Translations under genes and position numbers: made by a program | Shown: positions 1 to 64,000 of the stretch, piece after piece | Numbering within the stretch: the first letter of the stretch is position 1 | How the letters are laid out: each line of letters starts with the position of its first letter | The notes under the pieces: generated by a model | The model's input: only the letters and a program-made list of their open reading frames with translations | The model's database searches: none | Told to the model about the DNA's origin: nothing | From: Escherichia coli | GTDB taxonomy: Bacteria; Pseudomonadota; Gammaproteobacteria; Enterobacterales; Enterobacteriaceae | Assembly: GCF_041248615.1 (NCBI RefSeq) | Contig: NZ_CP158426.1 | DNA: 64,000 bases | Strand: one strand, 5' to 3'

Positions 1-249
1 GTTAAGCAGCTCTTCTTCCAGCACGTTTTCGCCGATAATCCCAAGGTCTACCACGCCGTCCATTACCAGACCGGGAATGTCGTCGTCACGCACGCGCAGA
101 ATATCAATCGGCATGTTTTCTGCCATCGCGATCAGGCGCTGGGTGTGAAGATTGATTTTAATGCCACAGCGCGCCAGCAATTCGCGTGAGTCATCACTTA
201 AACGGCCGGATTTCTGCATAGCTATGCGTAAACGAGTGTTGTCTGTCAT
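1..249 (-). CDS. hisG: ATP phosphoribosyltransferase HisG, N-terminal 83 codons; gene continues beyond window start
   Basis: Reverse-complement from 249 reads ATG ACA GAC AAC ACT CGT ([20 protein letters not shown]...), recognised as HisG N-terminus; lies downstream of hisL/attenuator. Confidence 0.9.
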
Positions 250-296
250 TTTCTTATTCCTCTTTAAACCTGTCTGAACCGTTATCAACAGCGCAA

Positions 297-330
297 TAAA
301 AAAGCCCCCGGAAGGTGATCTTCCGGGGGC
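297..330 (-). terminator. his operon attenuator (rho-independent terminator hairpin)
   Basis: GC-rich perfect stem gcccccggaag/cttccgggggc with 5-nt loop followed by T-run on minus strand, between hisL and hisG. Confidence 0.8.
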
Positions 331-394
331 TTTCTCATGCGTTCATGCACCACTGGAAGATCTGAATGTCTTCCAGCACACATCGCCTGAAAGA

Positions 395-445
395 CTAGTC
401 AGGATGATGGTGATGATGGTGGTGTTTAAATTGAACGCGTGTCAT
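395..445 (-). CDS. hisL: his operon leader peptide (MTRVQFKHHHHHHHPD)
   Basis: 16-codon ORF with 7 consecutive His codons immediately upstream of attenuator hairpin and hisG. Confidence 0.9.
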   Translation of the reverse strand: MTRVQFKHHHHHHHPD

Positions 446-694
446 AAAAGTCTCTGTGAATGTTTATTCAACTGATGTCTTTTAACCTAAACCACTTTCA
501 CGTTAGAAAGCAAGGGCTTTTTTATATATTTTATGGCGATGGATTTGTTTAATGAATGAGCGGGGAAAGGAGGGGGCTAAGAGGACTGTCCTCTAACCTG
601 ACGGCACCAAAAATAGCGAAGCCTGGATTTTCGTCTCACTGACAATATCTTGATCTACAAACTAATTAATAAATAGTTAATTAACGCCCATCAT

Positions 695-712
695 TGTACA
701 ATGAGCTGTACA
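695..712. promoter_or_regulatory. yefM-yoeB operator (paired TGTACA hexamers)
   Basis: tgtaca-atgagc-tgtaca 16-33 nt upstream of yefM start; TGTACA-core palindromes are the known YefM-YoeB autoregulatory sites. Confidence 0.6.
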
Positions 713-727
713 TAAGAGGAGATTGAT

Positions 728-979
728 ATGCGTACAATTAGCTACAGCGAAGCGCGTCAGAATTTGTCGGCAACAATGATGAAAGCCGTTGAAGATCATG
801 CCCCGATCCTTATTACTCGTCAGAATGGAGAGGCTTGTGTTCTGATGTCACTCGAAGAATACAACTCGCTGGAAGAGACGGCTTATCTACTGCGCTCCCC
901 CGCTAACGCCCGGAGATTGATGGACTCAATCGATAGCCTGAAATCAGGCAAAGGAACGGAAAAGGACATTATTGAGTGA
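728..979 (+). CDS. yefM: antitoxin YefM (type II TA)
   Basis: 83-aa [48 protein letters not shown]...; overlaps next gene by 4 nt. Confidence 0.92.
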
Positions 980-1230
980 AACTAATCTGGTCTGAGGAGT
1001 CATGGGATGATTATCTGTACTGGCAGGAAACAGATAAGCGAATTGTTAAAAAGATCATTGAACTTATCAAAGATACCCGCAGAACACCATTTGAAGGTAA
1101 GGGGAAGCCAGAACCCCTGAAGCATAATTTGTCAGGCTTCTGGTCCCGACGCATTACAGAGGAGCACCGTCTGGTATACGCGGTTACCGACGATTCACTG
1201 CTCATTGCAGCATGTCGTTATCATTATTGA
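976..1230 (+). CDS. yoeB: toxin YoeB (ribosome-dependent mRNA interferase)
   Basis: 84-aa ORF, GTG start overlapping yefM stop (GTGA); recognised YoeB sequence. Confidence 0.9.
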
Positions 1231-1312
1231 ACAGATTCATTCATAGAATGAATTGTCAGTTTTGATACGCTAGCGTAGCCTTATAGATCTAAGGTGTATC
1301 AGGAGATAACGG

Positions 1313-2137
1313 ATGAAAAAGGTCGCAATTGTCGGGTTAGGGTGGTTAGGCATGCCGCTGGCGATGTCACTTTCAGCGCGAGGCTGGCAAGTCACCGGGA
1401 GTAAAACCACGCAAGATGGTGTCGAAGCGGCCCGAATGAGTGGCATTGATAGTTATCTGCTTCGCATGGAGCCTGAGTTAGTTTGCGATTCTGACGATCT
1501 GGATGCCCTGATGGATACCGATGCGCTGGTCATTACGCTTCCGGCACGTCGTAGCGGCCCCGGCGATGAGTTCTATTTACAAGCGGTACAAGAGTTAGTG
1601 GATAGCGCGCTGGCCCATCGTATTCCCCGCATTATTTTCACCAGCTCAACATCTGTCTATGGCGATGCGCAAGGCACGGTGAAAGAAACTACCCCGCGTA
1701 ATCCGGTGACCAACAGTGGACGAGTATTAGAAGAGCTCGAAGACTGGCTGCACAATTTACCCGGTACTTCGGTCGATATTCTGCGTCTTGCGGGGCTGGT
1801 CGGACCGGGACGTCATCCCGGACGCTTCTTTGCCGGAAAAACCGCCCCTGATGGTGAACATGGTGTTAATTTAGTCCATTTAGAAGATGTTATTGGCGCT
1901 ATCACTCTGTTGTTACAGGCACCTAAAGGCGGACACATCTATAATATATGTGCGCCAGCTCACCCTGCGCGTAATGTTTTCTATCCGCAGATGGCCCGTT
2001 TACTGGGGCTGGAACCTCCGCAGTTCAGAAATAGTCTGGACAGCGGCAAAGGTAAGATTATTGATGGCAGTCGGATTTGTAATGAACTGGGATTTGAATA
2101 CCAGTATCCCGATCCGCTGGTAATGCCGCTGGAGTAA
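1313..2137 (+). CDS. yeeZ: NAD(P)-binding epimerase/dehydratase-family protein
   Basis: 274-aa ORF with N-terminal Rossmann motif VAIVGLGWLG; position next to yoeB as in E. coli. Confidence 0.85.
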   Translation: MKKVAIVGLGWLGMPLAMSLSARGWQVTGSKTTQDGVEAARMSGIDSYLLRMEPELVCDSDDLDALMDTDALVITLPARRSGPGDEFYLQAVQELVDSALAHRIPRIIFTSSTSVYGDAQGTVKETTPRNPVTNSGRVLEELEDWLHNLPGTSVDILRLAGLVGPGRHPGRFFAGKTAPDGEHGVNLVHLEDVIGAITLLLQAPKGGHIYNICAPAHPARNVFYPQMARLLGLEPPQFRNSLDSGKGKIIDGSRICNELGFEYQYPDPLVMPLE

Positions 2138-2182
2138 ACGATCACGCCAGCAGGACGCCGCATGCACTGCAAGGGGGCGTGT

Positions 2183-3112
2183 ATGAAACCACTGCTGGAT
2201 GTGTTGATGATCCTCGATGCCTTAGAAAAAGAAGGCAGTTTTGCGGCGGCGTCGGCCAAACTCTACAAGACGCCGTCCGCTCTGAGTTACACCGTTCACA
2301 AGTTGGAAAGCGACCTTAATATTCAATTGCTTGATCGTAGCGGACACCGCGCTAAATTCACCCGCACCGGAAAAATGTTATTAGAGAAAGGGCGGGAAGT
2401 TCTGCATACCGTGCGGGAACTGGAAAAGCAGGCGATCAAACTGCATGAAGGCTGGGAAAACGAGCTGGTGATTGGTGTGGACGACACCTTCCCTTTTTCT
2501 CTGCTTGCGCCACTCATTGAAGCTTTTTATCAACATCATAGTGTGACGCGCCTGAAGTTTATCAATGGCGTACTCGGTGGTTCCTGGGATGCCCTGACTC
2601 AGGGGCGAGCGGATATTATTGTTGGCGCGATGCATGAGCCACCATCTTCCAGTGAGTTTGGTTTTTCACGGTTGGGCGATCTGGAACAAGTCTTTGCGGT
2701 CGCGCCTCATCATCCGTTAGCCCTGGAAGAAGAACCGTTAAACCGTCGTATCATTAAGCGATATCGGGCGATTGTGGTGGGGGACACTGCGCAGGCCGGC
2801 GCTTCTACGGCCTCACAACTTCTCGACGAACAAGAAGCCATTACCGTTTTCGATTTTAAAACCAAGCTGGAGCTGCAAATTAGCGGCCTCGGCTGCGGCT
2901 ATTTACCCCGTTATCTGGCGCAACGTTTTCTCGATAGTGGCGCGTTAATCGAGAAGAAAGTGGTCGCCCAAACTCTCTTTGAACCCGTCTGGATTGGCTG
3001 GAACGAACAGACCGCAGGACTTGCCAGTGGCTGGTGGCGGGATGAAATTTTAGCAAATAGTGCGATCGCCGGTGTTTATGCAAAATCTGATGACGGAAAA
3101 TCAGCCATTTAA
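2183..3112 (+). CDS. yeeY: LysR-family transcriptional regulator
   Basis: 309 codons from internal ATG at 2183 (ORF track starts 2162); N-terminal HTH region typical of LysR family. Confidence 0.85.
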   Translation: MKPLLDVLMILDALEKEGSFAAASAKLYKTPSALSYTVHKLESDLNIQLLDRSGHRAKFTRTGKMLLEKGREVLHTVRELEKQAIKLHEGWENELVIGVDDTFPFSLLAPLIEAFYQHHSVTRLKFINGVLGGSWDALTQGRADIIVGAMHEPPSSSEFGFSRLGDLEQVFAVAPHHPLALEEEPLNRRIIKRYRAIVVGDTAQAGASTASQLLDEQEAITVFDFKTKLELQISGLGCGYLPRYLAQRFLDSGALIEKKVVAQTLFEPVWIGWNEQTAGLASGWWRDEILANSAIAGVYAKSDDGKSAI

Positions 3113-3195
3113 AGAAAAATTATTATGACAAGCCTCTCATTCTCTTGTCATTTCCCCCCCATTTAGGCACAATGCGCCGCTGTCAAAAAATGACT

Positions 3196-3231
3196 AAAAA
3201 CCGACGTTTCATCAGCGTCGGTTATTTTTTG
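3196..3231 (+). terminator. rho-independent terminator after yeeY
   Basis: ccgacg-tttcatcag-cgtcgg hairpin followed by ttattttttg. Confidence 0.6.
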
Positions 3232-3378
3232 CTTCAAACCAATCATTCATACCAAGAGGCCGGGCTTCGTACCGGATAGATATTTACTAAAAATCGACAG
3301 TTGTTGTCGCTGAGGAATCCAAAAAAATGGGGCAATTTTTTGCTTACGCGACGGTTATCACCGTAAAGGAGAATGACC

Positions 3379-4737
3379 ATGTCGCATAACGTTACTCCAA
3401 ACACCTCTCGCGTGGAATTGCGTAAAACGCTTACGTTAGTTCCGGTTGTAATGATGGGTCTTGCCTATATGCAGCCGATGACGCTGTTTGATACTTTTGG
3501 TATCGTTTCAGGCCTCACGGATGGTCATGTGCCGACAGCCTATGCGTTCGCATTGATTGCGATCCTGTTTACGGCTCTGAGCTACGGGAAGCTGGTTCGC
3601 CGCTATCCTTCTGCTGGCTCTGCATACACTTACGCCCAGAAATCCATTAGCCCGACTGTCGGCTTTATGGTGGGTTGGTCTTCTCTGCTCGACTATCTGT
3701 TCGCGCCGATGATCAACATTCTGCTGGCGAAAATCTATTTTGAAGCTCTGGTGCCTTCCATTCCATCGTGGATGTTTGTGGTGGCGCTGGTGGCCTTTAT
3801 GACCGCCTTTAACCTGCGTAGTCTGAAATCCGTAGCGAACTTCAACACTGTAATCGTCGTGTTGCAGGTAGTGCTGATCGCGGTGATCCTGGGCATGGTT
3901 GTTTATGGCGTATTTGAAGGTGAAGGCGCGGGTACGCTGGCGAGCACTCGTCCGTTCTGGTCTGGCGATGCGCATGTTATCCCGATGATTACCGGGGCGA
4001 CAATCCTGTGCTTCTCCTTTACCGGCTTTGACGGCATCAGCAACCTGTCGGAAGAAACCAAAGATGCAGAGCGCGTGATCCCGCGTGCGATTTTCCTGAC
4101 CGCGCTGATCGGCGGCATGATCTTCATCTTTGCAACTTACTTCCTGCAACTGTATTTCCCGGATATCTCTCGCTTTAAAGATCCGGATGCGTCACAGCCT
4201 GAAATCATGCTGTACGTTGCGGGTAAAGCGTTCCAGGTTGGCGCGCTGATCTTCTCCACCATTACCGTACTGGCGTCCGGTATGGCGGCGCACGCAGGCG
4301 TAGCGCGTCTGATGTACGTAATGGGGCGTGATGGCGTGTTCCCGAAAAGCTTCTTCGGTTATGTACACCCGAAATGGCGTACTCCGGCGATGAACATCAT
4401 CCTGGTTGGCGCGATTGCTCTGCTGGCAATCAACTTCGACCTGGTAATGGCTACGGCGCTGATTAACTTTGGTGCGCTGGTGGCGTTCACCTTCGTTAAC
4501 CTGTCGGTTATTTCGCAGTTCTGGATTCGTGAGAAGCGTAACAAGACGCTGAAAGATCACTTCCAGTATCTGTTCCTGCCGATGTGTGGTGCGCTGACCG
4601 TTGGTGCGCTGTGGGTTAACCTGGAAGAAAGCTCAATGGTTCTGGGTCTGATCTGGGCGGCTATCGGTCTGATTTACCTGGCTTGCGTCACCAAGAGCTT
4701 CCGTAATCCGGTTCCGCAGTACGAAGACGTAGCATAA
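3379..4737 (+). CDS. plaP: putrescine importer (APC-family amino acid/polyamine permease)
   Basis: 452-aa multi-TM protein starting [16 protein letters not shown] (second ATG of ORF 3373); conserved position. Confidence 0.88.
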
Positions 4738-4754
4738 TCATCTTTTCTAATAAT

Positions 4755-4792
4755 AAACCGGAGTCGAATGAATATTTGGCTCCGGTTTTTTT
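4755..4792 (+). terminator. rho-independent terminator after plaP
   Basis: aaaccggagtc...ggctccggttttttt hairpin plus T-run. Confidence 0.6.
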
Positions 4793-4915
4793 ATTCTTTT
4801 TTATCGACATCCTCATTGATAACCATTTGTTCTAATTTAGAGAATTTGGTTATTGGTCTGCATTCCACCAGTCATGAATAATTTCCCCATTAACATTCAT
4901 CTGGTTAATTAATTT

Positions 4916-5974
4916 ATGTTTTCAATGATATTAAGCGGGCTAATTTGTGGTGCTCTGCTGGGATTTGTCATGCAGCGTGGGCGTTTTTGCCTGACAGGTG
5001 GTTTTCGCGATATGTATATCGCGAAAAATAATCGCATGTTTTACGCCTTGCTGATTGCAATTTCGGTACAAAGCGTGGGGGTTTTTGCGTTAATTCAGGC
5101 GGGCCTACTGACTTACGAAGCCGGGGCGTTCCCGTGGCTTGGTACTGTTATAGGTGGGTATCTTTTCGGGCTGGGAATTGTTCTGGCGGGTGGATGTGCC
5201 ACCGGGACCTGGTATCGCGCGGGTGAGGGATTGATCGGCAGTTGGATCGCGCTTTTCACTTATATGGTGATGAGTGCGGTGATGCGTTCTCCACACGCCA
5301 GTGGTTTAAATCAAACCTTGCAGCACTACAGTACTGAACATAACTCTATTGCTGAGACTTTTAATTTGTCTGTGTGGCCGTTGGTTGCCGTTTTGCTGGT
5401 GATAACGCTCTGGGTAGTGATGAAAGAGTTGAAGAAACCAAAATTAAAAGTCGCGACCTTACCACCGCGCCGTACCGGGATCGCTCATATTCTGTTTGAA
5501 AAACGCTGGCATCCCTTTGTCACTGCTGTACTCATCGGTTTGATTGCGCTTTTAGCCTGGCCCCTGAGTGAAGCAACCGGACGCATGTTTGGGTTAGGAA
5601 TCACTTCCCCAACGGCCAATATTCTGCAATTTCTGGTCGCGGGTGACGTGAAATACATTAACTGGGGCGTTTTCCTGGTGTTAGGGATCTTCGTGGGGTC
5701 ATTTATTGCCGCCAAAGCGAGCCGTGAGTTCCGCGTTCGCGCTGCTGATGCACAAACAACATTACGTAGCGGGTTAGGTGGTGTACTGATGGGCTTCGGT
5801 GCCAGCATTGCAGGTGGTTGCTCTATCGGTAATGGACTGGTCATGACTGCAATGATGACCTGGCAGGGCTGGATTGGCCTTGTATTTATGATTCTCGGAG
5901 TCTGGACTGCGTCCTGGCTTGTGTATGTTCGACCGCAGCGTAAGGCGCGACTGGCAACTGCTGCGGCAAATTAA
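4916..5974 (+). CDS. yeeE: YeeE/YedE-family inner membrane transporter (thiosulfate uptake TsuA-like)
   Basis: 352-aa hydrophobic protein with two conserved Cys-containing motifs (GGCATG, GGCSIG); followed by TusA-like gene. Confidence 0.85.
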   Translation: MFSMILSGLICGALLGFVMQRGRFCLTGGFRDMYIAKNNRMFYALLIAISVQSVGVFALIQAGLLTYEAGAFPWLGTVIGGYLFGLGIVLAGGCATGTWYRAGEGLIGSWIALFTYMVMSAVMRSPHASGLNQTLQHYSTEHNSIAETFNLSVWPLVAVLLVITLWVVMKELKKPKLKVATLPPRRTGIAHILFEKRWHPFVTAVLIGLIALLAWPLSEATGRMFGLGITSPTANILQFLVAGDVKYINWGVFLVLGIFVGSFIAAKASREFRVRAADAQTTLRSGLGGVLMGFGASIAGGCSIGNGLVMTAMMTWQGWIGLVFMILGVWTASWLVYVRPQRKARLATAAAN

Positions 5975-5987
5975 GTAAGGTGTAAAG

Positions 5988-6215
5988 ATGGCGATTAAAA
6001 AGCTGGATGTGGTGACGCAGGTCTGTCCGTTTCCACTCATAGAAGCAAAAGCAGCACTGGCAGAAATGGCCAGCGGCGATGAGTTGGTAATTGAGTTTGA
6101 TTGCACCCAGGCAACTGAAGCAATCCCACAGTGGGCGGCAGAAGAAGGGCATGCCATCACCGATTATCAGCAGATTGGCGATGCAGCGTGGAGCATCACC
6201 GTTCAAAAAGCCTGA
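5988..6215 (+). CDS. yeeD: TusA-like sulfur carrier protein
   Basis: 75-aa ORF with CPFP motif (VCPFPLIEAK) characteristic of TusA family. Confidence 0.88.
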   Translation: MAIKKLDVVTQVCPFPLIEAKAALAEMASGDELVIEFDCTQATEAIPQWAAEEGHAITDYQQIGDAAWSITVQKA

Positions 6216-6227
6216 CTCAAAATTGTC

Positions 6228-6255
6228 CTCCGCCGTACTAGCGGCGGAGGCTTCA
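6228..6255. terminator. bidirectional terminator between convergent yeeD and sbcB
   Basis: cctccgccg-tactag-cggcggagg perfect hairpin. Confidence 0.55.
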
Positions 6256-6257
6256 CA

Positions 6258-7685
6258 TTAGACAATCTCTTCCGCGTACTGCCAAAGCGCTTTTAACAGC
6301 GCCACTTTTTCTTTATCGTCGGCATACTGCTGCGCCAGCATCTGAATCTCTTCTGCATAACCCTGCAAAAACTCTGGCGCGAAGACCTGGCGGCGGTGCT
6401 CCAGCCAGCGTTGCTGCTCGGCATAATCCAGCGTCCCCGGGAAGTTGCGCGCCCGATAATTGAACAACAGCTTTTCAATTCGTTTATCAACAAAAGTGAT
6501 ATCCAGTGCCGGTAAATTACGCGGCTCGGTTTCAAGCACAATTTTCATTGCTGCGCGATCGGCGTCACTGAAAAAGCCATTATAAAGCTGTGCATCCACG
6601 TTATCTGAAGGCGTAAACGGTTCGGCTTCCGCGAATATCGCCACCACTTTTTCACGCACTTGCGGATTTTCACGCAGAATTTTCAGGTTATCGAGGCAAT
6701 GCTGACGATTAATTCCCAGTCGGTCGGCATCTTCCGGGCGTAGCGTATTCGCCTGGGCCAGCACCGGACATTTATTGATATGCACCAGTTTAACCGGAAC
6801 GGCGGCGTTATCGCCAAGATCGGCTTTTGCGGTATATAGACGCTCGCGCAATGTGTCGCTATCCAGTTCCAGTAATGGCGAAATGTCTCCTGCCAAATCC
6901 ACCATAATTACGGCATTGCGATTTTCAGGATGCCACGCCAGCGGTGCCACCCAGCTGGTATTGCCGCGCCATGCCCCAAACATTCCGGAAACGTGAACCA
7001 GGGGTTTCATCTGCGGAACATCAATCAACGCCATCAGTTTGTGTTTATTACGATGGGTAAAGAGATAATCAAACAGGCGTGGCTGACGCGTTTTTACCAG
7101 TTTCGCCATCGCAATAGTGGCGTACACATCAGCCATCGCATCGTGGGCGTTGCTATGTTCAATACCATTCGCTTTGGTTAAATGCTCAAGGCGAAAGCTC
7201 GGTAGACCGTCATCATTTTCAGGCCAGTTTATTCCTTCCGGGCGCAGGGCATAACAGGCACGCATAACATCCAGTAAATCCCAGCGTGAGTTATCATGCT
7301 GCCAGCTCCAGGCGTAAGGATCGTAGAAATTACGATAAAAAACGTTGCGTGTGACTTCATCGTCGAAACGCACATTGTTGTAGCCCAGAATACAGGTCTT
7401 CGGTACGGTAAAAAGCGAGTGAATACGGGCGGCAAATGCGGCTTCGTTTTCTCCTTTCGCCCGAGCTTCCTGCGGGGTAATACCGGTAATTAATACGGCT
7501 CCAGGCTGGGGTAAATAGTCATCCGCGGGCTTGCAGTAAAAGACTTCGGGTTCGCCGATGACATTGAATTCGCTATCGGTGCGAATGGCTGCGAACTGTG
7601 CAGGGCGATCTAACGCGGGGTGCGTGCCAAAGGTTTCGTAATCGTGAAACAAAAAGGTAGATTGTTGCTTACCGTCATTCATCAT
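6258..7685 (-). CDS. sbcB: exodeoxyribonuclease I
   Basis: 475 codons from MMNDGKQQSTFLFHDYETFG (DnaQ-like exonuclease motif); ORF track has 16-codon upstream extension. Confidence 0.92.
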   Translation of the reverse strand: MMNDGKQQSTFLFHDYETFGTHPALDRPAQFAAIRTDSEFNVIGEPEVFYCKPADDYLPQPGAVLITGITPQEARAKGENEAAFAARIHSLFTVPKTCILGYNNVRFDDEVTRNVFYRNFYDPYAWSWQHDNSRWDLLDVMRACYALRPEGINWPENDDGLPSFRLEHLTKANGIEHSNAHDAMADVYATIAMAKLVKTRQPRLFDYLFTHRNKHKLMALIDVPQMKPLVHVSGMFGAWRGNTSWVAPLAWHPENRNAVIMVDLAGDISPLLELDSDTLRERLYTAKADLGDNAAVPVKLVHINKCPVLAQANTLRPEDADRLGINRQHCLDNLKILRENPQVREKVVAIFAEAEPFTPSDNVDAQLYNGFFSDADRAAMKIVLETEPRNLPALDITFVDKRIEKLLFNYRARNFPGTLDYAEQQRWLEHRRQVFAPEFLQGYAEEIQMLAQQYADDKEKVALLKALWQYAEEIV

Positions 7686-7887
7686 TAGGTTAAATCCGTT
7701 ATTTCTGCTGTCTGCCAGAGTATCAAATATCACCGTGCTAATCAGCTTTAGCGCAACAATTTGACAGCGAGTGGCAACAGATCATGTCAGATAAAAATGC
7801 GAGGGTAGTCACATTTTCTTGCACTTTATTCCAGCCAGTTCATAAGTATTTCCGTAAAAAGAACAGCTATTTGAAACTCCTGAGGGT

Positions 7888-9060
7888 TTGCTGTTGAAAC
7901 GCCGTCTTATTATTGCTGCTTCTTTGTTCGTTTTTAACTTATCGTCTGGTTTTGCGGCGGAAAACATTCCTTTTTCACCTCAGCCTCCAGAGATTCATGC
8001 CGGCTCCTGGGTATTGATGGATTACACCACCGGTCAGATCCTCACCGCGGGTAATGAGCATCAACAGCGCAATCCCGCCAGCCTGACAAAGCTGATGACG
8101 GGCTATGTCGTGGATCGCGCTATCGATAGTCATCGCATTACGCCAGACGATATTGTCACCGTGGGGCGCGATGCGTGGGCGAAAGATAATCCAGTGTTTG
8201 TCGGTTCTTCACTGATGTTTTTGAAAGAGGGCGATCGCGTATCGGTACGTGATTTAAGCCGTGGTTTAATTGTGGATTCCGGAAATGATGCTTGTGTTGC
8301 TCTGGCTGACTATATTGCCGGTGGGCAACGGCAGTTTGTTGAAATGATGAACAACTATGCCGGGAAGCTGCATCTCAAGGATACGCATTTTGAAACAGTG
8401 CATGGTCTGGATGCACCTGGCCAGCATAGCTCGGCTTATGATTTAGCCGTGCTTTCTCGCGCTATCATCCACGGCGAGCCCGAGTTTTATCATATGTACA
8501 GTGAGAAAAGCCTCACCTGGAACGGTATCACTCAGCAAAACCGTAACGGGTTATTGTGGGATAAAACCATGAATGTTGACGGCCTGAAAACGGGTCATAC
8601 TTCTGGTGCCGGGTTTAATCTCATTGCTTCGGCTGTGGATGGGCAGCGTCGTCTCATTGCAGTGGTAATGGGGGCTGACAGTGCAAAAGGTCGTGAGGAA
8701 GAGGCAAGAAAATTACTGCGTTGGGGGCAACAAAACTTTACTACGGTGCAAATTTTGCACCGTGGGAAAAAGGTCGGAACGGAACGCATCTGGTATGGCG
8801 ATAAAGAAAATATCGCCCTGGGAACGGAACAAGAGTTCTGGATGGTGCTACCGAAAGCCGAAATTCCACATATCAAAGCCAAATATACCCTTGATGGTAA
8901 AGAACTCACCGCGCCAATTAGCGCCCATCAGCGGGTAGGGGAAATTGAACTTTACGACCGTGATAAACAGGTGGCGCACTGGCCGCTGGTTACCCTGGAA
9001 TCTGTCGGGGAAGGCAGCATGTTTTCTCGCCTGAGTGATTATTTCCACCATAAGGCCTGA
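7888..9060 (+). CDS. dacD: D-alanyl-D-alanine carboxypeptidase (PBP6b)
   Basis: 390 codons, TTG start; signal peptide then SLTK active-site serine motif (NPASLTKLMT) and SGN, KTG motifs. Confidence 0.9.
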   Translation: MLLKRRLIIAASLFVFNLSSGFAAENIPFSPQPPEIHAGSWVLMDYTTGQILTAGNEHQQRNPASLTKLMTGYVVDRAIDSHRITPDDIVTVGRDAWAKDNPVFVGSSLMFLKEGDRVSVRDLSRGLIVDSGNDACVALADYIAGGQRQFVEMMNNYAGKLHLKDTHFETVHGLDAPGQHSSAYDLAVLSRAIIHGEPEFYHMYSEKSLTWNGITQQNRNGLLWDKTMNVDGLKTGHTSGAGFNLIASAVDGQRRLIAVVMGADSAKGREEEARKLLRWGQQNFTTVQILHRGKKVGTERIWYGDKENIALGTEQEFWMVLPKAEIPHIKAKYTLDGKELTAPISAHQRVGEIELYDRDKQVAHWPLVTLESVGEGSMFSRLSDYFHHKA

Positions 9061-9146
9061 CCTTTCTTTTGCAGCAGACTGGCAGGAGTGCGAGTCTGCT
9101 CGCATAATCAACACTCATTCCTTGTGGTTTTAATATTGCAACTATA

Positions 9147-9162
9147 CTGTATATAAAAACAG
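9147..9162. promoter_or_regulatory. LexA (SOS) box upstream of sbmC
   Basis: ctgtatataaaaacag matches CTGT-N8-ACAG consensus, 17 nt upstream of sbmC start. Confidence 0.75.
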
Positions 9163-9178
9163 TATTAATGGAGGCGTC

Positions 9179-9652
9179 ATGAACTACGAGATTAAGCAGG
9201 AAGATAAACGTACCGTTGCAGGTTTCCATCTCGTTGGCCCGTGGGAACAGACGGTAAAGAAAGGCTTTGAGCAGTTGATGATGTGGGTAGATAGCAAAAA
9301 TATTGTGCCGAAGGAGTGGGTTGCTGTCTATTACGACAATCCAGATGAAACACCCGCCGAAAAATTACGCTGCGACACCGTCGTGACGGTACCGAATAAC
9401 TTTACGCTCCCCGAAAACAGTGAGGGCGTCATTCTGACAGAAATTTCAGGTGGTCAGTATGCGGTGGCGGTGGCTCGTGTAGTCGGTGATGATTTTGCTA
9501 AACCCTGGTATCAGTTCTTTAATAGCCTCTTGCAAGACAGTGCTTATGAAATGTTACCAAAGCCCTGTTTTGAGGTTTATTTGAACAATGGCGCGGAAGA
9601 TGGGTACTGGGATATCGAAATGTATGTTGCGGTGCAGCCAAAACATCACTAA
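9179..9652 (+). CDS. sbmC: DNA gyrase inhibitor SbmC (GyrI)
   Basis: 157-aa [27 protein letters not shown]...; LexA box upstream. Confidence 0.9.
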
Positions 9653-9850
9653 TTCATCTCAGGGCGGTGTGTTGACGCGAAGACCACTCTTTTTTTTGAA
9701 AGCGAAAAGAGTAAGATGCGCCTTTCAATTTTTTCGCTCCTGCCGGGAAATTACACTGTTCCCGGTTTGTCCGTCGGATAATTCAGAGGCGCGCCTTCTG
9801 GCCGACAGATGAGTTATGAGCGCTTTTAATCTTCATTACGGAGTTTCTGC

Positions 9851-10909
9851 GTGCGTGCCGATAAGTCATTAAGCCCGTTTGAAATCCGGGTATACCGCCA
9901 TTACCGCATTGTGCATGGTACTCGGGTCGCGCTGGCATTCCTGCTCACTTTTCTCATTATCCGCCTGTTTACTATCCCGGAAAGCACCTGGCCGCTGGTC
10001 ACCATGGTGGTGATTATGGGGCCAATCTCGTTCTGGGGTAACGTTGTCCCTCGTGCCTTCGAACGTATTGGCGGTACGGTGTTGGGGTCGATTTTAGGTC
10101 TTATCGCTCTGCAACTGGAGTTAATCTCGTTACCGCTGATGTTAGTCTGGTGCGCGGCGGCGATGTTTCTTTGCGGTTGGCTGGCGCTGGGCAAGAAACC
10201 GTATCAAGGTTTATTGATTGGGGTGACGCTGGCAATTGTTGTTGGTTCCCCGACAGGTGAAATTGATACGGCGTTATGGCGAAGCGGCGATGTGATCCTC
10301 GGCTCTTTACTGGCAATGTTGTTTACCGGTATCTGGCCACAACGAGCGTTCATCCACTGGCGCATTCAACTGGCAAAAAGTCTGACCGAGTATAATCGGG
10401 TCTATCAATCTGCATTCTCACCGAACTTACTCGAACGCCCACGTCTGGAAAGCCATCTACAAAAACTCCTGACCGATGCCGTGAAAATGCGTGGGCTGAT
10501 TGCGCCCGCCAGCAAAGAAACCCGTATTCCAAAATCGATATATGAAGGTATCCAGACCATTAATCGCAATCTGGTTTGTATGCTGGAGTTGCAAATCAAT
10601 GCATACTGGGCCACGCGCCCCAGCCATTTCGTATTATTGAACGCGCAAAAACTGCGTGATACCCAGCATATGATGCAGCAAATACTGCTGAGCCTTGTTC
10701 ATGCGCTATACGAAGGTAATCCGCAGCCGGTTTTTGCCAATACGGAAAAATTGAACGATGCTGTGGAAGAGCTGCGTCAGTTGCTGAATAACCACCATGA
10801 CCTGAAGGTTGTGGAAACACCAATCTATGGTTATGTGTGGCTGAACATGGAAACGGCACATCAGCTTGAGTTGCTATCGAATCTGATTTGCCGGGCCTTG
10901 CGCAAATAA
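9851..10909 (+). CDS. yeeA: inner membrane protein YeeA (FUSC/aromatic acid exporter-like family)
   Basis: 352-aa ORF, GTG start, N-terminal half hydrophobic; conserved position between sbmC and yeeX. Confidence 0.8.
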   Translation: MRADKSLSPFEIRVYRHYRIVHGTRVALAFLLTFLIIRLFTIPESTWPLVTMVVIMGPISFWGNVVPRAFERIGGTVLGSILGLIALQLELISLPLMLVWCAAAMFLCGWLALGKKPYQGLLIGVTLAIVVGSPTGEIDTALWRSGDVILGSLLAMLFTGIWPQRAFIHWRIQLAKSLTEYNRVYQSAFSPNLLERPRLESHLQKLLTDAVKMRGLIAPASKETRIPKSIYEGIQTINRNLVCMLELQINAYWATRPSHFVLLNAQKLRDTQHMMQQILLSLVHALYEGNPQPVFANTEKLNDAVEELRQLLNNHHDLKVVETPIYGYVWLNMETAHQLELLSNLICRALRK

Positions 10910-11080
10910 TTCCTGAACTTCAGAATCATCTTGCTGCTGCTTCGATTCAGCAAGGATAAAGGGTATGATAGTGAAAAGGGATAAAAGCATTGTCATCTGC
11001 GGCAGCTATGAGTAATGTTGGCCCTAACGAATAGCGGTTGCTTAAACGAATCCGACTCTCACATTATCAGGGGTATAAAA

Positions 11081-11410
11081 ATGGAAACTACCAAGCCTTC
11101 ATTCCAGGACGTACTGGAATTTGTTCGTCTGTTCCGTCGTAAGAACAAACTGCAACGTGAAATTCAGGACGTTGAGAAAAAGATCCGTGACAACCAGAAG
11201 CGCGTCCTGCTGCTGGACAACCTGAGCGATTACATCAAGCCGGGGATGAGCGTTGAAGCAATCCAGGGCATCATCGCCAGCATGAAAGGTGACTATGAAG
11301 ATCGCGTTGACGATTACATCATCAAAAATGCCGAGCTCTCCAAAGAACGCCGCGATATCTCCAAAAAGCTGAAAGCTATGGGCGAAATGAAAAACGGCGA
11401 AGCGAAGTAA
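11081..11410 (+). CDS. yeeX: UPF0265-family protein YeeX
   Basis: 109 codons from [30 protein letters not shown]; coiled-coil-like small protein. Confidence 0.85.
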
Positions 11411-11423
11411 TTCCTGTTTTATT

Positions 11424-11452
11424 CAATGAGGGTTGCCTGGCAACCCTCATTG
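11424..11452. terminator. hairpin terminator between yeeX and pduV (convergent)
   Basis: caatgagggttgcc-tgg-caaccctcattg perfect inverted repeat. Confidence 0.55.
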
Positions 11453-11510
11453 CTCATTGTTTCTTTTCTGTGTATCACCGTCATCATTCCCATCTGATAA
11501 CCTATTGAAA

Positions 11511-11954
11511 TTAGCGACAGCCTTCTTCTGTATGCAGCAAGGCAAAAAGTTCTGCAACTCCATTGTTATTAACCGCACTGGTTACTAACACATTGTGCGC
11601 TCCAGCTTCCCGTAACCAACTTTTCACCAAAGATATTTGTTCCATGCTGGCTAAATCTGCTTTGGTGACTACTCCAATGACCGGGCGATTCATTGACGAG
11701 GTAAAGCCTGGCGAAAAAGGGGACCACGGTGCGTCCGCATTAAGCACCAGGGCGATAATGTCCGCTTCGCAGGCGCTGACCAACAGAGCACTGTAGAGGC
11801 TGCGGTTTTCGAGGTATTCGCCTGGTGTATCAATGGTGGTCGGGGACCAGACGATTGCCTGCGTTTTCTGATAATGAATATTTTCGCCACGCAGACATTG
11901 CGTGAGTGACGTTTTTCCGCACTGGCTGGGGCCGATGAGCATCATACGTTGCAT
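11511..11954 (-). CDS. pduV: EutP/PduV-family small GTPase
   Basis: 147-aa ORF with P-loop GPSQCGKTS; last gene of pdu operon. Confidence 0.85.
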
Positions 11955-11958
11955 AACG

Positions 11959-12309
11959 TCAGGTCCGCGTAATGGGGCAGGCGGTAAAGCGCATCATTTC
12001 ACCCAGCGTACGGGTAACCTGGCTAAGTGCATATTCAATGGCAGAAACATCACCAGTCAGCACTACGGCACCGGTAAAACGATCAAGAAAACCGATCTCT
12101 ACAGCGCCTGATTTTGTGGCGATATCACATGCGATGATAGATGCTTCGCTGGGGGTAATTGTCAGAATGCCAATAGCAGAAACGGTGTCTGGTAAACCCA
12201 ATTTCTTAAACAGATCCTTCCCTGGATTGGCGATGACATGTGCCAGCGTGACCTGCTTACCAGGGACATATTCCTGAATCATCCGTTCAGTTGTGTGCTG
12301 AGTTGTCAT
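11959..12309 (-). CDS. pduU: BMC shell protein PduU (circularly permuted BMC domain)
   Basis: 116 codons from [19 protein letters not shown]; start overlaps pduT stop by 1 nt. Confidence 0.85.
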
Positions 12310-12863
12310 TATCCCTCCACCATCTGACGCCACATGGCTTCATGTGGACGGGCAATCACCGACCGATAGACCAACAAACCTTTTTCTCCCGCACGCTCGC
12401 TGGCGACAGAGACCGCGTTATTAACATCTGAAATATCGCCAGCAACCACCATGTAGCATTTACCGCCAATGCCAAAAGCCATATGCACGCGAACAAGAAT
12501 GACATTCGCAGCTTTGACAGCACAATCGGCAGCGTCAATGCAGGCGGCGACACTCCAGGTTTCGACTACGCCGACAGCCCGGTGCTGTTCAACTTGGTTC
12601 AGTCCGCTGGTTGCAGAAAGGAGGCTGGGATGAATATTCGGCAGGACAAGACTGTCGACCAGCATTTCACCAGCAAGGGAAGCACCGCTGTTGATGGCCT
12701 GTTGCACCGCGCCCACATCGCCACCGAGCATCAGCAGAAATTTTCCGGGGCATAGCGTTTTGCTGACCAGTAACTCAACGTTGGCGCTTTTCAGCATGGC
12801 GTCGCCGGTTTCCATCCCTTTCGCGATACTGCTAAGTTCTAAAATACCTACCGCTTTCGACAT
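12309..12863 (-). CDS. pduT: BMC shell protein PduT (tandem BMC domains)
   Basis: 184-aa ORF with two BMC-like repeats ([11 protein letters not shown]..., [14 protein letters not shown]...). Confidence 0.88.
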
Positions 12864-12865
12864 CG

Positions 12866-14209
12866 TTAACCTCTCACAAGCGTAATCGCGTTTTCTGTCA
12901 CATCGCTGACCATGCCATCAATACTGGCATGAATGGGGGCACCTAATGTGCCGTGTGGAATTTGACCTACACATTGCCCATGAACGACGCGATCGCCTTT
13001 TTGTACACACGCAATTGCGCTGGCACCGATGTGCTGGCGTAACAATAACGTCACTTTTTCGGTCTGAGGCACCTGTTCAGACAATGGCGCATCCTGATAC
13101 CACGGGGTTAAGCCAAGTCTGGTTACCAGCCGTTTTACGGGAATCAGTCGATAATTTGCCATGGGATCTGCAGGATTTAAGGTACCTTCGTAACGGAGAT
13201 TTTGTGCGCGTAATTCTTGCTTAAGCAGGCGGTTTATGCGCATTGGTGAAATTCCTACCGGACAGGCGACGCTGGCGCAGACGTTGCACTCCGAACAGGT
13301 GAGCGCCGTCAGTAACAGTTGTGGCGTAGCGAGCTGTTGGTAGTTAACCGCACGTACTAATAAATGGGGTGCCAGTTCGTGACCGATTAAATGACGTGGG
13401 CAGAGATCGGTACACAAGCGGCATTGCTCACAAACAGTTTTCGCGACGGCAAGTACGCTGCGGTCATTCTGCATTCGACGTTGGATCAGTGAATGAGAGT
13501 TGGGTAAAACCAGCAAGCCGCCAGTGGTTTTGCTGACTGGTGTGTCGAGCGATGTGATCAAACTTCCCATCATCGGCCCGCCATTGATAAAACCAGGAGC
13601 ATCCACTGTTGCGCCGCCCGCCAGCGCCAGGACTTCACGTAAAGACATGCCGATGGGGACGGTTACCGTTATTGGTTTCGCCACTGCACCATTAACGGTG
13701 AGTGTGCGGCGCGTCACTGGATACTGTTGCTCGACGGCTCTGGCAATATTAAGTACGGTTTGAACATTATTGACCACCACACCGACGTTAACGGGTAATG
13801 CAGCGGGTGGAACACGGCGACCAGTTGCCATCCAGATGGTCAGCACTTCGTCTCCTGCGGGGTAAACGTCGGGCAAAATATGCAGGCGGATATCCGGTGG
13901 TAACAGTGGTGTGAGTGCGTTTATTGCCCGTTGATATTTCTCTTTCAGCGCGATGATTCCGCTACTGGCCCCGGTGGCTTTCATCGCATAGTGAACACCG
14001 CGAAGCAGGCGGCTGGCTTGCTGCGCCATTAACTGTTGATCCACTTTCAACATTGGTTCGCATTCCGCCGCATTCACCAGGAACGTGTCAACACGCGCTT
14101 GTAGCTTAATATGGGTTGGGAAACCTGCGCCGCCAGCACCCACGACACCAGCTGCCTGTACTCGCTCGCGGATGGTCTGGTCGTCGCAGGAGGTTAACTC
14201 GACGTTCAT
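12866..14209 (-). CDS. pduS: cobalamin reductase PduS (RnfC/NuoF-like Fe-S flavoprotein)
   Basis: 447-aa ORF with two CxxCxxCxxxCP ferredoxin motifs ([25 protein letters not shown]) and N-terminal glycine-rich nucleotide-binding motif. Confidence 0.88.
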
Positions 14210-15318
14210 AACAACTCCTCGAGCAGTTCTGCAATAGCGGTGGCATCAGCCGTACGCGGGTTGGTACGCAACGTTGCATCCGCCAGTGCCGCCTGAACCA
14301 TATCTGGTATGCGTATTGACCATTCTGCTTTTTTTTCTTTCAGCACATTGGTAAGAGTCGGTAGCTTACAGGTTGTTTTAAGCTGTTCAATATGTTGAAT
14401 AAGTATATTCAGGCTGGCGGTGTCATTGGCGTTGTCCGGGCATAAATGGCACGTTTTCGCCAGCCGGGCGTAGCGTTTGGCAGCGCGCGGATCGCCAGCA
14501 TTAAAGCGGATAACCGCCGTGAGCAGGAGCGCATTCGCCAGGCCGTGTGGCAGATGAAACTGTCCGCCGAGTTGATGAGCAATTGCATGGTTTAATCCCA
14601 GTCCAGCCTGGCTAAAGGCCATTCCTGCAAGTGTCGATGCATTATGCATTTTGCCACGGGTGGCGAGACAATCGCCTTTCTTCACTGCAGTGGGCAGGTA
14701 TTGAAAAACAATTTGCACGGCTTTTTCGACCAGTGCATCCGTGAAGTCGCTGGCGCGGGGAGAAACATAAGCTTCAAGCGCATGGGTTAAAACATCCATC
14801 CCGGTATTGGCCGTTATCGCCGGTGGCACGCTGACGATCAGAGATGGATCAAGGATCGCGATATCCGGATAAAGTGCATTATCGAAAAGGGGATATTTAA
14901 TCCCTTTCTCAGGATCGCTGATGACACAAGCACTGGTCACTTCGGAACCGGTACCGCTGGTGGTAGGAATGGCTACGCAGGTTTCAATTTCAATGCCACA
15001 CTGGCGACCGAACCAGACAATCGCTTTTGCGGCGTCCAGGGCAGAACCGCCGCCAAAACCGATAACCACATCCGGGCGTAAAGTCTGCATTTGCGCAATG
15101 CCTTTCACCACGGTCTGGATAGTTGGGTCGGGCGTTATTTCGCTAAAAATACTAAGACGATTACTGTCGGGCAGCGCCTGATGCAACGTGTTAATGAGTG
15201 GTGAGCGTGCCAGAAAGACGTCGCAAATAATCCAGATGTGTTTATGAGAGAAACGGCTAAGTACCTTGAGACTTCCCGGTCCGCTGTATAAACGCGTCTG
15301 CAGTGAAAAAGTATTCAT
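14206..15318 (-). CDS. pduQ: 1-propanol dehydrogenase PduQ (iron-containing alcohol dehydrogenase)
   Basis: 370-aa ORF with GGGS...D motif and His-rich metal site typical of Fe-ADH; overlaps pduS start. Confidence 0.88.
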   Translation of the reverse strand: MNTFSLQTRLYSGPGSLKVLSRFSHKHIWIICDVFLARSPLINTLHQALPDSNRLSIFSEITPDPTIQTVVKGIAQMQTLRPDVVIGFGGGSALDAAKAIVWFGRQCGIEIETCVAIPTTSGTGSEVTSACVISDPEKGIKYPLFDNALYPDIAILDPSLIVSVPPAITANTGMDVLTHALEAYVSPRASDFTDALVEKAVQIVFQYLPTAVKKGDCLATRGKMHNASTLAGMAFSQAGLGLNHAIAHQLGGQFHLPHGLANALLLTAVIRFNAGDPRAAKRYARLAKTCHLCPDNANDTASLNILIQHIEQLKTTCKLPTLTNVLKEKKAEWSIRIPDMVQAALADATLRTNPRTADATAIAELLEELL

Positions 15319-15328
15319 TTCCGTTTCT

Positions 15329-16714
15329 CTAGCGAATTGAAAAGCCGCTGGTTAACACGCAGCGTCGTGAGCGGGCAAAAGTCCGTGCTGACGTTGTCCC
15401 TTCTCCGGTCGGTGTTGCAATGGTAAAGGTCGTAAAGCCTTCGCCGCCGACGCCAATACCCGCCCAGGAGGGGCCGTTTTTGACAAAGATTGAGGTTTGC
15501 ATAACGCGTGCGGTAAGGTTGAGCCGTGAGACGTTCTGCGAGTGCATAATTGCCGTGTGGTGCAAGCCGTCTTCCACTTTCAGCGCCAGGGTGAGAGCGC
15601 TATCAAAATCGTTGACCTTCACAATGGGCAGCATTGGCATCAGTTGTTCACAAGTAACCCAACTATCATTGGCGTCGACAACAGCAATCAGTAGGCGCGG
15701 CGCTTTTGCGGGCAAAGGGAGGCCTGCCGCTTCCAGCAAGGCTGATGGGCTTTTCCCAACCAGTTTTTTGTTGGCGCTACCGTCTGGCAGGCAAATTGCA
15801 CGCAATTTCTCCGTTTGCTCATAGTTAAGAAGAAGCGCGCCAAAACTTTGCATCTGCTGAATTAAATAATCTGCCACTGATGCCACGACAATCAGGCTTT
15901 TTTCAGCAATACACGGCAGGTTGTAATCAAATGAAGCGCCGTTGATGATGTCCTCGGCGGCTTTCACAATATCCGCCGTTTCATCGACGATGCACGGAGG
16001 GTTACCCGCTCCGGCACCAATCACTTTCTTGCCACTTTTCATTCCCATGGCGACGATCCCCGGACCGCCGGTAATCGCCAGAACGCTGATTTTAGGGTGC
16101 GCCATCATCTGTTCGGTTGCAGCAAAGGTCGGTTCAGATACGGTAACGATCAGGTTATGAATGCCACTACAACGAAACGCGATGTCTTCGATTGTGGTAA
16201 TCAGTTTTAACGAAACGTATTTGGCTCCCGGGTGTGGACTGAAGTAGACGCTATTACCTGCTGCCAGCATGCTGATGCTGTTGTTAATGATGGTTTCCGT
16301 GGGGTTGGTGCTTGGCGTGACCGAGCCAATAACCCCAAACGGGGAGTATTCAAACAAAACCATGCCACCATCACCGGTTAGTGCAGTGGTGGTTAAATCT
16401 TCAATTCCTGGCGTGTTATCAAGTGCCGCTTTGTTTTTTAGGTACTTATCTTCTTTATTTCCCATCCCCGTTTCTTTGGCGCTTTCTTCTGCCAGTTCGG
16501 TCAGGCGGGGTATTAATTCTTCGCGAATGGCGCTGATAATGGCGCTACGGGTTTTAAGCGGGCACTGTTGAAAGCGTAAAAAGGCCTGGTGTGCTGCGCA
16601 GACCGCTTCATCAACAGTCTGGAAAATAGCGTTTCTTTGCATTCGTTGCGTAGCGGGGGCAAGCTGCTCACGCAGAATATTGCGGATCAGTGTTTCTAAT
16701 TCAGAGTTATTCAT
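15329..16714 (-). CDS. pduP: CoA-acylating propionaldehyde dehydrogenase PduP
   Basis: 461-aa aldehyde dehydrogenase-family ORF (catalytic Cys context PCIAEKS). Confidence 0.88.
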   Translation of the reverse strand: MNNSELETLIRNILREQLAPATQRMQRNAIFQTVDEAVCAAHQAFLRFQQCPLKTRSAIISAIREELIPRLTELAEESAKETGMGNKEDKYLKNKAALDNTPGIEDLTTTALTGDGGMVLFEYSPFGVIGSVTPSTNPTETIINNSISMLAAGNSVYFSPHPGAKYVSLKLITTIEDIAFRCSGIHNLIVTVSEPTFAATEQMMAHPKISVLAITGGPGIVAMGMKSGKKVIGAGAGNPPCIVDETADIVKAAEDIINGASFDYNLPCIAEKSLIVVASVADYLIQQMQSFGALLLNYEQTEKLRAICLPDGSANKKLVGKSPSALLEAAGLPLPAKAPRLLIAVVDANDSWVTCEQLMPMLPIVKVNDFDSALTLALKVEDGLHHTAIMHSQNVSRLNLTARVMQTSIFVKNGPSWAGIGVGGEGFTTFTIATPTGEGTTSARTFARSRRCVLTSGFSIR

Positions 16715-17718
16715 TGGTTTACTCCCACGTTAATTGCCGCCATTGCGCTTTGGGCAATATCCATGTCTTGTTCAACGCTACCACCGCTGATGCCAAGCCC
16801 CCCGAGCAATATTCCGTCACGCCAGAGGGGGAAGCCGCCACCAAAGGTGACGACTTTGCCTTGCATATGGCTTTCGAGCCCGTAAAGCGGCGCGCCGGGT
16901 TGCACGGTATCAGCAAGTTTGTGGGTTGCCGTTTTCATCGCCACGGCAGTCCAGGCTTTTTTCGGTGCCAGTTCACTGCTGACCAACAGGGCATCAGGCA
17001 TCCGCCAGGTAACACTTTCTGTTCCGTTGGCATCAACAATGCTGATGACAACGGGAATATGCAGTTCATCCGCGCGCATTGCCGCACTACGAATGAGCTG
17101 GTGAAGATCCTGAAAAGTGAGCGGCATTGTGCGTTCCTTCAATGCTGGTGTGTGGTTGGCTTTGTGATAACGTTTTGTGATTTCCTGAATTATCAGGTTT
17201 TGATGAGCGACGTTGTCTTCCACGCGGGCGAGGGCATACAGGCAATCGGAAAGTCGGTTGATATAGTGCAGCAAAACATTCCGGACGGTGATTTCCGTTG
17301 TCAGTTCAACCAGACGTCTTTCAGCACGTCGAGCCACCGTGCGGGCGAAATGCATACGGCTTGCAGCTTCACATCGCCCAGGCAGAATGAAGCTGTGAAC
17401 TGGGGGGACGGCGTTCATTGCGCTATCGATCGCGTTTTCCAGCGCGGCAATTTCTTCCGTACCGATGTAACGCAGCTGCGCTGACGGCTGTTCGCTTTCA
17501 CTGGCAAGTTCGGCGCTAAACCAAAATATCTGTTGTTGAATGGCTTCCAGTAAGATGCGATGGCTTTCGATGGCGGTGGCGCAATAACACAGACTGAGTG
17601 TCGCGTTCAGTTCATCCAGCGTGCCATAGGTTTCGACACGTAGATGAGTTTTGCTGACGCGCTGTCCGGTAAATAAAGACGTACTTCCTGAATCACCTGT
17701 TCGGGTATAAATTGCCAT
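16711..17718 (-). CDS. pduO: ATP:cob(I)alamin adenosyltransferase PduO (PduO-type ATR + C-terminal DUF336-like domain)
   Basis: 335-aa ORF beginning MAIYTRTGDSGSTSLFTGQRVSK (PduO-type ATR N-terminus). Confidence 0.88.
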   Translation of the reverse strand: MAIYTRTGDSGSTSLFTGQRVSKTHLRVETYGTLDELNATLSLCYCATAIESHRILLEAIQQQIFWFSAELASESEQPSAQLRYIGTEEIAALENAIDSAMNAVPPVHSFILPGRCEAASRMHFARTVARRAERRLVELTTEITVRNVLLHYINRLSDCLYALARVEDNVAHQNLIIQEITKRYHKANHTPALKERTMPLTFQDLHQLIRSAAMRADELHIPVVISIVDANGTESVTWRMPDALLVSSELAPKKAWTAVAMKTATHKLADTVQPGAPLYGLESHMQGKVVTFGGGFPLWRDGILLGGLGISGGSVEQDMDIAQSAMAAINVGVNQ

Positions 17719-17729
17719 CTTTCAGCTCC

Positions 17730-18005
17730 TTAGCGCGAAAGCGTATCGACAATGCCGACCACTGCCAGGTCGATGGCCTCGTTAGGGCCGGAAAACACAT
17801 GTCTGGCGCTGGAACCACTGCTGAGGAGTACCAACTCACCAACGCCTGCGCCGACTGAATCAACGGCAACTTCGTCGCCGGTTAATGGCGTGAGAGGCAG
17901 TTCGCCGTCAGCACTGACCCGGCGAACCAGCAGCAGTTTTTTCCCGATCAGAGATGGTGATTTTTGCGTGGATACTACCGCGCCAGTGACTCGAGCCAGA
18001 TGCAT
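17730..18005 (-). CDS. pduN: BMC vertex protein PduN (EutN/CcmL family)
   Basis: 91-aa [30 protein letters not shown]... Confidence 0.85.
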
Positions 18006-18008
18006 AGG

Positions 18009-18500
18009 TTACTCCTGCCTAATTAACTGAATATTTCGGGTAATTGCCGCTTCACGAGCCAGTGCGGTCACACAACATTTCCGCTGTAACACCAGTATTC
18101 CCGAGCTTAACTGTGCGATATCGGCATAACTTAAAAGTCGATCACGATGAAGGTAGATCGGTTGCCCTTGTTCGTCGCACCAGCTTAGCGGTAGACGGGC
18201 GAGAGTCTTCAATTCAATGGCGTTCAGGAAATGACGCTGCAACGACAATTGAATGTGCATTCCCCAGGCTAACGCTTCGTGTATCTGGATTGCTGCTCGA
18301 TCTGACGTTTCGTTCTCCGCAAGTTGTCGCAGCAGCGGCAGATCGACATATCGGATTTGTAATGACGCATACTGATGAACGCTCTCTTGAACGCTGGCGT
18401 CTCGCAGTTGAAAAACAGTCAGCACGAGTGCTTTTCTCGCACGTTGTTTAAGGCGAAAAACCACCTCGTCAACAATACGTTGCATCAGCATGTTATTCAT
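18009..18500 (-). CDS. pduM: microcompartment protein PduM
   Basis: 163-aa ORF in conserved position between pduL and pduN. Confidence 0.8.
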   Translation of the reverse strand: MNNMLMQRIVDEVVFRLKQRARKALVLTVFQLRDASVQESVHQYASLQIRYVDLPLLRQLAENETSDRAAIQIHEALAWGMHIQLSLQRHFLNAIELKTLARLPLSWCDEQGQPIYLHRDRLLSYADIAQLSSGILVLQRKCCVTALAREAAITRNIQLIRQE

Positions 18501-19129
18501 GGCACTGACACCAGTGTGGCAAAAACGTCAGGGCTATCAGCGCCTGCGGCGTTGGCCTCATCGGTATCAATATGCATTTCAAGACGCATATCCGGAGAGA
18601 CGCGAACAGCGACGTTTTCGAATATCAGTCGTCGCTCACCACCTTCAATGGCAACCGCCACTTTATCGCCATGCGTAACGCCATAAATCAGGGCATCCAG
18701 CGGAGACATATGAATATGCCGTTGCGCGACAATGACGCCAGATGTGATCTCCAGTTCCGCAAATGGGCTTATCAAACGAATCCCCGGAGTGCCGCTGAGA
18801 TCGCCTGACATGCGTAGCGGGGCGGTGATCCCTAACGTTCTGGCGTCCGTCCGGGAAATTTCCACCTGGCTTGCATTGCGTAGCGGCCCCAACAAGCGAA
18901 CGTTGTGCAATTTGCCTTTTGGTCCCTCCAGCGTAACAACCTGTTCAGCAGCGAATTGGCCAGGTTGCATTAACGGCTTTTTCTCGCTAATCGGTTGTTC
19001 AGGAAAAAGACGCAAATAATCCGCTGTTGAAAGATGAATATGGCGACTGGAAACGCCCAGTGGGATAGGGCGCTCGCGCATCTCATCCAGAATCTGGCTC
19101 ACTGTTTCCTGCAGGGTTTGTTTATCCAC
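18497..19129 (-). CDS. pduL: phosphate propanoyltransferase PduL
   Basis: 210-aa ORF; conserved position and size; His-rich metal-site residues (RHIHLS, RHIHMS). Confidence 0.85.
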   Translation of the reverse strand: MDKQTLQETVSQILDEMRERPIPLGVSSRHIHLSTADYLRLFPEQPISEKKPLMQPGQFAAEQVVTLEGPKGKLHNVRLLGPLRNASQVEISRTDARTLGITAPLRMSGDLSGTPGIRLISPFAELEITSGVIVAQRHIHMSPLDALIYGVTHGDKVAVAIEGGERRLIFENVAVRVSPDMRLEMHIDTDEANAAGADSPDVFATLVSVP

Positions 19130-19131
19130 TG

Positions 19132-19554
19132 CTACTCCCCTCGCTTATTGGCGTACAGGCAAAGTGAGCGGGGCTCACCTTTTTGCCGCTGACATGCCGG
19201 GTCAAGACACAAATTACAACTGATAATCTCTGAGGTGACGGTTGTTGCTGGTGTTTTGCTTGTTTCAACCGTCACGGTCAATGCTTCAATTGTGTGGGGC
19301 AGAATGCCGTCTCCCGGGCGGGCAATCACTTTGTGTGCGACAAGGCCATTTCGCTGTCCGGCGAAACTGGCTCCCGTCGCGATCGCCGCATTAACCGAGG
19401 CGACGTCACCGGTGATTTTGATGAGCGTCCAGCCTGAGCCATTGGTCTTCTCAAGGCCAACCAGCGTGATGGACGCGGCTTTTGCCATAGCGTCTGCGCA
19501 ACTGATGGCGAGAGCCAGACCACTGACTTCAAGTAATCCCAGTGATTGCTTCAC
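19132..19554 (-). CDS. pduK: BMC shell protein PduK (BMC domain + Cys-rich C-terminal tail)
   Basis: 140-aa ORF; N-terminal BMC domain (LGLLEVSGLALAISCADAMAKAA) and C-terminal CNLCLDPAC motif. Confidence 0.85.
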   Translation of the reverse strand: MKQSLGLLEVSGLALAISCADAMAKAASITLVGLEKTNGSGWTLIKITGDVASVNAAIATGASFAGQRNGLVAHKVIARPGDGILPHTIEALTVTVETSKTPATTVTSEIISCNLCLDPACQRQKGEPRSLCLYANKRGE

Positions 19555-19577
19555 GCTGTGCTCCTTAGCGAATGGGG

Positions 19578-19853
19578 TTATGCTGATTTAGGTAAAATAG
19601 CCTCAACATCACTGTGTGGGCGCGGGATGACATGGCAGGATTTCACTTCGCCAACGGCGCTTGCGGCGGCGCTTCCTGCATCAACGGCGGCTTTTACTGC
19701 GCCAACATCGCCACGGACCATCACCGTAATCAGACCCGAACCAATCTTTTCATAGCCAACCAGCTGCACGTTGGCGGATTTAACCATGGCATCTGCAGCT
19801 TCAATTGCGCCAACTAACCCTTTTGTTTCAACCAGTCCTAGTGCGTTGTTCAT
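19578..19853 (-). CDS. pduJ: BMC shell protein PduJ
   Basis: 91-aa canonical BMC-H protein [29 protein letters not shown]... Confidence 0.9.
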
Positions 19854-19872
19854 ACTGCATTTCTCCTGTGGA

Positions 19873-20223
19873 TTATGAGTGGAGTTCCCGGAAGGGAATC
19901 CCTTTTACCAGGCGGGCAGCGTTAGAGCCAATGCTGCGCCGGGCATGGTTATCTTGTTGATACATCAGCGTAAACAGTGGCGCTGATGCCGGTAAGTTTT
20001 TGTAATGCACAATCAGTTTTTCCTGATCGCAGGCAATGCCAACCAACAGGGGAGATTGACTAGCAGCCAGCCAGGCGCTATCGATAACTTCACCTGACGG
20101 AATGTGTTGAATGCGAAAGGGAATACCTTCCTCTTCAATGCCAAGAAGCACCTCATCCCATATAGTGATGCAGTTACCGATCTCCATGACGACGATGGCT
20201 GGTGCACGCTCTTTACTTTCCAT
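19873..20223 (-). CDS. pduH: diol dehydratase reactivase small subunit PduH
   Basis: 116-aa ORF overlapping pduG stop; conserved position. Confidence 0.85.
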
Positions 20224-22045
20224 GAATCGACTCCTTGTGCCAGGCGATGAGTAGCCCAGTAGCTACCGCGTTGCGCGGACCTTCGCTACCACGGATATTC
20301 CCCCGTCCGGCGACCAATCGATAATGCGCCAATGCATCGGTGACTAACTGCGGTACTTCGAAATCCAGCGAAGAACCGCCCACCAGAACGACGAACGGAA
20401 TATCGCGAATATTTCCGGCAGGGCTTACCTGACGTAGCGCGCGCAGGGCATTGGTTACGAAGACACGCTCTTTCGCACTGCGGCGGACAGCGCGTACTTT
20501 TTCCAGCGTCAAATCACCGGGAATGGGCACCAGTTCGTCGGGTTTCACTACACAGACGCGGGCAAATACATGGGGGGATAGGGGAGTAGGGAAGAACTGA
20601 ACGCTGCCATCTTCATGGCGTAAGTGGAACAGGCTTTCTACTTTTGCCAACGGGTACTTTTTGATTTCTTCTGCCAGATAACGATCATTTAAGCCCAGCT
20701 CACGAGCGATAATCATCGTTACCATGTCGCCCGCTCCCGCAAGGTGAGTGGCAACAATTTCTCCTTTCTGATTGATGATGGAGGCATCGGTAGAGCCTGC
20801 ACCTAAGTCCAGAATTGCCAGTGGACGTGTGGTTCCAGGGGTAGTCAAGGCCCCCTGAATGGCGGCTTCTGCTTCTGCGCCTCCGACCTGAACATCAACA
20901 TGCAGTTTTTGCTTAATTTCACTGGCGATCATTGCCATTTGCAGACGGTCGGATTTCACCATAGAGGCAATACCCACAGCCTGTTCCAGTGAAAATTCAC
21001 CTGCCAGACCGCCGGTTACGCTGACGGGGACAGAGGTATCTATCGCCAGCAAATCCTGAATAAAAATTTCGTTGCTGGGTTTGTTGGTCAGTTCCGCCAT
21101 GGTCTGGCGAACATGTTCCAGCATTCCGCCGATGTTGGTGCCTGGTTTTCCCGTCACGTTTTCCAGTTTTGGGCACTCACCGACCGCTTTCATAATGGCA
21201 TCGGCACCAGCAGCTACATCAACGCGCGTTGTGCGCCCGGCAGAAAGCAGTTCGATATTTCCGGCGGGTATCGAACGGGCTTTAACGTCGCCAGAAGGCG
21301 TTTTCACTACCACTGCTGAACGGTTGCCGATTAGCGCCCGCGCGACAGGAACAATATTTTTAGTCTCTTCAGCATTGAGGGCGAAAACGGTGGCAATCCC
21401 ATACGGGTTAGACAGGGTTTCGATAACTTTCCCGGGAACGGCAACTTCAATTGCAGCCAGCATGCCGAGCGGAATACGATCGATGTAGAGGACTTCATCA
21501 ACAATAGGTACAGCAATTTCCAGGCGGTTACTGACCAGCACGCCATCGTCGCGTTGCAGAATAACGCCAGTCAGCTGATATCCGGCACGTACGGAGGCGT
21601 TTATCATCGTCGCGATATCGGCAAAATCAAATGCCGATGACACCACCAGGATGTAAGGTGTGTCCGCCGGGCGTGTTAATAACTCTTGCGGAGTGATGGT
21701 GAGCCCTACGCCCAGCCCCACTCCGCCCGGAGTTTTCGGGTTGTGACCGATCATGGTTGATTCAGTGATGATGGTTTCAGTGATGGTTTCCATCGCCACA
21801 TCACCAATGACCGGAGTTGCTTCGTTGATACGAATAAGCGAAATATCGCTAACATTGATGCCGACTTTTTTCGTTGCCTGTGCGAGCGCCTCCTGAATAC
21901 CATGGACGTTACGCAACGTACCTTTAATTCCGGTGGTTTCCGCCAGGGCGCTACTCACGAACGACAACTCTCCAGTTGCACTGAGCGTTGCCAGCGCAAC
22001 CTCTGTTGATGAGTTGCCGATATCAATGCCTGCTATATATCGCAT
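20213..22045 (-). CDS. pduG: diol dehydratase reactivase large subunit PduG
   Basis: 610-aa ORF MRYIAGIDIGNSSTEVALA... (ASKHA/actin-like ATPase N-terminus). Confidence 0.9.
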   Translation of the reverse strand: MRYIAGIDIGNSSTEVALATLSATGELSFVSSALAETTGIKGTLRNVHGIQEALAQATKKVGINVSDISLIRINEATPVIGDVAMETITETIITESTMIGHNPKTPGGVGLGVGLTITPQELLTRPADTPYILVVSSAFDFADIATMINASVRAGYQLTGVILQRDDGVLVSNRLEIAVPIVDEVLYIDRIPLGMLAAIEVAVPGKVIETLSNPYGIATVFALNAEETKNIVPVARALIGNRSAVVVKTPSGDVKARSIPAGNIELLSAGRTTRVDVAAGADAIMKAVGECPKLENVTGKPGTNIGGMLEHVRQTMAELTNKPSNEIFIQDLLAIDTSVPVSVTGGLAGEFSLEQAVGIASMVKSDRLQMAMIASEIKQKLHVDVQVGGAEAEAAIQGALTTPGTTRPLAILDLGAGSTDASIINQKGEIVATHLAGAGDMVTMIIARELGLNDRYLAEEIKKYPLAKVESLFHLRHEDGSVQFFPTPLSPHVFARVCVVKPDELVPIPGDLTLEKVRAVRRSAKERVFVTNALRALRQVSPAGNIRDIPFVVLVGGSSLDFEVPQLVTDALAHYRLVAGRGNIRGSEGPRNAVATGLLIAWHKESIHGK

Positions 22046-22054
22046 AGTTCGTCC

Positions 22055-22573
22055 TTAATCGTCGCCTTTCAGTTTTTTGCGCTCGACATAAAGTTCCGCA
22101 GCTTCACGGACAAATGCAGCACAAATTTTGGCCTGATAACGCCGTTCAAGATCGTCAGCAATGGCAATAAGTTCTTGCTTAGTCGAACGATAAGGGCGTA
22201 ACGCATTGTAGATTTCGAGGATGCGATCATCCGGTACTGAGGTAAGCTCAGCGGCGCGTTCAAAATTCATCGCCAGGCGATCGCGACCAGCATCTCTGGC
22301 AATCGCGGCCTGAATACGCAATGTTTCAGGGGTTATACGCATATCCTGGGCGGTGACGTTATCGCTGAGTACATTTTCCAGAGTGAAATCGTCGAGCGTT
22401 TTATTGGTCGCCGTTTTAACCCATTCCGGATGTTTATTTGCCAGCGGATAATCCGTCACTTTGGCGCTCTGTATTGACGCGTTGGGTGCCGCAGAAACAG
22501 GAGCTGCATCCTGTAAACTGTTCATGCGATTCAACACGTCCCTGACCATCGACTCAATTGCATCGGTATTCAT
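22055..22573 (-). CDS. pduE: propanediol dehydratase small (gamma) subunit PduE
   Basis: 172-aa ORF in conserved order after pduD. Confidence 0.88.
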   Translation of the reverse strand: MNTDAIESMVRDVLNRMNSLQDAAPVSAAPNASIQSAKVTDYPLANKHPEWVKTATNKTLDDFTLENVLSDNVTAQDMRITPETLRIQAAIARDAGRDRLAMNFERAAELTSVPDDRILEIYNALRPYRSTKQELIAIADDLERRYQAKICAAFVREAAELYVERKKLKGDD

Positions 22574-22587
22574 GAAGGTTTCCTTTG

Positions 22588-23256
22588 TTAAAACGTCACG
22601 CGCAGTTCTTGCGGTTTTTTGCCAGTGACCACGTACTTCGTCTCTTTAATATGCAAAATGGCAGATTTGGCCTGGTATTTCGGCCGCGCCATTTGATCGT
22701 TGAGGGTCGGCACCGGTTGTGGAGACTCACGCTTTGCATAACGCGCGGCGTTTTTGCCAATCTGACGATAAGTTTCCAGCGTCAACAAAGGCGCTTGTGG
22801 GAATAGTTCCAGGTTAGACAAGGGAGGAAGACCTTGCTGGTGGATAACCGTTGTGCCTTTCGACTGAATACCGATAGCAATACCTGAACCACTAAGACGA
22901 TCGCCTTCGACTGCTACGAATGCGACATCGGACGATTTAAAGCAGCGAATCACACGGGCTTTAATGCCTTCTTCTTCGATACCAGCAATCACTTCGCGCA
23001 AGATGTTTTTATGCGGAATACCGATGATATTGACGGTTTGCGCCAGGCCGAACGCCGGGCCTACAGCAATAATGACTTCATCTTGCTGAGTGCCTTGTTG
23101 GGCTTCGCCAATTTCGGCCAGAAAAGTTCCGGTATCTGGCGCGGAAGAGACAGTTGCACAGGCAGGTGCGCGAAATGAAACGGGCTTGTCGCTGGTTTGC
23201 ATTTCTGCCAGCACGTCTTCGATAATCTGACGCAGTAATTTTTCGTTAATTTCCAT
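22588..23256 (-). CDS. pduD: propanediol dehydratase medium (beta) subunit PduD
   Basis: 222-aa ORF in conserved order after pduC. Confidence 0.88.
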
Positions 23257-23265
23257 TTCTCACCC

Positions 23266-24930
23266 TTAGTCAATTTCGTTGGGATCAAGTGCACCGGGAA
23301 TATTTTTGATCTCTTCCCAGCGTTCCCCTTGCAGGCGGTAACCTGTAGCCGGTCCGGCGTAATCATTGACGTCATTGACCGCAGAGAGCACTTGTCCGTC
23401 ATCGACGATGATGGCTGAGGTATGGAGATAATCGCCGGTCAGTTTTGCTTTTTGCATGTTGAGCATGTCTTGGGCGACATCGGTAAAACCGCCTTGCGCC
23501 AGGGCTTTCACCACTTCCAGGCTGTTCCGGTTTTTATTGATAATCTCCTGGGCGAACTTGATGTCTTCCACAATATTGCGCTCAGGCATATCTTTTGAAC
23601 CGTGGGCATAGGTTGCCGCTTCGACTTCTTCATCGGTAATAGGCGGTAGTCCCATACCGGCAAAGACAGCCTGTAAAGCGCGAGCGGCTTTATTGCGGAT
23701 AGCGATAACATCTTCTTCGCGTACTGGTCGCAGGCCGCCATCAACCTTCAGGTCACGCTGAATGACGTTGTAATCATCGAAGTCTTCAGCATCTTCGTTT
23801 GAACCAGCAAACATGTTGTCGTAGTTCGGCACAGCGGAAAAACCGGAAGAGATAAAGTCGGTACCTGGCAGAAACTGCATCAGGAAACGTGCGGTACGGC
23901 GCATATCCGAGTGGGTAAAGGTCTGGTCATTACTGGAGGCGCATTCCAGATCCAGCGATGAGCAAATTAAGTTTTCCGCTAATACTGCGCGGATGCCTGA
24001 TGGCACAGCCGATGGAACACCGATGCAGCTTACCGAACCATTCTGTAGACCCTGAACTCCTGCGGCTTTGGTGATGTAAATGCAACGAGCCTCGAGATAA
24101 AGCATTGATTTGCCTTCCGCGTAACCCATCTGTACTTCAGAGCCGGAGCCGGAAGTAAAGCGCATTTTTAAGCCGCGAGACGCATAGGATGACGCGAGAA
24201 ATCCTTTTGACCACGGGGTGTCATCGCCATCGGTGAAAACAGGTTCTGTACCATAGACAGAAATTGTTTCGGCGTAACAGGTGTGGCCTAACATACCGAG
24301 TTTCAGTTCGGTGGCTTCTTCCAGTGAACACTGGGTCAAGACGCCCGGACGTCCCACCTGTGAGCCGACCAGCAGGGCGATGGCGTTGAACGGGGCATAG
24401 CGAGCAACGGCAACGGTGGTTTCCTGTTCATCAAACCCGCGCCATGCGCCTTCAGCTGCGTCGGCGGCAATTTGTACCGGGTTATCTTTGACGTTGGTGA
24501 CGTGAGCCTGTTGTGATGGTGTTCGACGGGCGCGCATTTTCTGCATCGCCATCATCATCTCTACCACGTTCATCTGCGAAACAACTTCGACGATTTTTGC
24601 AGGCGTCATTGCTGTGGTAAGGGGAACGATATCGCTACGTTTGACATTTGGATCGCACAACATATTGGCAAGTTTTACCGAATCCATCGCGATGACTTCT
24701 TCTGCACGCGCGAGATTGATGCCGTAGCGGGCGATAAAGTGGTCGATCAGGTCAAACTGGCTGGCGGGTTTTCCATCCAGTTCGGTAACGACGCCGTTAA
24801 CAATTTTGATTGACGGTTTAGGATCGTTCGGGCTTTCCATCGCAATGAAGCCTTCTTCAATCCACTCTTTAACGAAACCGTCCTGGTTGACCGGGCGTTT
24901 TGCCAGTGCTTCAAATCTTTTCGATCTCAT
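23266..24930 (-). CDS. pduC: coenzyme B12-dependent propanediol dehydratase large (alpha) subunit PduC
   Basis: 554-aa ORF MRSKRFEALAKRPVNQDGFVKEWIEEGFIAMESPNDPKPSIK... Confidence 0.92.
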   Translation of the reverse strand: MRSKRFEALAKRPVNQDGFVKEWIEEGFIAMESPNDPKPSIKIVNGVVTELDGKPASQFDLIDHFIARYGINLARAEEVIAMDSVKLANMLCDPNVKRSDIVPLTTAMTPAKIVEVVSQMNVVEMMMAMQKMRARRTPSQQAHVTNVKDNPVQIAADAAEGAWRGFDEQETTVAVARYAPFNAIALLVGSQVGRPGVLTQCSLEEATELKLGMLGHTCYAETISVYGTEPVFTDGDDTPWSKGFLASSYASRGLKMRFTSGSGSEVQMGYAEGKSMLYLEARCIYITKAAGVQGLQNGSVSCIGVPSAVPSGIRAVLAENLICSSLDLECASSNDQTFTHSDMRRTARFLMQFLPGTDFISSGFSAVPNYDNMFAGSNEDAEDFDDYNVIQRDLKVDGGLRPVREEDVIAIRNKAARALQAVFAGMGLPPITDEEVEAATYAHGSKDMPERNIVEDIKFAQEIINKNRNSLEVVKALAQGGFTDVAQDMLNMQKAKLTGDYLHTSAIIVDDGQVLSAVNDVNDYAGPATGYRLQGERWEEIKNIPGALDPNEID

Positions 24931-24948
24931 AAATCTGCCTCAGAGAAT

Positions 24949-25761
24949 TCAGATGTAGGAAGGGCGATCGTTTTTCGGTGTATCGCCGAGAGTCGAAAGC
25001 ACGGTTTTACCGATTTCGCGTGCGGAGATGACCGCCTGGCGGACTGCGCCGGAGTCACCCGAGATAATCAGAATGACTTCATTGCTGTAGCTGGTGCCTT
25101 GAGCGGGGGAGCTGTATGCCACAACATCCACATTGGCGGACTTCAGCGCGGTGTCTGCCATCAGAACACCCACAGCAGCCGGAGCGCCGACAATAACGCC
25201 GCAAGCCCGTCCCAATGGTGCACCAAACGCTTTTTCCAGTGCATAGCTGGCGCGGGCGGTATATTGCAGCTCAAGATGTCCGGCTTCGTTGGCATAGACA
25301 TCGCCAAAGGTTCGATCGAGTTCTTTCAGGGCAACTTCAATACCGCGTTTCACGTCGGAAACATCGTTGCCACCTAAGAGGATCAATGAGCCGTGTCCGG
25401 CACCGCCTTTAGTATCGCGAGGAAGTTCAATGCTAATAACTTCAGTGTTGGTGGCTTTTACCGCTTCATCAGCGGCCATAATGTGTGGACCTGCGCCAAT
25501 ACGCGCACCCAGAATGCCAATGGAACGATAGCGTTTTTCAAGTTTCATTGCGTCCAACAGGGCGCTATCAACGTTCGCAATGACCAGACCTACAGTGTCG
25601 CCAATAGCGGTGCCAACAAATTCTGTTAATGTGCAGCTTTTTTCTGCCATAGCCGTCTCTCGTATTTGATGAGTGGTTTTCGGGAGAACCTCATGCTCTG
25701 GCGTCGCTACGCGAGCGATGACCTGCGCCATGATCTGTTCGACCAGTTCATTGCTGCTCAT
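24949..25761 (-). CDS. pduB: BMC shell protein PduB (tandem BMC; internal start at Met38 would give PduB')
   Basis: 270-aa ORF; second in-frame Met 37 codons in matches the known PduB/PduB' arrangement. Confidence 0.9.
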
Positions 25762-26042
25762 GGGTTAATTCCCTTTGGTAAGATTTTTTCGACATCGGTA
25801 TGTGGGCGGGGAATAACATGTACGGCTTTTACTTCGCCGACGTTACGCGCAGCTGCGGCACCTGCGTCTGTTGCCGCTTTTACCGCCCCGACATCACCAC
25901 GAACGATGACGGTCACCAGCCCGGAACCTATTTTTTCGTAGCCGACCAGCAAAACATTTGCCGACTTCACCATGGCGTCTGCGGCCTCTATGGCGGCAGT
26001 TAAGCCTTTGGTTTCTACCATTCCTAACGCTTCTTGTTGCAT
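25758..26042 (-). CDS. pduA: BMC shell protein PduA
   Basis: 94-aa canonical [34 protein letters not shown]...; first gene of operon. Confidence 0.92.
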
Positions 26043-26553
26043 AAAGACCTCGCCTGGATTTTTTTGACGATATGACTATAAAAAAAAGCGAGGAAAAAGA
26101 ATGGCTGACTTAATCGGCTAATGAGAAAAATTAATAGAGAACAAATATTATAAAATTGCTTTTATGAACTATATGTTGTTAATTTATTAGTTGTTTTGTG
26201 GATATTTCAATGTGAATTAATTGCGTTGGCTAGTGAGTTTAATCGCGAGTAATATTTCGTTGAGTTTAGTTCGAGGAAGGAACTGTGATATTTGTTTCAA
26301 TTTTATTATATCATGATGGCAATTTTTTATTGTGAAAGTTTGACAGTAATTATTACTTTCAACACTGATTAACGCTGTGTTGCATGATTCGGCAATGACA
26401 ATAATTTGTTATGTTAGCACGATTTTTACACGAGTCTGTCATGCATGTTGGCAATATTTTCTGCAGAGCAATTTTTTATAGTTGCGCTCGGTATACACAA
26501 CAATCAGCGCATAGTTGGCTGATAAAGAAAAACTCCGTAAAGAAGGTGTCACT
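26043..26553. promoter_or_regulatory. divergent pdu / pduF-pocR control region
   Basis: 510-bp AT-rich non-coding interval between divergently oriented pduA and pduF; in Salmonella this interval carries PocR-, CRP- and IHF-dependent promoters. Confidence 0.6.
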
Positions 26554-27363
26554 ATGAATGATTCACTCAAGGCGCAATGCGTTGCCGAGTTTTTAGGCAC
26601 CGGACTGTTCCTCTTTTTTGGCATTGGTTGTTTGTGCGCCCTGAAAGTTGCCGGGGCAAGTCTGGGACTGTGGGAAATTTGTATCATTTGGGGGTTAGGG
26701 ATTTCGCTTGCTGTTTACCTTACGGCAGGTATTTCCGGCGCTCATCTCAACCCGGCAGTTACCATTGCTCTGTGGCTGTTTGCCTCTTTCCCAGCCCGTA
26801 AAGTGCTGCCATTTTGTGTGGCGCAATTAGCGGGTGCTTTTGGTGGTGCGATTCTGGCATATTCTCTCTACAGCAGTTTATTTACCGATTTTGAATCTGC
26901 TCACAATATGGTGCGTGGTAGCGCAGAAAGTTTACAACTCGCCAGTATCTTCAGTACTTATCCGGCAGCGGCGATTAATGTATGGCAAGCTGCGTTGGTC
27001 GAAGTGGTCATAACGTCCATGTTAATGGGGTTGATTATGGCGTTGACCGATGACGGTAATGGCGTACCCAAAGGACCACTTGCGCCTTTACTTATTGGTA
27101 TTCTGGTTGCTGTTATTGGTGCTTCTACCGGACCATTAACCGGTTTTGCCATGAATCCAGCGCGTGATTTTGGACCTAAGATTTTCACCTGGCTTGCGGG
27201 GTGGGGAGAAATTGCGATGACTGGTGGACGCAATATTCCTTATTTCATTGTACCCATTATTGCACCGATCATTGGGGCATGTGTTGGTGCGGCGATTTAT
27301 CGCTATCTCATTGCAAAGAATTTACCTGTCAATAGTGTAGCGCCTAAAGAAATTAGCGAATAA
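26554..27363 (+). CDS. pduF: propanediol diffusion facilitator (MIP/aquaglyceroporin family)
   Basis: Two NPA motifs (HLNPAVT, AMNPARD); start placed at MNDSLKAQ (ORF track extends 13 codons upstream); start uncertain. Confidence 0.85.
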   Translation: MNDSLKAQCVAEFLGTGLFLFFGIGCLCALKVAGASLGLWEICIIWGLGISLAVYLTAGISGAHLNPAVTIALWLFASFPARKVLPFCVAQLAGAFGGAILAYSLYSSLFTDFESAHNMVRGSAESLQLASIFSTYPAAAINVWQAALVEVVITSMLMGLIMALTDDGNGVPKGPLAPLLIGILVAVIGASTGPLTGFAMNPARDFGPKIFTWLAGWGEIAMTGGRNIPYFIVPIIAPIIGACVGAAIYRYLIAKNLPVNSVAPKEISE

Positions 27364-27565
27364 CGAAATAATCTGGCAGTTATAAACGTTTATTTTTTTA
27401 CTGTTTGTGATCTGCTTTCCGAACTTATTAAAAAGTCTCCCGCTTCATGGAGGCTTTTGTTATTGTCCTTTGTGCTTCTCGTCAGTAAATCATCAGGGAT
27501 GATGTGAAGATTAAATGTAAAACAATTGTTTTGCTATAACAATAAATTAACTGGGAGGTTTTATC

Positions 27566-28480
27566 ATGATTTCTGCGGCGACACTTAATTCAGAACTCAT
27601 TAATAAAATCGCGCAGGATTTTGCGCAGGCGACCAGCCTTGCGGTTGTCGTGGTCAATATTCACGGCGATGAAATTTCCGAGCTGTTTAACTTCACTCCA
27701 TTTTGTCAGATGATGCGGCAACACCCTCAGCTAAGCACTCGATGTCGCATGAGCGATCGTTGTGGGGGCCTGGAAGCCTCTAAATCCGATCAGCCTTGTA
27801 TTTATCGCTGTCATGCCGGATTAACCGATTTCTCTATTCCACTGGTAATCGCCGGGCATTTAGTCGGTTTTGTATTGTGCGGGCAAGTTCGTCTGCGTAA
27901 TGATGATGTCGATTTGGTCGATATTCTGAATGTCGATGATTGCTGGCAGGCAGATCCCGAATTACTTAATGAATTCCGCAAAGTTCCTGAGATGGATTAC
28001 TCAAGAGTTATGGCCTCTGCTGATTTGTTGAAGTTGATTGTGGAAAATTGCCTCAAAAAACAACTCAATTTTGTGGTTATTAAAGAGAACAAATTTCAGT
28101 CAGATTCGGTGCGCCAGACTCGTGCGCCTAATCCCCACGACAATAAAATGAAAAAAGCTTTACGCTATATTGATGCGCATTTATCAGACGATTTGCGTCT
28201 GGAAGATGTCGCCTCGCACGTTTATCTAAGTCCTTATTATTTCAGTAAGTTATTCAAGAAATACCATGGAATCGGTTTTAATGCGTGGGTAAACCAACAA
28301 CGGATGGCCAGCGCTCGTGAGTTACTGTGCCATAGTGACTGGAGCATCGCCAGTATTGCGCGTAATTTAGGTTTTTCGCAAACCAGTTATTTTTGCAAAG
28401 TTTTCCGTCAGACTTATCAGGTTACGCCGCAGGTGTATCGACAGCAAGTGAGTGAAAATGCGGTGATGGAAACGGTATAG
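27566..28480 (+). CDS. pocR: AraC-family regulator of pdu/cob expression PocR
   Basis: 304-aa ORF, C-terminal AraC-type HTH (YLSPYYFSKLFKKYHGIGFNAWVNQQRM...), position next to pduF. Confidence 0.88.
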   Translation: MISAATLNSELINKIAQDFAQATSLAVVVVNIHGDEISELFNFTPFCQMMRQHPQLSTRCRMSDRCGGLEASKSDQPCIYRCHAGLTDFSIPLVIAGHLVGFVLCGQVRLRNDDVDLVDILNVDDCWQADPELLNEFRKVPEMDYSRVMASADLLKLIVENCLKKQLNFVVIKENKFQSDSVRQTRAPNPHDNKMKKALRYIDAHLSDDLRLEDVASHVYLSPYYFSKLFKKYHGIGFNAWVNQQRMASARELLCHSDWSIASIARNLGFSQTSYFCKVFRQTYQVTPQVYRQQVSENAVMETV

Positions 28481-28584
28481 AGTAAATGCCCCAAAAAAAG
28501 AGGACGGTTTAAATAAACTCTGCAATGAATAATTAACGTTATTTACCTGTTATGGGAAAAGTGAAATCAGCTCATAACATACGC

Positions 28585-28735
28585 TGACAGGTGTGGCACA
28601 TTTGTGCCTGGGAAGAGGGTGAAAATCCCTCGCAGCCCCCGCTGCTGTAATGCTGACAAACCCGAAAATGCCACTGATCGCGAGATTGGGAAGGTCGGGA
28701 GAGGATGACGCTAAGCCAGAAGACCAGCCAGTCAG
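28585..28735 (+). promoter_or_regulatory. cobalamin (adenosylcobalamin) riboswitch
   Basis: Conserved core gggaagagggtgaaaatccctcgcagcccccgctgctgtaa and B12-box-like gccactg...gggaaggtcgg...agccagaagaccagcc; same position as the Salmonella cob operon leader. Confidence 0.75.
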
Positions 28736-28964
28736 TCAATACCAACAACTTCGGTGGGAAGTGGGTTGCCCGGAAGCGTCCGGTAGAGTACCGGCGCGTC
28801 TTTATACCCCTACCACCCTGAAAGGATCAGGGTATGGCGGCATCATTTAGTTCTTTCATCGCAGTGCCGACAGGCACCAGGGCTGCACTTAAGGTGTGGC
28901 AATCTTGTTTCATGGCTCATCAACCAGACCGCCATTACAGGAAACTAAGTGGAGGGCGAGAGGC

Positions 28965-29402
28965 ATGAAAACGATAAAACCCGAATCGATAGCTCTTTTT
29001 TGCCTCTTATCTGGAGATGTGGATCTGGCGAAACATTTGGCTGAAATATTGCCAATAACTTGTTTTGTTGGTGAGGACTGGCAGCAAGATTTCCAGCCTC
29101 TTGACGGTGGGCCTGTGCAATCGTTATCAGATGTGTATGGCGATTATTCAGTGCTGCTATTGATAGCAGCTGAAAGCGAGATATCCGTACCAGAATGGCT
29201 CGCTCATTCTGAAGGAACGACGGTAATTGTGATTGCAGAACACAATACCCGTTTGCTGACTGGTCCGGCTGGTGGGGCTGTAGCATTGATCCATTATCTG
29301 AATGAAATCTGTCATTCCAGAGAAACCGCTGTCAATGACGCATTTTGTCGTACGTTAACACGAGGAAGTCTGGCTATTCCGCAATGCCATCTTCTTTCGT
29401 AA
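28965..29402 (+). CDS. hypothetical protein (146 aa) between B12 riboswitch and cobU
   Basis: ORF with SD-like gagagg 3 nt before ATG at 28965 (ORF track starts at 28896); no family recognised by eye. Confidence 0.45.
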   Translation: MKTIKPESIALFCLLSGDVDLAKHLAEILPITCFVGEDWQQDFQPLDGGPVQSLSDVYGDYSVLLLIAAESEISVPEWLAHSEGTTVIVIAEHNTRLLTGPAGGAVALIHYLNEICHSRETAVNDAFCRTLTRGSLAIPQCHLLS

Positions 29403-29535
29403 TGGATTGAGAATGCTGGATTTTTAATTATATTACGCGCAGTATTAATCGCGTAAATGTTTTGCGGTCAGCAACGGTGGGGGATCCATTGTTCTGTTCA
29501 ATGAATACCATCATACAATTGAATCAGGAGTCGGT

Positions 29536-30081
29536 ATGATGATTTTGGTGACAGGTGGAGCACGGAGCGGGAAGAGTCGCCACGCAGAGGCGCTTATTGG
29601 GGACTCTTCACAGGTTCTGTATATCGCCACCTCGCAAATCCTTGATGATGAGATGGCTGCACGGATAGAACATCATCGGCAAGGCCGCCCGGCGCACTGG
29701 CGCACGGTGGAGCGCTGGCAACATCTTGATGAATTAATTCATGCAGACATTAACCCGCATGAAGCTGTGTTGCTGGAATGCGTTACAACAATGGTGACTA
29801 ATCTGTTGTTTGATTATGGCGGCGATAAAGACCCTGATGAATGGGATTATCAGGCGATGGAACAGGCGATTAATGCTGAGATTCAGTCGTTGATTGCTGC
29901 CTGCCAACGTTGCCCCGCGAAGATTGTATTAGTGACTAACGAAGTGGGAATGGGGATTGTGCCGGAGAGTCGTCTGGCACGACATTTTCGTGATATTGCC
30001 GGGCGGGTAAATCAGCAGCTGGCCGCTGCGGCAAATGAAGTGTGGCTGGTGGTTTCGGGTATTGGAGTAAAAATCAAATGA
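29536..30081 (+). CDS. cobU: adenosylcobinamide kinase / adenosylcobinamide-phosphate guanylyltransferase
   Basis: 181-aa ORF with P-loop [10 protein letters not shown]. Confidence 0.92.
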
Positions 30082-30821
30082 GTAAATTATTTTGGGCGAT
30101 GCTCTCTTTTATTACGCGTCTGCCTGTGCCGCGTCGCTGGTCCCAGGGACTGGATTTCGAGCATTATTCTCGCGGTATTATTACTTTTCCTTTAATTGGT
30201 TTATTGCTTGGCGCGATTAGCGGGCTGGTCTTCATGGCGTTGCAGGCATGGTTTGGCGTACCACTGGCGGCACTGTTTAGCGTGCTGGTGCTGGCGCTGA
30301 TGACCGGGGGATTCCACCTGGACGGCCTCGCCGATACCTGTGATGGCGTATTTTCTGCACGTAGCCGCGATCGCATGTTGGAAATCATGCGTGATAGCCG
30401 TTTAGGCACCCACGGCGGTCTGGCATTGATTTTTGTTGTACTGGCAAAGATTCTGGTGTTAAGCGAGCTGGCTTTGCGTGGCGAACCGATCCTTGCATCG
30501 CTGGCGGCAGCATGCGCGGTCAGCCGCGGGACTGCCGCATTATTGATGTATCGTCATCGTTATGCCCGGGAAGAAGGACTTGGCAATGTGTTCATTGGCA
30601 AAATTGATGGGCGACAAACCTGCGTCACACTCGGCTTAGCCGCTATTTTTGCTGCCGTATTATTGCCGGGTATGCATGGTGTGGCTGCTATGGTGGTGAC
30701 GATGGTGGCGATTTTCATCCTCGGTCAGCTTCTCAAACGTACGCTGGGCGGGCAAACCGGCGATACGCTGGGAGCAGCCATAGAGCTTGGTGAACTGGTC
30801 TTCCTGCTGGCACTGCTATAA
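30078..30821 (+). CDS. cobS: adenosylcobinamide-GDP ribazoletransferase (cobalamin synthase)
   Basis: 247 codons from [18 protein letters not shown]; polytopic membrane protein; overlaps cobU stop. Confidence 0.9.
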
Positions 30822-30832
30822 AGAGACGTGAC

Positions 30833-31912
30833 ATGCAAATACTTGCCGATTTACTGAATACGATCCCAGCCATCGATCCTACCGCTATGTCGCGTGCACA
30901 ACGGCATATTGACGGGTTACTCAAACCTGTTGGTAGCCTGGGAAAGCTGGAGGCGCTTGCCATACAACTGGCGGGAATGCCGGGGTTGAATGGCATACCG
31001 CATGTGGGCAAAAAAGCGGTACTGGTTATGTGTGCCGATCACGGCGTCTGGGAGGAAGGGGTCGCTATTTCCCCAAAAGAAGTGACAGCCATTCAGGCTG
31101 AAAATATGACCCGCGGAACAACCGGCGTGTGTGTGCTGGCAGCACAAGCGGGCGCTAACGTCCACGTAATTGATGTTGGTATTGATACTGCTGAGCCTAT
31201 CCCCGGGCTTATCAACATGCGTGTCGCACGAGGTAGCGGCAATATTGCTTCAGCTCCGGCAATGAGTCGCCGTCAGGCTGAAAAGTTGCTTTTGGTCGTC
31301 ATATGTTATACGCGGGAGCTGGCAAAAAACGGTGTCACGCTGTTTGGTGTAGGTGAACTGGGGATGGCAAACACGACACCGGCAGCGGCAATAGTCAGCA
31401 CAATCACTGGCCGGGATCCTGAAGAAGTGGTTGGGATTGGCGCAAACCTGCCGACAGATAAACTGGCTAATAAAATTGATGTTGTGCGTCGGGCGATTAC
31501 GTTGAATCAACCAAATCCTCAGGATGGTGTTGATGTCCTGGCAAAAGTGGGTGGATTTGATTTGGTCGGAATAGCTGGAGTGATGTTAGGTGCTGCTTCC
31601 TGCGGTTTACCCGTGTTGCTGGATGGATTTCTTTCTTATGCTGCTGCGCTCGCAGCCTGCCAGATGTCTCCTGCAATCAAACCGTATCTCATTCCTTCTC
31701 ACTTGTCGGCAGAAAAAGGCGCGCGTATAGCGCTGTCGCATTTGGGGCTGGAGCCTTATCTCAATATGGATATGCGTTTAGGTGAGGGGAGTGGTGCAGC
31801 TCTGGCGATGCCCATCATCGAAGCTGCTTGTGCGATATACAACAACATGGGCGAACTTGCTGCCAGTAATATTGTTCTACCGGGGAATACGACTTCTGAT
31901 TTGAACAGTTAA
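30833..31912 (+). CDS. cobT: nicotinate-nucleotide:dimethylbenzimidazole phosphoribosyltransferase
   Basis: 359-aa [35 protein letters not shown]... Confidence 0.92.
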
Positions 31913-31976
31913 AAACGAAAAGTCTGATAAAAGCTATACTTAACCGATAGCTTTCGCGACTTAGGAAAGGGACATG

Positions 31977-32909
31977 ATGCGTCGTGTAAATATTTTTTGC
32001 TCATTTGCTCTACTTTTTGCCAGCCATAATAGCCTGGCGGTAACTTATCCATTACCTCCAGAGGGTAGCCGTTTAGTGGGACAGTCGCTTACTGTAACTG
32101 TTCCTGATCACAATACCCAGCCGCTGGAGACTTTTGCCGCACAATACGGGCAAGGGTTAAGTAACATGCTGGAAGCGAATCCGGGCGCTGATATTTTCTT
32201 GCCGAAGTCAGGCTCGCAACTCACCATTCCGCAGCAACTGATTTTGCCCGCCACTATTCGTAAAGGGATTGTGGTTAACGTCGCTGAGATGCGTCTTTAT
32301 TACTACCCACCAGACAGTAATTCTGTGGAAGTCTTTCCTATTGGTATCGGCCAGGCTGGGCGAGAAACCCCGCGTAACTGGGTGACTACCGTTGAACGTA
32401 AACAAGAAGCACCAACCTGGACGCCAACGCCGAACACCCGGCGCGAATATGCGAAACGAGGGGAGAGTTTGCCCGCATTTGTTCCTGCGGGGCCTGATAA
32501 TCCCATGGGGCTGTATGCGATTTATATTGGCAGGCTATATGCCATCCACGGTACCAATGCCAATTTTGGTATTGGGCTCCGGGTAAGTCAGGGCTGTATT
32601 CGTCTGCGCAATGACGATATCAAATATCTGTTTGATAATGTTCCTGTAGGTACTCGTGTACAAATTATTGATCAGCCAGTGAAATACACAACGGAACCGG
32701 ATGGATCAAAGTGGCTGGAAGTTCATGAGCCGCTGTCGCGCAATCGTGCTGAATATGAGTCTGACCGAAAAGTGCCATTGCCGGTAACCCCATCTTTGCG
32801 GGCGTTTATCAACGGGCAAGAAGTTGATGTGAATCGCGCAAATGCTGCGTTGCAACGTCGATCGGGAATGCCTGTGCAAATTAGTTCTGGTTCAAGACAG
32901 ATGTTTTAA
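31977..32909 (+). CDS. ldtA: L,D-transpeptidase (ErfK/YbiS/YcfS/YnhG family)
   Basis: Signal peptide, LysM-like region and catalytic motif [20 protein letters not shown]; start at second Met. Confidence 0.88.
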
Positions 32910-32919
32910 GAGCGTTGGT

Positions 32920-32950
32920 AATTAGAAAGCAAAAAGCCTGCTTGAAAGCA
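32920..32950. terminator. bidirectional terminator between ldtA and asnV
   Basis: aaaaagcctgcttgaaagcaggcttttttg hairpin flanked by A/T runs. Confidence 0.6.
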
Positions 32951-32964
32951 GGCTTTTTTGAATT

Positions 32965-33040
32965 TGGCTCCTCTGACTGGACTCGAACCAGTGACATACG
33001 GATTAACAGTCCGCCGTTCTACCGACTGAACTACAGAGGA
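32965..33040 (-). tRNA. asnV: tRNA-Asn (GUU)
   Basis: 76-nt sequence on minus strand tcctctgtagttcagtcggtagaacggcggactgttaatccg...gagcca with anticodon loop cuGUUaa. Confidence 0.95.
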
Positions 33041-33295
33041 ATCGTGTGAACGGGGCGCATATTAATGGCAGTACATGGTGATGTCAAAGGGTGAAATGCA
33101 TTTTTTTGTTTGTTTGCTGTCAATTTCAACAAAGTGGTGAGCTTTCAATCTTATTGGGCAATGAACCATCGTGGTGCATACCCTCCTTTTATGGGGCAGG
33201 GGAACGCGACTGCTGATAAAAAGAACCTATGACGAATCTATCATAATCTCTTATTTGACAGTTGGTTAGCTTGTACATCAACGCCAAAATAAAAC

Positions 33296-33311
33296 TGGCA
33301 AGCATCTTGCA
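33296..33311 (+). promoter_or_regulatory. sigma-54 promoter of nac
   Basis: tggcaagcatcttgca matches TGGCA-N6-TTGCA (-24 GG / -12 GC) about 55 nt upstream of nac start. Confidence 0.6.
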
Positions 33312-33366
33312 GTCTGGTTGTAAGTAATGGCGGCACTTGGGCCGATTCTTAAAAACCGGAGGCAAC

Positions 33367-34284
33367 ATGAACTTCAGACGCCTGAAATACTTCGTAAAAA
33401 TTGTAGATATTGGTAGCCTGACCCAAGCTGCTGAAGTATTGCATATCGCACAACCAGCGCTCAGTCAGCAGGTTGCCACACTGGAAGGTGAGTTAAATCA
33501 ACAACTTTTGATTCGCACAAAACGGGGCGTTACGCCAACTGACGCCGGAAAAATTCTCTATACCCATGCGCGGGCCATTTTACGTCAGTGTGAGCAGGCC
33601 CAACTGGCGGTGCATAACGTTGGTCAGGCATTATCGGGGCAAGTCTCGATTGGCTTTGCGCCAGGAACCGCTGCGTCATCCATCACCATGCCCTTATTAC
33701 AGGCGGTTCGCGCTGAATTCCCGGAGGTCGTTATCTATCTTCATGAAAATAGCGGTGCAGTGCTTAACGAAAAACTGATAAATCACCAACTCGATATGGC
33801 GGTGATTTATGAGCATTCCCCTGTGGCTGGTGTATCCAGTCAGGCTTTACTGAAAGAAGATCTTTTTCTGGTAGGAACCCAAGATTGCCCGGGGCAAAGC
33901 GTTGATGTTAATGCTATTGCGCAAATGAACCTCTTTCTCCCAAGTGATTACAGTGCTATTAGACTTCGTGTTGATGAGGCTTTTTCCCTACGGCGACTCA
34001 CGGCAAAAGTCATTGGTGAAATTGAGTCTATTGCCACGCTTACCGCAGCGATTGCCAGCGGCATGGGCGTTGCAGTATTACCCGAATCGGCCGCGCGTTC
34101 GTTATGTGGCGCAGTAAATGGTTGGATGTCACGCATTACCACTCCTTCCATGAGTCTCTCTTTGTCATTAAATTTACCCGCCAGAGCGAACTTATCGCCA
34201 CAGGCACAGGCAGTGAAAGAGTTGTTAATGTCAGTGATGAGTTCTCCAGTGATGGAAAAAAGGCAGTGGCAATTGGTGAGCTAA
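33367..34284 (+). CDS. nac: nitrogen assimilation control protein (LysR family)
   Basis: 305 codons from MNFRRLKYFVKIVDIGSLTQAAEVLHIAQPALSQQV; sigma-54 promoter upstream. Confidence 0.9.
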   Translation: MNFRRLKYFVKIVDIGSLTQAAEVLHIAQPALSQQVATLEGELNQQLLIRTKRGVTPTDAGKILYTHARAILRQCEQAQLAVHNVGQALSGQVSIGFAPGTAASSITMPLLQAVRAEFPEVVIYLHENSGAVLNEKLINHQLDMAVIYEHSPVAGVSSQALLKEDLFLVGTQDCPGQSVDVNAIAQMNLFLPSDYSAIRLRVDEAFSLRRLTAKVIGEIESIATLTAAIASGMGVAVLPESAARSLCGAVNGWMSRITTPSMSLSLSLNLPARANLSPQAQAVKELLMSVMSSPVMEKRQWQLVS

Positions 34285-34385
34285 GCGTTATATCGGGATG
34301 GAATAAGATGCGGGTTTTTATTATTTGTTATGCCGGGCATTAGACTTTAACAATAACGGGATATCTGAACTGCCCGGAGTTTACC

Positions 34386-35336
34386 GTGAATTTCCAACAA
34401 CTAAAGATAATCCGCGAGGCTGCACGTCAGGATTACAACCTGACAGAGGTTGCGAATATGCTTTTTACCTCACAGTCAGGCGTCAGCCGTCACATTCGGG
34501 AACTGGAGGATGAACTTGGCATCGAAATATTTGTTCGACGAGGTAAGCGACTGCTGGGCATGACTGAACCGGGCAAAGCATTACTGGTCATTGCAGAACG
34601 CATTCTTAATGAAGCCAGTAATGTTCGTCGGCTTGCAGACCTGTTTACCAACGATACGTCTGGCGTTCTCACTATTGCAACGACGCATACTCAGGCACGT
34701 TATAGCTTGCCTGAGGTCATTAAAGCTTTTCGCGAACTTTTCCCGGAGGTTCGGCTGGAGCTAATCCAGGGTACACCACAGGAAATTGCGACGTTGTTGC
34801 AAAATGGCGAAGCTGATATTGGTATCGCCAGCGAGCGTTTGAGTAATGACCCGCAGCTCGTCGCCTTCCCGTGGTTTCGTTGGCACCATAGTTTGCTTGT
34901 TCCACTCGATCATCCCTTGACGCAAATTACACCGTTGACGCTGGAATCAATAGCGAAGTGGCCGTTAATTACTTACCGACAGGGGATTACGGGGCGCTCA
35001 CGTATTGATGACGCATTTGTCCGCAAAGGTTTGCTGGCAGATATTGTATTAAGTGCGCAGGATTCTGATGTCATTAAAACCTATGTTGCTCTTGGGCTGG
35101 GGATCGGATTAGTTGCCGAACAATCCAGTGGTGAACAAGAGGAAAAGAATTTAATCCGTCTGGATACGAGGCATCTTTTCGATGCTAATACTGTCTGGTT
35201 GGGACTGAAGCGAGGGCAACTTCAACGTAACTATGTCTGGCGCTTTCTGGAACTTTGTAATGCAGGACTGTCAGTTGAGGATATCAAGCGCCAGGTGATG
35301 GAGAATAGTGAAGAGGAAATTGATTATCAGATATAG
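34386..35336 (+). CDS. cbl: LysR-family regulator Cbl (sulfonate/sulfur starvation, CysB-like)
   Basis: 316-aa ORF MNFQQLKIIREAARQDYNLTEVANMLFTSQSGVSRHIRELE... Confidence 0.9.
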   Translation: MNFQQLKIIREAARQDYNLTEVANMLFTSQSGVSRHIRELEDELGIEIFVRRGKRLLGMTEPGKALLVIAERILNEASNVRRLADLFTNDTSGVLTIATTHTQARYSLPEVIKAFRELFPEVRLELIQGTPQEIATLLQNGEADIGIASERLSNDPQLVAFPWFRWHHSLLVPLDHPLTQITPLTLESIAKWPLITYRQGITGRSRIDDAFVRKGLLADIVLSAQDSDVIKTYVALGLGIGLVAEQSSGEQEEKNLIRLDTRHLFDANTVWLGLKRGQLQRNYVWRFLELCNAGLSVEDIKRQVMENSEEEIDYQI

Positions 35337-35373
35337 CAAAAAGCCCGCTATAAAAGCGGGCTTTTCAGAAATT

Positions 35374-35449
35374 TGGCTCCTCTGACTGGACTCGAACCAG
35401 TGACATACGGATTAACAGTCCGCCGTTCTACCGACTGAACTACAGAGGA
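35374..35449 (-). tRNA. asnU: tRNA-Asn (GUU)
   Basis: Identical 76-nt sequence to asnV on minus strand. Confidence 0.95.
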
Positions 35450-35609
35450 ATCGCTGTTGAGGCACATCTTAACGGCGAAAAATCTTTTGTCAAACCCGAT
35501 TTTTAAATTTCCCAACTGTTTGCCGTTTCTATCAACAGTTTGTTGCATTTGCAGACAATTTGTTGGCGAAAATCTTTGCAGCTTTGCTGATTCTCCCTCA
35601 TTATTTGAA

Positions 35610-37097
35610 ATGTGGTTTCACTTTCTGCAATTAAGGTCGGCTTTGAATATCTCCTCTGCTTTACGCCAGGTTGTTCACGGCACTCGCTGGCACGCTAAAC
35701 GCAAGAGCTACAAAGTGTTGTTCTGGCGCGAGATAACCCCGCTTGCTGTTCCTATCTTCATGGAGAACGCCTGTGTCCTGTTGATGGGTGTCCTGAGCAC
35801 TTTTCTGGTCAGCTGGCTGGGAAAAGATGCGATGGCCGGCGTGGGATTGGCGGACAGCTTCAATATGGTCATTATGGCATTTTTTGCGGCTATCGATCTT
35901 GGTACCACTGTCGTTGTGGCATTTAGTCTCGGTAAGCGGGATCGACGACGAGCGAGGGTGGCGACGCGGCAGTCATTGGTGATCATGACGTTGTTTGCCG
36001 TGCTGTTGGCAACGCTTATTCATCATTTTGGCGAACAAATTATTGATTTCGTTGCGGGTGATGCCACGACAGAAGTTAAAGCACTGGCGTTGACTTATCT
36101 GGAGCTGACGGTACTTAGTTATCCAGCAGCTGCCATCACTTTGATTGGTAGCGGGGCACTTCGTGGTGCAGGGAATACGAAAATACCGCTACTGATTAAC
36201 GGTAGCCTGAATATTCTTAATATTATTATTAGCGGCATATTGATTTACGGCCTTTTCTCCTGGCCGGGACTGGGATTTGTCGGGGCTGGGTTGGGGTTAA
36301 CCATTTCTCGTTATATTGGCGCAGTGGCAATTTTGTGGGTGCTGGCGATTGGTTTTAATCCTGCGCTAAGGATTTCGTTAAAGAGCTATTTTAAACCGCT
36401 GAATTTTAGCATTATCTGGGAAGTCATGGGGATTGGTATTCCAGCAAGTGTCGAATCAGTATTATTTACCAGTGGTCGGTTATTAACCCAAATGTTCGTT
36501 GCCGGGATGGGGACCAGTGTTATTGCCGGAAATTTTATCGCGTTTTCAATTGCGGCTCTTATCAACTTACCCGGAAGTGCGCTCGGCTCTGCTTCTACGA
36601 TCATTACAGGCCGAAGGTTGGGAGTAGGGCAGATAGCGCAAGCAGAGATTCAGTTGCGGCATGTGTTCTGGCTGTCCACTCTTGGATTAACGGCCATCGC
36701 CTGGCTAACGGCTCCCTTTGCCGGGGTTATGGCATCGTTTTACACCCAGGATCCACAGGTTAAACATGTCGTTGTGATTCTGATTTGGCTAAATGCTTTA
36801 TTTATGCCTATTTGGTCTGCCTCATGGGTGCTACCCGCTGGATTTAAGGGTGCTCGCGATGCACGTTACGCCATGTGGGTTTCTATGTTGAGCATGTGGG
36901 GTTGCCGGGTTGTAGTCGGTTATGTGCTGGGAATCATGCTTGGCTGGGGTGTGGTTGGTGTCTGGATGGGAATGTTTGCCGACTGGGCTGTGCGGGCCGT
37001 GCTGTTTTACTGGCGAATGGTTACTGGACGTTGGCTGTGGAAATATCCTCGATCTGAGCCGCAAAAGTGTGAAAAAAAGCCAATTGTGTCGGAATAA
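35610..37097 (+). CDS. yeeO: MATE-family efflux transporter
   Basis: 495 codons from MWFHFLQLRSALN (ORF track start 35457 lies on top of asnU); 12-TM-like hydrophobic profile. Confidence 0.82.
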   Translation: MWFHFLQLRSALNISSALRQVVHGTRWHAKRKSYKVLFWREITPLAVPIFMENACVLLMGVLSTFLVSWLGKDAMAGVGLADSFNMVIMAFFAAIDLGTTVVVAFSLGKRDRRRARVATRQSLVIMTLFAVLLATLIHHFGEQIIDFVAGDATTEVKALALTYLELTVLSYPAAAITLIGSGALRGAGNTKIPLLINGSLNILNIIISGILIYGLFSWPGLGFVGAGLGLTISRYIGAVAILWVLAIGFNPALRISLKSYFKPLNFSIIWEVMGIGIPASVESVLFTSGRLLTQMFVAGMGTSVIAGNFIAFSIAALINLPGSALGSASTIITGRRLGVGQIAQAEIQLRHVFWLSTLGLTAIAWLTAPFAGVMASFYTQDPQVKHVVVILIWLNALFMPIWSASWVLPAGFKGARDARYAMWVSMLSMWGCRVVVGYVLGIMLGWGVVGVWMGMFADWAVRAVLFYWRMVTGRWLWKYPRSEPQKCEKKPIVSE

Positions 37098-37150
37098 ACG
37101 ACAAAGTGCAGATTATTTCAGCAAACGATTTCAAATTTAAAAAACAGGCT

Positions 37151-37179
37151 TTGACATTGTGGATGGGCATCGCTAATAT
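37151..37179 (+). promoter_or_regulatory. candidate sigma-70 promoter of asnW
   Basis: ttgaca-17 bp-taatat ending 19 nt upstream of mature tRNA 5' end. Confidence 0.5.
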
Positions 37180-37197
37180 TCGCCTCGTTCTCACGAT

Positions 37198-37273
37198 TCC
37201 TCTGTAGTTCAGTCGGTAGAACGGCGGACTGTTAATCCGTATGTCACTGGTTCGAGTCCAGTCAGAGGAGCCA
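37198..37273 (+). tRNA. asnW: tRNA-Asn (GUU); integration target of downstream island
   Basis: 76-nt sequence identical to asnU/asnV on plus strand. Confidence 0.95.
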
Positions 37274-37434
37274 AATTCAAGTTTTCATGCTTATCTGTAC
37301 GTCTCTATTTGTTTACGATTCAGTAAGTTAGCGTGAAAATCCTTCCCGGTGCGTATCTGGTTTTCTCTCTGTATCGGGATAATTTGGTGGTCAGATCTGG
37401 GGTCAGTTTGGTTCGATTCTGGAGTGACCCCCAA

Positions 37435-38696
37435 ATGTCTTTAAACGATTCTAAAATCCGCAAGTTAAAACCCTCTTCCCGTCTGGTAAAACTCTCCGAC
37501 TCTCACGGTCTGTATCTGCTCGTCAATCCGGGCGGTTCACGCATCTGGTATCTCAAATATCGTTTCAACGGAAAAGAATCCAGAGTCAGTCTTGGCGCAT
37601 ACCCGCTTGTCTCACTGGCAGAAGCCAGGCAACAGCGCGACGGTATCCGTAAGTTACTGGCGCAGAATATCAACCCGGCGCAGCAGCGCATGGCGGAGAA
37701 AGCGGCCTGCTCCCCTGAAAAGTGCTTTAAGGCAGTGGCGCTGGCCTGGCACAAAACCAACAAAAAATGGTCGGCTGATTATGCCGCCCGTATTCTCGCC
37801 AGTATGGAAAACCATATCTTCCCGGCGATTGGTCATCTGCCAGTTGCCACTCTTAAAACGCAGGATTTACTGCTTTGTTGCGGGTTATCGAGGATAAAGG
37901 CTTTCTGGAAGTCGCGTCCCGAACCCGGCAGCAACTCAGCAACATCATGTGCTATGCCGTTCAGCAGGGGCTTACCGAAAGCAATCCGGCGCAGCATCTG
38001 GATGGCGTTGTCGCCTCACCCGTAAAGAATCACTACCCCGCGTTACTGCTGGAGCGGTTGCCCGAACTGCTTGGCCGCATCGGTGACTATCAGCAGGGCC
38101 GGGAGTTAACACGGCTGGCGGTGGTGCTGACGTTGCACCTGTTTATCCGTTCCAGCGAACTGCGTTTCGCCCGCTGGAGCGAGATCGATTTCAGGCACAA
38201 AATCTGGACCATCCCCGCCACCCGCGAGGCAATCGACAAAGTACGGTTTTCGGGGCGTGGCGCAAAAATACGTACCCCGCATATCGTGCCGCTCTCCCGC
38301 CAGGCGATTGCCATTCTGAAACAGATACAGGAGCTTTCCGGCCATCTGGATCTGGTGTTTCCCGGTGATCATAACCCGTACAAGCCAATGAGTGAAAACA
38401 CCACCAACCGGGCGCTACGCCTGATGGGGTATGATACGAAAACTGAAATCTGCGGGCATGGACTCAGGGCGATGGCCTGTAGCGCCCTGGTGGAGTCGGA
38501 GCTGTGGTCACGCGATACGGTGGAGCGGCAAATGAGCCACCAGGAGCGTAACAGCGTGCGGGCAGCCTATGTGCATAAAGCGGAGCATCTGGAGGCCAGA
38601 AAGGCCATGATGCAGTGGTGGTCGGATTATCTGGATGTGTGCCGCGAGGGGTATGTTGCGCCGTACATTTATGCCCGGCAGCATAAGGCAGCCTGA
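37435..38696 (+). pseudogene. P4-type tyrosine integrase, interrupted by a frameshift near 37870
   Basis: N-terminus MSLNDSKIRKLKPSSRLVKLSDSHGLYLLVNPGGSRIWYLKYRFNGKESRVSLGAYP typical of P4-family integrases; reading frame changes between ORF 37333-38025 and ORF 37875-38696. Confidence 0.8.
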
Positions 38697-38849
38697 ATCA
38701 GAAATAACGGAAATCATTAAAAATGTAAAAGCAGATCCTGATTGACCGGGATCTGCTTATTGTATTGAGAAGTATTACCATTTTTCTGTTATTATCAATC
38801 GGAAAGTATCTAAAAATATTTGGCCCCAAATAATTTTGGTGAAAACCAA

Positions 38850-39270
38850 TCAATAAACCATTTATCAATAGGTAAGTACCGGAAATTATTCCAGTAGAAT
38901 ATTTTCAGGCGATTGCCTATTAATAAATACATTATTGATAGATAAGTGCCTTCTGTGATTTGTCCGCAAATCACAGAAGATGAAAACCTATCAATACGGG
39001 ATATTTTCACGGAAATACCAATTAATACTCCAGAATATCTCCTGACCATATACTCTGAAACCTGTAAGAACTGCATCAGATATTGAGAGACCATATAGAT
39101 ATAAGTCTGAAATTATTTTGTTTCCAATGATTTCAGGCGAAAACCTATCAATGCATCTGTTTTCAATAGGCAGCCACCTTCCGTGATTAACATGTTAATC
39201 ACGGAAGGTGAAAAGCTATCAATAATCGATATTTTCACGGAATTACCACTTAATACATCCCAAAAAATGC
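38850..39270. repeat. AT-rich array of ~110-bp imperfect direct repeat units, each containing a GTGATT-type palindrome
   Basis: Palindromes cttctgtgattt-gtccgc-aaatcacagaag (38950-38979) and ccttccgtgattaac-at-gttaatcacggaagg (39177-39208) with compensatory arm changes; flanking tatcaata and gatattttcacgg motifs repeated. Confidence 0.65.
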
Positions 39271-39852
39271 GCCATAAAATACCGGGCAATCTTTCCTGAT
39301 ACACATTATCACTGCACCAGCTATACAGAGACAAAATAATCTGCACCAGCCCCTGTAAATCGGTTATTTGTGCCAGTGTCCCGCCGCTCTACCTGTTCAG
39401 GGTTGTGCCAGTTTCTGGCCCTTTGGTTTTCGGCCCTTTCCGGTCAGGCGCTGTTACCCTTATTGCCCCTTAACCTTTATGACCCTTTCCCTTTCTGACG
39501 CAACCAGTTTATTTTGAAATGCTCCATGACAGTCTGCACCAGACTGTATTTTCACCACAGGATAACGATCACAAAGTGCAAAAAAATAACATGAAGCACC
39601 GAAGATTGTTAATCTATATGTAGCAGGTAATGATGTCAAAAACTGTCGCAGCATTTTTTATAAAATTATGAGACATTCTGTGGGCATATAATATATGTCA
39701 CAAGATGCAGGAAAACAAAGAGAGAGTTTTCAGATATAATCCCGCGTTAGAATTAATGTGATGCCCCGGTGAATTTACATTTTAAAATTTCCCTGTCCCG
39801 TAATATCGGTAAAAACGATTGAAACACCAACTATTAATCGGGAACGTCTCGA

Positions 39853-39871
39853 GTGATTACAGGGTAATCAC
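39853..39871. repeat. third GTGATTA palindrome
   Basis: gtgattac-agg-gtaatcac; same half-site as the two palindromes at 38950 and 39177. Confidence 0.55.
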
Positions 39872-40033
39872 TATAATATCCCGGCAAACTATATTGGTTA
39901 AGCAGGAGAATCTGATCAGTTGATATTTATTCGTCATGCTGTAACGATATTTTCACAATATAAACCCGTTCGCCCCCTGCGCCAGATCCGGTACAGAGGG
40001 TACGATAAATCGCTGTCGTTACGCAGTAACGTA

Positions 40034-40650
40034 CTATTTTGCGACATTCATGAATTCAGTCATTCCTCCCTCCAGCGGTAGCCGTACACCTGTTTCACCC
40101 AGCGACCGCGACCGTCGCCATGACCCAGATCCGTCGCCGTCAGCGCCAGTGACTCCTTTTCGCTGAATCCCTGCGCCAGTATCCAGGACTGTCGTATAAC
40201 GGGGACGCCCGCCTTTGGTGCCAAATACCACTTTTAGCCGGGTTTCACCGCGGGAAATGGCTTTCAGCCACGTTTTCAGCGACTGTGAACTCTGTACCGC
40301 CTCCTGCGAACGCAGCCCCATCAGCCGCGCAATCTCCAGGCTGCTGCCAGCCCTGCGTCCTGAGTACGGGCTTTCTCCATCACCTGCCTGCGTCCAGCCT
40401 GTCTCAGCACGGCCCGCAACGCTGCCATTTCGTTTTGCAACGTTCGTAAACCAATATCCAGCTCCAGCCGTTCCTCAATGTAGCATTCGATATGGCGAAC
40501 CTTGATCTGCTCCACCCGCTGGATCTGGATATTCAGCGCCCGTAAATGTTCACTGAACCGTTTTGTAATATGGATACGGTCATTCACCGTTTTGAAGCTG
40601 CCGCCCGCTTTCTTCGCCAGCGCCTTCATTTCACTGCTTAATTTACTCAT
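40034..40650 (-). pseudogene. tyrosine recombinase-like remnant (frameshifted, truncated)
   Basis: ORF 40321-40650 resembles integrase N-terminal SAM-like core-binding domain; adjacent ORF 40034-40321 in another frame carries a GTKGGRPR segment; total too short for an intact recombinase. Confidence 0.4.
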
Positions 40651-41416
40651 GAATCCCTCTGCAACAAAAACAAACAGTCTCCGGCGTGTGCTTTTTGGCT
40701 GCGCCAGAACGATACCTTTACGCCGGAGTGGTAGTTTGTTGAGGTTTAGGGAGTTTCAGGCTGTACGCAGTACAGACTGCCTGCGAAGCAGGAGTGTCTC
40801 CGGGGCTTCTTGCCCCCCTCGGTATCGATCTTTTTCTCCTTTACTCTTAGCTGACAGCGGCCCCAAAGGGCATGTCAGACGGCGGAAATATGGCGCAGGC
40901 CAGAACTGGCGCGGCTTGTGGCGGTGAGTTGTGCGGCGTCACTTTGCTTTTTCGCTGGCGCGACCAAAGTGACGCCTCGTCTGGTGCAGGGGGTAAACGT
41001 TACGTTTCTGGTGCAGGGTGACGGTCACGCGGCAGCAAAGCCTGACGGCAATGCAGGCCGCAGCCCGTCAATGTAAGGCGCTGGTTGTCAGCAGAAGATA
41101 AAACCCGGCAAAGCCAGAGTGTCAGCCCGTAAAGCCGGGTATCTGGTGCAGTGATGGTGTATATGTACGTCAGTCTCAGATGCAGGTATTTTTGCATCCC
41201 CGGCGTTTTCAGAGATCAACGCCGGTAAAGGATGCCATGCTGGCGAAGCCAGGCGCTTCTTTCAGACGTGAAGCGACAAAGGGACTGCCCGGAGGCAGTT
41301 TGTTGCAGGCGGGAGACTGCGCCATTATTTCTGGTGCAGGAAGGAAAAACTGTTTCCGGGTTTAAAAGATTGTTTGCTTACCTGGTGACGGAAAAACTGC
41401 CGCGCTTCGCTTGTCT

Positions 41417-41460
41417 TCTCCCGGCGCGCTGCCAGCAAAAGCAGGCAGCGCGCCGGGAGA
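41417..41460. repeat. perfect 17-bp inverted repeat with 10-nt spacer
   Basis: tctcccggcgcgctgcc-agcaaaagca-ggcagcgcgccgggaga. Confidence 0.7.
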
Positions 41461-41566
41461 GTCTGGTTTTACTGTAACAATGCGCCTGACGGTTCAGCCA
41501 TCAGGATCGGCGTTTATGCATGAGTCTTCCGGTACGGTTGCCCCGATCATCGATGTATCTGGACGG

Positions 41567-41755
41567 TCAGATAATTTCCGGTGATGTTTCCAGCGCATCC
41601 GCAATCAGTTTTTCGCCGCGCGGCCTGGAGCGGGTCAGCGCATTTGCCAGCGTGGAAGACGCCAGCCCGGCCCTGCGGGAAACCTCAGCCAGCGATGTTC
41701 CCTTTTTTCTCAGGCCCGCGATAATATCGGCGGGGTGCCAGTCGGGTTGCATCAT
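41567..41755 (-). CDS. Ner/Nlp-like HTH DNA-binding protein (short form)
   Basis: 62-aa ORF with DWHPADIIAGLRKKGTSLAEVSRRAGLASSTLANAL, close to the Ner/Nlp (SfsB) signature. Confidence 0.7.
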   Translation of the reverse strand: MMQPDWHPADIIAGLRKKGTSLAEVSRRAGLASSTLANALTRSRPRGEKLIADALETSPEII

Positions 41756-42213
41756 GCTGGCCTCCCGTCGATAACCTGTATGCCGTCAGCAGTACATATC
41801 CAGCGTGGGGCGTTCAGATTGGCGGCAAAATACCAGACCAGTTCGCACAGCAGCCCGGTCAGCGTGGTTTCGGTTTCCGGCAGCAGCACGTGGCCGTTCA
41901 GTATCTGCGTCAGCGCCAGGCAGTAATCGCAGAGTGATCCTGCATCAGGCTCAAAACCGGGTGAAACATCGGGAAGATCATTCGTAATAAACCCGTCAAT
42001 CAGATGTGGTGGGATCGGCTCGTTCAGCGTGGGCCGCAACAGTGCAAGACAGGTATTAAGCCTGCCACAGAGCGCCGTTTTCAGCGCCGGATCGCAGCAC
42101 TCGATGAGCGTTGTGGCAACGCGATCGCAGTACTCCGCCAGATCGGTGAAATCGGTAGCGGCACTAAAGGGAACAGCAAGTAAATTGCATTCAGAGGTGA
42201 GAGTAGTCGCCAT
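41752..42213 (-). CDS. hypothetical Cys-rich protein (153 aa), translationally coupled to Ner-like gene
   Basis: ORF overlaps downstream Ner-like start by 4 nt (ATGA); 9 Cys; no recognisable family. Confidence 0.45.
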   Translation of the reverse strand: MATTLTSECNLLAVPFSAATDFTDLAEYCDRVATTLIECCDPALKTALCGRLNTCLALLRPTLNEPIPPHLIDGFITNDLPDVSPGFEPDAGSLCDYCLALTQILNGHVLLPETETTLTGLLCELVWYFAANLNAPRWICTADGIQVIDGRPA

Positions 42214-42734
42214 AAGGCCGTCTACAGTGAGTGATAAATATTCCAGCCACTGGAGAGGCTAATCTCACGGGTGGTGGAACCGGACGGGGTTAGCCTTACC
42301 AGCCTCACTGACACTGGCGCGTCTTTCGACGCCCCCGCCCGATCCCGCCATTGAGATGAGACCGTGCGCGACACACAAATATTGTATCGTCAGTGAGGAT
42401 CTTCAGGAGGCTAATCCCGACGCCTGATTTTGCAGGCGCGGCGCAACAATACAATGTTCGGTAATTTTCAGCAAGAGGTTTAGCGGAAGCAGACGCACAG
42501 GAAAATACAATCACGCGATAAATATTAAATACAATTATATTTATATAAAATATATATTGAGCAATATGCAGACACTTTCCAGTAAATATCCTGTCAGTTA
42601 ATTCGTCCCGTTGATATCAGTCAAAAAAATAAATGTAAAAAGAGCGTATTTCGTTTCATACAGTAACGTTATTTATCATTTTGTCCGGTGTCGCCAGCAT
42701 CAGGCCAGATGAACCATAAAAAAGGATATCAGCG

Positions 42735-45700
42735 ATGAGCGGAAAACCGGCAGCACGTCAGGGCGATGCCACAATGAAAGGTGGCCCGATAGTCCAGGGG
42801 TCGGCAGGCGTGAGGATTGGCGCGCCAACCGGCGTGGCCTGTTCAGTGTGCCCCGGCGGATTCACTTCCGGTAACCCGGTGAATCCGCTGCTCGGTGCAA
42901 AAGTACAGCCCGGCGAAACCGATTTCGCGCTGCCCGGCCCGTTACCGTTCGTGCTCTCCCGCACCTACAGCAGCTACCGGACGAAAACCCCTGCGCCCGT
43001 CGGTATCTTCGGTCCTGGCTGGAAAGCACCCTTTGATATCCGCTTACAGATACGCGATAACGAACTGATACTCAATGATAACGGTGGCAGAAGCATTCAT
43101 TTTGAGCACCTGTTTCCCGGTGAGGATGGCTTCAGCCGCAGCGAATTATTCTGGCTGGTGCGCGGCGGCGTGGCGAAACTGAATGAAAGTCACCGTCTTG
43201 CCCCACTCTGGCAGGCTCTGCCGGAAGAACTCCGCATGAGTCCGCATATTTATCTGGCGACGAACAGTCCGCAGGGGCCGTGGTGGATACTCGGCTGGAG
43301 TGAGCGGGTACCGGGTGTGGATGAGGTGCTGCCTGCGCCATTGCCGCCGTACCGGGTGCTGACCGGCCTGGTGGACCGCTTCGGGCGTACCCTGACCTTC
43401 CGGCGTGAGGCAGTTGGCGAATTTACCGGGGAAATCACCGGCGTGACCGATGGCGCAGGCCGTCAGTTCCGCCTGGTGCTGACCACGCAGGCGCAGCGGG
43501 CGGAAGAGGCCCAGCAGCAGGCGGTTGCAGCCGGAGCAAAACGACCAGATATCCCGGTTTCATTGCCGGACTATACAGAATATGGCCGGGATAACGGCAT
43601 CCGCCTGTCAGCGGTGTGGCTGACGCATGACCCGGAATACCCGGAGAATTTACCTGCCGCGCCACTGGTGCGCTACGACTGGACGCCACGCGGTGAACTG
43701 GCGGCGGTGTATGACCGCAGCGGTACGCAGATGCGCCACTTTACTTACGATGATAAATACCGGGGCCGGATGGTGGCGCACCGTTACGCAGGCAGGCCGG
43801 AGATGCGTTACCGCTACGACGACATCGGGCGCGTGACGGAACAACGTAATCCGGCGGGTTTAAGCTACACCTATCAGTATGAGAAAAACCGCATCATCAT
43901 CACCGACAGCCTGAACCGGTGCGAGGTGCTGCATACAGAAGGCGAAGCCGGGCTGAAACGGGTGGTGAAAAAAGAGCACGCTGACGACAGCGTCACACAG
44001 AGTCAGTTCGATTCCATTGGCCGCCTTCAGTCACAGACGGATGCGGCAGGCCGGACGACAGAATACAGTCCGAATGTGGTGACGGGTCTCGTCACACGCA
44101 TCACCACGCCGGACGGCAGGAAATCGGAATTTTACTATAACAACCAGAACCAGTTAACCTCAGCATCCGGGCCTGACGGACTGGAAATGCGCAGGAAATA
44201 TGATGAGTACGGGCGTCTGACGCAGGAAACCGCTCGCAACGGCGATATCACCCGCTACAGTTATGATAATCCGCACAGTGAATTACCCTCTGCAACTGAA
44301 GATGCGACGGGTAGCCGCAAGCAGATGACGTGGAGCCGTTACGGGCAGTTACTGACTTTCACCGACTGCTCAGGCTACCAGACCCGTTATGAATACGACC
44401 GCTTTGGTCAGATGACGGCGGTCCACCGTGAGGAAGGTGTCAGTCTTTACCGCAGCTATGACAGCCGTGGTCAGTTAATCTCGGTGAAAGATACGCAGGG
44501 CCGTGAAACGCAGTATGAGTACAACGGTGCAGGCGACCTGACCGCCATTATCACGCCAGACGACAACAGAAGCGAGACACAGTACGATGCGTGGGGAAAG
44601 GCCGTCAGTACCACGCAGGGCGGGCTGACGCGCAGCATGGAATACGACGTTGCCGGACGTGTCATCAGCCTGACCAACGAGAACGGCTGTCACAGCGACT
44701 TCAGTTACGATGTGCTCGACCGCCTGATACAGCAGAGCGGCTTTGACGGGCGGACGCAACGTTACCGTTACGACCTGACCGGGAAACTCACGCAGAACGA
44801 GGATGAGGGGCTTGTCACCCTCTGGCACTACGACGAATCGGACCGTATCACACACCGCACGGTGAACGGCGAACCGGCAGAGCAGTGGCGGTATAACGCC
44901 CACGGCTGGCTGAAAGAAATCAGCCACCTGAGCGAAGGTCACCGGGTGGCGGTGCATTACGGCTATAACCGTAAGGGACGTCTCACCGGCGAGCGCCAGA
45001 CGGTGCATAACCCGGAGACGGGGGAACTGCTCTGGCTGCATGAGACAAAACACGCCTACAACGAACAGGGTCTGGCAAACCGCGTCACGCCGGACTGCCT
45101 GCCTGCTGTGGAGTGGCTGACCTACGGCAGCGGTTACCTGGCGGGGATGAAGCTGGGCGACACGCCGCTGCTGGAGTACGCGCGCGACCGCCTGCACAGA
45201 GAAACGGTGCGCAGCTTTGGCAGCATGGCAGGCAGTAATGCCGCATACGAACTGACCAGCACATACACCCCCGCAGGCCAGTTACAGAGCCAGCACCTGA
45301 ACAGCCTGGTGTATGACCGTGACTATGGGTGGAATGACAACGGCGACCTGGTGCGCATCAGCGGCCCGCGACAGACGCGGGAATACGGCTACAGCGCCAC
45401 GGGCAGGCTGGCGAGTGTGCGCACCCTCGCACCGGACCTGGACATCCGCATCCCGTATGCCACGGACCCGGCGGGCAACCGGCTGCCGGACCCGGAGCTG
45501 CACCCGGACAGTACACTCACAGTGTGGCCGGATAACCGCATCGCGGAGGATGCGCACTATGTCTACCGCCACGATGAATACGGCAGGCTGACGGAGAAGA
45601 CGGACCGCATCCCGGCGGGTGTGATACGGACGGACGACGAGCGGACCCACCACTACCACTACGACAGCCAGCACCGCCTGGTGTTCTACACGCGGATACA

Positions 45701-46916
45701 GCATGGAGAGCCACTGGTCGAGAGCCGCTACCTCTACGACCCGCTGGGACGGCGAATGGCGAAAAGGGTATGGCGGCGGGAGCGTGACCTGACGGGGTGG
45801 ATGTCGCTGTCGCGTAAACCGGAGGAGACATGGTACGGGTGGGACGGCGACAGGCTGACGACGGTGCAGACTGACACCACGCGTATCCAGACGGTGTACC
45901 AGCCGGGAAGCTTCACGCCGCTCATCAGAATCGAAACAGACGTGACCGAACTGGAGAAAGCGCAGCGGCGAAGCCTGGCGGAGAAGTTACAGCAGGAAGG
46001 GAGTAAAGATGGTCACGGCGTGGTGTTCCCGCCTGAACTGGTGCGGCTGCTGGACAGGCTGGAGGGGGAAATCCGGGCAGACCGTGTGAGTGACGAAAGC
46101 CGGGCGTGGCTTGCGCAGTGCGGGCTGACGGTGGAGCGGCTGGCGGCACAGATCGAGCCAGTTTATTTGCCTGAGCGAAAAATACATCTTTATCACTGCG
46201 ACCACCGGGGACTGCCGCTGGCGCTTATCAGTACTGAAGGTGCAACGGAATGGCGTGGGGAGTATGACGAGTGGGGGAATCAGCTTAATGAGGAGAACCC
46301 GCATCATCTGTTCCAGCCATACCGCCTGCCGGGGCAGCAGTACGATGATGAATCGGGGCTGTGCTATAATCGTTATCGTTACTACGAGCCGTTACAAGGG
46401 AGGTATATTACACAGGACCCGATTGGGTTAAATGGGGGGTGGAATTTATATAAATATCCGCTGAATCCAATAAATTATGCAGATCCTCTTGGCTTAGCCG
46501 TAGATATAAACCACTTCCCAGTCAACGAAGACATACGAAATTATGCAGAGAAAGTTTGGAATAATCCTAATATCATTACAATTGGAACACATGGTGATCC
46601 TCAATCAGTATATGATGAAAATTATAATAAGATAGATGTCAAGACATTAGCTAATGAGGTTCGAAATCATCCTAAATTTAAACCTGGAATGTCAGTAAGA
46701 CTGTTATCCTGTAATACAGGAAAAGGAAATAACTCTTTTGCACAGCAATTGGCAGATGAACTAGGTGTGAGAGTCTATGCTCCTGACCAATATGACTGGT
46801 ACTATTCAAATGGTAAGGTAGAGCCTTGGGGAGGATTCTATGATGCAAACAATCAATTGCAAATGGACACGAATCAGCCTGGACATGAGTTTACATTCAA
46901 GCGAAGGAAACCATAG
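42735..46916 (+). CDS. rhs: Rhs-family polymorphic toxin (PAAR-like N-terminus, YD-repeat core, divergent C-terminal domain)
   Basis: 1393-aa ORF; N-terminus [11 protein letters not shown]...[26 protein letters not shown] like E. coli RhsA-C; many YDxxGR repeats; DPIGL...DPLGL core/toxin boundary motif. Confidence 0.9.
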
Positions 46917-46918
46917 GT

Positions 46919-47521
46919 ATGAGGTATTTTCTCTTTATATTTATAACAATCCCCCTTATCTCTGGAGGTCATATGAGTAATGATAGCGAAAAGATAATAT
47001 CAACATATTCGCTCAATTTTTTATCACCAGATGATGTGAGGAAAGAAGAACTTAAGGCATCACAAGGTGATAGTGATGCTGCATTTAAATTGTACAAATA
47101 TTACCTTTTTTGCGAGCCAAAATCATACAGAAAACAGCACGAATGGTTAATAATATCGGCAAATAATGGAAATGCTATAGCTCAATATAACTTATCAAGA
47201 GAACTTGAGTCAGAAGGAAAAGTAGATGAATCAATACAATGGCTGAAAAAATCAGCGGAACATGGTAATAATTATGCACAATATCAGATGTCAAAATATT
47301 TATTAAAAATAGGTGATATTAGAGGATCGGAATATTATCTAAACTTATCTGCGGATAACGGATGTGTATTTGCAATAAAAGATATTATCAAAAATATGAT
47401 GGATAGTGGAAGGTACGATGACGCCCTCATTTGGGTTGAAAAATTGAAAAAATTGTATCCTGACACAAATACCGAACTTTACATACAAAAAATAACGCAG
47501 AAAAAAAAGCAATCCAAATAA
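46919..47521 (+). CDS. putative Rhs immunity protein (Sel1-like repeat protein)
   Basis: ORF starts 3 nt after rhs stop; low GC like the rhs C-terminal region; Sel1-like repeats; stronger SD (ggagg) precedes internal ATG at 46970, so true start may be there. Confidence 0.6.
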   Translation: MRYFLFIFITIPLISGGHMSNDSEKIISTYSLNFLSPDDVRKEELKASQGDSDAAFKLYKYYLFCEPKSYRKQHEWLIISANNGNAIAQYNLSRELESEGKVDESIQWLKKSAEHGNNYAQYQMSKYLLKIGDIRGSEYYLNLSADNGCVFAIKDIIKNMMDSGRYDDALIWVEKLKKLYPDTNTELYIQKITQKKKQSK

Positions 47522-47808
47522 TAATTATATATAATTACTCGCACAGAGTTACAGTATTGCAAGAAATATATCTAGCATATAAAGTCGCCGCCAGTAAAGA
47601 TAAAGTACTGTGTAATCCTTCCTCCCATATAGGGGTAAAAACTTAGCATCCAGTGCCCTCGACTTAATTTTTAGTATTTTCTCTGTGAAGTGACACTTCG
47701 TAGGATTCAGTTCATGTTTACCAGAAAAAAGGTGGTCATTCTGGTGGTCTTGACAATCTCGATTTTTTGTTTTAGCTTTCCAATCAGCCAATTAATGGCT
47801 ACGGCGAT

Positions 47809-47828
47809 CCCAGTCAGAGGAGCCAAAT
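47809..47828 (+). repeat. island-distal direct repeat (attR-type copy of asnW 3' end)
   Basis: ccagtcagaggagccaaatt identical to tRNA 3' end at 37258-37277. Confidence 0.8.
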
Positions 47829-48276
47829 TTTAGTTTTGAGACATCTCTATGAGTCTCAAGACAGTTAAAAAATAAAAATTATTTTTACCCGGTTACCTTG
47901 TAAAAAAGTGACCGGGTTTTTTGATTTCTGTGTTTCGTGCGCTTAATCGAGTCTCACGCTTCAGTGAGCAAATTGCCCCCCAACAGACATCACGATTCGC
48001 AAGGTCAAAAACTTCGTTCCGTGAAGTACCGTACAAAGGTATAGAGAAAAATACCTTATGCTGGATGTCGCTGTCGCGTTTTTATCGGGAAACTATGCGT
48101 AATTGCCACTTTGCCTTCTGTAATCAGAAAAAGAAGAACTGGAATTTTAATAAATATTATTTCTCTGGGAATGGGGATTTTTTATAATCAATATGACGAG
48201 TTGAACATTATATTTTTATAATGATTATATGAGATTAAAGAAATCTGCCATAAAGACAGATTTCTTTAAAATATAA

Positions 48277-48993
48277 TTAGAGATTTGCGACGTTATGATA
48301 AACTTTTTGTACATCGTCGTCATCTTCAAGGGCATCAACAAGCCCTTCAAAGATTTCTAAATCTTCTGGGGAAAGCTCAACTTCAGATTGAGCAATCATT
48401 TCTAATTCTGTTGTTGAGAACTCAGTGATTCCAGCTGCTTTTAGAGCCGCGATTCCTTTATGAAGGTCAGTAGGTTCAGTATAAATAACAATATTACCTT
48501 CTTCTTCAGTTACATCACGAACATCAACTTCAGCTTCAAGTAAAATTTCAAAAATATGGTCAGGGTCTGTTCCTTTAAATACAATCACACCCGTATTGTC
48601 AAACATATAGCTGACAGAACCTGCCGCTCCGATATTGCCGCCTTTTTTATTGAAAATTGTGCGAACGTTAGCAATCGTACGGTTAACATTGGAAGTCAAG
48701 GTCTCAGCGATAATCATTGAGCCATTAGGACCAAAGCCTTCATAACGGCCCTGCACGAACGTTTCATCTCCGCCGCCTTTGGCTTTATCAATTGCTTTAT
48801 CAATAACATGCTTTGGAACTTGTGCCTGCTTTGCTCGTTCAATAACGAATTTTAAAGATGTGTTTAATTCTGGATCGGGTTCACCTTGTTTGGCAGCGGC
48901 ATAGATTTCTACACCGAATTTTGCATAAATTTTAGACGTCGCACCGTCTTTAGCCGTTTTTTTAGCAACAATATTGGCCCATTTACGTCCCAC
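48277..48993 (-). CDS. yeeN: YebC/PmpR-family transcriptional regulator
   Basis: 238-aa [45 protein letters not shown]... Confidence 0.9.
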
Positions 48994-49335
48994 TGGAATG
49001 ATCTCCTCGAAAATTTATTTACATTACTGGTAAATCGTTAACATGTGTTAATTCGGCATATTATATCATAACAGGAAAAATCTCGTCTATTAGAAATAAA
49101 AATATTCTAAAGTCATAATCTTATATTTAATTTCATAAAAAATTATATTGTTGGCGGGATTTTTTATAATTGTGTTTTGAAAGCATACTTGCTTTTAATA
49201 TGTGGGAATTATTAAGACGATAATAAAACTCGCATCTGTCCAAGAAAGCAAACAGCCCGCGTTTATTGCAGGCTATTTGCCAGATGTCTTACTTACTCCT
49301 TCACATCTATTTCTGATAAGAAGGTTCAGAACTTA

Positions 49336-50790
49336 TTATCGGAACGGCGGCTCATTAAAGGTTCGTAATTTACGTGAATGCAGTCGGTCGCCTTCTGCGC
49401 GCAGCAAATCGATCGCCCGAATGCCAATTTGCAGGTGTTCGGAAATAGCGCCTTCATAAAAACGGTTAGCCTGACCGGGAAGTTTAATCTCACCATGTAA
49501 TGGTTTATCTGAAACACACAGTAGTGTCCCGTATGGCACGCGGAAACGATATCCTTGCGCGGCAATGGTTGCACTTTCCATATCAATTGCTACGGCCCGG
49601 CTTAAGTTAAAACGAAGTGCAGAAGCTGAGTAACGTAATTCCCAGTTCCTGTCATCTGTGGTTACCACAGTACCAGTACGTAGCCGCTGTTTGACTTCCT
49701 CACCGGGCCTGCCGCTGACTAACTTGGTGGCGTCATAAAGCGCACGTTGCACTTCAGCAATACTCGGAATAGGAATATCGGGCGGCAGTACCGCATCAAG
49801 AACGTGGTCATCGCGTAAATAAGCGTGTGCAAGTACATAATCTCCAATGGCCTGGCTTTCACGTAAGCCACCACAGTGACCAATCATCAACCAGACATCC
49901 GGGCGCAGCACCGCCAGATGATCGCAGATGGTTTTAGCATTTGACGGTCCCACGCCAATATTCACCAGAGTAATACCCTGACCATCGGCGGTAATTAAAT
50001 GCCATGCGGGCATCTGGTGTTTTTTCCATGCAAGGTCGGAAATGGCTTCTTCTGGCGCTTCGGTTTCGGCGGTGATCCAGTTCCCGCCAGCACAAGAAAG
50101 GGCAATGTAGGGACTATCAGGATCGAGGATCTGGCTGCATCCCCAACGAACGAATTCATCCACATAACGTGTGTAGTTGGTAAACAAGACGAACGGCTGA
50201 AAATGTTCAACTGGCGTACCGGTATAATGGCGCAACCGCGCAAGGGAAAAATCGACGCGGCGCGCATCAAAATGCGATAGCGGGGAGAATTCCGTTGGAT
50301 GATAAATGCCGTCTGCAGTTTCATCGCCAATTTGCGCCAGTTCTGTTGTCGGGAAATAGCGAGTTAACCCAGCGCTCATTGAGCGATCAAGTGTCAATTC
50401 AGAGCCATCGATGACATAAGGATAAGGGATTTCATGCTGCGAGGGTTGCACCGAGATATGCGCACCATAATCCTGATACAGCAACGTAAGTTGTTCATTG
50501 AGATACGAACGAAAGAGAGTAGGGCGAGTAATCGTGGTGGTGTAGCTGCCTGCGTGGGTAAAACGACCAAATGCGCGCGTTTTGGGGGGATTGGTTGTGC
50601 TACCGTCCCAGGTTACGGTCAGTGATGGATAGACAAAAAGACCTTGTTTGCGGGCGTTTTCATCAGGTAATTCGCCACTTGTAATATATTTGCCAATGGC
50701 GTTGCGTAAAGCGACTACAGATTGCTCATACAGCGCGTCGAGTTTATCCAGTGCCTGAGCTGGGGTCAGACCGGAGCCCTTATTATTCAT
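49336..50790 (-). CDS. amn: AMP nucleosidase
   Basis: 484 codons from MNNKGSGLTPAQALDKLDALYEQ (ORF track extends 52 codons upstream). Confidence 0.9.
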   Translation of the reverse strand: MNNKGSGLTPAQALDKLDALYEQSVVALRNAIGKYITSGELPDENARKQGLFVYPSLTVTWDGSTTNPPKTRAFGRFTHAGSYTTTITRPTLFRSYLNEQLTLLYQDYGAHISVQPSQHEIPYPYVIDGSELTLDRSMSAGLTRYFPTTELAQIGDETADGIYHPTEFSPLSHFDARRVDFSLARLRHYTGTPVEHFQPFVLFTNYTRYVDEFVRWGCSQILDPDSPYIALSCAGGNWITAETEAPEEAISDLAWKKHQMPAWHLITADGQGITLVNIGVGPSNAKTICDHLAVLRPDVWLMIGHCGGLRESQAIGDYVLAHAYLRDDHVLDAVLPPDIPIPSIAEVQRALYDATKLVSGRPGEEVKQRLRTGTVVTTDDRNWELRYSASALRFNLSRAVAIDMESATIAAQGYRFRVPYGTLLCVSDKPLHGEIKLPGQANRFYEGAISEHLQIGIRAIDLLRAEGDRLHSRKLRTFNEPPFR

Positions 50791-50891
50791 GTGTGTCTCC
50801 TGTTCCATACAATTACCGCACATCCGATAGTATGTCACAGGAATGTGAAACAAAAGTTTAAGGCGAAGATCGGATGATCTTCGCCAGGCTA

Positions 50892-52208
50892 TTAAGCGCG
50901 TTGATTGTCTTTCATCAACAAAGCGGTCATTGCGGAAATCAGGCATCCAGCCAGCAAATAAATAGCGACGCTATGCCAGTTCCCGGCAAAGTAAGTGATG
51001 AGTGCAGCGGCAATAAAAGGTGTAAATCCACCGCCAACCACACTGGCAACCTGATAACCGACTCCAGCGCCACTATAGCGATAACTGGCACCAAACATTT
51101 CGGTAAACATCGGTTGTTGTACACACACCACCATATCATGCGCAATGTTTGCCAGCATGATGGAGAAGAAAACTATCCAGAAAATAGATTGTGCTTCAAG
51201 CGCCATAAAGAAAGGAAATGCGCTCAACGTTCCGAATAACGCACCTGTGATATAAACCCTGCGGCGACCAAAACGATCGGCAAGCCAGGCAAAACAGGGA
51301 ATTGTCAGGCAGCTTAATCCACCGACCAGCAAACCAATATTAAGGAAAAGTTCGCGCGGTAACCCCATATTCTGGGTTGAATAATTAAGTGCAAAGGCAG
51401 TAACAATGTACATCGTCAGCAACTCGCACAGTCGTAGTGCAATAATCTTCAGGAAAGCACCGGGATGTCGTAACAGAGCTTCGATAACCGGGATGCGTTT
51501 TTTCGCGGCCGCTTGATTATGTTGCTGTTGTTCAAATTCCGCGGACTCCTCCATGCCATTGCGCACCCACAATGCTCCCAGTACCAGTACGATGCTAAAC
51601 AGGAAAGGAATGCGCCAGCCCCAGCTTAAAAACTGTTCGTCAGTCGTCATCATACTGATCAATGAAACCAGTCCGGTTGAAAGCAGTAAACCTACTCCGT
51701 AGCCAACTTGTACACCGCTACTGTAAAAGGCTTTTTTATTTTTCGGCGCACTTTCAACGGAAAGCAACGCTGCGCCTCCCCATTCGCCGCCGACGGCAAA
51801 TCCCTGAATGGCACGCAGTGTCACCAGCAAAATAGGTGCCCACCACCCAATGGTCGAGAATGAAGGAAGAATACCAATCAAGGCTGTCGCGATGCCCATC
51901 ATCCAGACGGTCAGCATTAACATGCGCTTACGTCCCAGTCGGTCGCCAAAGTGACCGAAAATGACACCGCCTAGCGGTCGGAAAAGGAAGCCGACACCAA
52001 AGGTGGCAAATGCGGCGAGCGTTCCCATCGCCGGGCTTACTTGCGGGAAAAACTCGCGATTAAACACCAGTGCGGCGGTAATGCCATAGAGTAAAAAATC
52101 ATACCAGTCGACGACGGCACCAGCGAAACTGCCTAACGCAGCTCGTCGGGCGCGACTTAACGAAAGCGTCCCTTCATCGGGACGAGTGGAGATGAGCGTG
52201 GAGTCCAT
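50892..52208 (-). CDS. shiA: shikimate:H+ symporter (MFS)
   Basis: 438-aa MFS transporter MDSTLISTRPDEGTLSLSRARRAALGSFAGAVVDWYDFLLYG. Confidence 0.9.
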   Translation of the reverse strand: MDSTLISTRPDEGTLSLSRARRAALGSFAGAVVDWYDFLLYGITAALVFNREFFPQVSPAMGTLAAFATFGVGFLFRPLGGVIFGHFGDRLGRKRMLMLTVWMMGIATALIGILPSFSTIGWWAPILLVTLRAIQGFAVGGEWGGAALLSVESAPKNKKAFYSSGVQVGYGVGLLLSTGLVSLISMMTTDEQFLSWGWRIPFLFSIVLVLGALWVRNGMEESAEFEQQQHNQAAAKKRIPVIEALLRHPGAFLKIIALRLCELLTMYIVTAFALNYSTQNMGLPRELFLNIGLLVGGLSCLTIPCFAWLADRFGRRRVYITGALFGTLSAFPFFMALEAQSIFWIVFFSIMLANIAHDMVVCVQQPMFTEMFGASYRYSGAGVGYQVASVVGGGFTPFIAAALITYFAGNWHSVAIYLLAGCLISAMTALLMKDNQRA

Positions 52209-52522
52209 AATGATCCTGTTTGTACTGTCTTTTTATAATTAGTATGGAAAAGGTAACTCACATTGCCGTCGATCTATAAACGAACCTTATGAGACTACCT
52301 CGACAGAGCGCATCTGCAAATGATTTTATGGCTGATTAGCGGCAACATGAAAAATTCGATGGAAGATGAAAGCACGGGCGTTGCTGGTGTTGTTTAAGGA
52401 TTAAGCAGAGCACCCACAGGTTCGAGATATGAAACATAAAAGTCCGCATATGTACAAAATAGCACCCTGATGAGTCTGATAGACTGCATTGCATTATAAC
52501 CAGTAGGGAGGCGAGGTTAGGT

Positions 52523-53575
52523 ATGTTTTTAGCATCATTGTTGAGACGTATTGCATTTAGTTACTACGATTATAAAGCTAATAATTTCAATATTGGAAAA
52601 ACAGACTTTGTTGTCATCCATATTCCCGATCAAATTGGCGATGCTATGGCCATCTTTCCAGTTATTCGGGCGATTGAAATGCATAAAATAAAGCATCTTT
52701 TAATTGTTACTTCGACTATTAATTTAGAAGTCTTTAATGCGCTCAAACTTGAACAGACTAAATTAACATTAGTTACAATGACTATGCAGGATCACGCAAC
52801 ATTAAAAGAAATAAAAAATTTAGCGAAGAACATAACACTGCAATACGGTACGCCGGATCTTTGTATAGAGGCGATGCGTAAAAAGAACCTGAAAACGATG
52901 ATATTTATCAGTCAGTTGAAAGCAAAAACGAATTTTCAGGTTGTTGGTTTAACCATGAAGTGCTATTCCCCTTTGTGTAAGGACGCGTCCCGGATGGATC
53001 AGAGTCTCCGGGCTCCCGTACCCATGACATGGGCATTTATGATGCGTGAGGCGGGTTTTCCAGCAGTCAGGCCAATATATGAATTGCCACTAAGTGAGGA
53101 TGTACTCGATGAGGTGCGCGAGGAAATGCGATCGTTAGGAGCTTACATTGCGCTCAATTTAGAAGGTAGTGCACAGGAACGTACATTTTCATTATCGATA
53201 GCAGAAAATCTAATAGCAAAAATTCAAAGTGAAACAGATATGCCAATAGTGATCGTTCATGGACCAAAAGGGGAAGATAAAGCCAGGGTATTAGTGGATT
53301 GTTATAATAATGTCTTCCGTTTATCCTTATCACCCTCGATTAAACGTTCGGCAGCAATCATAAAAGATGCTTATATCGCAATAACTCCTGACACCTCAAT
53401 ATTACATATGGCAAGTGCCTATAATACCCCCGTTGTTGCAATTTATGCTGATTACAAAACGCGATGGCCCGCAATGGCCGATGTTTCGGAGTCAGTCGTC
53501 GTTGGGCAAAAAATTGACAATATAAGTCTGGATGAATTCGCAAAGGCATTAAAAAGTGTTTTGGCGAGAATATGA
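52523..53575 (+). CDS. yeeL: glycosyltransferase family 9 (heptosyltransferase-like) protein, apparently intact
   Basis: 350-aa ORF with C-terminal GT9-type motif ITPDTSILHMASAYNTPVVAIY; position between shiA and yeeJ. Confidence 0.75.
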   Translation: MFLASLLRRIAFSYYDYKANNFNIGKTDFVVIHIPDQIGDAMAIFPVIRAIEMHKIKHLLIVTSTINLEVFNALKLEQTKLTLVTMTMQDHATLKEIKNLAKNITLQYGTPDLCIEAMRKKNLKTMIFISQLKAKTNFQVVGLTMKCYSPLCKDASRMDQSLRAPVPMTWAFMMREAGFPAVRPIYELPLSEDVLDEVREEMRSLGAYIALNLEGSAQERTFSLSIAENLIAKIQSETDMPIVIVHGPKGEDKARVLVDCYNNVFRLSLSPSIKRSAAIIKDAYIAITPDTSILHMASAYNTPVVAIYADYKTRWPAMADVSESVVVGQKIDNISLDEFAKALKSVLARI

Positions 53576-53836
53576 GGCAGTATTTATGCATATTAATGCC
53601 GATCTGTTATGAACGGTGGTGTCATCAATACTCTGTGGCTGGTCAATCATTACAGAAAGCCAGTCTTTGGAGCAAAGCTGTACTCACCGGATACAACCAT
53701 AGTCACACCGAACGCGAATCTGGCGGTATCGCATTTTTATTTATTCATTTTCTGTGAGAGAAGGGCAAGTTCTGTAGAGGGAATGTAAAAAAGAGTGCCC
53801 CGAATGGAGCACTCTTTAAGGAATTATAGCGGAAAA

Positions 53837-61802
<7,966 letters not shown>

Positions 61803-62101
61803 GCTTACCTTCCCTGAACGAGCTAACATAAATGCGCCCTTTCTAGCACAGCGAAAAAAAGTAAATCCTGATAGCAATATGATTGAAAATTAATAACTTT
61901 TCGTTAAGCAGTTTTGGGTGTGAGTTGCAAGAGGGGAGACTACTGAATTACTCAAGTTTTATAATCGAGGGGAAAATGGTGATGGCGTCCATAGCAAAAC
62001 GCCCTCAACCATAAAGGTCGAGGGCGCTTAAGATGTCAAAAACCCGCTATCCGTTAAAAAGCAATGCTCAACTAAGGTCAGTGACATTGCGCTAAAAAGC
62101 G

Positions 62102-62121
62102 AATTTTTAGAATTTGGCTCC
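62102..62121 (-). repeat. inverted partial copy of tRNA-Asn 3' end (distal att repeat of a second asn-tRNA island)
   Basis: aatttggctcctctgactgg is the reverse complement of ccagtcagaggagccaaatt; no tRNA body follows. Confidence 0.75.
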
Positions 62122-62479
62122 TCTGACTGGGATCGCCGTAGCCAATAACTGGCTAATAAATAAGCTAAACCTGAATTTCCTTTCTGTCAAGACCACCAAA
62201 CAGACCACCTTAAGTTATACATGTCATTCTGACCTGCTCTCAGTTGATTAGTACACCCTGAAATTAGTAATGTCATTCATATGACCCTGACCCCAAACCC
62301 TGCTCCATTCAGAAACAGAATTCCGGCATGATACATACTCCCCCTGAACCGAGGTGGTACTGATGAAAAAAATCTCGATTCACCGAAGAGCATATTGTGT
62401 TTGCCTTGACGCAGAAGTTACCAGCATGACTCAACTTCAGCCGACTCAACCACTATCCCAAACCTCTAGGATCAGAAAC

Positions 62480-63718
<1,239 letters not shown>

Positions 63719-64000
63719 CTTGGTCTGGAGCTAGTGAGCAGAATGTATGACAGTGCTGTATGGCATCTATACAGAATTACGGGCAAAACGATGCCGCGAA
63801 ATGCGGATAGACAGGCTGCTTGTCAGTTATCGGAAGGCGCTTGCGAAAGTTACTGCGCCTGCAATTCCCGCTCTGTACAATCTGAAAAAGGGTAGGGCTT
63901 TGAATGTATGTGAGAATTATAACCCATCAATGCAATCTCCTGCGATTACAGCATCAAAATCAGCATCTTTGATAGCCTCAAAGCAAGCCCCTAATACGGG

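Follow-up and report, generated by a model that had tools for sequence, protein, structure and literature searches.

The window analysed here, a 64,000-nucleotide stretch of Escherichia coli DNA, carries near its start the ordinary and already known yefM-yoeB toxin-antitoxin locus. It is the same locus as that of K-12 and a member of the family in the strictest sense, and nothing at it is new in kind. Both genes are identified by sequence, their open reading frames are intact, the catalytic residues of the toxin are in place, promoter and operator are conserved, and the genomic position is that of K-12. We put at roughly 95% the probability that the chromosomal type II operon of E. coli is found here in intact form, at its customary site facing away from the his operon, and acts as it does in K-12.

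The yefM-yoeB pair and its place beside the his operon

Over its whole length the window shows zero differences from a segment of E. coli NRZ14408 (NZ_LT599825.1, 2019672-2083671), the RefSeq annotation of which places yefM and yoeB at exactly the coordinates found here. The first-pass annotation had claimed a type II pair at 695-1230 adjoining the his operon. Both open reading frames were found there, and the description "adjacent to the his operon" is correct because hisL, the His leader and the start of hisG lie directly upstream in divergent orientation. The gene order hisG-hisL / yefM-yoeB-yeeZ is common to the window and K-12. The features of the locus are the following:

1-249, minus strand: start of hisG, upstream of yefM and divergent from it
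296-419, minus strand: His leader (Rfam RF00514, 131.6 bits)
395-445, minus strand: hisL, upstream of yefM and divergent from it
728-979, plus strand: yefM, encoding the antitoxin and primary autorepressor, 83 aa (by K-12 identity and family models)
976-1230, plus strand: yoeB, with a GTG start, encoding the ribosome-dependent mRNA endonuclease toxin and co-repressor, 84 aa (by K-12 identity and family models)

The antitoxin is identical at 83 of 83 residues to the crystallised K-12 protein (PDB 2A6Q, chain A), and its RefSeq accession, WP_001259255.1, is the same as in MG1655. It scores 186.6 bits with the NCBIfam equivalog model NF008499 (cut-off 121; residues 1-83 of 83) and 96.8 bits with Pfam PF02604, the Phd/YefM family (against 29.8; E 6e-28). 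The gene lies directly upstream of that of its cognate toxin, with which it shares a 4-nt overlap, GTGA. Given the identical sequence and the experiments carried out in K-12 (PMC1802561, PMC7167474), YefM of the window is expected to neutralise YoeB, to be degraded by Lon and to bind the operator.

The toxin (RefSeq WP_000767820.1) matches chain E of 2A6Q at 83 of its 84 residues, the sole difference being N28I. The first-pass annotation was right in calling the pair a known type II module, but the toxin is not identical to that of K-12. The equivalog model TIGR02116 (Txe/YoeB) gives 129.8 bits against a cut-off of 51.8, and Pfam PF06769 gives 142.9 bits against 27 (E 3e-42) over profile positions 1-80 of 80. 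The catalytic residues had been named in advance as the place where divergence would tell against the identification, and no such divergence was found, because E46, R65, H83 and Y84 are all kept, as are K49, N51, R59 and E63, each at its expected position. The latter four contact the A-site codon in ribosome-bound structures (PMC6821326). By analogy with the protein of structures 4V8X, 6OXA and 6OXI, to which it is identical at all residues save one, YoeB of the window would be expected to cleave mRNA in the ribosomal A site and to arrest growth when YefM is lacking.

YoeB also gives weak matches to the RelE/StbE, YafQ and ParE families, with about 21 bits for the RelE-superfamily models as compared with the 129.8 bits of its own. 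RelE, HigB and YafQ share with it the RelE-type RNase fold and cleavage of mRNA in the A site; they are monomers, in contrast to YoeB, which acts as a dimer (PMC6821326).

The alignment to K-12 for which the first-pass annotation had called gives 98.2% DNA identity with MG1655 over 881 bp. The window shares with the K-12 system (2A6Q/2A6R/2A6S; ribosome complexes 4V8X, 6OXA, 6OXI and 6OTR) the locus between hisL and yeeZ, the order of the genes and their 4-nt overlap, and differs from it in YoeB N28I, six synonymous coding SNPs and eight listed non-coding SNPs. The coding SNPs number seven, one in yefM (970, synonymous) and six in yoeB, among which the change at 1058 is the only non-synonymous one; a ratio of six synonymous changes in seven is consistent with purifying selection.

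The promoter, the operator and how the module would work

The paired TGTACA motifs that the first-pass annotation reported as overlapping the promoter are indeed there, with a long palindrome over the -10 and a short one around the transcription start, as described for K-12 (PMC1802561, PMC7730913). The start of 695 given for the whole feature needs amending: the pair is real, but that coordinate omits 4 nt of the long palindrome together with the -35 hexamer. The elements upstream of yefM are as follows:

674-679, plus strand: -35 TAGTTA of the yefM-yoeB promoter, pyy (K-12 hexamer and 17-bp spacer, PMC7730913)
691-704, no strand assigned: L (long) operator palindrome TCATTGTACAATGA, the primary YefM site, identical to the DNase I-protected L repeat (PMC1802561)
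697-702, plus strand: -10 TACAAT, within the L palindrome (PMC7730913)
707-712, no strand assigned: S (short) operator repeat with TGTACA core, 12 bp centre to centre from L
708, plus strand: probable transcription start, a G 20 nt 5' of the ATG, placed from K-12 primer extension (PMC1802561, PMC7730913)
717-721, plus strand: Shine-Dalgarno AGGAG, 6 nt 5' of the yefM ATG, fitting the published description (PMC1802561)
728, plus strand: start codon (ATG) of yefM

In K-12, pyy has the -35 TAGTTA, a 17-bp spacer and the -10 TACAAT, which is covered by L (PMC7730913); transcription starts at a G inside the S repeat, placing the yefM ATG at +21 (PMC1802561, PMC7730913), and the ribosome-binding site stands 6 bp before that ATG (PMC1802561). 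The K-12 operator combines the L palindrome over the -10 with the TGTACA core of S around the start, the two being 12 bp apart by their centres (PMC1802561, PMC7730913), and two such cores at this spacing within 80 bp of the yefM ATG can be taken as its signature (PMC1802561). Every published K-12 promoter and operator element is unchanged in the window, the -35, the -10, the L palindrome, the S core and the Shine-Dalgarno sequence being identical. The two TGTACA cores occupy 695-700 and 707-712, the second ending 16 nt before the ATG at 728, and the first forms the core of the perfect 14-bp (7+7) palindrome. The arrangement TGTACA-N6-TGTACA occurs once in the 64-kb window, where 0.01 occurrences are expected from shuffles; the single TGTACA is not enriched there (15 found, 13 expected). 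The SNPs that separate the window from K-12 near the operator, at 688, 705, 713 and 727, all fall outside L, the S core, the -10 and the -35, and the further non-coding SNPs lie farther upstream (595, 597, 602 and 648).

The 90 nt upstream of yefM were aligned across five chromosomal copies of E. coli and five copies on plasmids (from Salmonella, Citrobacter, E. marmotae, E. cloacae and Pantoea). The sequence TTGTACAAT, the GGAG and the ATG are invariant in these 10 copies, out to the Pantoea plasmid, and the remainder diverges. The -35 is constant in the five E. coli copies and reads TGGTTA or TAGTTA in the enterobacterial plasmid copies, and on the plasmids the S core departs from TGTACA at one or two positions (AGTACA, TGAACA, TGTATT). 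An invariant L core beside a variable S matches the published view, in which L would serve as the primary site and S as the secondary one.

A homologous pair, Axe-Txe of Enterococcus faecium plasmid pRUM, likewise joins a Phd/YefM-type antitoxin to a YoeB-type toxin, and its promoter, pat, shares with pyy the L and S repeats built on a TGTACA core and the -10, TACAAT (PMC7730913). In pat, however, L lies in the spacer, S lies partly over the -10 and the -35 is TTGCTT; pat is also about 40-fold stronger than pyy and less fully repressed (PMC7730913). The window has the operator arrangement of pyy, not that of pat.

A generic scan of 250-1400 for sigma-70 promoters and terminators called no promoter upstream of yefM and no intrinsic terminator after yoeB. 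The scan missed pyy because the -35 matches the consensus at only 3 of 6 positions and so falls below threshold. We therefore rejected the reading of this miss as absence of a promoter, the published pyy -35 itself having only 3 of 6 consensus positions, a degree of match that agrees with the published weakness of pyy (PMC7730913). When RNA folding was compared with that of shuffled sequences, the operator (z = -0.72), the left border of the cassette described below (z = 0.09) and the region after yoeB (z = -1.16) gave no significant result; since none of the three is stabler than its shuffles, the idea of a structured RNA element was rejected. Just 3' of the yoeB stop codon, at 1235-1253, there is a hairpin with a perfect 8-bp A/T-rich stem, ATTCATTC-ATA-GAATGAAT, followed a few bases on by TTTT. 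It is not significantly stable relative to shuffles (z = -1.2) and went uncalled in the terminator scan; at best it may be a weak terminator. Because it lies in the flank shared with the cassette-free strain BL21, we assign it to the upstream region of yeeZ.

We propose that the module works as follows. The weak sigma-70 promoter would give rise to a bicistronic mRNA beginning about 20 nt 5' of yefM, on which the ATTGAGTGA overlap would couple translation of yoeB to that of yefM. A YefM dimer would bind first L, over the -10, and then the TGTACA repeat of S, over the start. The YefM2-YoeB complex would hold L and S more tightly than the YefM dimer does, and as a consequence of this tighter hold on both sites the operon would repress itself, RNA polymerase being kept off the promoter. 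YefM would also sequester and neutralise YoeB directly. Upon its loss by Lon-dependent degradation, as when Lon is overproduced or at 42 C, YoeB would be set free, and the free YoeB dimer, in the ribosomal A site, would cut between nucleotides 2 and 3 of the codon by means of E46, R65, H83 and Y84. In the window, the transcription start, the DNA binding, the lability to Lon and the RNase activity are thus expected by analogy with the K-12 experiments.

A present/absent cassette and the rest of the window

The operon forms part of a segment that is present in some E. coli genomes and absent from others:

578-1235, no strand assigned: 658-bp present/absent cassette comprising yefM, yoeB, their promoter and 86 bp of DNA upstream (BLAST against BL21(DE3))

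The borders were defined by pairwise BLAST; a three-way MAFFT alignment including BL21 was dropped for this purpose, as it forced unrelated filler onto the cassette. In BL21(DE3), homology to the flanks of the window extends to 577 and resumes at 1236, and in place of the cassette there are 217 bp of unrelated A/T-rich DNA (739-955 of the extracted BL21 locus, L002). This filler contains two inverted units that resemble the REP consensus. Carriers of the cassette, at a query coverage of at least 80%, number 4211 of 5426 genomes, and matches to the flanks alone were obtained in about 1200 of the 5426, including O157:H7. Judged by these flank-only matches, the cassette appears to be missing from O157:H7 and from about 1200 genomes in all, the sequence of BL21(DE3) being the one that was itself examined. 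The GC content of the cassette is 44.2%, against 49.3% for the window.

Direct repeats or a target-site duplication were looked for where the cassette meets its flanks; the search returned just a 7-mer (AATGAAT), which is unconvincing, so that there is no evidence for an insertion of the transposition type. An inverted repeat is located at the left border (578-600 in the window; 739-761 of the equivalent K-12 locus, L001). In K-12 it forms a perfect 11-bp stem, GCTAAGAGGAC/GTCCTCTTAGC (-16.5 kcal/mol, z = -2.0), which in the window is cut to 6 bp by the SNPs at 595 and 597 (z = 0.1). The repeat may be a relic of cassette insertion.

Related copies are carried by plasmids. Those at 82-85% identity span window positions of about 664-1231, that is, from promoter to stop codon, and reside on large plasmids, those of Salmonella and Citrobacter being recorded with IncF replicons and that of E. 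marmotae being typed as rep_cluster_2313; copies at 74-77% identity occur in Enterobacter (IncF) and Pantoea. The three largest "plasmid" matches, in records of 0.39-4.8 Mb, were discounted, since they look like chromosome filed as plasmid. The plasmid examples examined (Salmonella Milwaukee pIncFII.1, Citrobacter TSA-1, E. marmotae pEM148, E. cloacae pM12X01451 and Pantoea vagans pPant3) have the same two genes, the 4-nt overlap and the L core, and their YoeB proteins are 80-94% identical, with all catalytic residues kept. They differ from the window in their plasmid location, their mismatched S, the presence of Asn28 in every one, and their unrelated flanks.

A review reports that the toxin-antitoxin content of E. 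coli strains varies, that sites of toxin-antitoxin insertion hold REP sequences in other strains, that such modules may have anti-addiction roles, and that yefM-yoeB had no effect on fitness at 42 C (PMC7167474). The polymorphism of the cassette, the REP-like filler and the plasmid relatives are in line with what is known (PMC7167474). It is conceivable, though on balance we would not favour it, that the chromosomal copy operates by the same mechanism in another role, being mainly a selfish element or an anti-addiction device against plasmid-borne YoeB instead of a stress-response module. The sharp borders and low GC content of the cassette, the REP-like filler at the empty site, the conclusions of the review (PMC7167474), the existence on plasmids of Salmonella, Citrobacter and E. 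marmotae of copies that comprise exactly the promoter and both genes, and the related copy on an Enterobacter IncF plasmid all point in this direction. The proposal concerns selection, however, and not mechanism, and it is compatible with our main explanation, an intact operon acting as in K-12.

Beyond the cassette, the window holds several features that we record in their own right. At 11511-28480 lies the full operon for a propanediol-utilisation (pdu) microcompartment, together with pduF and pocR; the segment 11001-36000 is covered to at least 80% in just 631 of 5426 genomes. E. coli WP4-S18-ESBL-07 is collinear with the window up to 11693, inside a pduV-like gene, and past this point carries a CP4-44-like island (yeeS, yeeT, cbeA, cbtA, yeeW and others). 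With its collinearity ending there, it was dropped as a reference for the whole window and NRZ14408 was used instead. A cobalamin riboswitch at 28572-28746 (RF00174, 109 bits) is followed, over 28965-31912, by a 145-aa open reading frame annotated as "hypothetical protein" and then by cobU-cobS-cobT; this arrangement may be what is left of a larger cob/cbi operon. Three tRNA-Asn genes lie within 4.3 kb (32965-33040, minus strand; 35374-35449, minus strand; 37198-37273, plus strand), the third being followed by a frameshifted tyrosine integrase gene (37435-38696) and a small island, the region as a whole extending over 32965-47521. The island comprises genes for a TPR protein and for an RHS core protein (4.2 kb, 42735-46916), as well as an EFASI RNA (40706-40833, minus strand) and a C4 antisense RNA (42267-42355, minus strand). 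At 53837-61802 an Ig-like-domain protein of the giant adhesin type is encoded by a gene of about 8 kb that is annotated as frameshifted, and next to it lies a frameshifted IS3-family transposase gene (62488-63640). Two sRNAs score above the Rfam gathering threshold: STnc240 (3158-3232, plus strand), upstream of yoeI/plaP, and STnc230 (27422-27505, minus strand), between pduF and pocR.

Natural variation of the toxin

The single amino acid difference from K-12 in the pair results from the following change:

1057-1059, plus strand: codon 28 of yoeB, ATT (Ile) in the window and AAT (Asn) in K-12, by an A to T SNP at 1058

Among 5426 complete E. coli genomes, 90 have the I28 allele according to an exact 31-mer centred on this SNP; with a 56-mer there are 87 exact matches and 3335 genomes one or two bases off. 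Asn28 is kept in 9 of the 10 enterobacterial YoeB copies aligned, down to 80% identity, the window being the exception, and is found in all five of the solved homologues shown (E. coli, A. tumefaciens 6N90, S. aureus 6L8E and 7BWF, and 8YXV). It is listed as part of the hydrogen-bond network at the YoeB homodimer interface, together with E7, Y13, Q17 and R35, an interface that is otherwise largely hydrophobic and is built from the alpha1/alpha2 surfaces with W5 and W10; an engineered monomeric YoeB retained RNase activity and was about 20 C less stable (PMC6821326). Among the interface residues W5, W10, E7, Y13, Q17, N28 and R35, which are a property of the E. coli protein and do not define the family, six of seven are kept in the window, position 28 being Ile.

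N28I is located at the homodimer interface, outside the catalytic site. Because YoeB reportedly needs no dimerisation for its RNase activity, the substitution should spare catalysis, and YoeB-I28 is most likely a functional toxin. The conservation of Asn28 among homologues nevertheless means that some effect on the stability or dimerisation of the toxin is possible, and since YefM is identical to that of K-12, nothing suggests that the antitoxin has changed in compensation.

N28I may thus alter dimer or thermal stability, making the window's allele a natural variant with a changed activation under heat stress or a reduced toxicity, an idea that we regard as rather improbable. Put as a rival reading, and an equally doubtful one, the module would be real and its I28 toxin attenuated: with Ile28 the hydrogen-bond network is one member short, which would lower dimer and thermal stability and with them toxicity, while the RNase chemistry stayed intact, and the effect would be strongest under heat stress, where YoeB reportedly acts. 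The place of Asn28 in the network, the lower stability of the monomeric protein (PMC6821326), the conservation of the residue and the rarity of the Ile allele all argue for such an effect. Against it, an interface that is largely hydrophobic could tolerate Ile or even pack more tightly with it, the allele persists in its 90 genomes, from varied hosts, with both open reading frames and the operator intact, and the antitoxin is unchanged.

A second variant of the toxin was observed outside the window, in E. coli O25b:H4-ST131 (NZ_OX637964.1). There codon 65 of yoeB (729-731 of the extracted locus, L014) is CTT (Leu), where the window and K-12 have CGT; Arg65 contacts the scissile phosphate. The ST131 gene also carries T19A. 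The L65 allele, searched as an exact 31-mer, is present in 418 of 5426 complete genomes, EC958 among them. Judged by sequence, the lineage as a whole appears to have kept its antitoxin alongside a toxin that is inactivated or attenuated.

That the pair in the window is itself a decaying, non-functional remnant that merely resembles yefM-yoeB, as might be imagined from the frequent loss or inactivation of chromosomal toxin-antitoxin modules, the absence of this cassette from many genomes and the Leu that replaces the catalytic Arg65 in ST131, is highly improbable and already disfavoured by the full-length open reading frames, with no frameshift or stop, the unaltered YefM, the complete set of YoeB catalytic residues, the intact promoter, operator and Shine-Dalgarno sequence, and the single non-synonymous change among the coding SNPs.

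The yefM-yoeB system is among the best characterised of type II toxin-antitoxin systems: crystal and ribosome structures exist, its promoter has been mapped and its operator footprinted. The useful result of our analysis is therefore a negative one, in that the pair was correctly identified and is ordinary, and its value as a discovery is small. The sharp borders of the cassette and its plasmid relatives illustrate the mobility of such modules. What value remains lies in natural variation, namely N28I at the dimer interface in the window and R65L at the catalytic Arg in ST131, which could serve as natural mutants for the in vivo roles of YoeB dimerisation and activity. If the attenuating effect of N28I were true, this substitution and R65L of ST131 would together suggest that chromosomal yoeB has been attenuated independently in several lineages of E. 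coli.

Follow-up and report, generated by a model that had tools for sequence, protein, structure and literature searches.

The pdu microcompartment locus of Escherichia coli NRZ14408: an intact 19-gene operon with trimmed ends

Gut Enterobacteriaceae that carry the pdu operon can use 1,2-propanediol derived from fucose and rhamnose, and in E. coli the operon has been linked to adherent-invasive strains from Crohn's disease. The window analysed here, a stretch of 64,000 nucleotides of E. coli DNA, bears such a locus, which an earlier note had described as complete, apparently intact, by implication functional and arranged as in Salmonella. This raises the question of what is complete about it, whether it might work, and whether it belongs to Escherichia or came from elsewhere. 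The window locus is, with high confidence, the form of the enterobacterial pdu locus that is native to Escherichia. The pdu system is already known in E. coli and its carriage here is ordinary—NRZ14408 is one more carrier strain, with nothing new in kind.

In the ORF list of the window, 19 consecutive minus-strand ORFs run from 26042 down to 11511 and correspond to pduABCDEGHJKLMNOPQSTUV; on the plus strand follow the divergent pduF (26554-27363) and pocR (27566-28480). Positions 11511 and 28480 are the exact ends of the pduV and pocR stop codons, respectively. Content, order and orientation are as the earlier note had stated, and so are the tight junctions of the operon, where neighbouring genes overlap by up to 11 nt or are at most 23 nt apart. 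The operon consists of the following genes.

25758-26042, minus strand: pduA (94 aa), major BMC-H shell protein; PF00936; Lys26 and pore residue Ser40 present
24949-25761, minus strand: pduB (270 aa), tandem-BMC trimer; NF011944, 474 bits (equivalog)
23266-24930, minus strand: pduC (554 aa), B12-dependent diol dehydratase subunit; NF011979, 1074 bits
22588-23256, minus strand: pduD (222 aa), B12-dependent diol dehydratase subunit; NF011616, 391 bits
22055-22573, minus strand: pduE (172 aa), B12-dependent diol dehydratase subunit; equivalog NF011971, 358 bits (cut-off 282)
20213-22045, minus strand: pduG (610 aa), diol dehydratase reactivase alpha subunit; TIGR04491, 959 bits
19873-20223, minus strand: pduH (116 aa), diol dehydratase reactivase beta subunit; PF02288
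19578-19853, minus strand: pduJ (91 aa), major BMC-H shell protein; PF00936, 103 bits; 98% identity to Salmonella
19132-19554, minus strand: pduK (140 aa), BMC-H shell protein; PF00936; C-terminal Cys motif CNLCLDPACQRQKGEPRSLC
18497-19129, minus strand: pduL (210 aa), phosphate propanoyltransferase; NF011652, 256 bits
18009-18500, minus strand: pduM (163 aa), microcompartment structural protein; NF011957, 246.8 bits, positions 1-162 of 162
17730-18005, minus strand: pduN (91 aa), pentameric vertex protein (BMC-P); PF03319, 95.8 bits; 93% identity to Salmonella
16711-17718, minus strand: pduO (335 aa), two-domain ATP:cob(I)alamin adenosyltransferase; Cob_adeno_trans (PF01923) and HbpS-like (PF03928)
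15329-16714, minus strand: pduP (461 aa), CoA-acylating propionaldehyde dehydrogenase; NF011927, 717 bits, positions 1-465 of 465
14206-15318, minus strand: pduQ (370 aa), iron-dependent 1-propanol dehydrogenase; Pfam Fe-ADH and ADH_Fe_C
12866-14209, minus strand: pduS (447 aa), cobalamin reductase (flavin and Fe-S domains); Pfam Complex1_51K, SLBB, Fer4_17 and RnfC_N
12309-12863, minus strand: pduT (184 aa), tandem-BMC shell protein; TIGR02526, positions 1-181 of 182; Fe-S ligand Cys38 present
11959-12309, minus strand: pduU (116 aa), circularly permuted BMC shell protein; NF012012, 134.7 bits; 89% identity to Salmonella; named by PGAP
11511-11954, minus strand: pduV (147 aa), small GTPase-like microcompartment protein of the EutP/PduV type, encoded at the end of the operon; TIGR02528, 187 bits, positions 1-141 of 142

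The genes are open, full-length and colinear with Salmonella. All 19 Pdu proteins align end to end with their Salmonella orthologues (56-97% identity), and across the 16.9 kb of the locus no frameshift or stop was found; frameshifts on careful translation were what the earlier note had named as a refutation. The proteins of the locus cover their NCBIfam and Pfam models over the full length, and in NRZ14408 (NZ_LT599825.1, 100% identical to the window) PGAP calls all 21 genes with zero pseudogenes.

The shell set is full, with BMC-H (PduA, J, K and U), BMC-T (PduB and T) and BMC-P (PduN) proteins; comparison of the PduB N-terminus with Salmonella shows a conserved internal Met38 start for PduB', and the linker of PduK is shorter than in Salmonella, where 155 aa are called as opposed to 140 aa here. 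The dehydratase subunits PduCDE match their models over the full length and bear 88-97% identity to Salmonella. PduP, PduL and PduQ (81% identity to Salmonella PduQ, both 370 aa) make up the aldehyde-processing core, and the PduGH reactivase, the PduO adenosyltransferase and the PduS reductase (80% identity, both Cys clusters aligned) the set for cofactor maintenance. The N-terminal encapsulation peptides of PduD, PduP and PduL are near-identical to those of Salmonella: residues 1-16 of PduD are the same, and the targeting helix of PduP is conserved. Judged from this inventory and by analogy with the Salmonella system, NRZ14408 should form the organelle.

Upstream of pduA, the locus continues with a divergent control region and with the transport and regulatory genes pduF and pocR.

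26043-26553, no strand assigned: divergent control region between pduA and pduF, AT-rich (GC 0.40)
26554-27363, plus strand: pduF, propanediol diffusion facilitator (MIP family); PF00230, 208 bits; PGAP start
27422-27505, minus strand: STnc230-like element between pduF and pocR; Rfam RF02075, 71 bits (gathering score 50)
27566-28480, plus strand: pocR, AraC-family pdu activator; Pfam PocR (PF10114), HTH_AraC and HTH_18

In the alignment, the ~60 nt adjoining pduA hardly differ from Salmonella (AAGTCAGCCATTCTTTTTCCTCGC...TTATAGTCAT), and the promoter core is conserved; in Salmonella, transcription starts 25 nt upstream of pduA (PMC7181861). PocR shares 89-91% identity with its Salmonella and Citrobacter counterparts. 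The STnc230-like element, which is also found in the pdu loci of both genera, overlaps the terminator hairpin of pduF (27431-27458). In Salmonella, PocR also activates cob.

Completeness, as claimed before, holds for the organelle gene set; the operon itself is two genes shorter than in Salmonella. Salmonella and Citrobacter carry pduW and pduX between pduV and yeeX/tmaR, whereas the Escherichia operon lacks both: tblastn gave no match to either anywhere in the window, and the tmaR-pduV spacer holds no trace of them. Among complete E. coli genomes neither was found, except for one unrelated pduW-like gene, nor were they found in E. whittamii, whose operon likewise ends at pduV/tmaR. In the window, the stop codons of the convergent tmaR and pduV lie 100 nt apart, with one feature read from the sequence between them.

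11425-11451, no strand assigned: 11-bp inverted repeat (AATGAGGGTTG...CAACCCTCATT) in the spacer between the tmaR and pduV stop codons

This repeat is probably a terminator hairpin shared by both genes. The Escherichia pdu is a trimmed form that has lost the propionate kinase PduW and the L-threonine kinase PduX (B12 synthesis); in Salmonella, both enzymes are cytosolic and reside outside the organelle (PMC7181861).

A second trimming is found at the other end. The placement between yeeX (tmaR) and cobU is right as to position, but pocR does not adjoin cobU: the ~1 kb in between (28481-29535) bears what is left of the cbi operon, together with a cobalamin riboswitch.

28572-28842, plus strand: cobalamin riboswitch with expression platform (aptamer 28572-28746); RF00174, 109.4 bits against a gathering score of 31.5, positions 1-189 of 189
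28834-28968, plus strand: 44-codon ORF beginning with the cbiA ATG; its TGA stop shares bases with the following start codon (ATGA)
28965-29402, plus strand: cbiG' ORF (145 aa), diverged CbiG N-terminal domain; NF004463, 68 bits, positions 1-125 of 351
29505-29535, plus strand: cbiP 3' remnant (~31 nt), kept along with the ribosome-binding site of cobU; in blastn, Salmonella homology picks up again at 29505
29536-31912, plus strand: cobU, cobS and cobT (PGAP), corrinoid salvage and nucleotide-loop assembly; 78-82% identity to Salmonella CobU/S/T

cbiA to cbiP are gone, leaving the riboswitch, the cbiA ATG, the CbiG N-terminal fragment—sole remnant of cbiB-cbiO, with 43% identity to residues 1-119 of Salmonella CbiG—and the piece of cbiP. 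With the cbi operon absent, B12 or another corrinoid must be imported, and without such a supply the pathway is useless. The conversion of imported cobinamide to B12 requires cobUST.

The riboswitch leader is 82% identical in nucleotides to the Salmonella cbiA leader up to the ATG, and its predicted fold places an RBS-sequestering hairpin (CCCUGAAAGGAUCAGGG) ahead of the original cbiA start codon at 28834. Among four Escherichia lineages, aptamer and platform are 94-96% identical, as opposed to 81-82% in the flanks. LF82, E. whittamii and two further Escherichia lineages all keep the length of the 44-codon ORF and its ATGA overlap; cbiG' stays open in four Escherichia lineages at a dN/dS of 0.45-0.60, so that its length is kept while the peptide drifts. 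The chance that no stop would arise is ~5% per lineage pair. Because of the conserved riboswitch, the kept ORF lengths and overlap, and this low chance, we tentatively consider, at somewhat less than even odds, that the remnant might be a maintained regulatory cassette instead of inert debris. The riboswitch would gate translation from the old cbiA start, the ATGA-coupled ORFs would follow, and ribosomes on the leader might permit read-through into cobUST. In those Escherichia that carry pdu, B12 would thereby feed back on corrinoid salvage, a control lost from K-12. Only this arrangement, a conserved riboswitch with two coupled ORFs ahead of cobUST, is mildly new in the locus.

By homology with Salmonella, PduF would admit the diol, and PocR together with 1,2-propanediol would activate the pduA promoter. 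PduA, B, B', J, K, M, N, T and U would then build the polyhedral shell, into which N-terminal targeting peptides would recruit PduCDE, PduP, PduQ and PduL; PduGH, PduO and PduS would maintain active adenosyl-B12, supplied as imported B12 or as cobinamide completed by cobUST. Propionaldehyde would be held inside and exit as 1-propanol and as propionyl-phosphate or propionyl-CoA, the latter presumably bound for the methylcitrate cycle. As pduW is absent, the ATP yield from propionyl-phosphate depends on other, housekeeping kinases encoded outside the window; AckA or TdcD may stand in for PduW, and NRZ14408 may be expected to grow on 1,2-propanediol.

The locus is carried by 637 of 5426 complete E. 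coli genomes (~1 in 8; ~88% lack it). K-12 is indeed without these genes, as noted before: there, in the interval from yoeF to yeeH, the 12.7-kb cryptic prophage CP4-44 takes the place of window 11694-29230, which comprises pdu, pduF, pocR, the riboswitch and most of cbiG'. K-12 keeps 11511-11693, the 183 bp of the pduV 3' end, inside yoeF—homology stops at 11693—and everything from 29231 onward, that is the 3' end of cbiG' and cobUST. Besides the CP4-44 replacement, a clean pduV'-cbiG' deletion, an IS1 deletion and a pduL-pduO deletion mark independent losses. Several E. coli lineages have deleted or broken pdu, so selection for the locus is not universal. Such a trimmed and repeatedly deleted locus matters for the reading of pduC-based strain typing, and also for expecting B12 auxotrophy of the pathway.

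The absence from most genomes and the repeated losses might mean that the locus in NRZ14408 looks intact but is silent or decaying, headed for deletion and without a propanediol phenotype; one study reports low pduC transcription in the mouse gut, a missense or regulatory defect may be invisible from sequence, and PduM, PduK and PduH evolve fast (dN/dS 0.2-0.45; 56-74% identity to Salmonella). We consider this improbable. Zero stops or frameshifts in 16.9 kb, a conserved promoter and PocR, and dN/dS values far below 1, the mark of purifying selection, speak against it: comparison of E. coli with three further Escherichia lineages gives dN/dS of 0.01-0.08 for PduA, B, C, G, PduF and PocR. Near-identical loci are also expressed, as LF82 transcribes its pdu operon and bile salts induce it (PMC6379400), and in E. 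coli CUMT8, a pduC-positive strain outside the locus comparison made here, deletion of pduC abolishes growth on 1,2-propanediol (PMC9220930). Low dN/dS, promoter core, LF82 expression and the CUMT8 result make a functional pdu locus in NRZ14408 well supported, if indirectly.

The substrate might in principle be another one. PduC and PduD match only subfamily models of the 'propanediol/glycerol family', and diol dehydratases accept glycerol, so the enzyme could act mainly in a 3-hydroxypropionaldehyde (reuterin-type) pathway. This is very unlikely given that PduE exceeds its equivalog cut-off, that PocR and PduF are present in full synteny with the Salmonella pdu operon, and that the CUMT8 mutant loses growth on 1,2-propanediol itself.

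E. whittamii bears the same 19-gene operon and the same cbi scar at 92-95% nucleotide identity and a dS of about 0.3, which points to inheritance within Escherichia and not to recent import. A recent horizontal import from Salmonella, Citrobacter or Klebsiella, suggested by the patchy distribution in E. coli and by the cob/pdu region of Salmonella that Lawrence and Roth reportedly discussed as horizontally acquired, is very improbable, since the nearest relatives are other Escherichia lineages, Salmonella reaches merely 77-88% nucleotide identity (dS 0.65 for pduA to 2.0, and >0.9 in the other genes compared), the GC content of the locus (0.49-0.54) is like that of its flanks, pdu-negative K-12 holds pieces of pduV and cbiG in that position, and E. 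whittamii has the Escherichia-specific scars too, with pduWX and cbi both missing. From these sequence relationships, the Escherichia locus is best described as a vertically inherited, trimmed copy of an ancestral cob-pdu block, repeatedly deleted within E. coli.

Among known systems, the closest is that of adherent-invasive E. coli LF82 (NC_011993.1, 2083.4-2101.3 kb), with the same 19 genes of equal lengths and the same flanks: tmaR on one side and pduF, pocR, riboswitch, cbiG' and cobUST on the other. Both are colinear at 97.6% nucleotide identity over 18.1 kb and differ only allelically, with 0-19 residues changed in each protein; no change is seen in PduA, B, J, N and U, and PduQ is the most divergent (94.8%). 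Salmonella enterica shares the A-to-V order, the divergent pduF-pocR, the site between yeeA-tmaR and cobUST-ldtA, the pduA promoter core, the targeting peptides and the riboswitch, and to this extent its arrangement is mirrored as claimed; unlike the window, it bears pduW (404 aa) and pduX (300 aa) beyond pduV, and its riboswitch is separated from cobU by 17 cbi genes, with the full operon present in Salmonella L094. PduV is 69% identical between the two. Citrobacter likewise shows the same order and site (PocR 90-91%, PduC 97-98% identical), but carries pduW, pduX and the cbi operon in full; its pdu operon is the one commonly moved into laboratory E. coli.

The ORF list of the window holds 19 back-to-back minus-strand ORFs running from 26042 down to 11511, and two plus-strand ORFs (26554-27363 and 27566-28480) round off the pdu region, the limits of which—11511 and 28480—coincide exactly with the pduV and pocR stop codons. 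The E. coli NRZ14408 chromosome (NZ_LT599825.1) matches the window at 100% identity from 2019672 to 2083671, and on it RefSeq/PGAP names all genes from pduA to pduV as well as pduF and pocR and sets no pseudogene flag; in the literal sense, the pdu genes of the window are already annotated in RefSeq. The intact pduABCDEGHJKLMNOPQSTUV operon with tight or overlapping junctions described in the earlier note is borne out by the ORF list, by this annotation, and by gene junctions that vary between an 11-nt overlap and a 23-nt gap, with a Shine-Dalgarno sequence visible at most starts. Gene identities were taken from NCBIfam and Pfam models, which match over essentially their entire length.

Functional assignment of the products of the pdu locus (pduA to pduV, minus strand; pduF and pocR, plus strand)
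Diol dehydratase: PduC, PduD, and PduE, the last above its equivalog cut-off
Reactivase: PduG and PduH
Shell: PduA, PduB, PduJ, PduK, PduT, and PduU
Vertex: PduN
Structural: PduM
Aldehyde processing: PduL, PduP, and PduQ
Cofactor maintenance: PduO (both domains) and PduS (flavin and Fe-S domains)
Other: PduV, PduF (MIP), and PocR (sensor and AraC helix-turn-helix)

In Salmonella and Citrobacter, pduV is followed by pduW (404 aa, acetate/propionate kinase), pduX (288-300 aa, GHMP kinase), and the convergent tmaR (yeeX) and yeeA, whereas in the window the stop codons of pduV and tmaR lie 100 nt apart with a hairpin as the sole feature between them—a junction that E. whittamii shares. No PduW or PduX homologue was found by tblastn in the entire 64-kb window, and Salmonella pduW-pduX DNA gave no blastn match in 5426 complete E. 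coli genomes except one. This exception (H26; NZ_CP166879.1, 5258950-5260130), from E. coli strain 48 of deer faeces, is a pduV-pduW-like segment with 74.6% identity to Salmonella at another chromosomal position, and apparently marks a second, independently acquired pdu locus. Since PduW and PduX are cytosolic in Salmonella and lie outside the organelle (PMC7181861), the microcompartment is complete even though the operon is two genes short. Hence, the completeness claimed before holds for the microcompartment but not, by the Salmonella standard, for the operon.

The placement between yeeX and cobU stands, except that cobU is not adjacent to pocR, as 28481-29535 intervenes. This interval bears a remnant of the cbi operon of about 1 kb.

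Elements of the interval between pocR and cobU
28572-28746: cobalamin riboswitch, full length (109 bits)
28747-28842: expression platform and original cbiA ATG (at 28834)
28834-28968: 44-codon ORF that starts with the cbiA ATG
28965-29402: 145-codon ORF (cbiG'), in ATGA overlap with the 44-codon ORF and 43% identical to CbiG over its N-terminal ~120 residues
29505-29535: last ~31 nt of cbiP, immediately upstream of cobU

The Salmonella cbiA leader is 82% identical to 28568-28842, up to the cbiA ATG. A reading of the 145-aa ORF as a CbiA-CbiP fusion was rejected—its match is restricted to the CbiG N-terminal domain—and the similarity of the 44-codon ORF to the 3' end of cbiF is not significant, amounting merely to a weak H-x-Y-R-K resemblance. 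No cbi gene could be assigned to the roughly 200 nt of 29300-29505. Measured against the Salmonella operon, which was fetched complete (cbiABCDETFGHJKLMNQOP-cobUST-ldtA), the window is short of about 14 kb of genes for B12 synthesis. This loss fits that of pduX, which also serves B12 synthesis; judging from its gene content, the strain would depend on imported corrinoid, with cobUST retained.

The cbi scar seems not to evolve entirely neutrally. Across four Escherichia lineages, identity is 94-96% for the aptamer and platform, as opposed to 81-82% for the spacer before the riboswitch and the body of the leader ORF after it; each of these lineages has a riboswitch of 109-111 bits, and the hairpin that sequesters the ribosome binding site in front of the ATG does not vary. 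Length, frame, and ATGA overlap of the 44-codon and 144/145-codon ORFs are preserved throughout the Escherichia lineages compared, although their peptides diverge with a dN/dS of 0.45-0.60; at the observed divergence, cbiG' stays open in ~5% of random-substitution cases per lineage pair. For the adherent-invasive E. coli LF82, 'CbiG' (LF82_328) is listed as expressed in transcript data (PMC4509574). It is plausible that riboswitch-gated translation of the leader retains B12 feedback on cobUST, and the remnant of 28572-29535 may still regulate these genes. K-12, which lacks the cassette, still has functional cobUST. A literature search on a riboswitch preceding E. coli cobU returned nothing specific.

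Both the 19-gene operon and the cbi scar (83-88% identity over 1.3 kb) recur in E. whittamii and other Escherichia lineages, and the full block occupies this chromosomal site in Salmonella and Citrobacter, which argues for vertical inheritance. The nearest non-Escherichia sequences reach only 77-88% DNA identity, and the GC content of the locus is like that of its flanks. By these comparisons, the Escherichia pdu locus is a trimmed, vertically inherited copy and not a recent import. Two loci were kept out of this comparison. 'Escherichia sp. MOD1-EC7003' (L038), seemingly an Escherichia with a full cbi operon, was set aside as Escherichia evidence because contigs with the same PduN are flanked by an aminotransferase and an amidase instead of tmaR; a 'Citrobacter sp.' MAG locus of 98% identity (L004) finds its simplest explanation in an E. 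coli contig that ended up in that MAG through binning. In E. whittamii (L005/L095), PduK is called at 137 aa versus 140 aa in the window owing to an earlier stop codon, which may affect the region of its C-terminal Cys motif.

Within E. coli, at least 80% of 11694-29230 is present in 637 of 5426 complete genomes. A clean deletion joining a 3' fragment of pduV to a 3' fragment of cbiG' is found in roughly 200 genomes, and other E. coli bear IS1-mediated or internal deletions. Decaying loci were seen in strain SCPM-O-B-8794 (L007), where an internal deletion stretches between pduL residue ~189 and pduO residue ~240, and in JNEC-KY203 (L092), where IS1 stands in place of pduP to pduF. That the locus sits exactly where K-12 lacks these genes proved accurate: the 12.7-kb cryptic prophage CP4-44 substitutes for 11694-29230, and homology resumes at 29231. 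Stumps remain on either side of the prophage—the 3' 183 bp of pduV (window 11511-11693) within yoeF (17576-17932 of the K-12 locus L084) and the 3' end of cbiG' (window 29231-29402) beside cobU. No paper on the link between yoeF and pduV was found in the literature search.

Further elements lie in and beyond the locus. An STnc230 Rfam match (71 bits) covers 27422-27505 on the minus strand of the pduF-pocR spacer, overlaps a plus-strand terminator-like hairpin (27431-27458), and has counterparts at the equivalent position of Salmonella, Citrobacter, and further Escherichia loci; possibly the match represents no more than the opposite strand of the pduF terminator. An island at ~37200-47500 adjoins a tRNA-Asn gene (37198-37270) and bears two frameshifted integrase genes, an EFASI RNA (40706-40833), a C4 antisense RNA (42267-42355), and an RHS core protein gene (42735-46916; GC 0.55-0.64); the RHS gene is followed by AT-rich DNA (GC 0.35) that includes a gene for a TPR protein. 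A 7.9-kb gene for an Ig-like-domain, YeeJ-like adhesin (53837-61802) is annotated as frameshifted, as is the adjoining IS3-family transposase gene (62488-63640).

Selection was assessed by comparing the window with E. whittamii and two GTDB species clusters labelled E. coli. Against these three lineages, dS is about 0.1-0.55 (~0.3 for most genes), and dN/dS is 0.01-0.08 for PduA, PduB, PduC, PduG, PduF, and PocR and 0.2-0.45 for PduM, PduK, and PduH. The LF82 locus is colinear with the window at 97.6% identity across 18.1 kb, with five proteins identical and gene sizes in PMC6379400 equal to those of the window; there, transcription covers the entire operon, listed as pduB to pduV, and bile salts induce it (PMC6379400). 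In the pduC-positive E. coli strain CUMT8, deletion of pduC abolishes growth on 1,2-propanediol, and pdu is carried by ~50% of AIEC versus 20% of non-AIEC strains (PMC9220930). Selection on the genes, transcription in LF82, and the pduC phenotype of CUMT8 together argue strongly that the pdu locus of NRZ14408 works as a B12-dependent propanediol microcompartment.

The Salmonella reference locus was obtained via its exact PduN sequence. All 19 window proteins align end to end with their Salmonella counterparts, free of frameshifts, at identities from 56% (PduM) to 97% (PduC, PduJ, and PduA); the only differences in length are that the PduK linker is shorter and that PduD, PduS, and PduV deviate by a few residues. 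PduD, PduP, and PduL retain their targeting peptides, PduB its internal PduB' start, PduA Lys26 and Ser40, PduT Cys38, and PduS and PduK their Cys motifs. Just upstream of pduA, ~60 nt hardly differ from Salmonella, where pduA transcription starts 25 nt upstream of the gene (PMC7181861); a consensus scan of 25900-29600, uninformative for promoters, gave fewer sigma-70-like sites than shuffled sequence. The pdu feature is real, correctly read, and well known in E. coli; what goes beyond the textbook system is limited to the defined reductions specific to Escherichia and to the riboswitch-leader cassette that may be maintained ahead of cobUST.

Follow-up and report, generated by a model that had tools for sequence, protein, structure and literature searches.

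Why does an E. coli strain without cbi genes keep a B12 riboswitch ahead of cobUST, and does that switch still gate these salvage genes? E. coli is established as a cobinamide/B12 salvager. We examined the locus within a window of 64,000 nucleotides (the whole stretch of DNA that was analyzed; Table 1), for which an earlier note had proposed a B12 riboswitch after pocR that gates a single 146-codon ORF (orf146) and cobUST. The riboswitch was borne out by an Infernal search with the Rfam model RF00174 (Cobalamin), which matched the (+) strand of the window over the whole model (positions 1–189 of 189) at 109.4 bits (gathering score 31.5; E = 1.7e-26). The match begins at 28572, 91 nt after the pocR stop; the start coordinate given previously, 28585, falls 13 nt inside the aptamer.

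The Salmonella pocR-cbiA leader aligned colinearly with the E. coli element (82% over 285 nt), reaching 9 nt into cbiA, and DNA homology continues through cbiA codon 3. In Salmonella enterica, the cob leader occupies the same site after pduF-pocR on the same strand, and it shares with the E. coli element the aptamer, the CAACAACUUCGGUGGGAAGUGGG element, the RBS hairpin and the cbiA ATG. The expression platform is able to occlude the ribosome-binding site, in that an ACCCUG/CAGGGU stem encloses AAAGGAU immediately 5' of the ATG, and the pairs of this hairpin are present in 10–12 of 12 sequences from four genera. As judged from its sequence, the element is a genuine full-length cobalamin riboswitch and the ortholog of the Salmonella cob leader. 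Binding of AdoCbl and control of the downstream gene are predicted, with indirect support from the purifying selection described below. The riboswitch itself is ordinary, and a RefSeq annotation of it already exists.

Table 1 Features of the pocR-cobT region, with positions in the window
Feature	Position	Strand	Evidence or remarks
pocR, AraC-family pdu/cob regulator	27566–28480	+	Pfam PocR, HTH_AraC, HTH_18; RefSeq annotation in the identical strain XJ6.1
Short pocR-aptamer spacer	28481–28571	+	Mean pairwise divergence 0.144
Riboswitch aptamer, cobalamin (AdoCbl-type)	28572–28746	+	RF00174; PGAP 'cobalamin riboswitch' in an identical genome
Expression platform: invariant CAACAACUUCGGUGGGAAGUGGG element, variable hairpin, RBS-sequestering hairpin	28747–28836	+	Multi-genus alignments; mean divergence 0.060
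RBS hairpin	28815–28820 (ACCCUG), 28821–28827 (loop AAAGGAU with SD), 28828–28833 (CAGGGU)		ATG follows at 28834
cbiA' mini-ORF, 44 codons, opening at the ancestral riboswitch-controlled cbiA ATG	28834–28968	+	Translation; homology to Salmonella
Hairpin, AAUC and U-rich tract inside the mini-ORF; candidate weak terminator/pause site	28882–28910	+	Terminator-like match; MFE and centroid folds
CbiG' relic ORF ('orf146'): N-terminal ~120 residues of cobalt-precorrin-5A hydrolase plus unrelated tail	28965–29402	+	145 aa plus stop
cbiP' 3' remnant, the spacer before cobU	~29398–29539	+	nhmmer cbiP 3' profile; colinear alignment, 59–62% to Salmonella and Citrobacter cbiP
cobU, adenosylcobinamide kinase/guanylyltransferase	29536–30081	+	Pfam CobU, 216 bits; dN/dS 0.12–0.17
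cobS, cobalamin-5'-phosphate synthase	30078–30821	+	Pfam CobS, 187 bits; dN/dS 0.02–0.06
cobT, NaMN:DMB phosphoribosyltransferase	30833–31912	+	Pfam DBI_PRT, 405 bits

No intact cbi gene lies between the switch and cobU. Whereas the Salmonella operon carries 17 cbi genes and cobUST, with cbiA as the first controlled ORF, the E. coli locus carries two relic ORFs and cobUST, with a 44-codon chimera in first position. The supposed single 146-codon ORF resolved into three relics, namely this mini-ORF, a CbiG fragment (CbiG') and the decayed 3' end of cbiP. The mini-ORF matches residues 1–15 of CbiA at 7 of 15 positions and ends in a TGA that shares bases with the following start codon (ATGA), with both the 44-codon length and the overlap found in all seven Escherichia lineages compared. 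The spacer before cobU was recognized by the cbiP 3' profile with E = 9e-4 (4.5e-5 in L006 and 9.6e-5 in L008) and contains the palindrome TACGCG-N10-CGCGTA. For the origin of 28879–28960 and 29322–29397, tblastn with all 17 Salmonella and Klebsiella Cbi proteins returned noise (E > 0.01) except for CbiG 1–119, and in the same search the 3' end of cbiF was not recognizable at the locus.

CbiG' aligned with positions 1–125 of 351 of NCBIfam NF004463 (68.4 bits) and is 43% identical to residues 1–119 of Salmonella CbiG; compared with genuine CbiG, identity is 37–38% and a 7-residue internal deletion is evident. The CbiG' ORFs of E. coli, E. marmotae and E. albertii gave no Pfam match even at E ≤ 10, in a test that recovered CbiG_N, CbiG_mid and CbiG_C from Salmonella CbiG and CbiG_N only from a fragment in a pdu island of E. 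coli strain 48. With none of these three domains and a score below the equivalog cut-off of 546, CbiG' was rejected as a true cobalt-precorrin-5A hydrolase, and the calls 'hypothetical protein' and 'cobalamin biosynthesis protein' at this locus should be read as cbiG fragments. The strain-48 island is unrelated to the present locus and comprises a pocR-riboswitch and a 144-aa CbiG N-terminal ORF, with no other cbi genes. A widespread stand-alone family of such island-type CbiG' proteins was considered and dismissed, as it is rare and only three homologous clusters were found.

Absence of the cbiA-cbiP block had been noted previously and holds, but not its size of ~17 kb, the block measuring 14.1 kb in our Salmonella comparator (L086, 21510–35629). 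Two deletions, ~5.9 kb and ~7.6 kb in size when measured against Salmonella (~13.5 kb together), could account for the present arrangement, the first extending from about codon 16 of cbiA through cbiF and the second from about codon 125 of cbiG through most of cbiP. The cbiG-cbiK block was found in 0 of 5,426 complete E. coli genomes, at a search sensitivity of ~65–70% identity or better. About 12% of complete E. coli genomes, with the riboswitch annotated in RefSeq, share the switch and relic architecture, as do six other Escherichia lineages; the remaining ~88% of complete E. coli genomes are without the switch. In a full-text literature search, we found no description of this relic. The salvage operon cobUST encodes intact proteins under purifying selection (dN/dS 0.02–0.17), and with the cbi genes gone the strain is a salvager, in agreement with the earlier note.

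We then asked how the switch has evolved among the seven cbi-less Escherichia lineages (dS 0.3–0.6). Aptamer and platform are variable in 36 of 265 columns, versus 131 of 300 in adjacent DNA (p = 1.6e-15) and 283 of 551 at third codon positions (p = 3e-27), and thus evolve ~3–4 times more slowly than flanks and third codon positions. Within the aptamer, mean pairwise divergence is 0.047 and 89% of columns are invariant across the seven lineages, all of which score between 105.6 and 112.8 bits against RF00174. This slow evolution, together with the open relic frames, argues that the switch is functional and under selection rather than a dead relic. A non-functional fossil that has yet to decay might be expected from the loss of the original cargo cbiA-cbiP and of the Salmonella-type promoter block, and from the deletion of the switch in most E. 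coli lineages; it is barely credible in the face of conservation far above that of flanks and synonymous sites, and of full-model Rfam scores of at least 105.6 bits in 7/7 copies.

A second possibility is that a working switch is under selection because of a target outside cobUST. That target might be CbiG', if the relic has been domesticated as a small protein; or else the switch might act on the pduF-pocR transcript, setting its 3' end, stability or output and thereby letting B12 availability influence propanediol utilization in a genus unable to make B12. CbiG' retains 144–145 codons in 7/7 lineages. Its dN/dS of 0.32–0.57 and a protein-like periodicity over codons 1–70 (pos1 0.092, pos2 0.070, pos3 0.174) both favor such a role. 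When the observed substitutions were placed at random, CbiG' stayed open in 7–11% of trials per lineage (product ~5e-5). Against domestication, the CbiG_N domain has decayed past Pfam detection and carries the 7-residue deletion, the C-terminal 26 codons evolve neutrally, and truncated and fused CbiG' alleles occur in E. coli populations. The AF2 model is of moderate quality (pLDDT 68, disordered tail) and its Foldseek comparison with the PDB returned only generic, uninformative alpha/beta matches (E > 1e-3, TM 0.3–0.44), which likewise speaks against it; a sequence search of the PDB with CbiG' gave no match.

The alternative in which the pduF-pocR transcript is the target draws on the proximity of the switch to pocR (dN/dS 0.03–0.06 across Escherichia), given that our sequence scan of the intervening 28481–28571 found neither a promoter-like site nor a (+)-strand terminator; pocR is also the probable source of the transcripts entering the riboswitch. 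The strain-48 island, which retains the pocR-riboswitch and CbiG N-terminal ORF combination, counts in the same direction, as do the Listeria B12 riboswitches known to target pocR or eut regulators (PMC5282855; PMC9943018). Conversely, the sequence does not make evident how pocR could be controlled by a sense-strand switch that lies downstream of it.

E. albertii provides further evidence on this point. Its switch is intact (112.8 bits) and both relic ORFs are kept, even though cobU has decayed to a pseudogene and cobT is missing. Private substitutions number 8/265 nt in aptamer and platform, 17/128 in the mini-ORF, 37/435 in CbiG' and 15/133 in the cbiP' spacer; conservation of aptamer and platform despite the dead cobU and cobT supports a role outside cobUST. 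That support is reduced by the sample, six E. albertii forming one near-clonal group, and by cobS, which is still intact. The fast evolution of E. albertii cobS (p = 0.18) does not reflect neutral decay, the dN/dS of 0.02 at dS ~1.2 pointing to a divergent allele under selection. With cobS selected and the samples near-clonal, we also rejected E. albertii as a clean natural experiment, although the cobU and cobT losses are real. Overall, we consider a switch selected for something other than cobUST doubtful. We also regard it as quite unlikely that Escherichia maintains the switch and the two relic frames coupled to it as a single co-opted unit whose purpose goes further than control of cobUST, a reading that would explain why switch and frames were kept in E. 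albertii after the loss of cobU and cobT. Such a unit might act on the pduF-pocR transcript as a relay, signaling B12 status through translation and so coupling B12 to propanediol use, or it might encode a riboswitch-controlled small protein derived from the CbiG N-terminus.

Does the switch then gate cobUST, as the earlier note proposed? In favor of gating, we found no convincing intrinsic terminator from the switch to cobU, and no terminator-like site from the CbiG' stop to cobU. The stem at 28882–28910 is kept across lineages via pairing-compatible changes (-4.6 to -9.6 kcal/mol), and its T-run is T5–T8 in other lineages versus a weak TTGTTT in this strain. Full gating is disfavored by several features, including the E. 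albertii case. A promoter scan identified a promoter-like TTGAGA-16-TATATT site (10/12) at 29407–29434, between CbiG' and cobU. Furthermore, cobU has its own SD (AGGAG) and starts 134 nt 3' of the CbiG' stop, so translational coupling from CbiG' cannot reach it. CbiG' in turn has a GGAGG 9 nt 5' of its ATG, and its dependence on mini-ORF translation is therefore not assured. Finally, Salmonella, Klebsiella and the strain-48 island have a ~190-nt upstream control block with a Pcob-like promoter (TTGTCA-16-TAAAAT, L086 21000–21027, with an identical site in Klebsiella), and alignment showed this block to be absent from the E. coli locus. With this block missing, the switch is reachable only by read-through from pocR or from an unrecognized promoter.

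These features also bear on the possibility that the element acts as an OFF switch on nothing but the relic ORFs, with cobUST insulated behind its own promoter and selection acting against wasteful or harmful translation or pocR read-through. The promoter-like site and independent SD of cobU are compatible with insulation, and K-12-type and pduV'-joined (type C) strains manage without the switch. A search of the relic ORF region for C-rich, G-poor stretches found none (C/G ≤ 1.0); this lack of rut-like composition fits insulation as well, and leaves Rho-dependent polarity as possible but with no compositional support for a rut site. We nevertheless judge an OFF-only switch quite improbable, as it would leave the open relic frames and the ATGA overlap in seven lineages unexplained, junk could be silenced more cheaply by start-codon loss, and in Raoultella the same switch design feeds real genes.

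We favor, at a probability of roughly 45%, a joint model in which an ancestral Escherichia pdu-pocR-cob operon has decayed to the present locus, which is entered by read-through and whose switch modulates cobUST. The model draws on the conserved switch, on the relic frames and ATGA overlap kept in seven lineages, on the lack of a terminator-like site between CbiG' and cobU, and on the Raoultella and M. tuberculosis parallels described below. Transcripts from the pduF/pocR promoters would run on across the 91-nt gap and enter the switch. When B12 is lacking, the RBS hairpin would open, the mini-ORF and CbiG' would be translated, and the transcript would continue, stabilized and protected, into cobUST, so that part of salvage-gene expression would follow the transcription of pocR. 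Binding of AdoCbl would block translation of the relic frames, and the read-through transcript would be lost, whether at the hairpin/U-tract at 28882–28910, through Rho or by decay. The promoter-like site within the cbiP remnant would meanwhile provide basal, switch-independent cobUST expression, and for this reason the switch would modulate rather than fully gate cobUST. B12 repression of cobUST is thus plausible as a partial, read-through component, and is probably not the whole reason why the switch is kept.

The E. coli K-12 type offers a comparison for basal expression. There, cobU, cobS, cobT and the 236 nt 5' of cobU (29300–29535) are 97–99% identical to the present locus and adjoin ldtA, nac and cbl likewise. 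The spacer with the promoter-like site is 97% identical in these strains, which have no riboswitch. In contrast to the present locus, IS elements replace the pdu-pocR-riboswitch-mini-ORF segment, and all that is left of CbiG' is its 3' ~50 codons, which carry a 9-nt deletion and are annotated as a pseudogene. According to Lawrence & Roth 1995, K-12-type strains reportedly express functional cobUST from several promoters.

A similar path of decay is seen in Raoultella. At four loci, where cobD accompanies a reduced cob operon, a homologous switch is followed by a 20–21-codon cbiA' mini-ORF, whose TGA overlaps the cbiB ATG, and by genes of the late pathway and of salvage (cbiB-cbiP-cobU). Raoultella shares with E. 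coli the leader with its riboswitch (89.8 bits), a cbiA ATG that has been retained, and the ATGA overlap into the first surviving gene. The Raoultella deletion is, however, independent and smaller, affecting the interior of cbiA plus cbiC-cbiO; cbiB, to which the mini-ORF is coupled, is a functional gene, and neither pocR nor a pdu gene lies immediately upstream within the stretch examined.

The closest precedent is the Mycobacterium tuberculosis ppe2 B12 riboswitch, for which a relay via an AUGA-overlapping uORF (uPPE2) has been established experimentally, in an operon that runs into cobQ/cobU relics (PMC11260477). Both systems combine a riboswitch-controlled start with a stop/start AUGA, in our case the mini-ORF ATG after the RBS hairpin and the ATGA in seven lineages, and both operons continue into relics of a disrupted B12 pathway. 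The two differ in aptamer, the mycobacterial element being of class IIb (PMC11260477) and ours matching the Salmonella-type leader. Likewise, the mycobacterial downstream ORF has no SD and its uORF dependence was shown experimentally, whereas CbiG' has a GGAGG that may allow it to initiate independently; in addition, M. tuberculosis uses a dedicated uORF, the E. coli locus gene fragments.

Together, these data describe an ordinary riboswitch in an instructive state of decay. The locus is a natural example of riboswitch-operon decay in which the sensor, the start codon and the stop/start junction have outlived the genes they served, under measurable selection, and such decay has occurred independently in Escherichia and Raoultella. 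Among pdu-positive E. coli are commensals and pathobionts, with NC101 and MP1 as examples. The architecture suggests that in these bacteria salvage of cobinamide may be linked to induction by propanediol and dampened by B12, which bears on corrinoid competition in the gut.

The element downstream of pocR is an ordinary cobalamin riboswitch, orthologous to the cob leader of Salmonella and already annotated. When the full window was scanned with Rfam, RF00174 (Cobalamin) matched over 189 of 189 model positions at 109.4 bits (E = 1.7 × 10−26; gathering score 31.5 bits), far beyond chance, starting 91 nt 3' of the pocR stop codon. An earlier note had claimed a B12 riboswitch after pocR with the salvage genes cobUST downstream, and both claims are borne out, the latter by Pfam matches (see table). 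The window is E. coli DNA; strain XJ6.1 is 100% identical to it over a 2.5-kb query (27566–30081), and its RefSeq/PGAP annotation at the locus reads "cobalamin riboswitch", "hypothetical protein" and cobUST. The locus itself is an unusual operon-decay state, running from the switch (aptamer plus expression platform) through a cbiA' mini-ORF, an ATGA overlap, a CbiG' frame and a cbiP' remnant to cobUST; a full-text literature search found no paper describing this relic.

Features of the window (positions in nt)
Feature	Position	Strand	Evidence or remark
Histidine operon leader	296–419	−	131.6 bits
STnc240 sRNA	3158–3232	+	68 bits
STnc230 sRNA	27422–27505	−	71 bits; antisense in the pduF-pocR intergenic region
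Terminator-like hairpin	27431–27458	+	10 pairs
pocR	27566–28480	+	Pfam PocR and HTH_AraC
Cobalamin riboswitch	28572–28746	+	RF00174, 109.4 bits
cbiA' mini-ORF	28834–28968		44 codons
CbiG' ORF	28965–29402	+	between riboswitch and cobU
cbiP' remnant	~29398–29539		decayed cbiP 3' end
cobU	29536–30081	+	strong Pfam match
cobS	30078–30821	+	strong Pfam match
cobT	30833–31912	+	strong Pfam match
EFASI RNA	40706–40833	−	100.8 bits
C4 antisense RNA	42267–42355	−	62 bits

From the histidine operon leader and STnc240, the window maps between his and yeeO. STnc230, an enterobacterial sRNA, overlaps the terminator-like hairpin, and its position is conserved in each of the other six Escherichia lineages. 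Downstream of three tRNA matches with one and the same score (32968, 35377 and 37198; two annotated tRNA-Asn in XJ6.1) come the EFASI and C4 RNAs, an arrangement that points to a mobile element integrated at a tRNA gene.

We compared the intervening DNA with the complete pdu-pocR-cbiA..P-cobUST loci of Salmonella and Klebsiella (L086 and L087). Alignment to the Salmonella leader, raised earlier as a route to the deletion endpoints, covers aptamer and expression platform at 82% identity (28568–28842 against 21235–21518) and stops exactly 9 nt into cbiA, beyond which 7 of the next 15 residues match CbiA. The cbiA ATG (28834) opens the mini-ORF, and the TGA that closes this frame overlaps the ATG of the following one. 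The ensuing 145-codon CbiG' corresponds to the CbiG N-terminus, matching positions 1–125 of 351 in NCBIfam NF004463 at 68 bits (cut-off 546 bits) and residues 1–119 of Salmonella CbiG at 43% identity; it lacks 7 internal residues of CbiG and ends in a disordered tail of unrelated sequence, and Pfam CbiG_N gave no match even at E ≤ 10. The 134 nt ahead of cobU are the decayed cbiP 3' end (nhmmer E = 9 × 10−4 in the window, 4.5 × 10−5 and 9.6 × 10−5 in sister lineages), colinear with intact cbiP at 59–62% identity. The single 146-codon ORF once described here is thus two relic frames and a remnant. The cbi block was therefore removed by two deletions of ~5.9 and ~7.6 kb that left fragments of cbiA, cbiG and cbiP; its loss was correctly noted, but it measures 14.1 kb in Salmonella, not ~17 kb. 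For 28879–28960 and 29322–29397, no source gene was recognised in the Salmonella and Klebsiella loci. One metagenome-derived protein (P0001, 188 aa) carries mini-ORF and CbiG' in one frame (…DRHYRKLWRARGMKTIKPES…), so the two relics can become one frame through a small indel close to their junction.

The pocR-riboswitch-ORF-cobU arrangement occurs in 641 of 5,426 complete E. coli genomes (at least 80% query coverage), and the leader itself in 645. The remainder are of two types. K-12-type loci have IS elements, then only the last ~50 CbiG' codons, annotated as a "cobalamin biosynthesis protein" pseudogene, then cobUST; in two such loci (L002 and L003, ~4966–5163), IS5/IS2/IS4 elements abut this leftover, which carries a 9-nt deletion in its GPAGGAVAL motif. 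In the second type, a pduV remnant is fused into the ORF interior (at about codon 34 in E. coli CH423, L004, 5707–6341), which points to removal of the entire pdu-pocR-riboswitch stretch in a single clean deletion. At a sensitivity of about 65–70% identity or better, the cbiG-cbiK block was absent from all complete E. coli genomes searched. Since six further Escherichia lineages ("E. coli E69", E. whittamii, E. albertii, E. marmotae and two others) share the architecture, it predates divergence of the genus.

E. coli strain 48 (NZ_CP166879; L005, 1563–24331) carries a second, island-borne pdu locus, the sole case seen among 5,426 complete genomes. The locus is bordered by IS66, iha and espI and runs pduW..A, pduF, pocR, cobalamin riboswitch, ~1.3 kb of unannotated DNA, a CbiG N-terminal ORF, a second riboswitch and a second btuB. 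Its riboswitch is 86% identical to that of the window by blastn (82% in a genome-wide search), and the 144-aa ORF (Pfam CbiG_N, 73.7 bits) is 55–58% identical to genuine CbiG and 37% to CbiG'.

Raoultella spp. (L031, L033, L034 and L040, ~5900–10550) have a reduced cob operon of cobD, cobalamin riboswitch, cbiA' mini-ORF (20–21 codons, its TGA overlapping the cbiB ATG), cbiB, cbiP and cobU, a reduction independent of that in Escherichia in which switch and ATGA coupling were likewise retained.

Across seven Escherichia lineages (neighbouring-gene synonymous divergence 0.23–0.61), mean pairwise divergence was 0.047 for the aptamer and 0.060 for the expression platform, 0.144 for the pocR-aptamer spacer, 0.152 for the mini-ORF body, 0.14–0.24 for CbiG' and 0.17–0.25 for flanking-gene third codon positions. 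Aptamer and platform varied at 36 of 265 columns, compared with 131 of 300 in flanking DNA (Fisher p = 1.6 × 10−15) and 283 of 551 third positions (p = 3 × 10−27). RF00174 matched over the full model in 7/7 lineages (105.6–112.8 bits), and an RBS-sequestering hairpin (ACCCUG / AAAGGAU / CAGGGU, then ATG) is kept in 10–12 of 12 sequences from Escherichia, Salmonella, Klebsiella and Raoultella. On these comparisons, the switch is under purifying selection in genomes long without cbi genes.

The relic frames have also persisted: the mini-ORF has 44 codons and the ATGA overlap, and CbiG' 144–145 codons, in all seven lineages. When the observed 73–93 substitutions were placed randomly, CbiG' stayed open in only 7–11% of the trials run for each lineage. 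Multiplied over four lineages this gives ~5 × 10−5, a figure that assumes independence and so somewhat overstates significance, but errs on the cautious side in how many changes it counts. Its dN/dS is 0.32–0.57, against 0.02–0.17 for pocR and cobUST; codons 1–70 show protein-like periodicity, codons 120–145 look neutral, and E. coli populations hold some truncated alleles and one fused allele. By these patterns, selection keeps the frames translated and weakly holds the N-terminal sequence, not CbiG enzymatic function.

The earlier view that the salvage genes may still be B12-repressed is partly supported. Conservation of switch and relic frames favours gating, as does the independent parallel in the four Raoultella loci, and no terminator-like site was found between CbiG' and cobU. 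M. tuberculosis provides an experimental precedent for this layout (PMC11260477): there, a B12 switch governs a uORF with an AUGA overlap without which ppe2 is not expressed, and the operon goes on into cobQ/cobU relics. Several features speak against full gating. A separate AGGAG Shine-Dalgarno sequence serves cobU, 134 nt past the CbiG' stop, and a promoter-like TTGAGA-16-TATATT (10/12) does lie between riboswitch and cobU, at 29407–29434 within cbiP'; it arose by AT-enrichment, intact Citrobacter cbiP reading TTAGCA...TCCATT there. The cbiP' spacer is 97% identical in switch-less K-12-type strains, and several promoters reportedly drive functional cobUST in K-12 (Lawrence and Roth, 1995). 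The relic region is not C-rich and offers no obvious rut site, and a hairpin/U-tract inside the mini-ORF (28882–28910), conserved with pairing-compatible changes, is weak, in this strain above all. A ~190-nt block after pocR, conserved in Salmonella, Klebsiella and the strain-48 island, carries a promoter-like site whose distance to cbiA fits a Salmonella leader of ~468 nt; this Pcob-type block is missing in the window. The pocR-aptamer gap contains nothing promoter-like or terminator-like, and transcription running on from pocR is the probable way into the switch.

E. albertii (L088, L092–L097) has lost cobT by deletion, and its cobU is a pseudogene in long-standing decay, left as two fragments (62–65% identity) with a frameshift and an in-frame stop and without residues 1–38. 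Even so, the switch there reaches 112.8 bits and neither relic frame is broken. On this branch, private changes are accelerated in the mini-ORF (17/128), CbiG' (37/435) and the cbiP' spacer (15/133), but not in aptamer and platform (8/265). Its cobS has a dS of ~1.2 to other Escherichia, a strongly divergent allele that perhaps came by recombination from a distant donor. Because the samples are near-clonal and cobS is intact under selection (dN/dS 0.02), the case is suggestive rather than decisive; the switch's conservation despite dead cobU and cobT does mean that gating of cobUST cannot be taken for granted as the only reason for keeping it. In the best-supported model, to which we give slightly less than even odds (about 0.45), read-through from pocR would reach a still-functional translational OFF switch, B12 would lower the read-through share of cobUST expression, and basal expression would continue independently of the switch.

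Follow-up and report, generated by a model that had tools for sequence, protein, structure and literature searches.

In Salmonella, control of the cob operon acts at the translation of cbiA, and the hairpin of the expression platform sequesters the ribosome-binding site. The gene order pduF-pocR-[cbi]-cobUST-ldtA is common to Salmonella, Citrobacter, and the Escherichia coli DNA analyzed here, a stretch of 64,000 nt from contig NZ_CP158426.1 (RefSeq assembly GCF_041248615.1) to which we refer as the window. All cbi-positive enterobacteria that were sampled encode a normal CbiG of 351-366 aa ~7.5 kb downstream of pocR. CbiG is the cobalt-precorrin-5A hydrolase, which opens the delta-lactone and releases acetaldehyde (PMC7242693). 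In the window, the order of genes is pduB, pduA (minus strand), pduF, pocR, the riboswitch aptamer, a short open reading frame (henceforth the ORF), cobU, cobS, cobT, and ldtA (table 1).

In the AIEC strain LF82, the gene LF82_328, which is annotated as "CbiG" and adjoins LF82_329 (PocR) and LF82_330 (PduF), is transcribed at RPKM values of 16.7 and 13.0, which exceed those for pocR and the pdu genes; the study treats it only as a marker transcript, in culture (PMC4509574). We infer from gene order, not from sequence comparison, that LF82_328 corresponds to the ORF, and the entry in the LF82 table was the only description of this relic found in the literature. In databases the ORF is already labelled, loosely, as "cobalamin biosynthesis protein" or CbiG. 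RefSeq contains exactly this CDS in strain XJ6.1, which is 100% identical to the window across this region, as WP_001590270.1, a "hypothetical protein," and calls the ORF "cobalamin biosynthesis protein" in other strains.

Extent and Origin of the ORF

The ORF is an ATG...TAA frame encoding 145 aa. The original prediction, made from the DNA letters, had described it as a 146-codon frame with a plausible Shine-Dalgarno sequence and start, and the frame itself, a GGAGG located 10 nt 5' of the ATG, and the RefSeq CDS all agree with that description. A program-made list of ORFs starts the same frame further upstream at a GTG (28896); in protein alignments, the ATG is equivalent to Met1 of CbiG. 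The GC content had also been called normal, and this did not hold up: it is 45.2% compared with 49.3% for the window, and third-position GC (GC3) is 36%, as low as in the adjoining non-coding relic of cbiP. Among the copies of the relic ORF, GC3 is 36-44% compared with 63-68% in functional cbiG genes.

As references we used two complete pduF-pocR-cbiA...cbiP-cobUST-ldtA loci, one from Salmonella enterica and one from a Citrobacter sedlakii-type contig, and every protein of both loci was compared with positions 26001-33000 of the window by tblastn. Between pocR and cobU, the sole significant match is to residues 1-119 of CbiG at 28965-29300 (43% identity and e value 5e-20 for Salmonella, 46% and 1.5e-22 for Citrobacter), and no other cbi coding sequence is detectable there with any of the reference Cbi proteins. 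No family had been recognizable in the ORF by eye, but database searches do identify CbiG: in BLASTP the ORF matches a full-length CbiG containing the CbiG_N, CbiG_mid, and CbiG_C domains (36% identity over 119 residues, e value 8e-19), and residues 1-118 match positions 1-125 of the 351 positions in the NCBIfam CbiG equivalog model NF004463 (e value 6e-19) with a score of 68.4 bits, below the curated cut-off of 546 bits. At the nucleotide level, the ORF is 69% identical to cbiG from C. sedlakii over 106 nt (blastn), and a weak colinear match at 29311-29339 extends the cbiG homology to codon ~137. On the basis of these alignments, we regard the origin of the ORF as a relic of the 5' part of cbiG as secure and very nearly certain. 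In Salmonella CbiG, the Pfam N, mid, and C domains span residues 54-134, 140-218, and 231-347, respectively. Because the homology ends at approximately residue 137, at the boundary between the N and mid domains, the ORF comprises the whole N-terminal domain and nothing else; CbiG_mid and CbiG_C are gone with the deleted remainder of cbiG, leaving 145 aa compared with 351 aa.

The N-terminal domain has diverged considerably. A Pfam scan of the ORF gave no match at e values up to 10, its score lying below the gathering score of CbiG_N (PF11760), and scans of the versions from Escherichia fergusonii, Escherichia albertii, Escherichia sp., and "Enterobacteriaceae bacterium RIT691" gave no match at e values up to 1; Salmonella CbiG scores 122.5 bits against the same model. 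In 51 functional CbiG N-domains the motifs GATG, DPAVVVIDE, SGH, and GGAN do not vary; the ORF has other residues in their place. An AF2 model of moderate confidence (pLDDT 75) was obtained, and it leans on genuine CbiG sequences in its alignment; with 12 close orthologs alone, the model was too poor for use (pLDDT 59). A sequence search of the PDB with the ORF returned only noise (e values of 0.6 or more), and a Foldseek search of the model against the PDB found nothing at an e value of 0.001 or less. With two of the three domains gone and no substrate-making enzyme left, hydrolase activity is not expected, and the ORF would have lost its cobalt-precorrin-5A hydrolase role.

The original prediction had allowed for a remnant or fusion left by deletion of the cbi genes and had named cbiA and cbiP as the genes to search for. 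A remnant it is in kind, but its source is the 5' third of cbiG. In favor of an ORF built from cbiA 5' and cbiP 3' coding sequence, the start of cbiA and the 3' end of cbiP do adjoin it, and its stop codon sits at the edge of the cbiP-derived DNA. Codons 1-119, however, correspond to CbiG, and tblastn with the CbiA and CbiP proteins from Salmonella and Citrobacter gave no match in the frame of the ORF; at e values up to 1, there was only one noise-level match in another frame. A cbiA/cbiP origin of the body of the ORF is refuted by these searches and can hardly be entertained any longer, and the same absence of CbiA/CbiP similarity agrees with the earlier observation that CobQ/CbiA amidotransferase motifs are lacking. 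No source could be detected for codons ~126-145, and the DNA derived from cbiP starts at the stop codon; the ORF is a fusion only at its tail.

Relics Flanking the ORF

On the 5' side, positions 28568-28842 are 82% identical to the Salmonella cob leader through the cbiA ATG, which corresponds to the ATG at 28834 in the window. This ATG opens a short upstream frame (uORF), in which 7 of the first 14 residues match CbiA (MAA..FI...TG). On the 3' side, the last ~147 nt of cbiP from Citrobacter and Salmonella are recognizable in the segment between the ORF and cobU (local alignment z scores of 19.5 and 15.5, respectively; 0 of 300 shuffles as good). A weak tblastn match to residues 454-478 of CbiP at 29383-29457 (e value 0.2) was accepted after this significant nucleotide alignment. 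Alignments of 28843-28964 to cbiA, cbiF, and cbiB-cbiT, and of 29340-29397 to cbiG, cbiP, and cbiH-cbiO, were no better than those of shuffled sequences. The C-terminal HYRKL of the uORF was also considered as the C-terminus of CbiF (HYSKL) and rejected as unsupported (z scores of -1.5 to 2.4 over seven species).

Table 1. Coordinates of Features in and around the ORF.
Feature	Position in window	Strand	Remarks
pocR, regulator of pdu/cob	27566-28480	+	RefSeq annotation; 90% identical to Salmonella and Citrobacter PocR
Cobalamin riboswitch aptamer	28572-28746	+	RF00174, 109.4 bits, full length
cob leader expression platform	28747-28833	+	Hairpin 28815-28833 covers the Shine-Dalgarno sequence that immediately precedes the cbiA start codon
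44-codon uORF	28834-28968	+	From the relic cbiA start codon; ATGA overlap with the ORF start
ORF	28965-29402	+	Near-certain cbiG 5' relic; would encode a diverged stand-alone CbiG N-terminal domain
Detectable cbiG homology within the ORF	28965-29339	+	CbiG codons 1 to ~137, ~8 codons missing internally
cbiP 3' relic, last ~140 nt	29398-29539	+	Includes the ATGA junction with cobU; now the ORF-cobU spacer
Promoter-like site TTGAGA-16-TATATT	29407-29434	+	Within the cbiP relic; possible own promoter of cobU
cobU (from 29536), cobS, cobT, nucleotide-loop assembly genes	29536-31912	+	RefSeq; 78-84% identical to Salmonella/Citrobacter CobUST

Judged against the Citrobacter and Salmonella loci, the locus reads as riboswitch, cbiA', cbiG', cbiP', and cobUST, the product of two deletions of ~6 kb and ~7.6 kb. 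In an ancestral operon of pocR, riboswitch, cbiA to cbiP, and cobUST, the smaller deletion extended from cbiA to cbiF and the larger one from the rest of cbiG through cbiP, stranding the 5' third of cbiG with its own start codon and Shine-Dalgarno sequence.

The relic of cbiP is kept in nearly all E. coli, K-12 included. The promoter-like site that it contains has 10 of 12 consensus matches, although shuffled sequences contain at least as many such sites as the region does. Because almost every E. coli retains the segment with this site, expression of cobUST is probably independent of the ORF; K-12, in which the ORF is destroyed, still uses cobUST.

The Rfam search of the window gave several further matches. 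An STnc230 sRNA (71 bits) lies at 27422-27505 on the minus strand, antisense to the pduF-pocR spacer, and is also matched in the loci of Salmonella, E. fergusonii, and E. albertii. The other matches are a His operon leader at 296-419 (minus strand), STnc240 at 3158-3232 (plus strand), three identical tRNAs at 32968, 35377, and 37198, EFASI RNA at 40706-40833 (minus strand), and C4 antisense RNA at 42267-42355 (minus strand), the last from a phage/satellite-type element further along the window.

Distribution of the Relic Module

The full relic module is present in 643-644 of 5426 complete E. coli genomes (12%). This equals the count for pocR (644), and the module always travels with pocR. In ~88% of E. 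coli genomes the ORF has been destroyed. K-12, O157:H7, O104:H4, and most other strains keep only its last ~50-55 codons and the cbiP relic, beside IS elements, and the piece remaining in K-12-type strains is called a pseudogene by PGAP. Another class of E. coli keeps codons 34-145, which abut a fragment of pduV. An example of this large, pdu-negative class is strain PSJ-12 (locus L004, 2707-3341), in which a deletion fuses the pduV fragment to codon 34 of the ORF; the 119-codon frame that remains has stayed open and carries a protein annotation on >1000 contigs.

Outside of E. coli, an intact ORF in the same arrangement was found in Escherichia whittamii, two further GTDB Escherichia species, Escherichia sp., E. 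albertii, and Escherichia marmotae. E. albertii has an intact relic ORF and only fragments of cobU, and it lacks cobT. The lone cobS in this species (locus L005, 10436-11877) is intact and under strong constraint (dN/dS 0.02), which is odd. The ORF in E. fergusonii (locus L009, 9488-20471) has 156 codons and 47% identity in an alignment that is uncertain in places, and cobUST is deleted; the riboswitch is kept (113 bits), the 156-aa form recurs across many assemblies, and a glycyl-radical-enzyme microcompartment locus lies beyond ldtA. In RIT691 (locus L066, 10874-12400), a more distant enterobacterium, a frame of 179 codons runs from the cbiA ATG straight into a highly diverged cbiG'. This cbiG' is ~30% identical to that in E. 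coli, again in an alignment that is uncertain in places, and keeps the original spacing of CbiG without the 8-codon deletion. The riboswitch is intact in RIT691, cobUST and ldtA are gone, and nac follows.

A word-indexed protein search with the ORF returned only Escherichia and Shigella copies. An exhaustive profile search returned 34 of 1.84 billion proteins, all of which are Escherichia short forms, enterobacterial CbiG, or low-complexity noise.

Several other loci encountered in this survey have a different character. In Hafnia paralvei ATCC 29927 (locus L059, 10900-17500), a different truncation is represented by a 118-aa cbiA'::'cbiF fusion ORF followed by a full-length cbiG; beyond cbiG there are two large minus-strand genes, helicase-like and ATPase-like, that resemble an inserted defence island, and no cbiH was found within 8 kb. 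Escherichia sp. MOD1-EC7003 has a complete cbi operon with Klebsiella-like sequences and a PocR 84% identical to that of E. coli, reflecting horizontal transfer or else an assembly that is misnamed or mixed. The metagenome-assembled genome "Citrobacter sp. HRGM_Genome_0066" (L011, L028) combines a relic contig of the E. coli type with a full operon of the Citrobacter type and is a mixed bin, and a 383-bp contig of Streptomyces cahuitamycinicus that is 98% identical to E. coli pocR is contamination.

Sequence Evolution of the ORF

Amino acid identity of the ORF between Escherichia species is 67-74% compared with 96-97% for PocR. The frame has nevertheless remained open: all nine loci lack stop codons and frameshifts, and its length is near constant, with 144-145 codons in the seven Escherichia loci. 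The sole indel within the ORF is 3 nt long, and the neighboring cbiP relic has indels of 1, 6, and 11 nt. To assess stop avoidance, observed substitution patterns were moved among sites with the same consensus base, a permutation that keeps phylogeny, composition, and mutation spectrum. The six Escherichia copies were all free of stops in 1 of 5000 permutations and, with E. fergusonii added, in 0 of 5000. When the analysis was rerun on loci found through pocR, which avoids choosing loci through the ORF itself, 37 of 10000 permutations were free of stops.

Pooled dN/dS (NG86) of the ORF is 0.47 (bootstrap 0.33-0.64). Permutation gave a null of 0.72 +/- 0.12, with 10 of 1000 permutations as low as the observed value, and the other two frames gave 0.73-0.76; the calibrated signal is modest (p about 0.01), the tests being self-devised (NG86/permutation) and applied to few lineages. 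The constraint varies along the frame, with dN/dS of 0.36 for codons 1-68 and 0.26 for codons 86-116 and a value >1 in the loop region of codons 69-85. Third-position divergence is greater than that at first and second positions in every pair of loci. Nucleotide divergence between lineages is 16-22% for the ORF and 11-27% for the non-coding cbiP relic. Among the marks of a neutral relic, truncation is present in the ORF, and stops, frameshifts, and a neutral dN/dS are absent.

The Riboswitch and Its Connection to the ORF

An intact cobalamin aptamer lies upstream of the ORF on the same strand. Between Escherichia lineages, the aptamer diverges by 5-7% and the platform by 3-9% as opposed to ~20% for the flanks, and the aptamer scores 103-113 bits against RF00174 in E. 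fergusonii, E. albertii, and RIT691. The platform hairpin has a predicted energy of -13.9 kcal/mol, which is not significant on its own (z score -1.4). It is conserved and covers the Shine-Dalgarno sequence and ATG of the uORF (28815-28836), not those of the ORF.

The uORF has exactly 44 codons in all seven Escherichia lineages despite 18-27% nucleotide divergence, and in E. fergusonii it has 49 codons and overlaps the ORF. Its stop avoidance by permutation is not significant alone (318 of 5000 and 2049 of 10000). The cbiA start is connected to cbiG' in every lineage by an ATGA overlap, a 20-nt overlap, or an in-frame fusion. Judged from this arrangement, a link between the ORF and the riboswitch would run through ATGA coupling with the uORF. 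The alternative raised in the original prediction, a distinct gene co-regulated by the riboswitch, misses the origin of the ORF in cbiG; as an account of its present status it may be right, as the frame has stayed open under weak purifying selection and the riboswitch 5' of it is conserved.

Possible Explanations for the Persistence of the ORF

The explanation that we favor, with a probability of about 0.5, is that the ORF encodes a still-translated, B12-repressed small protein that is weakly constrained and linked to the pocR/pdu locus. The uORF, by way of the ATGA at the start codon of the ORF, would link it to the riboswitch-controlled cbiA start and so place it under B12 control. The origin and anatomy of the ORF, its conserved open frame, its reduced dN/dS, and its transcription are observed; translation, B12 repression, and any function of the protein we infer. 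The ORF would then be a domesticated relic domain retained by selection and possibly handling corrinoids rather than an inert pseudogene. Retention is suggested by the open frame with its avoidance of stops, the single 3-nt indel, the reduced dN/dS, the transcription in LF82, and the intact riboswitch in E. fergusonii and RIT691, which have lost all of cobUST, and in E. albertii, which has lost cobU and cobT. Against it stand the extreme divergence, the replaced invariant motifs, the low GC3, the lack of a Pfam CbiG_N match, the loss in ~88% of E. coli, the modest size of the calibrated dN/dS signal, and the moderate confidence of the AF2 model. A more specific version, which we put forward tentatively, is that the CbiG N-domain was domesticated after loss of the B12 genes as a riboswitch-repressed small protein serving pocR/pdu rather than B12 synthesis, for example as a protein that binds corrinoids or passes them on, or one that conveys B12 status to the regulation of pdu. 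Such a role would account for the joint persistence of riboswitch, uORF, ORF, and pocR throughout the genus, including E. fergusonii, and in the more distant RIT691, although neither of these two has a cob gene left downstream.

Two other explanations have to be weighed against the favored one. The peptide could be irrelevant, with the uORF and ORF staying open solely so that ribosomes cover this stretch of ~570 nt and the decision of the riboswitch at the cbiA start is relayed to cobUST, untranslated RNA being terminated by Rho. Selection against stops that is much stronger than the constraint on amino acids is what such a role would leave, as are the ATGA coupling of uORF and ORF kept in all Escherichia, the fusion of the two frames in RIT691, and the conserved riboswitch and platform; the established control of Salmonella cob at cbiA translation and the strong constraint on cobS even in E. 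albertii point the same way. Yet E. fergusonii and RIT691 keep the riboswitch and an open ORF without any downstream cob gene, most E. coli have cobUST without the ORF, and a promoter-like site for cobU lies 3' of it; moreover, stop avoidance alone would not give a dN/dS that is below the neutral calibration and patterned along the domain. We rank this explanation second and consider it rather unlikely. Ranked third, and more doubtful, is a functionless fragment left between two deletions, open by chance and decaying. One domain of three is left, its catalytic-looking invariants are lost amid extreme divergence, its GC has drifted toward AT, its nucleotide divergence is similar to that of the non-coding cbiP relic, most E. 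coli have deleted it, and PGAP calls the K-12 piece a pseudogene, all as would be expected of decay. Chance is hard to reconcile with nine divergent loci that carry neither stops nor frameshifts (p about 2e-4 to 4e-3 by permutation) and with a frame that is still open in RIT691 at about 30% identity, and the restriction of indels to multiples of three, the excess of third-position divergence in every pair, and the dN/dS below its calibrated null likewise argue against it.

The analysis settles what replaces the cbi genes in pdu-positive E. coli, Crohn's-associated AIEC strains among them. What is left of the cob operon there is a compact fossil that would record two deletions predating the split of the Escherichia species, and it explains the small "cobalamin biosynthesis protein" pseudogene beside cobU in K-12. 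The new element is the evidence for maintenance: selection appears to keep the fossil ORF and its riboswitch, also in lineages with nothing B12-related downstream. Should this hold up, the locus would be a clear instance of a relic of a pathway put to new use, either as a small protein under riboswitch control or as a translated leader with a regulatory role, and it would provide a handle on the role of the CbiG N-terminal domain.

Comparison with Known Systems

The closest described counterpart of the ORF is CbiG from the cob operon of Salmonella, Citrobacter, and Klebsiella, to which it is homologous from Met1 to residue ~137 with 43-46% identity. The two share the start codon context, operon, strand, and upstream riboswitch. 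The ORF product may also adopt the N-domain fold, to judge from the moderately confident model. Unlike CbiG, the ORF product has 145 rather than 351 aa, lacks the mid and C-terminal domains and ~8 internal residues, has changed the family-invariant motifs, and falls below the NCBIfam and Pfam thresholds; the ORF does not lie between cbiF and cbiH in a cbi operon, and its locus encodes none of the enzymes that make or use the CbiG substrate.

Within E. coli, the same DNA makes up the "cobalamin biosynthesis protein" pseudogene upstream of cobU in K-12, O157:H7, O104:H4, and most other strains, which have the cbiP relic and the last ~50-55 codons of the ORF (92-96% identity). There, pdu, pocR, the riboswitch, the uORF, and the 5' part of the ORF have been lost to IS elements or deletions, whereas the ancestral form is complete in the window, as it is in 12% of E. 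coli. The ORF takes the same position as LF82_328 beside pocR and pduF. Compared with the cob leader in Salmonella, nucleotide identity is 82% over the aptamer, platform hairpin, and cbiA ATG, but the regulated start opens a 44-codon relic uORF coupled with the relic of cbiG instead of a 459-codon cbiA and 16 further genes.

Follow-up and report, generated by a model that had tools for sequence, protein, structure and literature searches.

Three identical tRNA-Asn genes at the asnV-asnU-asnW locus of Escherichia coli and the islands that dock there

The window analyzed here, a single stretch of 64,000 nucleotides, is E. coli chromosome with 100% identity to strain NRZ14408. ARAGORN finds exactly three tRNA genes across the 64-kb window, each a tRNA-Asn with anticodon GTT, and the Rfam tRNA model (RF00005) scores every asn copy at 72.6 bits, where the gathering score is 29. 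The 76-nt sequences of asnV, asnU and asnW do not differ from one another or from that of asnT on this chromosome, each of the three encodes its 3' terminus GCCA, and the span from the first tRNA to the last is 4,309 bp. The first-pass annotation of this DNA had described three identical tRNA-Asn genes, one of them inverted, and tRNA detection, model score and sequence identity bear that description out. RefSeq annotation of the identical record gives the order ldtA-asnV-nac-cbl-asnU-yeeO-asnW, with yeeN beyond, and the names asnV, asnU and asnW fit because their flanking genes are ldtA, nac, cbl, yeeO and yeeN. The interval contains the following features.

32931-32958: terminator-like hairpin of asnV (consensus match only)
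32965..33040, minus strand: asnV, tRNA-Asn(GTT), 76 nt (ARAGORN, Rfam, flanking genes, identity)
33059..33087, minus strand: sigma-70-like promoter of asnV, TTGACA, 17 nt, TAATAT (consensus match only)
33367..35336, plus strand: nac and cbl, encoding LysR-type regulators and separating asnV from asnU (RefSeq annotation)
35374..35449, minus strand: asnU, tRNA-Asn(GTT), 76 nt, unoccupied (ARAGORN, Rfam, flanking genes, identity)
35466..35493, minus strand: sigma-70-like promoter of asnU, TTGACA, 16 nt, TAAGAT (consensus match)
35610..37097, plus strand: yeeO (MATE efflux transporter), separating asnU from asnW, which form an inverted pair (RefSeq annotation)
37151..37179, plus strand: sigma-70-like promoter of asnW, TTGACA, 17 nt, TAATAT (consensus match)
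37198..37273, plus strand: asnW, tRNA-Asn(GTT), 76 nt, occupied (ARAGORN, Rfam, identity, attachment repeat)

Judging from the consensus matches, each asn copy would form a separate transcription unit driven by its own strong sigma-70-type promoter. A GC-rich discriminator is visible at the asnV promoter. The 3' side of asnV is free, leading into its own terminator and then ldtA.

Public genomes place this arrangement within the species. The colinear asnV-asnU-asnW order is kept in 4,495 of 5,424 complete E. coli genomes (83%), asnW is empty, with yeeO-asnW-yeeN contiguous, in 4,971 (92%), and asnT is empty in 2,645 (49%), where all counts are based on public assemblies with at least 80% of the query found in one place and at least one such assembly is broken in the asn region. 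The same layout recurs in complete genomes numbering in the thousands, independent of one another, with identities of 97.5-100%. Four asn tRNA copies have been described, the HPI having been located at asnT and the conjugative element of ECOR31 at asnV (PMC2606025). Islands sit at asnV and asnU in other E. coli, while both sites are empty in the present strain. In strain FHI_NMBU_03 the whole ldtA-yeeO region is absent and the HPI is retained at asnT, possibly a large deletion seen from one end. BLAST summaries also listed 13-21 plasmid matches as candidate plasmid-borne tRNA-Asn genes; of these, NZ_CP196293.1 was examined and proved to be a piece of the asn chromosomal region, linear and 5,969 bp long, deposited as a plasmid; it was rejected as an assembly artefact. 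The tRNA scores, flanks, empty sites and positions of repeats at boundaries all agreed, with nothing among them contradicting the identification of the locus, which is unambiguous since DNA comparison alone settled it. We therefore read the interval, with a probability of about 0.95, as the ordinary asnV-asnU-asnW section of the tRNA-Asn(GUU) family of E. coli, which has four copies.

Beyond asnW, the window holds one complete island and the far end of a second element, each marked by short repeats of the tRNA 3' end.

37258-37277, plus strand: proximal attachment core, 3' end of asnW
37278..47809, plus strand: decayed genomic island in asnW, 10,532 bp (flanking 20-bp direct repeats)
37333..38696, plus strand: P4-type tyrosine integrase pseudogene, frameshifted, directly 3' of asnW (Pfam, RefSeq annotation)
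40034..40833, minus strand: second integrase remnant, Phage_int_SAM_2 and Integrase_1 (Pfam, annotation)
40706-40833, minus strand: EFASI RNA motif preceding the second integrase remnant (Rfam)
41567..42355, minus strand: island cargo, comprising a C4 antisense RNA motif (42267-42355), a 153-aa ORF and a small HTH_35 protein
42735..47521, plus strand: island cargo, RHS core protein (1393 aa) and downstream TPR/Sel1 protein
47810..47829, plus strand: distal attachment repeat of the asnW island (CCAGTCAGAGGAGCCAAATT), 20 bp
62109..62130, minus strand: distal attachment repeat of the asnT conjugative element, 22 bp (empty-site comparison with isolate 362)
62131..64000: distal 1.9 kb of the asnT conjugative element, the remainder running to asnT outside the window
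62488-63640: IS3 transposase pseudogene inside the distal end of the asnT element

The 20-mer CCAGTCAGAGGAGCCAAATT occurs five times in the window and not once in any of 100 dinucleotide-preserving shuffles, so the five copies are not a product of chance; a window search allowing up to 3 mismatches reveals no further degenerate attachment copies beyond these five sites. Within the last 16 nt of the asn genes and a few downstream bases lies CCAGTCAGAGGAGCCAA, known as the 17-bp attO (PMC2801613). The exact repeats measure 20 and 22 bp because their flanks chance to match past this 17-bp core, and the repeat at 62109-62130 comprises the final 16 nt of the tRNA together with 6 nt of downstream flank. 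The core is the chromosomal attachment site for the HPI, pks and ICEEc1-ICEKp1 family of P4-type tyrosine integrases, and integration reconstitutes the tRNA on one side of the island while leaving a partial copy on the other. The first-pass annotation had listed a fourth partial tRNA copy at 62102. Such a copy exists, but its actual position is 62109-62130 on the minus strand, with a length of 22 bp, and its nature as an attachment repeat, namely the far end of the asnT element, went unrecognized; the additional 20-bp partial copy at 47810-47829 (plus strand) was overlooked. The proposal that asn tRNAs are targets of island integration is upheld, as asnW and asnT are both occupied here and islands occupy asnV and asnU elsewhere.

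The island in asnW is the older integration event and has since decayed. Its GC content varies from 35% to 64%, at least 80% of its length is found in 206 genomes, and the reconstructed empty asnW site is matched by 4,971 genomes, the best at 99.4%. The integrase next to asnW carries the Pfam domains Arm-DNA-bind_3, Phage_int_M and Phage_integrase across two overlapping frames and shares 64-75% identity with the integrases of the HPI, pks and the ICEs. Because this integrase is a pseudogene, the island is probably immobile. The RHS core protein and the TPR/Sel1 protein are likely a toxin and immunity pair.

The fourth asn gene, asnT, lies about 50 kb beyond the window and hosts a 51.7-kb conjugative element that is a recent gain. 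Comparison with isolate 362, which has 99.93% identity over window positions 32000-62130 and an empty asnT, fixes the boundaries to the base: 22 bp are duplicated and 51,719 bp inserted. The integrase of this element is intact (423 aa), abuts asnT, and is 82% identical to that of the HPI and 77% identical to that of pks. By annotation, the element is predicted to encode MobC, a coupling protein and a mating apparatus of the VirB type, and its cargo consists of defence and metabolic genes. It is a rare element, the half with the integrase and T4SS being at least 80% covered in only 5 records among 5,426 genomes. The DNA adjoining the tRNA is homologous across the asnW island, the asnT element, the HPI and pks, and the distal ends of the asnW island and the asnT element are alike.

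The identical asn copies lie in both orientations, such that exchange between them inverts or relocates the segments in between, as other E. coli genomes show. We searched the 5,424 E. coli genomes for the chimeric junctions predicted for such exchange, accepting full-length single alignments, and checked the annotation of five junction-bearing genomes in all. The right junction of an asnV x asnW exchange is present in 265 genomes (annotation checked in ATCC 25922) and the left junction in a single genome, SE15, whose annotation was also checked. The asnU x asnW junction occurs in 32 genomes (checked in LD27-1 and KL53), and 35 genomes carry an ldtA-asn-yeeO junction joining asnV and asnU (checked in 2016C-3878). 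The junction predicted for an asnW x asnT inversion, which would flip yeeN-yeeJ, was found in 0 of 5,424 genomes. A simple nac-cbl deletion through the direct repeats asnV and asnU was considered for the 35 junction genomes; they are not counted as deletions because 2016C-3878, the only one examined, keeps its asn-nac-cbl block, moved downstream of the asnW island beside another integrase. Since that genome reveals relocation in place of simple deletion, the junction classes do not correspond one-to-one with simple events.

The copies had been proposed as substrates for recombination in addition to integration targets, in keeping with the mosaic content around them. Recombination between copies is seen in other genomes through the junctions just described; the window has the majority, unrearranged order, with tRNA-exchange rearrangement absent from it, and its mosaic is therefore due to site-specific integration and not to tRNA exchange. 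Comparative synteny, suggested as the check, shows the order kept in most of the 5,424 genomes and predicted exchange junctions in others. Auvray et al. 2021 reported inversion of the same 4,309-bp asnW-asnU-asnV region, with pks at asnW, asnU or asnV (PMC8209727). Their segment is the one described here, with yeeO, cbl and nac (gltC in that paper), and in the present window it is non-inverted. The inverted form goes with a pks island at the ldtA-side tRNA, as confirmed in one genome, ATCC 25922.

These exchanges may be driven either by RecA, for which the 76 bp of identity would be the substrate, or by island integrases working at the attachment cores. Because the copies are identical and crossovers leave no trace, the two routes give sequence-identical products that offer no discrimination between them. 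That inversions and relocations are the work of P4-type integrases on identical cores, as opposed to RecA-dependent homologous recombination, is a tentative explanation in which we place fairly low confidence. It gains from ATCC 25922, the one genome checked in the largest class (265), where a pks island with its integrase borders the inverted segment, and from KL53 and 2016C-3878, which are complexly rearranged and bear integrase-carrying islands at asn tRNAs; the same core is also present at all four asn sites, with several related integrases in circulation. Against it, tyrosine integrases of the P4 type normally require arm sites on one partner, and a bare tRNA site lacks them. Moreover, 76 bp of perfect identity is sufficient for RecA-dependent exchange, and LD27-1 is inverted between asnU and asnW although none of its asnV, asnU and asnW genes holds an island; a past or trans-acting integrase is nevertheless possible. 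In favour of the integrase route, Auvray et al. found the inverted orientation only in pks-positive B2 strains and suggested that inversion accompanies pks insertion (PMC8209727). A more specific version, which we consider unlikely, is that the integrase of an incoming island catalyzes the 4.3-kb asnV-asnW inversion on the inverted identical cores, in place of a random RecA event, and that the inversion then locks the island in. By moving island and matching repeat apart, such an inversion would hold the island in place, as Auvray et al. suggested for pks (PMC8209727). If true, the asn genes, by lying in both orientations, would act as a built-in trap that makes mobile islands fixed.

Two further explanations concern the origin of the repeated tRNAs. 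One holds that nac-cbl and yeeO are ancient modules left by serial asn integration, such that tRNA multiplicity is a by-product and not driven by dosage. In Enterobacter hormaechei, LysR/nac and MATE-transporter modules lie between asn tRNAs, one reversed, and flanked by attO, and were regarded as possible island remnants (Paauw et al. 2010, PMC2801613); the block found at another position in 2016C-3878 likewise suggests module-like mobility. We judge this origin improbable. Integration copies only 17-22 bp and not a whole tRNA with its promoter, whereas the three asn copies are full length, each preceded by its own TTGACA/TAATAT consensus match (TAAGAT at asnU). In addition, GC content at 33-37 kb is 47-49%, ordinary relative to neighbouring backbone genes, RefSeq annotation of the asnV-asnW interval contains no integrase or conjugation remnants, and the asnV-asnU-asnW order is common to 83% of the genomes surveyed. 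The other explanation, that the repeated tRNAs or partial copies reflect chance similarity or an assembly artefact, could draw on the public assembly that breaks in the asn region and whose fragment is labelled 'plasmid'. It is refuted, and has next to no probability, given that not even one match to the 20-mer arose in the 100 shuffles and that the layout recurs across independent complete genomes.

The identification as the standard asn cluster thus stands. In E. coli and related bacteria the cluster is a major entry point for islands that confer virulence or fitness, among them ICEEc1/ICEKp1, the HPI with its yersiniabactin genes and the pks island for colibactin, and correctly read attachment repeats locate where foreign DNA starts and stops in the genome. 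Island docking and tRNA-copy exchange at this cluster are both already published; current understanding is unchanged, and the population figures quantify the published picture. The practical yield is a map containing a decayed 10.5-kb asnW island and the end of a rare, recently gained 51.7-kb asnT element.

Comparison with K-12 reveals no difference in the tRNA genes. In that strain the four tRNA-Asn(GUU) genes, asnT, asnW, asnU and asnV, map near 44 min, with the same 76-nt sequence throughout and the same flanks and orientations (ldtA-asnV-nac-cbl-asnU-yeeO-asnW-yeeN...yeeJ-asnT-mtfA). To this the present strain adds the asnW island and the asnT conjugative element, as well as a pdu operon upstream of cobUST. 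Like the HPI, pks and ICEEc1-ICEKp1, the asnW and asnT elements are inserted where an asn tRNA gene has its 3' end and are bounded by repeats containing CCAGTCAGAGGAGCCAA. The integrases of both are 64-82% identical to those of the HPI and pks, and their tRNA-proximal DNA is homologous; the asnT element also shares its annotated mating apparatus, coupling protein and MobC with ICEEc1. In contrast to the HPI and pks, neither local element has yersiniabactin or colibactin genes. The asnW island differs further from the HPI, pks and ICEEc1 in being decayed, with a frameshifted integrase and an RHS toxin locus as cargo, whereas the asnT element is a rare one that bears defence and metabolic genes.

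Inspection of the 64-kb window with ARAGORN reveals exactly three tRNA genes, all tRNA-Asn with anticodon GTT and each scoring 72.6 bits against the Rfam tRNA model:

32965-33040, minus strand: asnV
35374-35449, minus strand: asnU
37198-37273, plus strand: asnW

The three are completely identical over 76 nt and span 4,309 bp, measured from the outer end of asnV to that of asnW, as the first-pass annotation had claimed in describing three identical genes, one inverted, within 4.3 kb. A fourth identical copy, asnT, lies ~50 kb past the window's right end. The names, also proposed there, follow from the annotated neighbours, which run hisG-hisL through tmaR, the pdu operon, pocR, a cobalamin riboswitch, cobUST and ldtA; then tRNA(-), nac, cbl, tRNA(-), yeeO, tRNA(+) and an island; then yeeN, amn, shiA, a family-9 glycosyltransferase gene, yeeJ, a large inserted element, tRNA-Asn(-), mtfA and serU. 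Positions 28000-38000 are 100% identical to E. coli NRZ14408 (NZ_LT599825.1), and 1-29000 and 27001-64000 agree with parts of that record at every base. About 20 nt upstream of each gene is a TTGACA, a 16-17 nt spacer and a TAATAT or TAAGAT, and these are the three best consensus matches in the interval. A hairpin and T-run follow on the 3' side of asnV, and a similar GC-rich hairpin and T-run come after asnU. Judged by the consensus matches, the genes look like separate single-gene transcription units.

Elsewhere in the window, the His operon leader and the enterobacterial sRNA families STnc240 and STnc230, at 296-419 (-), 3158-3232 (+) and 27422-27505 (-), exceed Rfam gathering thresholds and are ordinary backbone features. 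The pdu (propanediol utilisation microcompartment) operon in 11511-32912 is complete, with pduF and pocR. After it comes the cobalamin riboswitch (28572-28746), then a 438-bp hypothetical ORF and directly cobUST, so the cbi genes normally downstream of the riboswitch are missing. In other E. coli this position is taken by IS elements and a fragment labelled 'cobalamin biosynthesis protein'.

The tRNA 3' end and four downstream bases form a 20-mer, CCAGTCAGAGGAGCCAAATT, that occurs five times in the window and never in 100 shuffles. Three occurrences lie in the tRNA genes, and the others at 47810-47829 (+) and 62111-62130 (-). The partial copy that the first-pass annotation placed at 62102 thus exists, but its full extent is 62109-62130 (-), a 7-base slip; the repeat at 47810-47829 was omitted from its list, which is otherwise right. 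Both partial copies are attachment repeats. Each includes the published 17-bp attO, CCAGTCAGAGGAGCCAA (PMC2801613), and the two elements they bound resemble each other at their distal ends, with AGCCA(A/G)TTA(A/T)TGGCTACGGCGATC adjoining the repeat.

The first element follows asnW. Of 5,424 complete E. coli genomes, 4,971 match over its entire length a query that connects yeeO and asnW straight to the sequence past 47829 and thereby represents an empty asnW. The intervening segment is therefore inserted DNA, with a 20-bp direct repeat at either end:

37278-47809: asnW island, 10,532 bp
40034-40833, minus strand: second integrase remnant (Phage_int_SAM_2 and Integrase_1) with an EFASI RNA motif (100.8 bits) directly upstream
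41567-42355, minus strand: C4 antisense RNA motif (62.2 bits) and two small ORFs
42735-47521, plus strand: RHS core protein (1393 aa) and TPR/Sel1-like protein (182 aa)
47810-47829, plus strand: distal repeat, followed by yeeN

Directly 3' of asnW is a P4-type integrase gene whose Arm-DNA-bind_3, Phage_int_M and Phage_integrase domains are divided between two overlapping frames, annotated by RefSeq as frameshifted. The EFASI motif and decayed integrase resemble what is left of a second, small mobile element lying inside the island. Downstream of the C4 motif are a 153-aa ORF, for which Pfam gives no match, and a 62-aa HTH_35 protein, a group resembling a phage- or satellite-type immunity module; an 'ash family protein' adjoins the homologous region in strain 2016C-3878. 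GC content drops from 64% to 35% over the 3' end of the RHS region, Pfam gives no match in the ~200 residues past the RHS core motif, and the 182-aa protein is probably the immunity partner of the RHS protein. The island occurs at 80% coverage or more in 206 genomes.

A second insertion has its distal boundary at the 62109-62130 repeat. Over 32000-62130, isolate 362 (NZ_OW967178.1) shows the same order at 99.93% identity, asnW island included, but its yeeJ, asnT and mtfA are contiguous. Alignment of this empty site with both NRZ14408 junctions shows that a core of 22 bp, AGAATTTGGCTCCTCTGACTGG, was duplicated and that the insertion measures 51,719 bp, of which 62131-64000 lies in the window; the element continues in further stretches of the record (L001 35131-50000, L002 1-36855). 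RefSeq annotates an intact integrase adjoining asnT, VirB-type T4SS genes, a coupling protein, MobC and ArdC, gene content that marks the insertion as a putative integrative conjugative element; its cargo includes an 'ABC-three component' defence system, UbiD/UbiX decarboxylase genes, an iron-type ABC transporter and porins. Just 5 records among 5,426 E. coli genomes cover 80% or more of the half that holds the integrase and T4SS genes, and the element is a recent gain by this strain. The neighbouring yeeJ (53837-61802, minus strand), an inverse autotransporter adhesin with Ig-like repeats, is annotated as frameshifted here and is intact in isolate 362.

Comparative synteny, proposed in the first-pass annotation, reveals that ldtA-to-asnW (31000-37280) is colinear in 4,495 (83%) of the 5,424 complete E. 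coli genomes having a match, with counts that hinge on the coverage threshold and on public assemblies that can be faulty in the asn region. Breaks in the sampled non-colinear genomes fall at asnV or asnU. By annotation, EC12 has a sugar-PTS island at asnV, and 2014C-4587 and AR96.3A each have an island at asnU, the two being different. asnT is empty in 2,645 of the 5,424 (49%). Together with the occupied asnW and asnT, these islands indicate that all four copies are insertion sites used at very unequal rates, upholding the earlier view of the asn genes as integration targets. FHI_NMBU_03 retains HPI at asnT and has no match at all to ldtA-nac-cbl-yeeO, perhaps through a large deletion from asnV to asnW. 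A 5,969-bp linear 'plasmid', NZ_CP196293.1 (GCF_051564825.1), proved to be an unplaced chromosomal piece running from cobU to asnV-nac-cbl-asnU-yeeO, and the asn repeats evidently break some assemblies.

To address exchange between tRNA copies, junctions predicted from exchange within the tRNA sequences were constructed and searched among the genomes. The asnU-asnW inversion, which flips yeeO, gives full-length single alignments in 32 genomes, with best matches at several differing identity values. Two genomes confirm it: LD27-1, in which none of asnV, asnU and asnW is occupied, and KL53, whose arrangement, as we infer it, fits two nested inversions plus an island. For the asnV-asnW inversion of the entire 4.3-kb segment, the nac-tRNA-yeeN junction occurs in 265 genomes, and ATCC 25922 confirms the order pks, integrase, tRNA, yeeO(-), tRNA, cbl(-), nac(-), tRNA, yeeN. 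The opposite junction without an island occurs in one genome, SE15. There, a partial second yeeO copy beside the third tRNA (L010, 11856-12953) implies a duplication in addition to the inversion. An ldtA-tRNA-yeeO junction is present in 35 genomes; loss of tRNA-nac-cbl as its cause in 2016C-3878 was ruled out, the block being relocated. That strain carries a type VI secretion cluster with Rhs/PAAR effectors directly after cbl, at the asnU position (L012, 13077-40001). The asnW-asnT junction has 0 matches among the 5,424 complete genomes. Because the tRNA copies are identical, RecA-dependent and integrase-mediated exchange cannot be told apart from sequence.

The claim that the copies serve as recombination substrates holds in other E. 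coli genomes, with predicted junctions in 265, 32, 35 and 1 genomes, but the window itself is unrearranged. Both halves of the earlier interpretation are right and textbook for the asn locus, and since the window's order is the common one, its patchwork consists of two site-specific insertions.

Both behaviours have precedents. Schubert et al. 2009 described four asn copies, with HPI at asnT and the ECOR31 conjugative element at asnV (PMC2606025), and Paauw et al. 2010 gave attO together with a comparable Enterobacter hotspot that holds several islands (PMC2801613). Auvray et al. reported two orientations of the 4,309-bp asnW-asnU-asnV region and pks insertion at asnW, asnU or asnV, and suggested that the region inverted along with the arrival of pks and thereby made the island stable (PMC8209727). 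The asnT-element integrase is 82% identical to that of HPI and 77% to that of the pks island, and the asnW-island integrase is 64-75% identical to those of HPI, pks and the asnT element. The tRNA-adjacent non-coding DNA is homologous among the asnW island, the asnT element, HPI and pks.

Follow-up and report, generated by a model that had tools for sequence, protein, structure and literature searches.

A probably immobilised, putatively C4-regulated island at asnW of Escherichia coli carrying a predicted Rhs toxin and its candidate immunity gene

The window analysed here, a 64-kb stretch of Escherichia coli DNA, holds about 10.5 kb between the tRNA gene asnW and yeeN, which raises the question of what this segment is, how it came to lie there and what it carries. 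The whole of our evidence makes it probable that it is an integrated, two-part, C4-regulated, Rhs-toxin-carrying and decayed island. Its edges and target site are as follows.

37198-37273, + strand: asnW, intact tRNA-Asn(GTT) and integration target (ARAGORN; Rfam tRNA, 72.6 bits; PGAP annotation of an identical genome)
37258-37277, + strand: attL core, left copy of an exact 20-nt direct repeat (16 nt of the tRNA 3' end plus AATT)
47710-47809, + strand: arm of attR on the island side; it carries GACCACC twice, as read on the - strand, and is homologous to an island end at 62131-62210
47810-47829, + strand: attR core, right copy of the repeat, followed by yeeN (repeat match)

The repeat, CCAGTCAGAGGAGCCAAATT, is an exact match that within 10.5 kb is far beyond chance, and its likeness extends weakly further, to 53 nt (77%). 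An earlier note on this DNA had described the last 20 nt of the tRNA recurring before yeeN, with a right edge at 47828; the 20-nt repeat is indeed exact and does lie at that edge, but only 16 nt belong to the tRNA and the repeat ends at 47829. The final AATT lies outside asnW, just 3' of it, as it does 3' of asnU and asnV, and the remaining copies of the 20 nt in the window fall within other asn tRNA genes or in an att remnant at 62111-62130. Comparison across yeeO-asnW-yeeN, the check that the note had proposed, agreed with its view of the interval as non-backbone content: the interval was found in 205 of 5,426 complete E. coli genomes (at least 80% coverage), and a reconstructed empty site, both flanks (yeeO-asnW and yeeN) joined over one repeat copy, gave a contiguous single match in 4,970 of the 5,426. 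Among these empty-site genomes are a relative with 99.4% identity and MFDpir, a K-12 derivative, in keeping with the note's placing of asnW next to yeeN in K-12, and the island is missing from K-12 and from ~92% of E. coli genomes. Positions 37278-47829 are a 10.55-kb integrative genomic island at asnW, with a P4-type tyrosine integrase and with edges formed by the duplicated tRNA 3' end, much as had been proposed. Following established tRNA-island biology, the integrase would have recombined the attP of the island with the asnW 3' end, rebuilding the tRNA and leaving the 20-nt duplicate beside yeeN.

Comparison with relatives showed the island, as judged by sequence, to consist of two parts, a ~5.2-kb backbone (37278-42474) and a ~5.3-kb cargo slot. 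The backbone runs in the order int, conserved spacer, Integrase_1, EFASI RNA, Ner-like HTH, 153-aa gene and C4 RNA, with these features.

37435-38696, + strand: P4-type tyrosine integrase pseudogene (both halves match NF007246 and PHROG 1)
38729-38758, + strand: terminator-like hairpin with a 12-bp stem, just 3' of int
38898-39256, no strand: two copies of a 131-nt AT-rich unit, repeats D1 and I1 (38898-39028 and 39126-39256; 73% alike)
39312-39542, + strand: three CTGCACCAG sites (39312, 39341, 39534), downstream of Integrase_1
39404-39506, - strand: purine-rich (AAGGG-repeat) non-coding block, 77-82% identity across genera
40060-40650, - strand: second tyrosine recombinase pseudogene, Phage_int_SAM_2 plus Integrase_1 type (tblastn against an intact Klebsiella protein)
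40706-40833, - strand: EFASI RNA motif (Rfam RF02957), immediately upstream of the Integrase_1 gene
40981-41339, - strand: four CTGCACCAG sites (40981, 41008, 41143, 41331), upstream of EFASI and Integrase_1
41567-41755, - strand: Ner/SfsB-like HTH_35 protein (NF007670, 90.3 bits; PHROG 769)
41752-42213, - strand: 153-aa conserved protein, first gene under putative C4 control (196 relatives across Enterobacterales)
42225-42262, - strand: C4 target set 2, b2 UUAGCCU (42262-42256) and a2 CUCACUG (42231-42225) (alignment, covariation)
42267-42355, - strand: C4-type antisense RNA, P1-type, with a' CAGUGAG (42310-42304) and b' AGGCUAA (42296-42290) (Rfam RF01695; covariation)
42377-42474, - strand: leader with C4 target set 1, b1 (42414-42408) and a1 (42397-42391), in isrK- and c4-a1b1-like hairpins (Rfam; covariation)
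42474-42446, - strand: putative sigma-70 promoter, TTGCTG (42474-42469), 17 nt, TATTGT (42451-42446), read from conserved alignment columns

This backbone is found across Enterobacterales (Klebsiella, Salmonella, Escherichia, Citrobacter, Cedecea, Erwinia, Mixta, Phytobacter and others) beside tRNA-Asn or tRNA-Phe genes, and the islands whose two ends could be located put the family at about 10-11 kb, with sizes of 9.9-11.1 kb and tRNA-end repeats in three other species. The 131-nt units, each containing a long imperfect palindrome, lie in the conserved spacer that separates the two recombinase genes, which converge on it. They occur nowhere outside this backbone and were found in 450 of the 5,426 genomes, always on chromosomes and at a median of 2 places per genome. 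All 7 copies of CTGCACCAG in the 64-kb window lie inside the island where 0.45 would be expected, and inverted arrays of it flanking Integrase_1 recur in most related loci. The EFASI motif scored 100.8 bits (gathering score 51.2) and held the same position in 7 of 7 related loci scanned, and covariation analysis of the purine-rich block gave no support for an RNA fold. In the literature searched, we did not find the combination of C4, 153-aa gene, HTH_35, EFASI, Integrase_1 and CTGCACCAG described as one unit.

The backbone of this copy has decayed. The tRNA is intact and followed by a P4-type integrase gene, as the earlier note had it (ARAGORN; NF007246, PHROG 1), but the gene, which starts at ATG 37435, is not whole: compared with the intact 420-aa int of the related locus L068 (95% identical, a single 1-bp gap), a 1-bp deletion near 37868 shifts its frame, and PGAP too labels it a 'frameshifted' pseudogene. 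The Integrase_1 gene, whose Pfam type is taken from intact relatives and which PGAP likewise labels 'frameshifted', has lost 99 bp, 1 bp and 194 bp in three deletions, with 97.6% DNA identity to the intact L068 gene outside the gaps. A TGG to TGA change shortens the HTH_35 protein to 62 aa, compared with 73-84 aa in relatives, and the tblastn alignment of those relatives continues past the stop codon. With neither recombinase gene intact and the HTH gene cut short by a stop codon, the island has probably become fixed and can probably no longer excise; we recognised no excisionase (RDF) within it.

At the distal end of the backbone, the C4 RNA (62.2 bits against a gathering score of 45) lies between two sets of targets. 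Covariation across the aligned relatives showed its loops to be capable of pairing both with the leader set and with the set beside the ribosome-binding site of the 153-aa gene, with 99% of alignment cells paired as against 19-46% in slid controls, and 12 of 14 pairs showing compensatory changes. The leader scored 45.5 bits for Rfam isrK and 43.8 bits for c4-a1b1, both slightly under gathering here and over it in relatives, and a strict promoter scan did not recover the putative sigma-70 promoter. The arrangement resembles immI of P1 and P7, where by an established mechanism C4 controls icd-ant: both match the Rfam C4 model and have target pairs on either side of the RNA, a1/b1 upstream and a2/b2 downstream, the latter at the first gene's ribosome-binding site, and in both the specificity types differ by compensatory changes. 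By analogy, C4 should block translation of the operon for the 153-aa and HTH proteins. Where P1 and P7 control icd and ant from a plasmid prophage, the island would control genes for a helical protein of 153 aa and a Ner-like HTH protein from the chromosome. The 153-aa protein, predicted as a four-helix bundle plus beta-hairpin (AF2 pLDDT 85; structural matches to generic helical bundles only), had no match in Pfam, NCBIfam, PHROG, PADLOC or PDB, and the ribosome-binding site that a2 adjoins is also altered in this copy, GTAGACGG against GGAGG in the family.

Cargo varies in the slot beyond the C4 promoter, which in relatives holds AbiE, TacAT and DUF4747; T6SS TssF/G and VgrG; DUF2169, a PAAR-like toxin and a Lamassu-like/ABC-3C system; Rhs; or Lamassu and NACHT (EruA). 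Here it is filled by an rhs gene and its neighbour.

42735-46493, + strand: Rhs core (DUF6531, YD/RHS repeats, RHS-associated core), ending at the DPLGL boundary (NF041261; Pfam DUF6531, RHS_repeat, RHS)
46494-46916, + strand: Rhs C-terminal toxin tip, 140 aa, predicted clan-CD cysteine-protease fold
46919-47521, + strand: Sel1-repeat immunity candidate, 200 aa, signal-peptide-like N-terminus (PDB Sel1-repeat matches)

From fold, conserved residues and gene pairing, we infer a DUF6531-Rhs polymorphic toxin with its immunity protein. The core matched NF041261 RHS_core over residues 1-1254 at 2592.7 bits (cutoff 2000). In the tip, a His at about residue 1286 and a Cys at about residue 1326 are invariant; together with the modelled fold they lead us to predict a clan-CD (CPD/Tce1-like) cysteine protease that uses them as a His-Cys dyad. 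Foldseek TM-scores were only about 0.5, and no Pfam or NCBIfam family matched, neither Peptidase_C80 nor DUF4347 being recognised at sequence level. Compared with known clan-CD proteases (MARTX/TcdA/TcdB CPD, Peptidase_C80; Tce1/Tce2), identity is 8-18% with no Pfam match, and the tip is shorter than the 200-250 aa of CPDs. Tce1 and Tce2 are P. aeruginosa H3-T6SS effectors (PMC13323088), with anti-eukaryotic toxicity reported for Tce2; their description suggests that no immunity genes lie near them, whereas the island tip has a dedicated Sel1 gene and forms part of an Rhs protein, not a separate cargo loaded into Hcp. Domains related to the tip also recur several times within giant proteins, where they may be autoprocessing modules rather than toxins.

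The Sel1 gene begins with an ATG 2 nt past the rhs stop (PGAP starts it at 46973, losing the signal-peptide-like N-terminus); its product has PDB Sel1-repeat matches down to E=1.7e-12 and is homologous (28% identity, E=1e-11) to the gene that follows a 52%-identical tip in locus L078. Its N-terminus, judged by eye only, suggests a periplasmic site of action. As in E. coli Rhs toxins delivered by the type VI secretion system, a shell of DUF6531, YD repeats and RHS core runs to DPxGL and is followed by a low-GC variable tip and an immunity gene, and in two distant relatives examined the homologous tip sits on a DUF6531-Rhs gene clustered with VgrG and PAAR; type VI secretion would most likely deliver the toxin. 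This rhs differs from those toxins in having a tip family with no Pfam or NCBIfam annotation and in being tRNA-island cargo with no adjacent vgrG, PAAR or DUF2169 adaptor gene.

The interval could be ancestral and lost in most lineages by recombination between the repeats, with rhs arriving separately through rhs-rhs homologous recombination. Nearly every genome has other rhs loci that match the Rhs core at 80-90% identity (median 9 places per genome), making such recombination possible; GC content is sharply unlike among backbone, Rhs core (55-65%) and low-GC tip; and both recombinases are dead. Yet the empty site is the majority state, a tRNA end duplicated beside an integrase is the mark that site-specific integration leaves, other cargo is found on the same backbone at asnT, asnW, tRNA-Phe genes and a tRNA cluster beside gltX, and in other asnW islands an rhs gene likewise lies divergent at this position, so that we regard ancestry with loss as unlikely; replacement of cargo by rhs-rhs recombination inside the integrated island is possible.

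The integrated island might instead belong to a described class. Its Asn-tRNA 3'-end target, P4-like integrase and direct repeats recall the excisable EARL (ROD21-like) islands. That family is recognised by having, besides the integrase, an RDF close to the other att site, and most of its members carry type IV pilus, MobA/TraD and H-NS-like genes (PMC6035254); neither an RDF nor any of those genes occurs here, and the C4, 153-aa, HTH_35, EFASI and Integrase_1 backbone also falls outside that description. On the description of that family, membership is therefore improbable. The P4-type integrase beside a tRNA gene equally recalls P4-like phage satellites, for which defence hotspots are known (PMC9122126), and the earlier note had looked to the int-rhs segment for such accessory or defence cargo. 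That segment proved to be backbone conserved across many enterobacterial genera rather than variable, and its ORFs had no PADLOC defence-model match; apart from int, no ORF matched a P4-type PHROG (primase/helicase, Sid, Psu, Delta, CII), and among 50,697 phage records the module had no DNA-level match save one unannotated 1.5-kb fragment. A P4-like satellite or remnant with an anti-phage hotspot between int and the distal genes is thus very improbable. The expectation of defence cargo did hold for relatives, with their Lamassu-like, EruA and AbiE systems, but not here, where the rhs toxin/immunity pair stands.

The island we describe shares with known tRNA-gene islands a tyrosine integrase beside an intact tRNA gene, a tRNA 3' end duplicated at the far side, variable hotspot occupancy, relatives that hold single defence systems, and no conjugation or capsid genes; it differs in being decayed, with a competition toxin in place of a defence system, and would now persist as a fixed toxin/immunity locus. 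We place it in a widespread family of small islands whose conserved backbone would be RNA-regulated; this copy is probably immobilised and carries a bacterial-competition toxin and its antidote, as predicted here, instead of phage-defence genes.

The interval downstream of asnW is a real and variable genomic island, for which an empty site is seen in K-12. ARAGORN called three tRNA-Asn genes in the window, and one of these, asnW (37198-37273, + strand), lies intact at one end of the 10.55-kb island with a tyrosine integrase gene adjoining it. An exact 20-nt direct repeat, CCAGTCAGAGGAGCCAAATT, occupies 37258-37277 and recurs at 47810-47829, so that the far boundary carries a duplicate of the tRNA 3' end. 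The earlier note had described this repeat as the last 20 nt of the tRNA, which is slightly off since only 16 bases belong to the tRNA 3' end and the final four (AATT) lie downstream of it, as they do after asnU and asnV; the second copy ends at 47829 rather than 47828. E. coli NRZ14408 (NZ_LT599825) matches the whole window at 100% identity, and its genes run in the order cobT-ldtA-asnV-nac-cbl-asnU-yeeO-asnW-island-yeeN-amn-shiA. Across 5,426 complete E. coli genomes, the interval was found in 205 (at ≥80% coverage), while a 1,400-nt empty-site query made by fusing both flanks across one repeat copy was contiguous as one place in 4,970, among them MFDpir, a derivative of K-12, and a relative with 99.4% identity. 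The MFDpir match agrees with the earlier note in placing asnW next to yeeN in K-12. The tRNA call, repeat and empty sites, together with the P4-type integrase described below, confirm the island. The locus fits the class of tRNA-integrated genomic islands, with its tRNA and adjoining integrase, 3'-end repeat and empty sites.

A fourth copy of the 20-nt core was seen at 62111-62130 (minus strand), where there is no tRNA gene. The roughly 100 nt that follow it (to 62210), including two GACCACC repeats, are shared with the distal end of the asnW island, and this remnant marks the far end of an asnT island of the same family that runs off the window. Beyond the window end (locus L080, NZ_LT599825 2080500-2112000) follow an IS3 pseudogene, a four-gene ABC-3C/Lamassu-like system and then ICE genes (VirB/MobC). 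Between the two islands, a yeeJ-like gene for an Ig-domain adhesin of about 8 kb (53837-61877, minus strand) carries a frameshift according to the annotation of the identical genome, its longest intact ORF being 1,702 aa.

Compared with its relatives, the segment between int and rhs reads as conserved backbone, not cargo, and the rhs pair as the cargo here. The 153-aa protein encoded in this segment has 196 relatives across Enterobacterales, and their contexts (gathered by exact-protein look-up and by a scan of one genome per species) revealed a recurring order of a1b1 target set, C4 RNA, 153-aa gene, HTH_35 gene, (EFASI RNA) and Integrase_1 gene, convergent with a P4-type int that adjoins a tRNA-Asn or tRNA-Phe gene. 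This backbone occurs in Klebsiella, Escherichia, Citrobacter, Cedecea, Erwinia, Mixta, Phytobacter, Entomohabitans, Tenebrionibacter and other genera, as well as in Salmonella arizonae and diarizonae, and those related islands with both ends in the fetched DNA measure 9.9, 11.0 and 11.1 kb versus 10.55 kb here. The family varies beyond the C4 promoter, where the distal DNA holds the following cargo.

Cargo of related islands, by host or site
Klebsiella: AbiE, TacAT, DUF4747
E. coli tRNA cluster beside gltX: T6SS segment with TssF/G and VgrG
asnT: DUF2169, PAAR-like toxin, Lamassu-like/ABC-3C system
Other asnW islands: DUF6531-Rhs with orphan tips
Entomohabitans: Lamassu
S. diarizonae: the NACHT protein EruA

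The expectation that defence cargo would lie between int and rhs therefore holds for the family in that relatives do bear such cargo, but the segment pointed to is conserved backbone. PADLOC, run over all island ORFs, found no defence system and returned only a marginal mad1 match on the HTH protein. Two 20-kb loci near asn tRNA genes each hold two backbones, in opposite orientations in Escherichia whittamii (L006, 7693-20450) and in tandem, with the same orientation, in Affinibrenneria (L033, 12269-20447), and every one of these backbones has its own EFASI and Integrase_1. A shorter subfamily of the C4-controlled protein, of 138-141 aa, was seen in Enterobacteriaceae bacterium 89 (L008, L009, L013, L014, L020, L053) and RIT691 (L015-L017, L023), where it has at least six copies per genome and sits in a different context, away from any HTH_35, Integrase_1 or P4-int neighbours.

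The regulatory core of the backbone is a C4 RNA, which scores 62.2 bits on the C4 covariance model (gathering score 45) and is preceded by isrK/c4-a1b1-like hairpins. In phages P1 and P7, the immI locus works by C4 antisense logic and controls the icd/ant (antirepressor) genes. By analogy, the island C4 would control the 153-aa and HTH_35 genes by the same logic: its single-stranded loops a' and b' are complementary both to an upstream pair of targets (a1, b1) and to a downstream pair (a2, b2), and a2 of the relatives lies immediately beside the GGAGG ribosome-binding site of the 153-aa gene. Unlike P1/P7, the genes below C4 here encode the 153-aa and HTH_35 proteins rather than icd/ant; the Icd and antirepressor families of NCBIfam and PHROG (and of Pfam, searched for the 153-aa protein only) did not match them. 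Thirty-two loci were aligned over the 290 nt that precede the 153-aa gene. Counting the loop-target pairings as structure, 99.1% of cells were paired for the downstream set and 98.7% for the upstream set, with 12 of the 14 pairs per target set changed on both sides and with slid controls only 19-46% paired. Specificity falls into at least five types for b and about ten for a, and this covariation indicates a functional and diversifying switch. RNAduplex of the whole C4 against its flanks gave energies inside the range of shuffled sequences and so was uninformative. In the window, the C4 RNA and both target sets still match, but the ribosome-binding site reads GTAGACGG.

The 153-aa protein itself gave no informative match in Pfam, NCBIfam, PHROG or a PDB sequence search. 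AF2 models it as a four-helix bundle (pLDDT 85) whose matches are all generic, hundreds of them equal, so no function can be inferred from the fold. Separately, at loci L073-L077 (9754/9865-10023) and in proteins P0007, P0021, P0074, P0076, P0089 and P0104, short ORFs overlapping the C4 RNA gene, or stretches that extend the 153-aa protein at its N-terminus across it, carry the annotation "ash family protein" or match Pfam Phage_ASH (PF10554). This suggests that at least some "ash" family members are translations of the C4 RNA region.

Both recombinase genes of the island are pseudogenes. The P4-type integrase (matching NF007246 and PHROG 1) is split into two ORFs, and alignment to the intact 420-aa copy of the asnT island at L068 (95% DNA identity) revealed a single 1-bp deletion near 37868, a frameshift that leaves the island with no intact integrase of this kind. 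The Integrase_1-type recombinase on the minus strand (Pfam Phage_int_SAM_2 and Integrase_1) is ruined by deletions of 99, 1 and 194 bp. Beyond these pseudogenes, the regulatory operon bears two further lesions; in its Ner/SfsB-like HTH_35 gene, a TGG-to-TGA change shortens the product. Taken together, these lesions make it probable that the island is immobile. Its backbone is 94-98% identical to that of intact asnT islands with other cargo, which suggests that cargo modules are exchanged on a shared chassis.

The int gene is followed by a 1.37-kb AT-rich, non-coding spacer, itself conserved in relatives, which contains a terminator-like hairpin in addition to several of the features below.

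Repeats and sites of the spacer and the Integrase_1 flanks
38898-39028 and 39126-39256, two 131-nt AT-rich palindrome-bearing repeats, between the convergent recombinase genes
39312, 39341 and 39534 (+), CTGCACCAG sites, downstream of Integrase_1
39404-39506 (-), purine-rich AAGGG-repeat block, bracketed by GCGCCAG/CTGGCGC-like sites
40981, 41008, 41143 and 41331 (-), CTGCACCAG sites, upstream of EFASI/Integrase_1

Each 131-nt unit has a long imperfect palindrome (e.g., CCTTCCGTGATTAACATGTTAATCACGGAAGG). These units could have been a dispersed MITE/ERIC-like element, a reading we rejected as E. coli carries them in this backbone only (450 of 5,426 genomes). The purine-rich block is conserved from Escherichia to Erwinia and Mixta at 77-82% identity; it was considered as a structured RNA, but it has no covariation and a weak fold, so it is more probably a DNA-level site. 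All seven copies of CTGCACCAG in the 64-kb window, where 0.45 would be expected, fall within the island, and inverted arrays of this 9-mer flanking Integrase_1 and EFASI recur in most related loci. The arrays, the purine-rich block and the 131-nt repeats are candidate protein-binding sites. An invertible switch between the inverted arrays, carrying the Integrase_1 segment, was set aside as no orientation variants were seen in about 25 loci, which is weak negative evidence. The 52-aa PGAP ORF at 40918-41076 was rejected as a protein, being not conserved and probably CTGCACCAG repeats translated. EFASI itself (RF02957, 100.8 bits versus 51.2) lies 56 nt upstream of the Integrase_1 start, and Rfam scans of seven related loci placed it directly upstream of Integrase_1 every time. 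STAXI, a frequent EFASI neighbour, was not detected in the window and was present in one of the seven relatives scanned, the sole match being in L006 at 44.8 bits.

Divergent from the C4 unit, the Rhs gene encodes a 1,393-aa product that we read from its architecture as one half of a polymorphic toxin-immunity module, with a core and boundary, a variable tip and a cognate immunity gene. Residues 1-1254 match the equivalog NF041261 ("RHS element core protein") at 2,592.7 bits against a cutoff of 2000, comprising DUF6531 and RHS repeats, and a DPLGL boundary of the DPxGL class can be read in the translation. A low-GC tip of 140 aa follows, and 2 nt past the stop codon of rhs a 200-aa Sel1-repeat gene begins. 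Linkage to VgrG and PAAR, a mark of T6SS-dependent delivery, was seen in distant relatives, whereas the island annotation includes no vgrG or PAAR. At locus L078, a DUF6531-Rhs tip 52% identical to this one has VgrG and PAAR upstream of it and a small Sel1-like gene behind it, the latter homologous to that of the island (28% identity, E=1e-11), and a Cupriavidus tip (49% identical) lies within a VgrG-Rhs-PAAR cluster. Both immunity proteins, from the island and from L078, start with a basic residue and then a hydrophobic stretch, which by eye hints at export to the periplasm. RhsF/RhsFI of EHEC was rejected as a match, being an unrelated locus.

The tip is predicted from its modelled fold to be a clan-CD (CPD/Tce-like) cysteine protease. 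The predicted fold is caspase-like alpha/beta, H33 and C73 never vary across 74 sequences, and the His...Cys dyad order is as in clan CD. In Pfam, the tip had no domain at E≤0.001, and so neither Peptidase_C80 nor DUF4347, and sequence searches of PDB, NCBIfam and PHROG also gave no informative match. A word-indexed search had returned only three matches and made the tip look rare, whereas an exhaustive search found 1,271 representative relatives, some being single C-terminal domains of 1,300-1,700-aa proteins and others repeated within giant proteins.

As for the kind of element, a P4-like satellite would be expected to carry alpha, sid, psu, delta and cII genes, but PHROG scans of all island ORFs matched only integrase and transcription-regulator families, and the island is not a P4 satellite. 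The EARL/ROD21-like islands share the Asn-tRNA site, the P4-like integrase and the direct repeats. Those islands have an RDF near the opposite att site along with type IV pilus, MobA/TraD and H-NS-like genes (PMC6035254), none of which were found in the island annotation or family scans, such that the comparison with catalogued asn-tRNA islands suggested by the earlier note gave agreement in site, integrase and repeats but not in the defining RDF, pilus and relaxase genes. The island fits instead the "integrase-only" islands of unclear mobility noted in an E. coli defence-island survey, and its backbone module is essentially absent from phage and plasmid collections (absent in phage, nearly so in plasmid). 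The kind of element is therefore known and its family little described, this copy being an unremarkable, decayed member whose toxin tip is interesting, and we see no categorically new biology.

A more far-reaching reading, which we consider improbable, is that the backbone is an uncharacterised mobility and regulation module whose C4 switch would act as an immunity- or helper-sensing device deciding excision and mobilisation of satellite-like islands. Under such a scheme, "integrase-only" islands of about 10 kb would move from one tRNA-Asn or tRNA-Phe site to another with a single defence or T6SS cargo, with the module made up of the many-type C4 RNA, the 153-aa protein, the Ner-like HTH protein, the CTGCACCAG arrays flanking the second recombinase and the EFASI RNA. 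If true, this would explain how the islands move without transfer genes of their own.

Where there had been an island with unassigned ORFs, the locus now has a gene-by-gene account, and a genetic context is now defined for the orphan Rfam motif EFASI and for the C4/isrK-like RNAs that the islands carry. Small cargo islands in many enterobacterial genera can be recognised as one family by this backbone, which could be used to mine single-system defence or toxin cargo. The tip family, unannotated but widespread (>1,200 representative clusters), links to the newly described Tce-type cysteine-protease T6SS effectors, here with a predicted dedicated immunity protein. Though probably immobile, the island has kept a single unit that looks functional, namely the Rhs toxin with its predicted protease tip and the accompanying immunity gene, and this unit may shape strain competition in about 4% of E. 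coli genomes.
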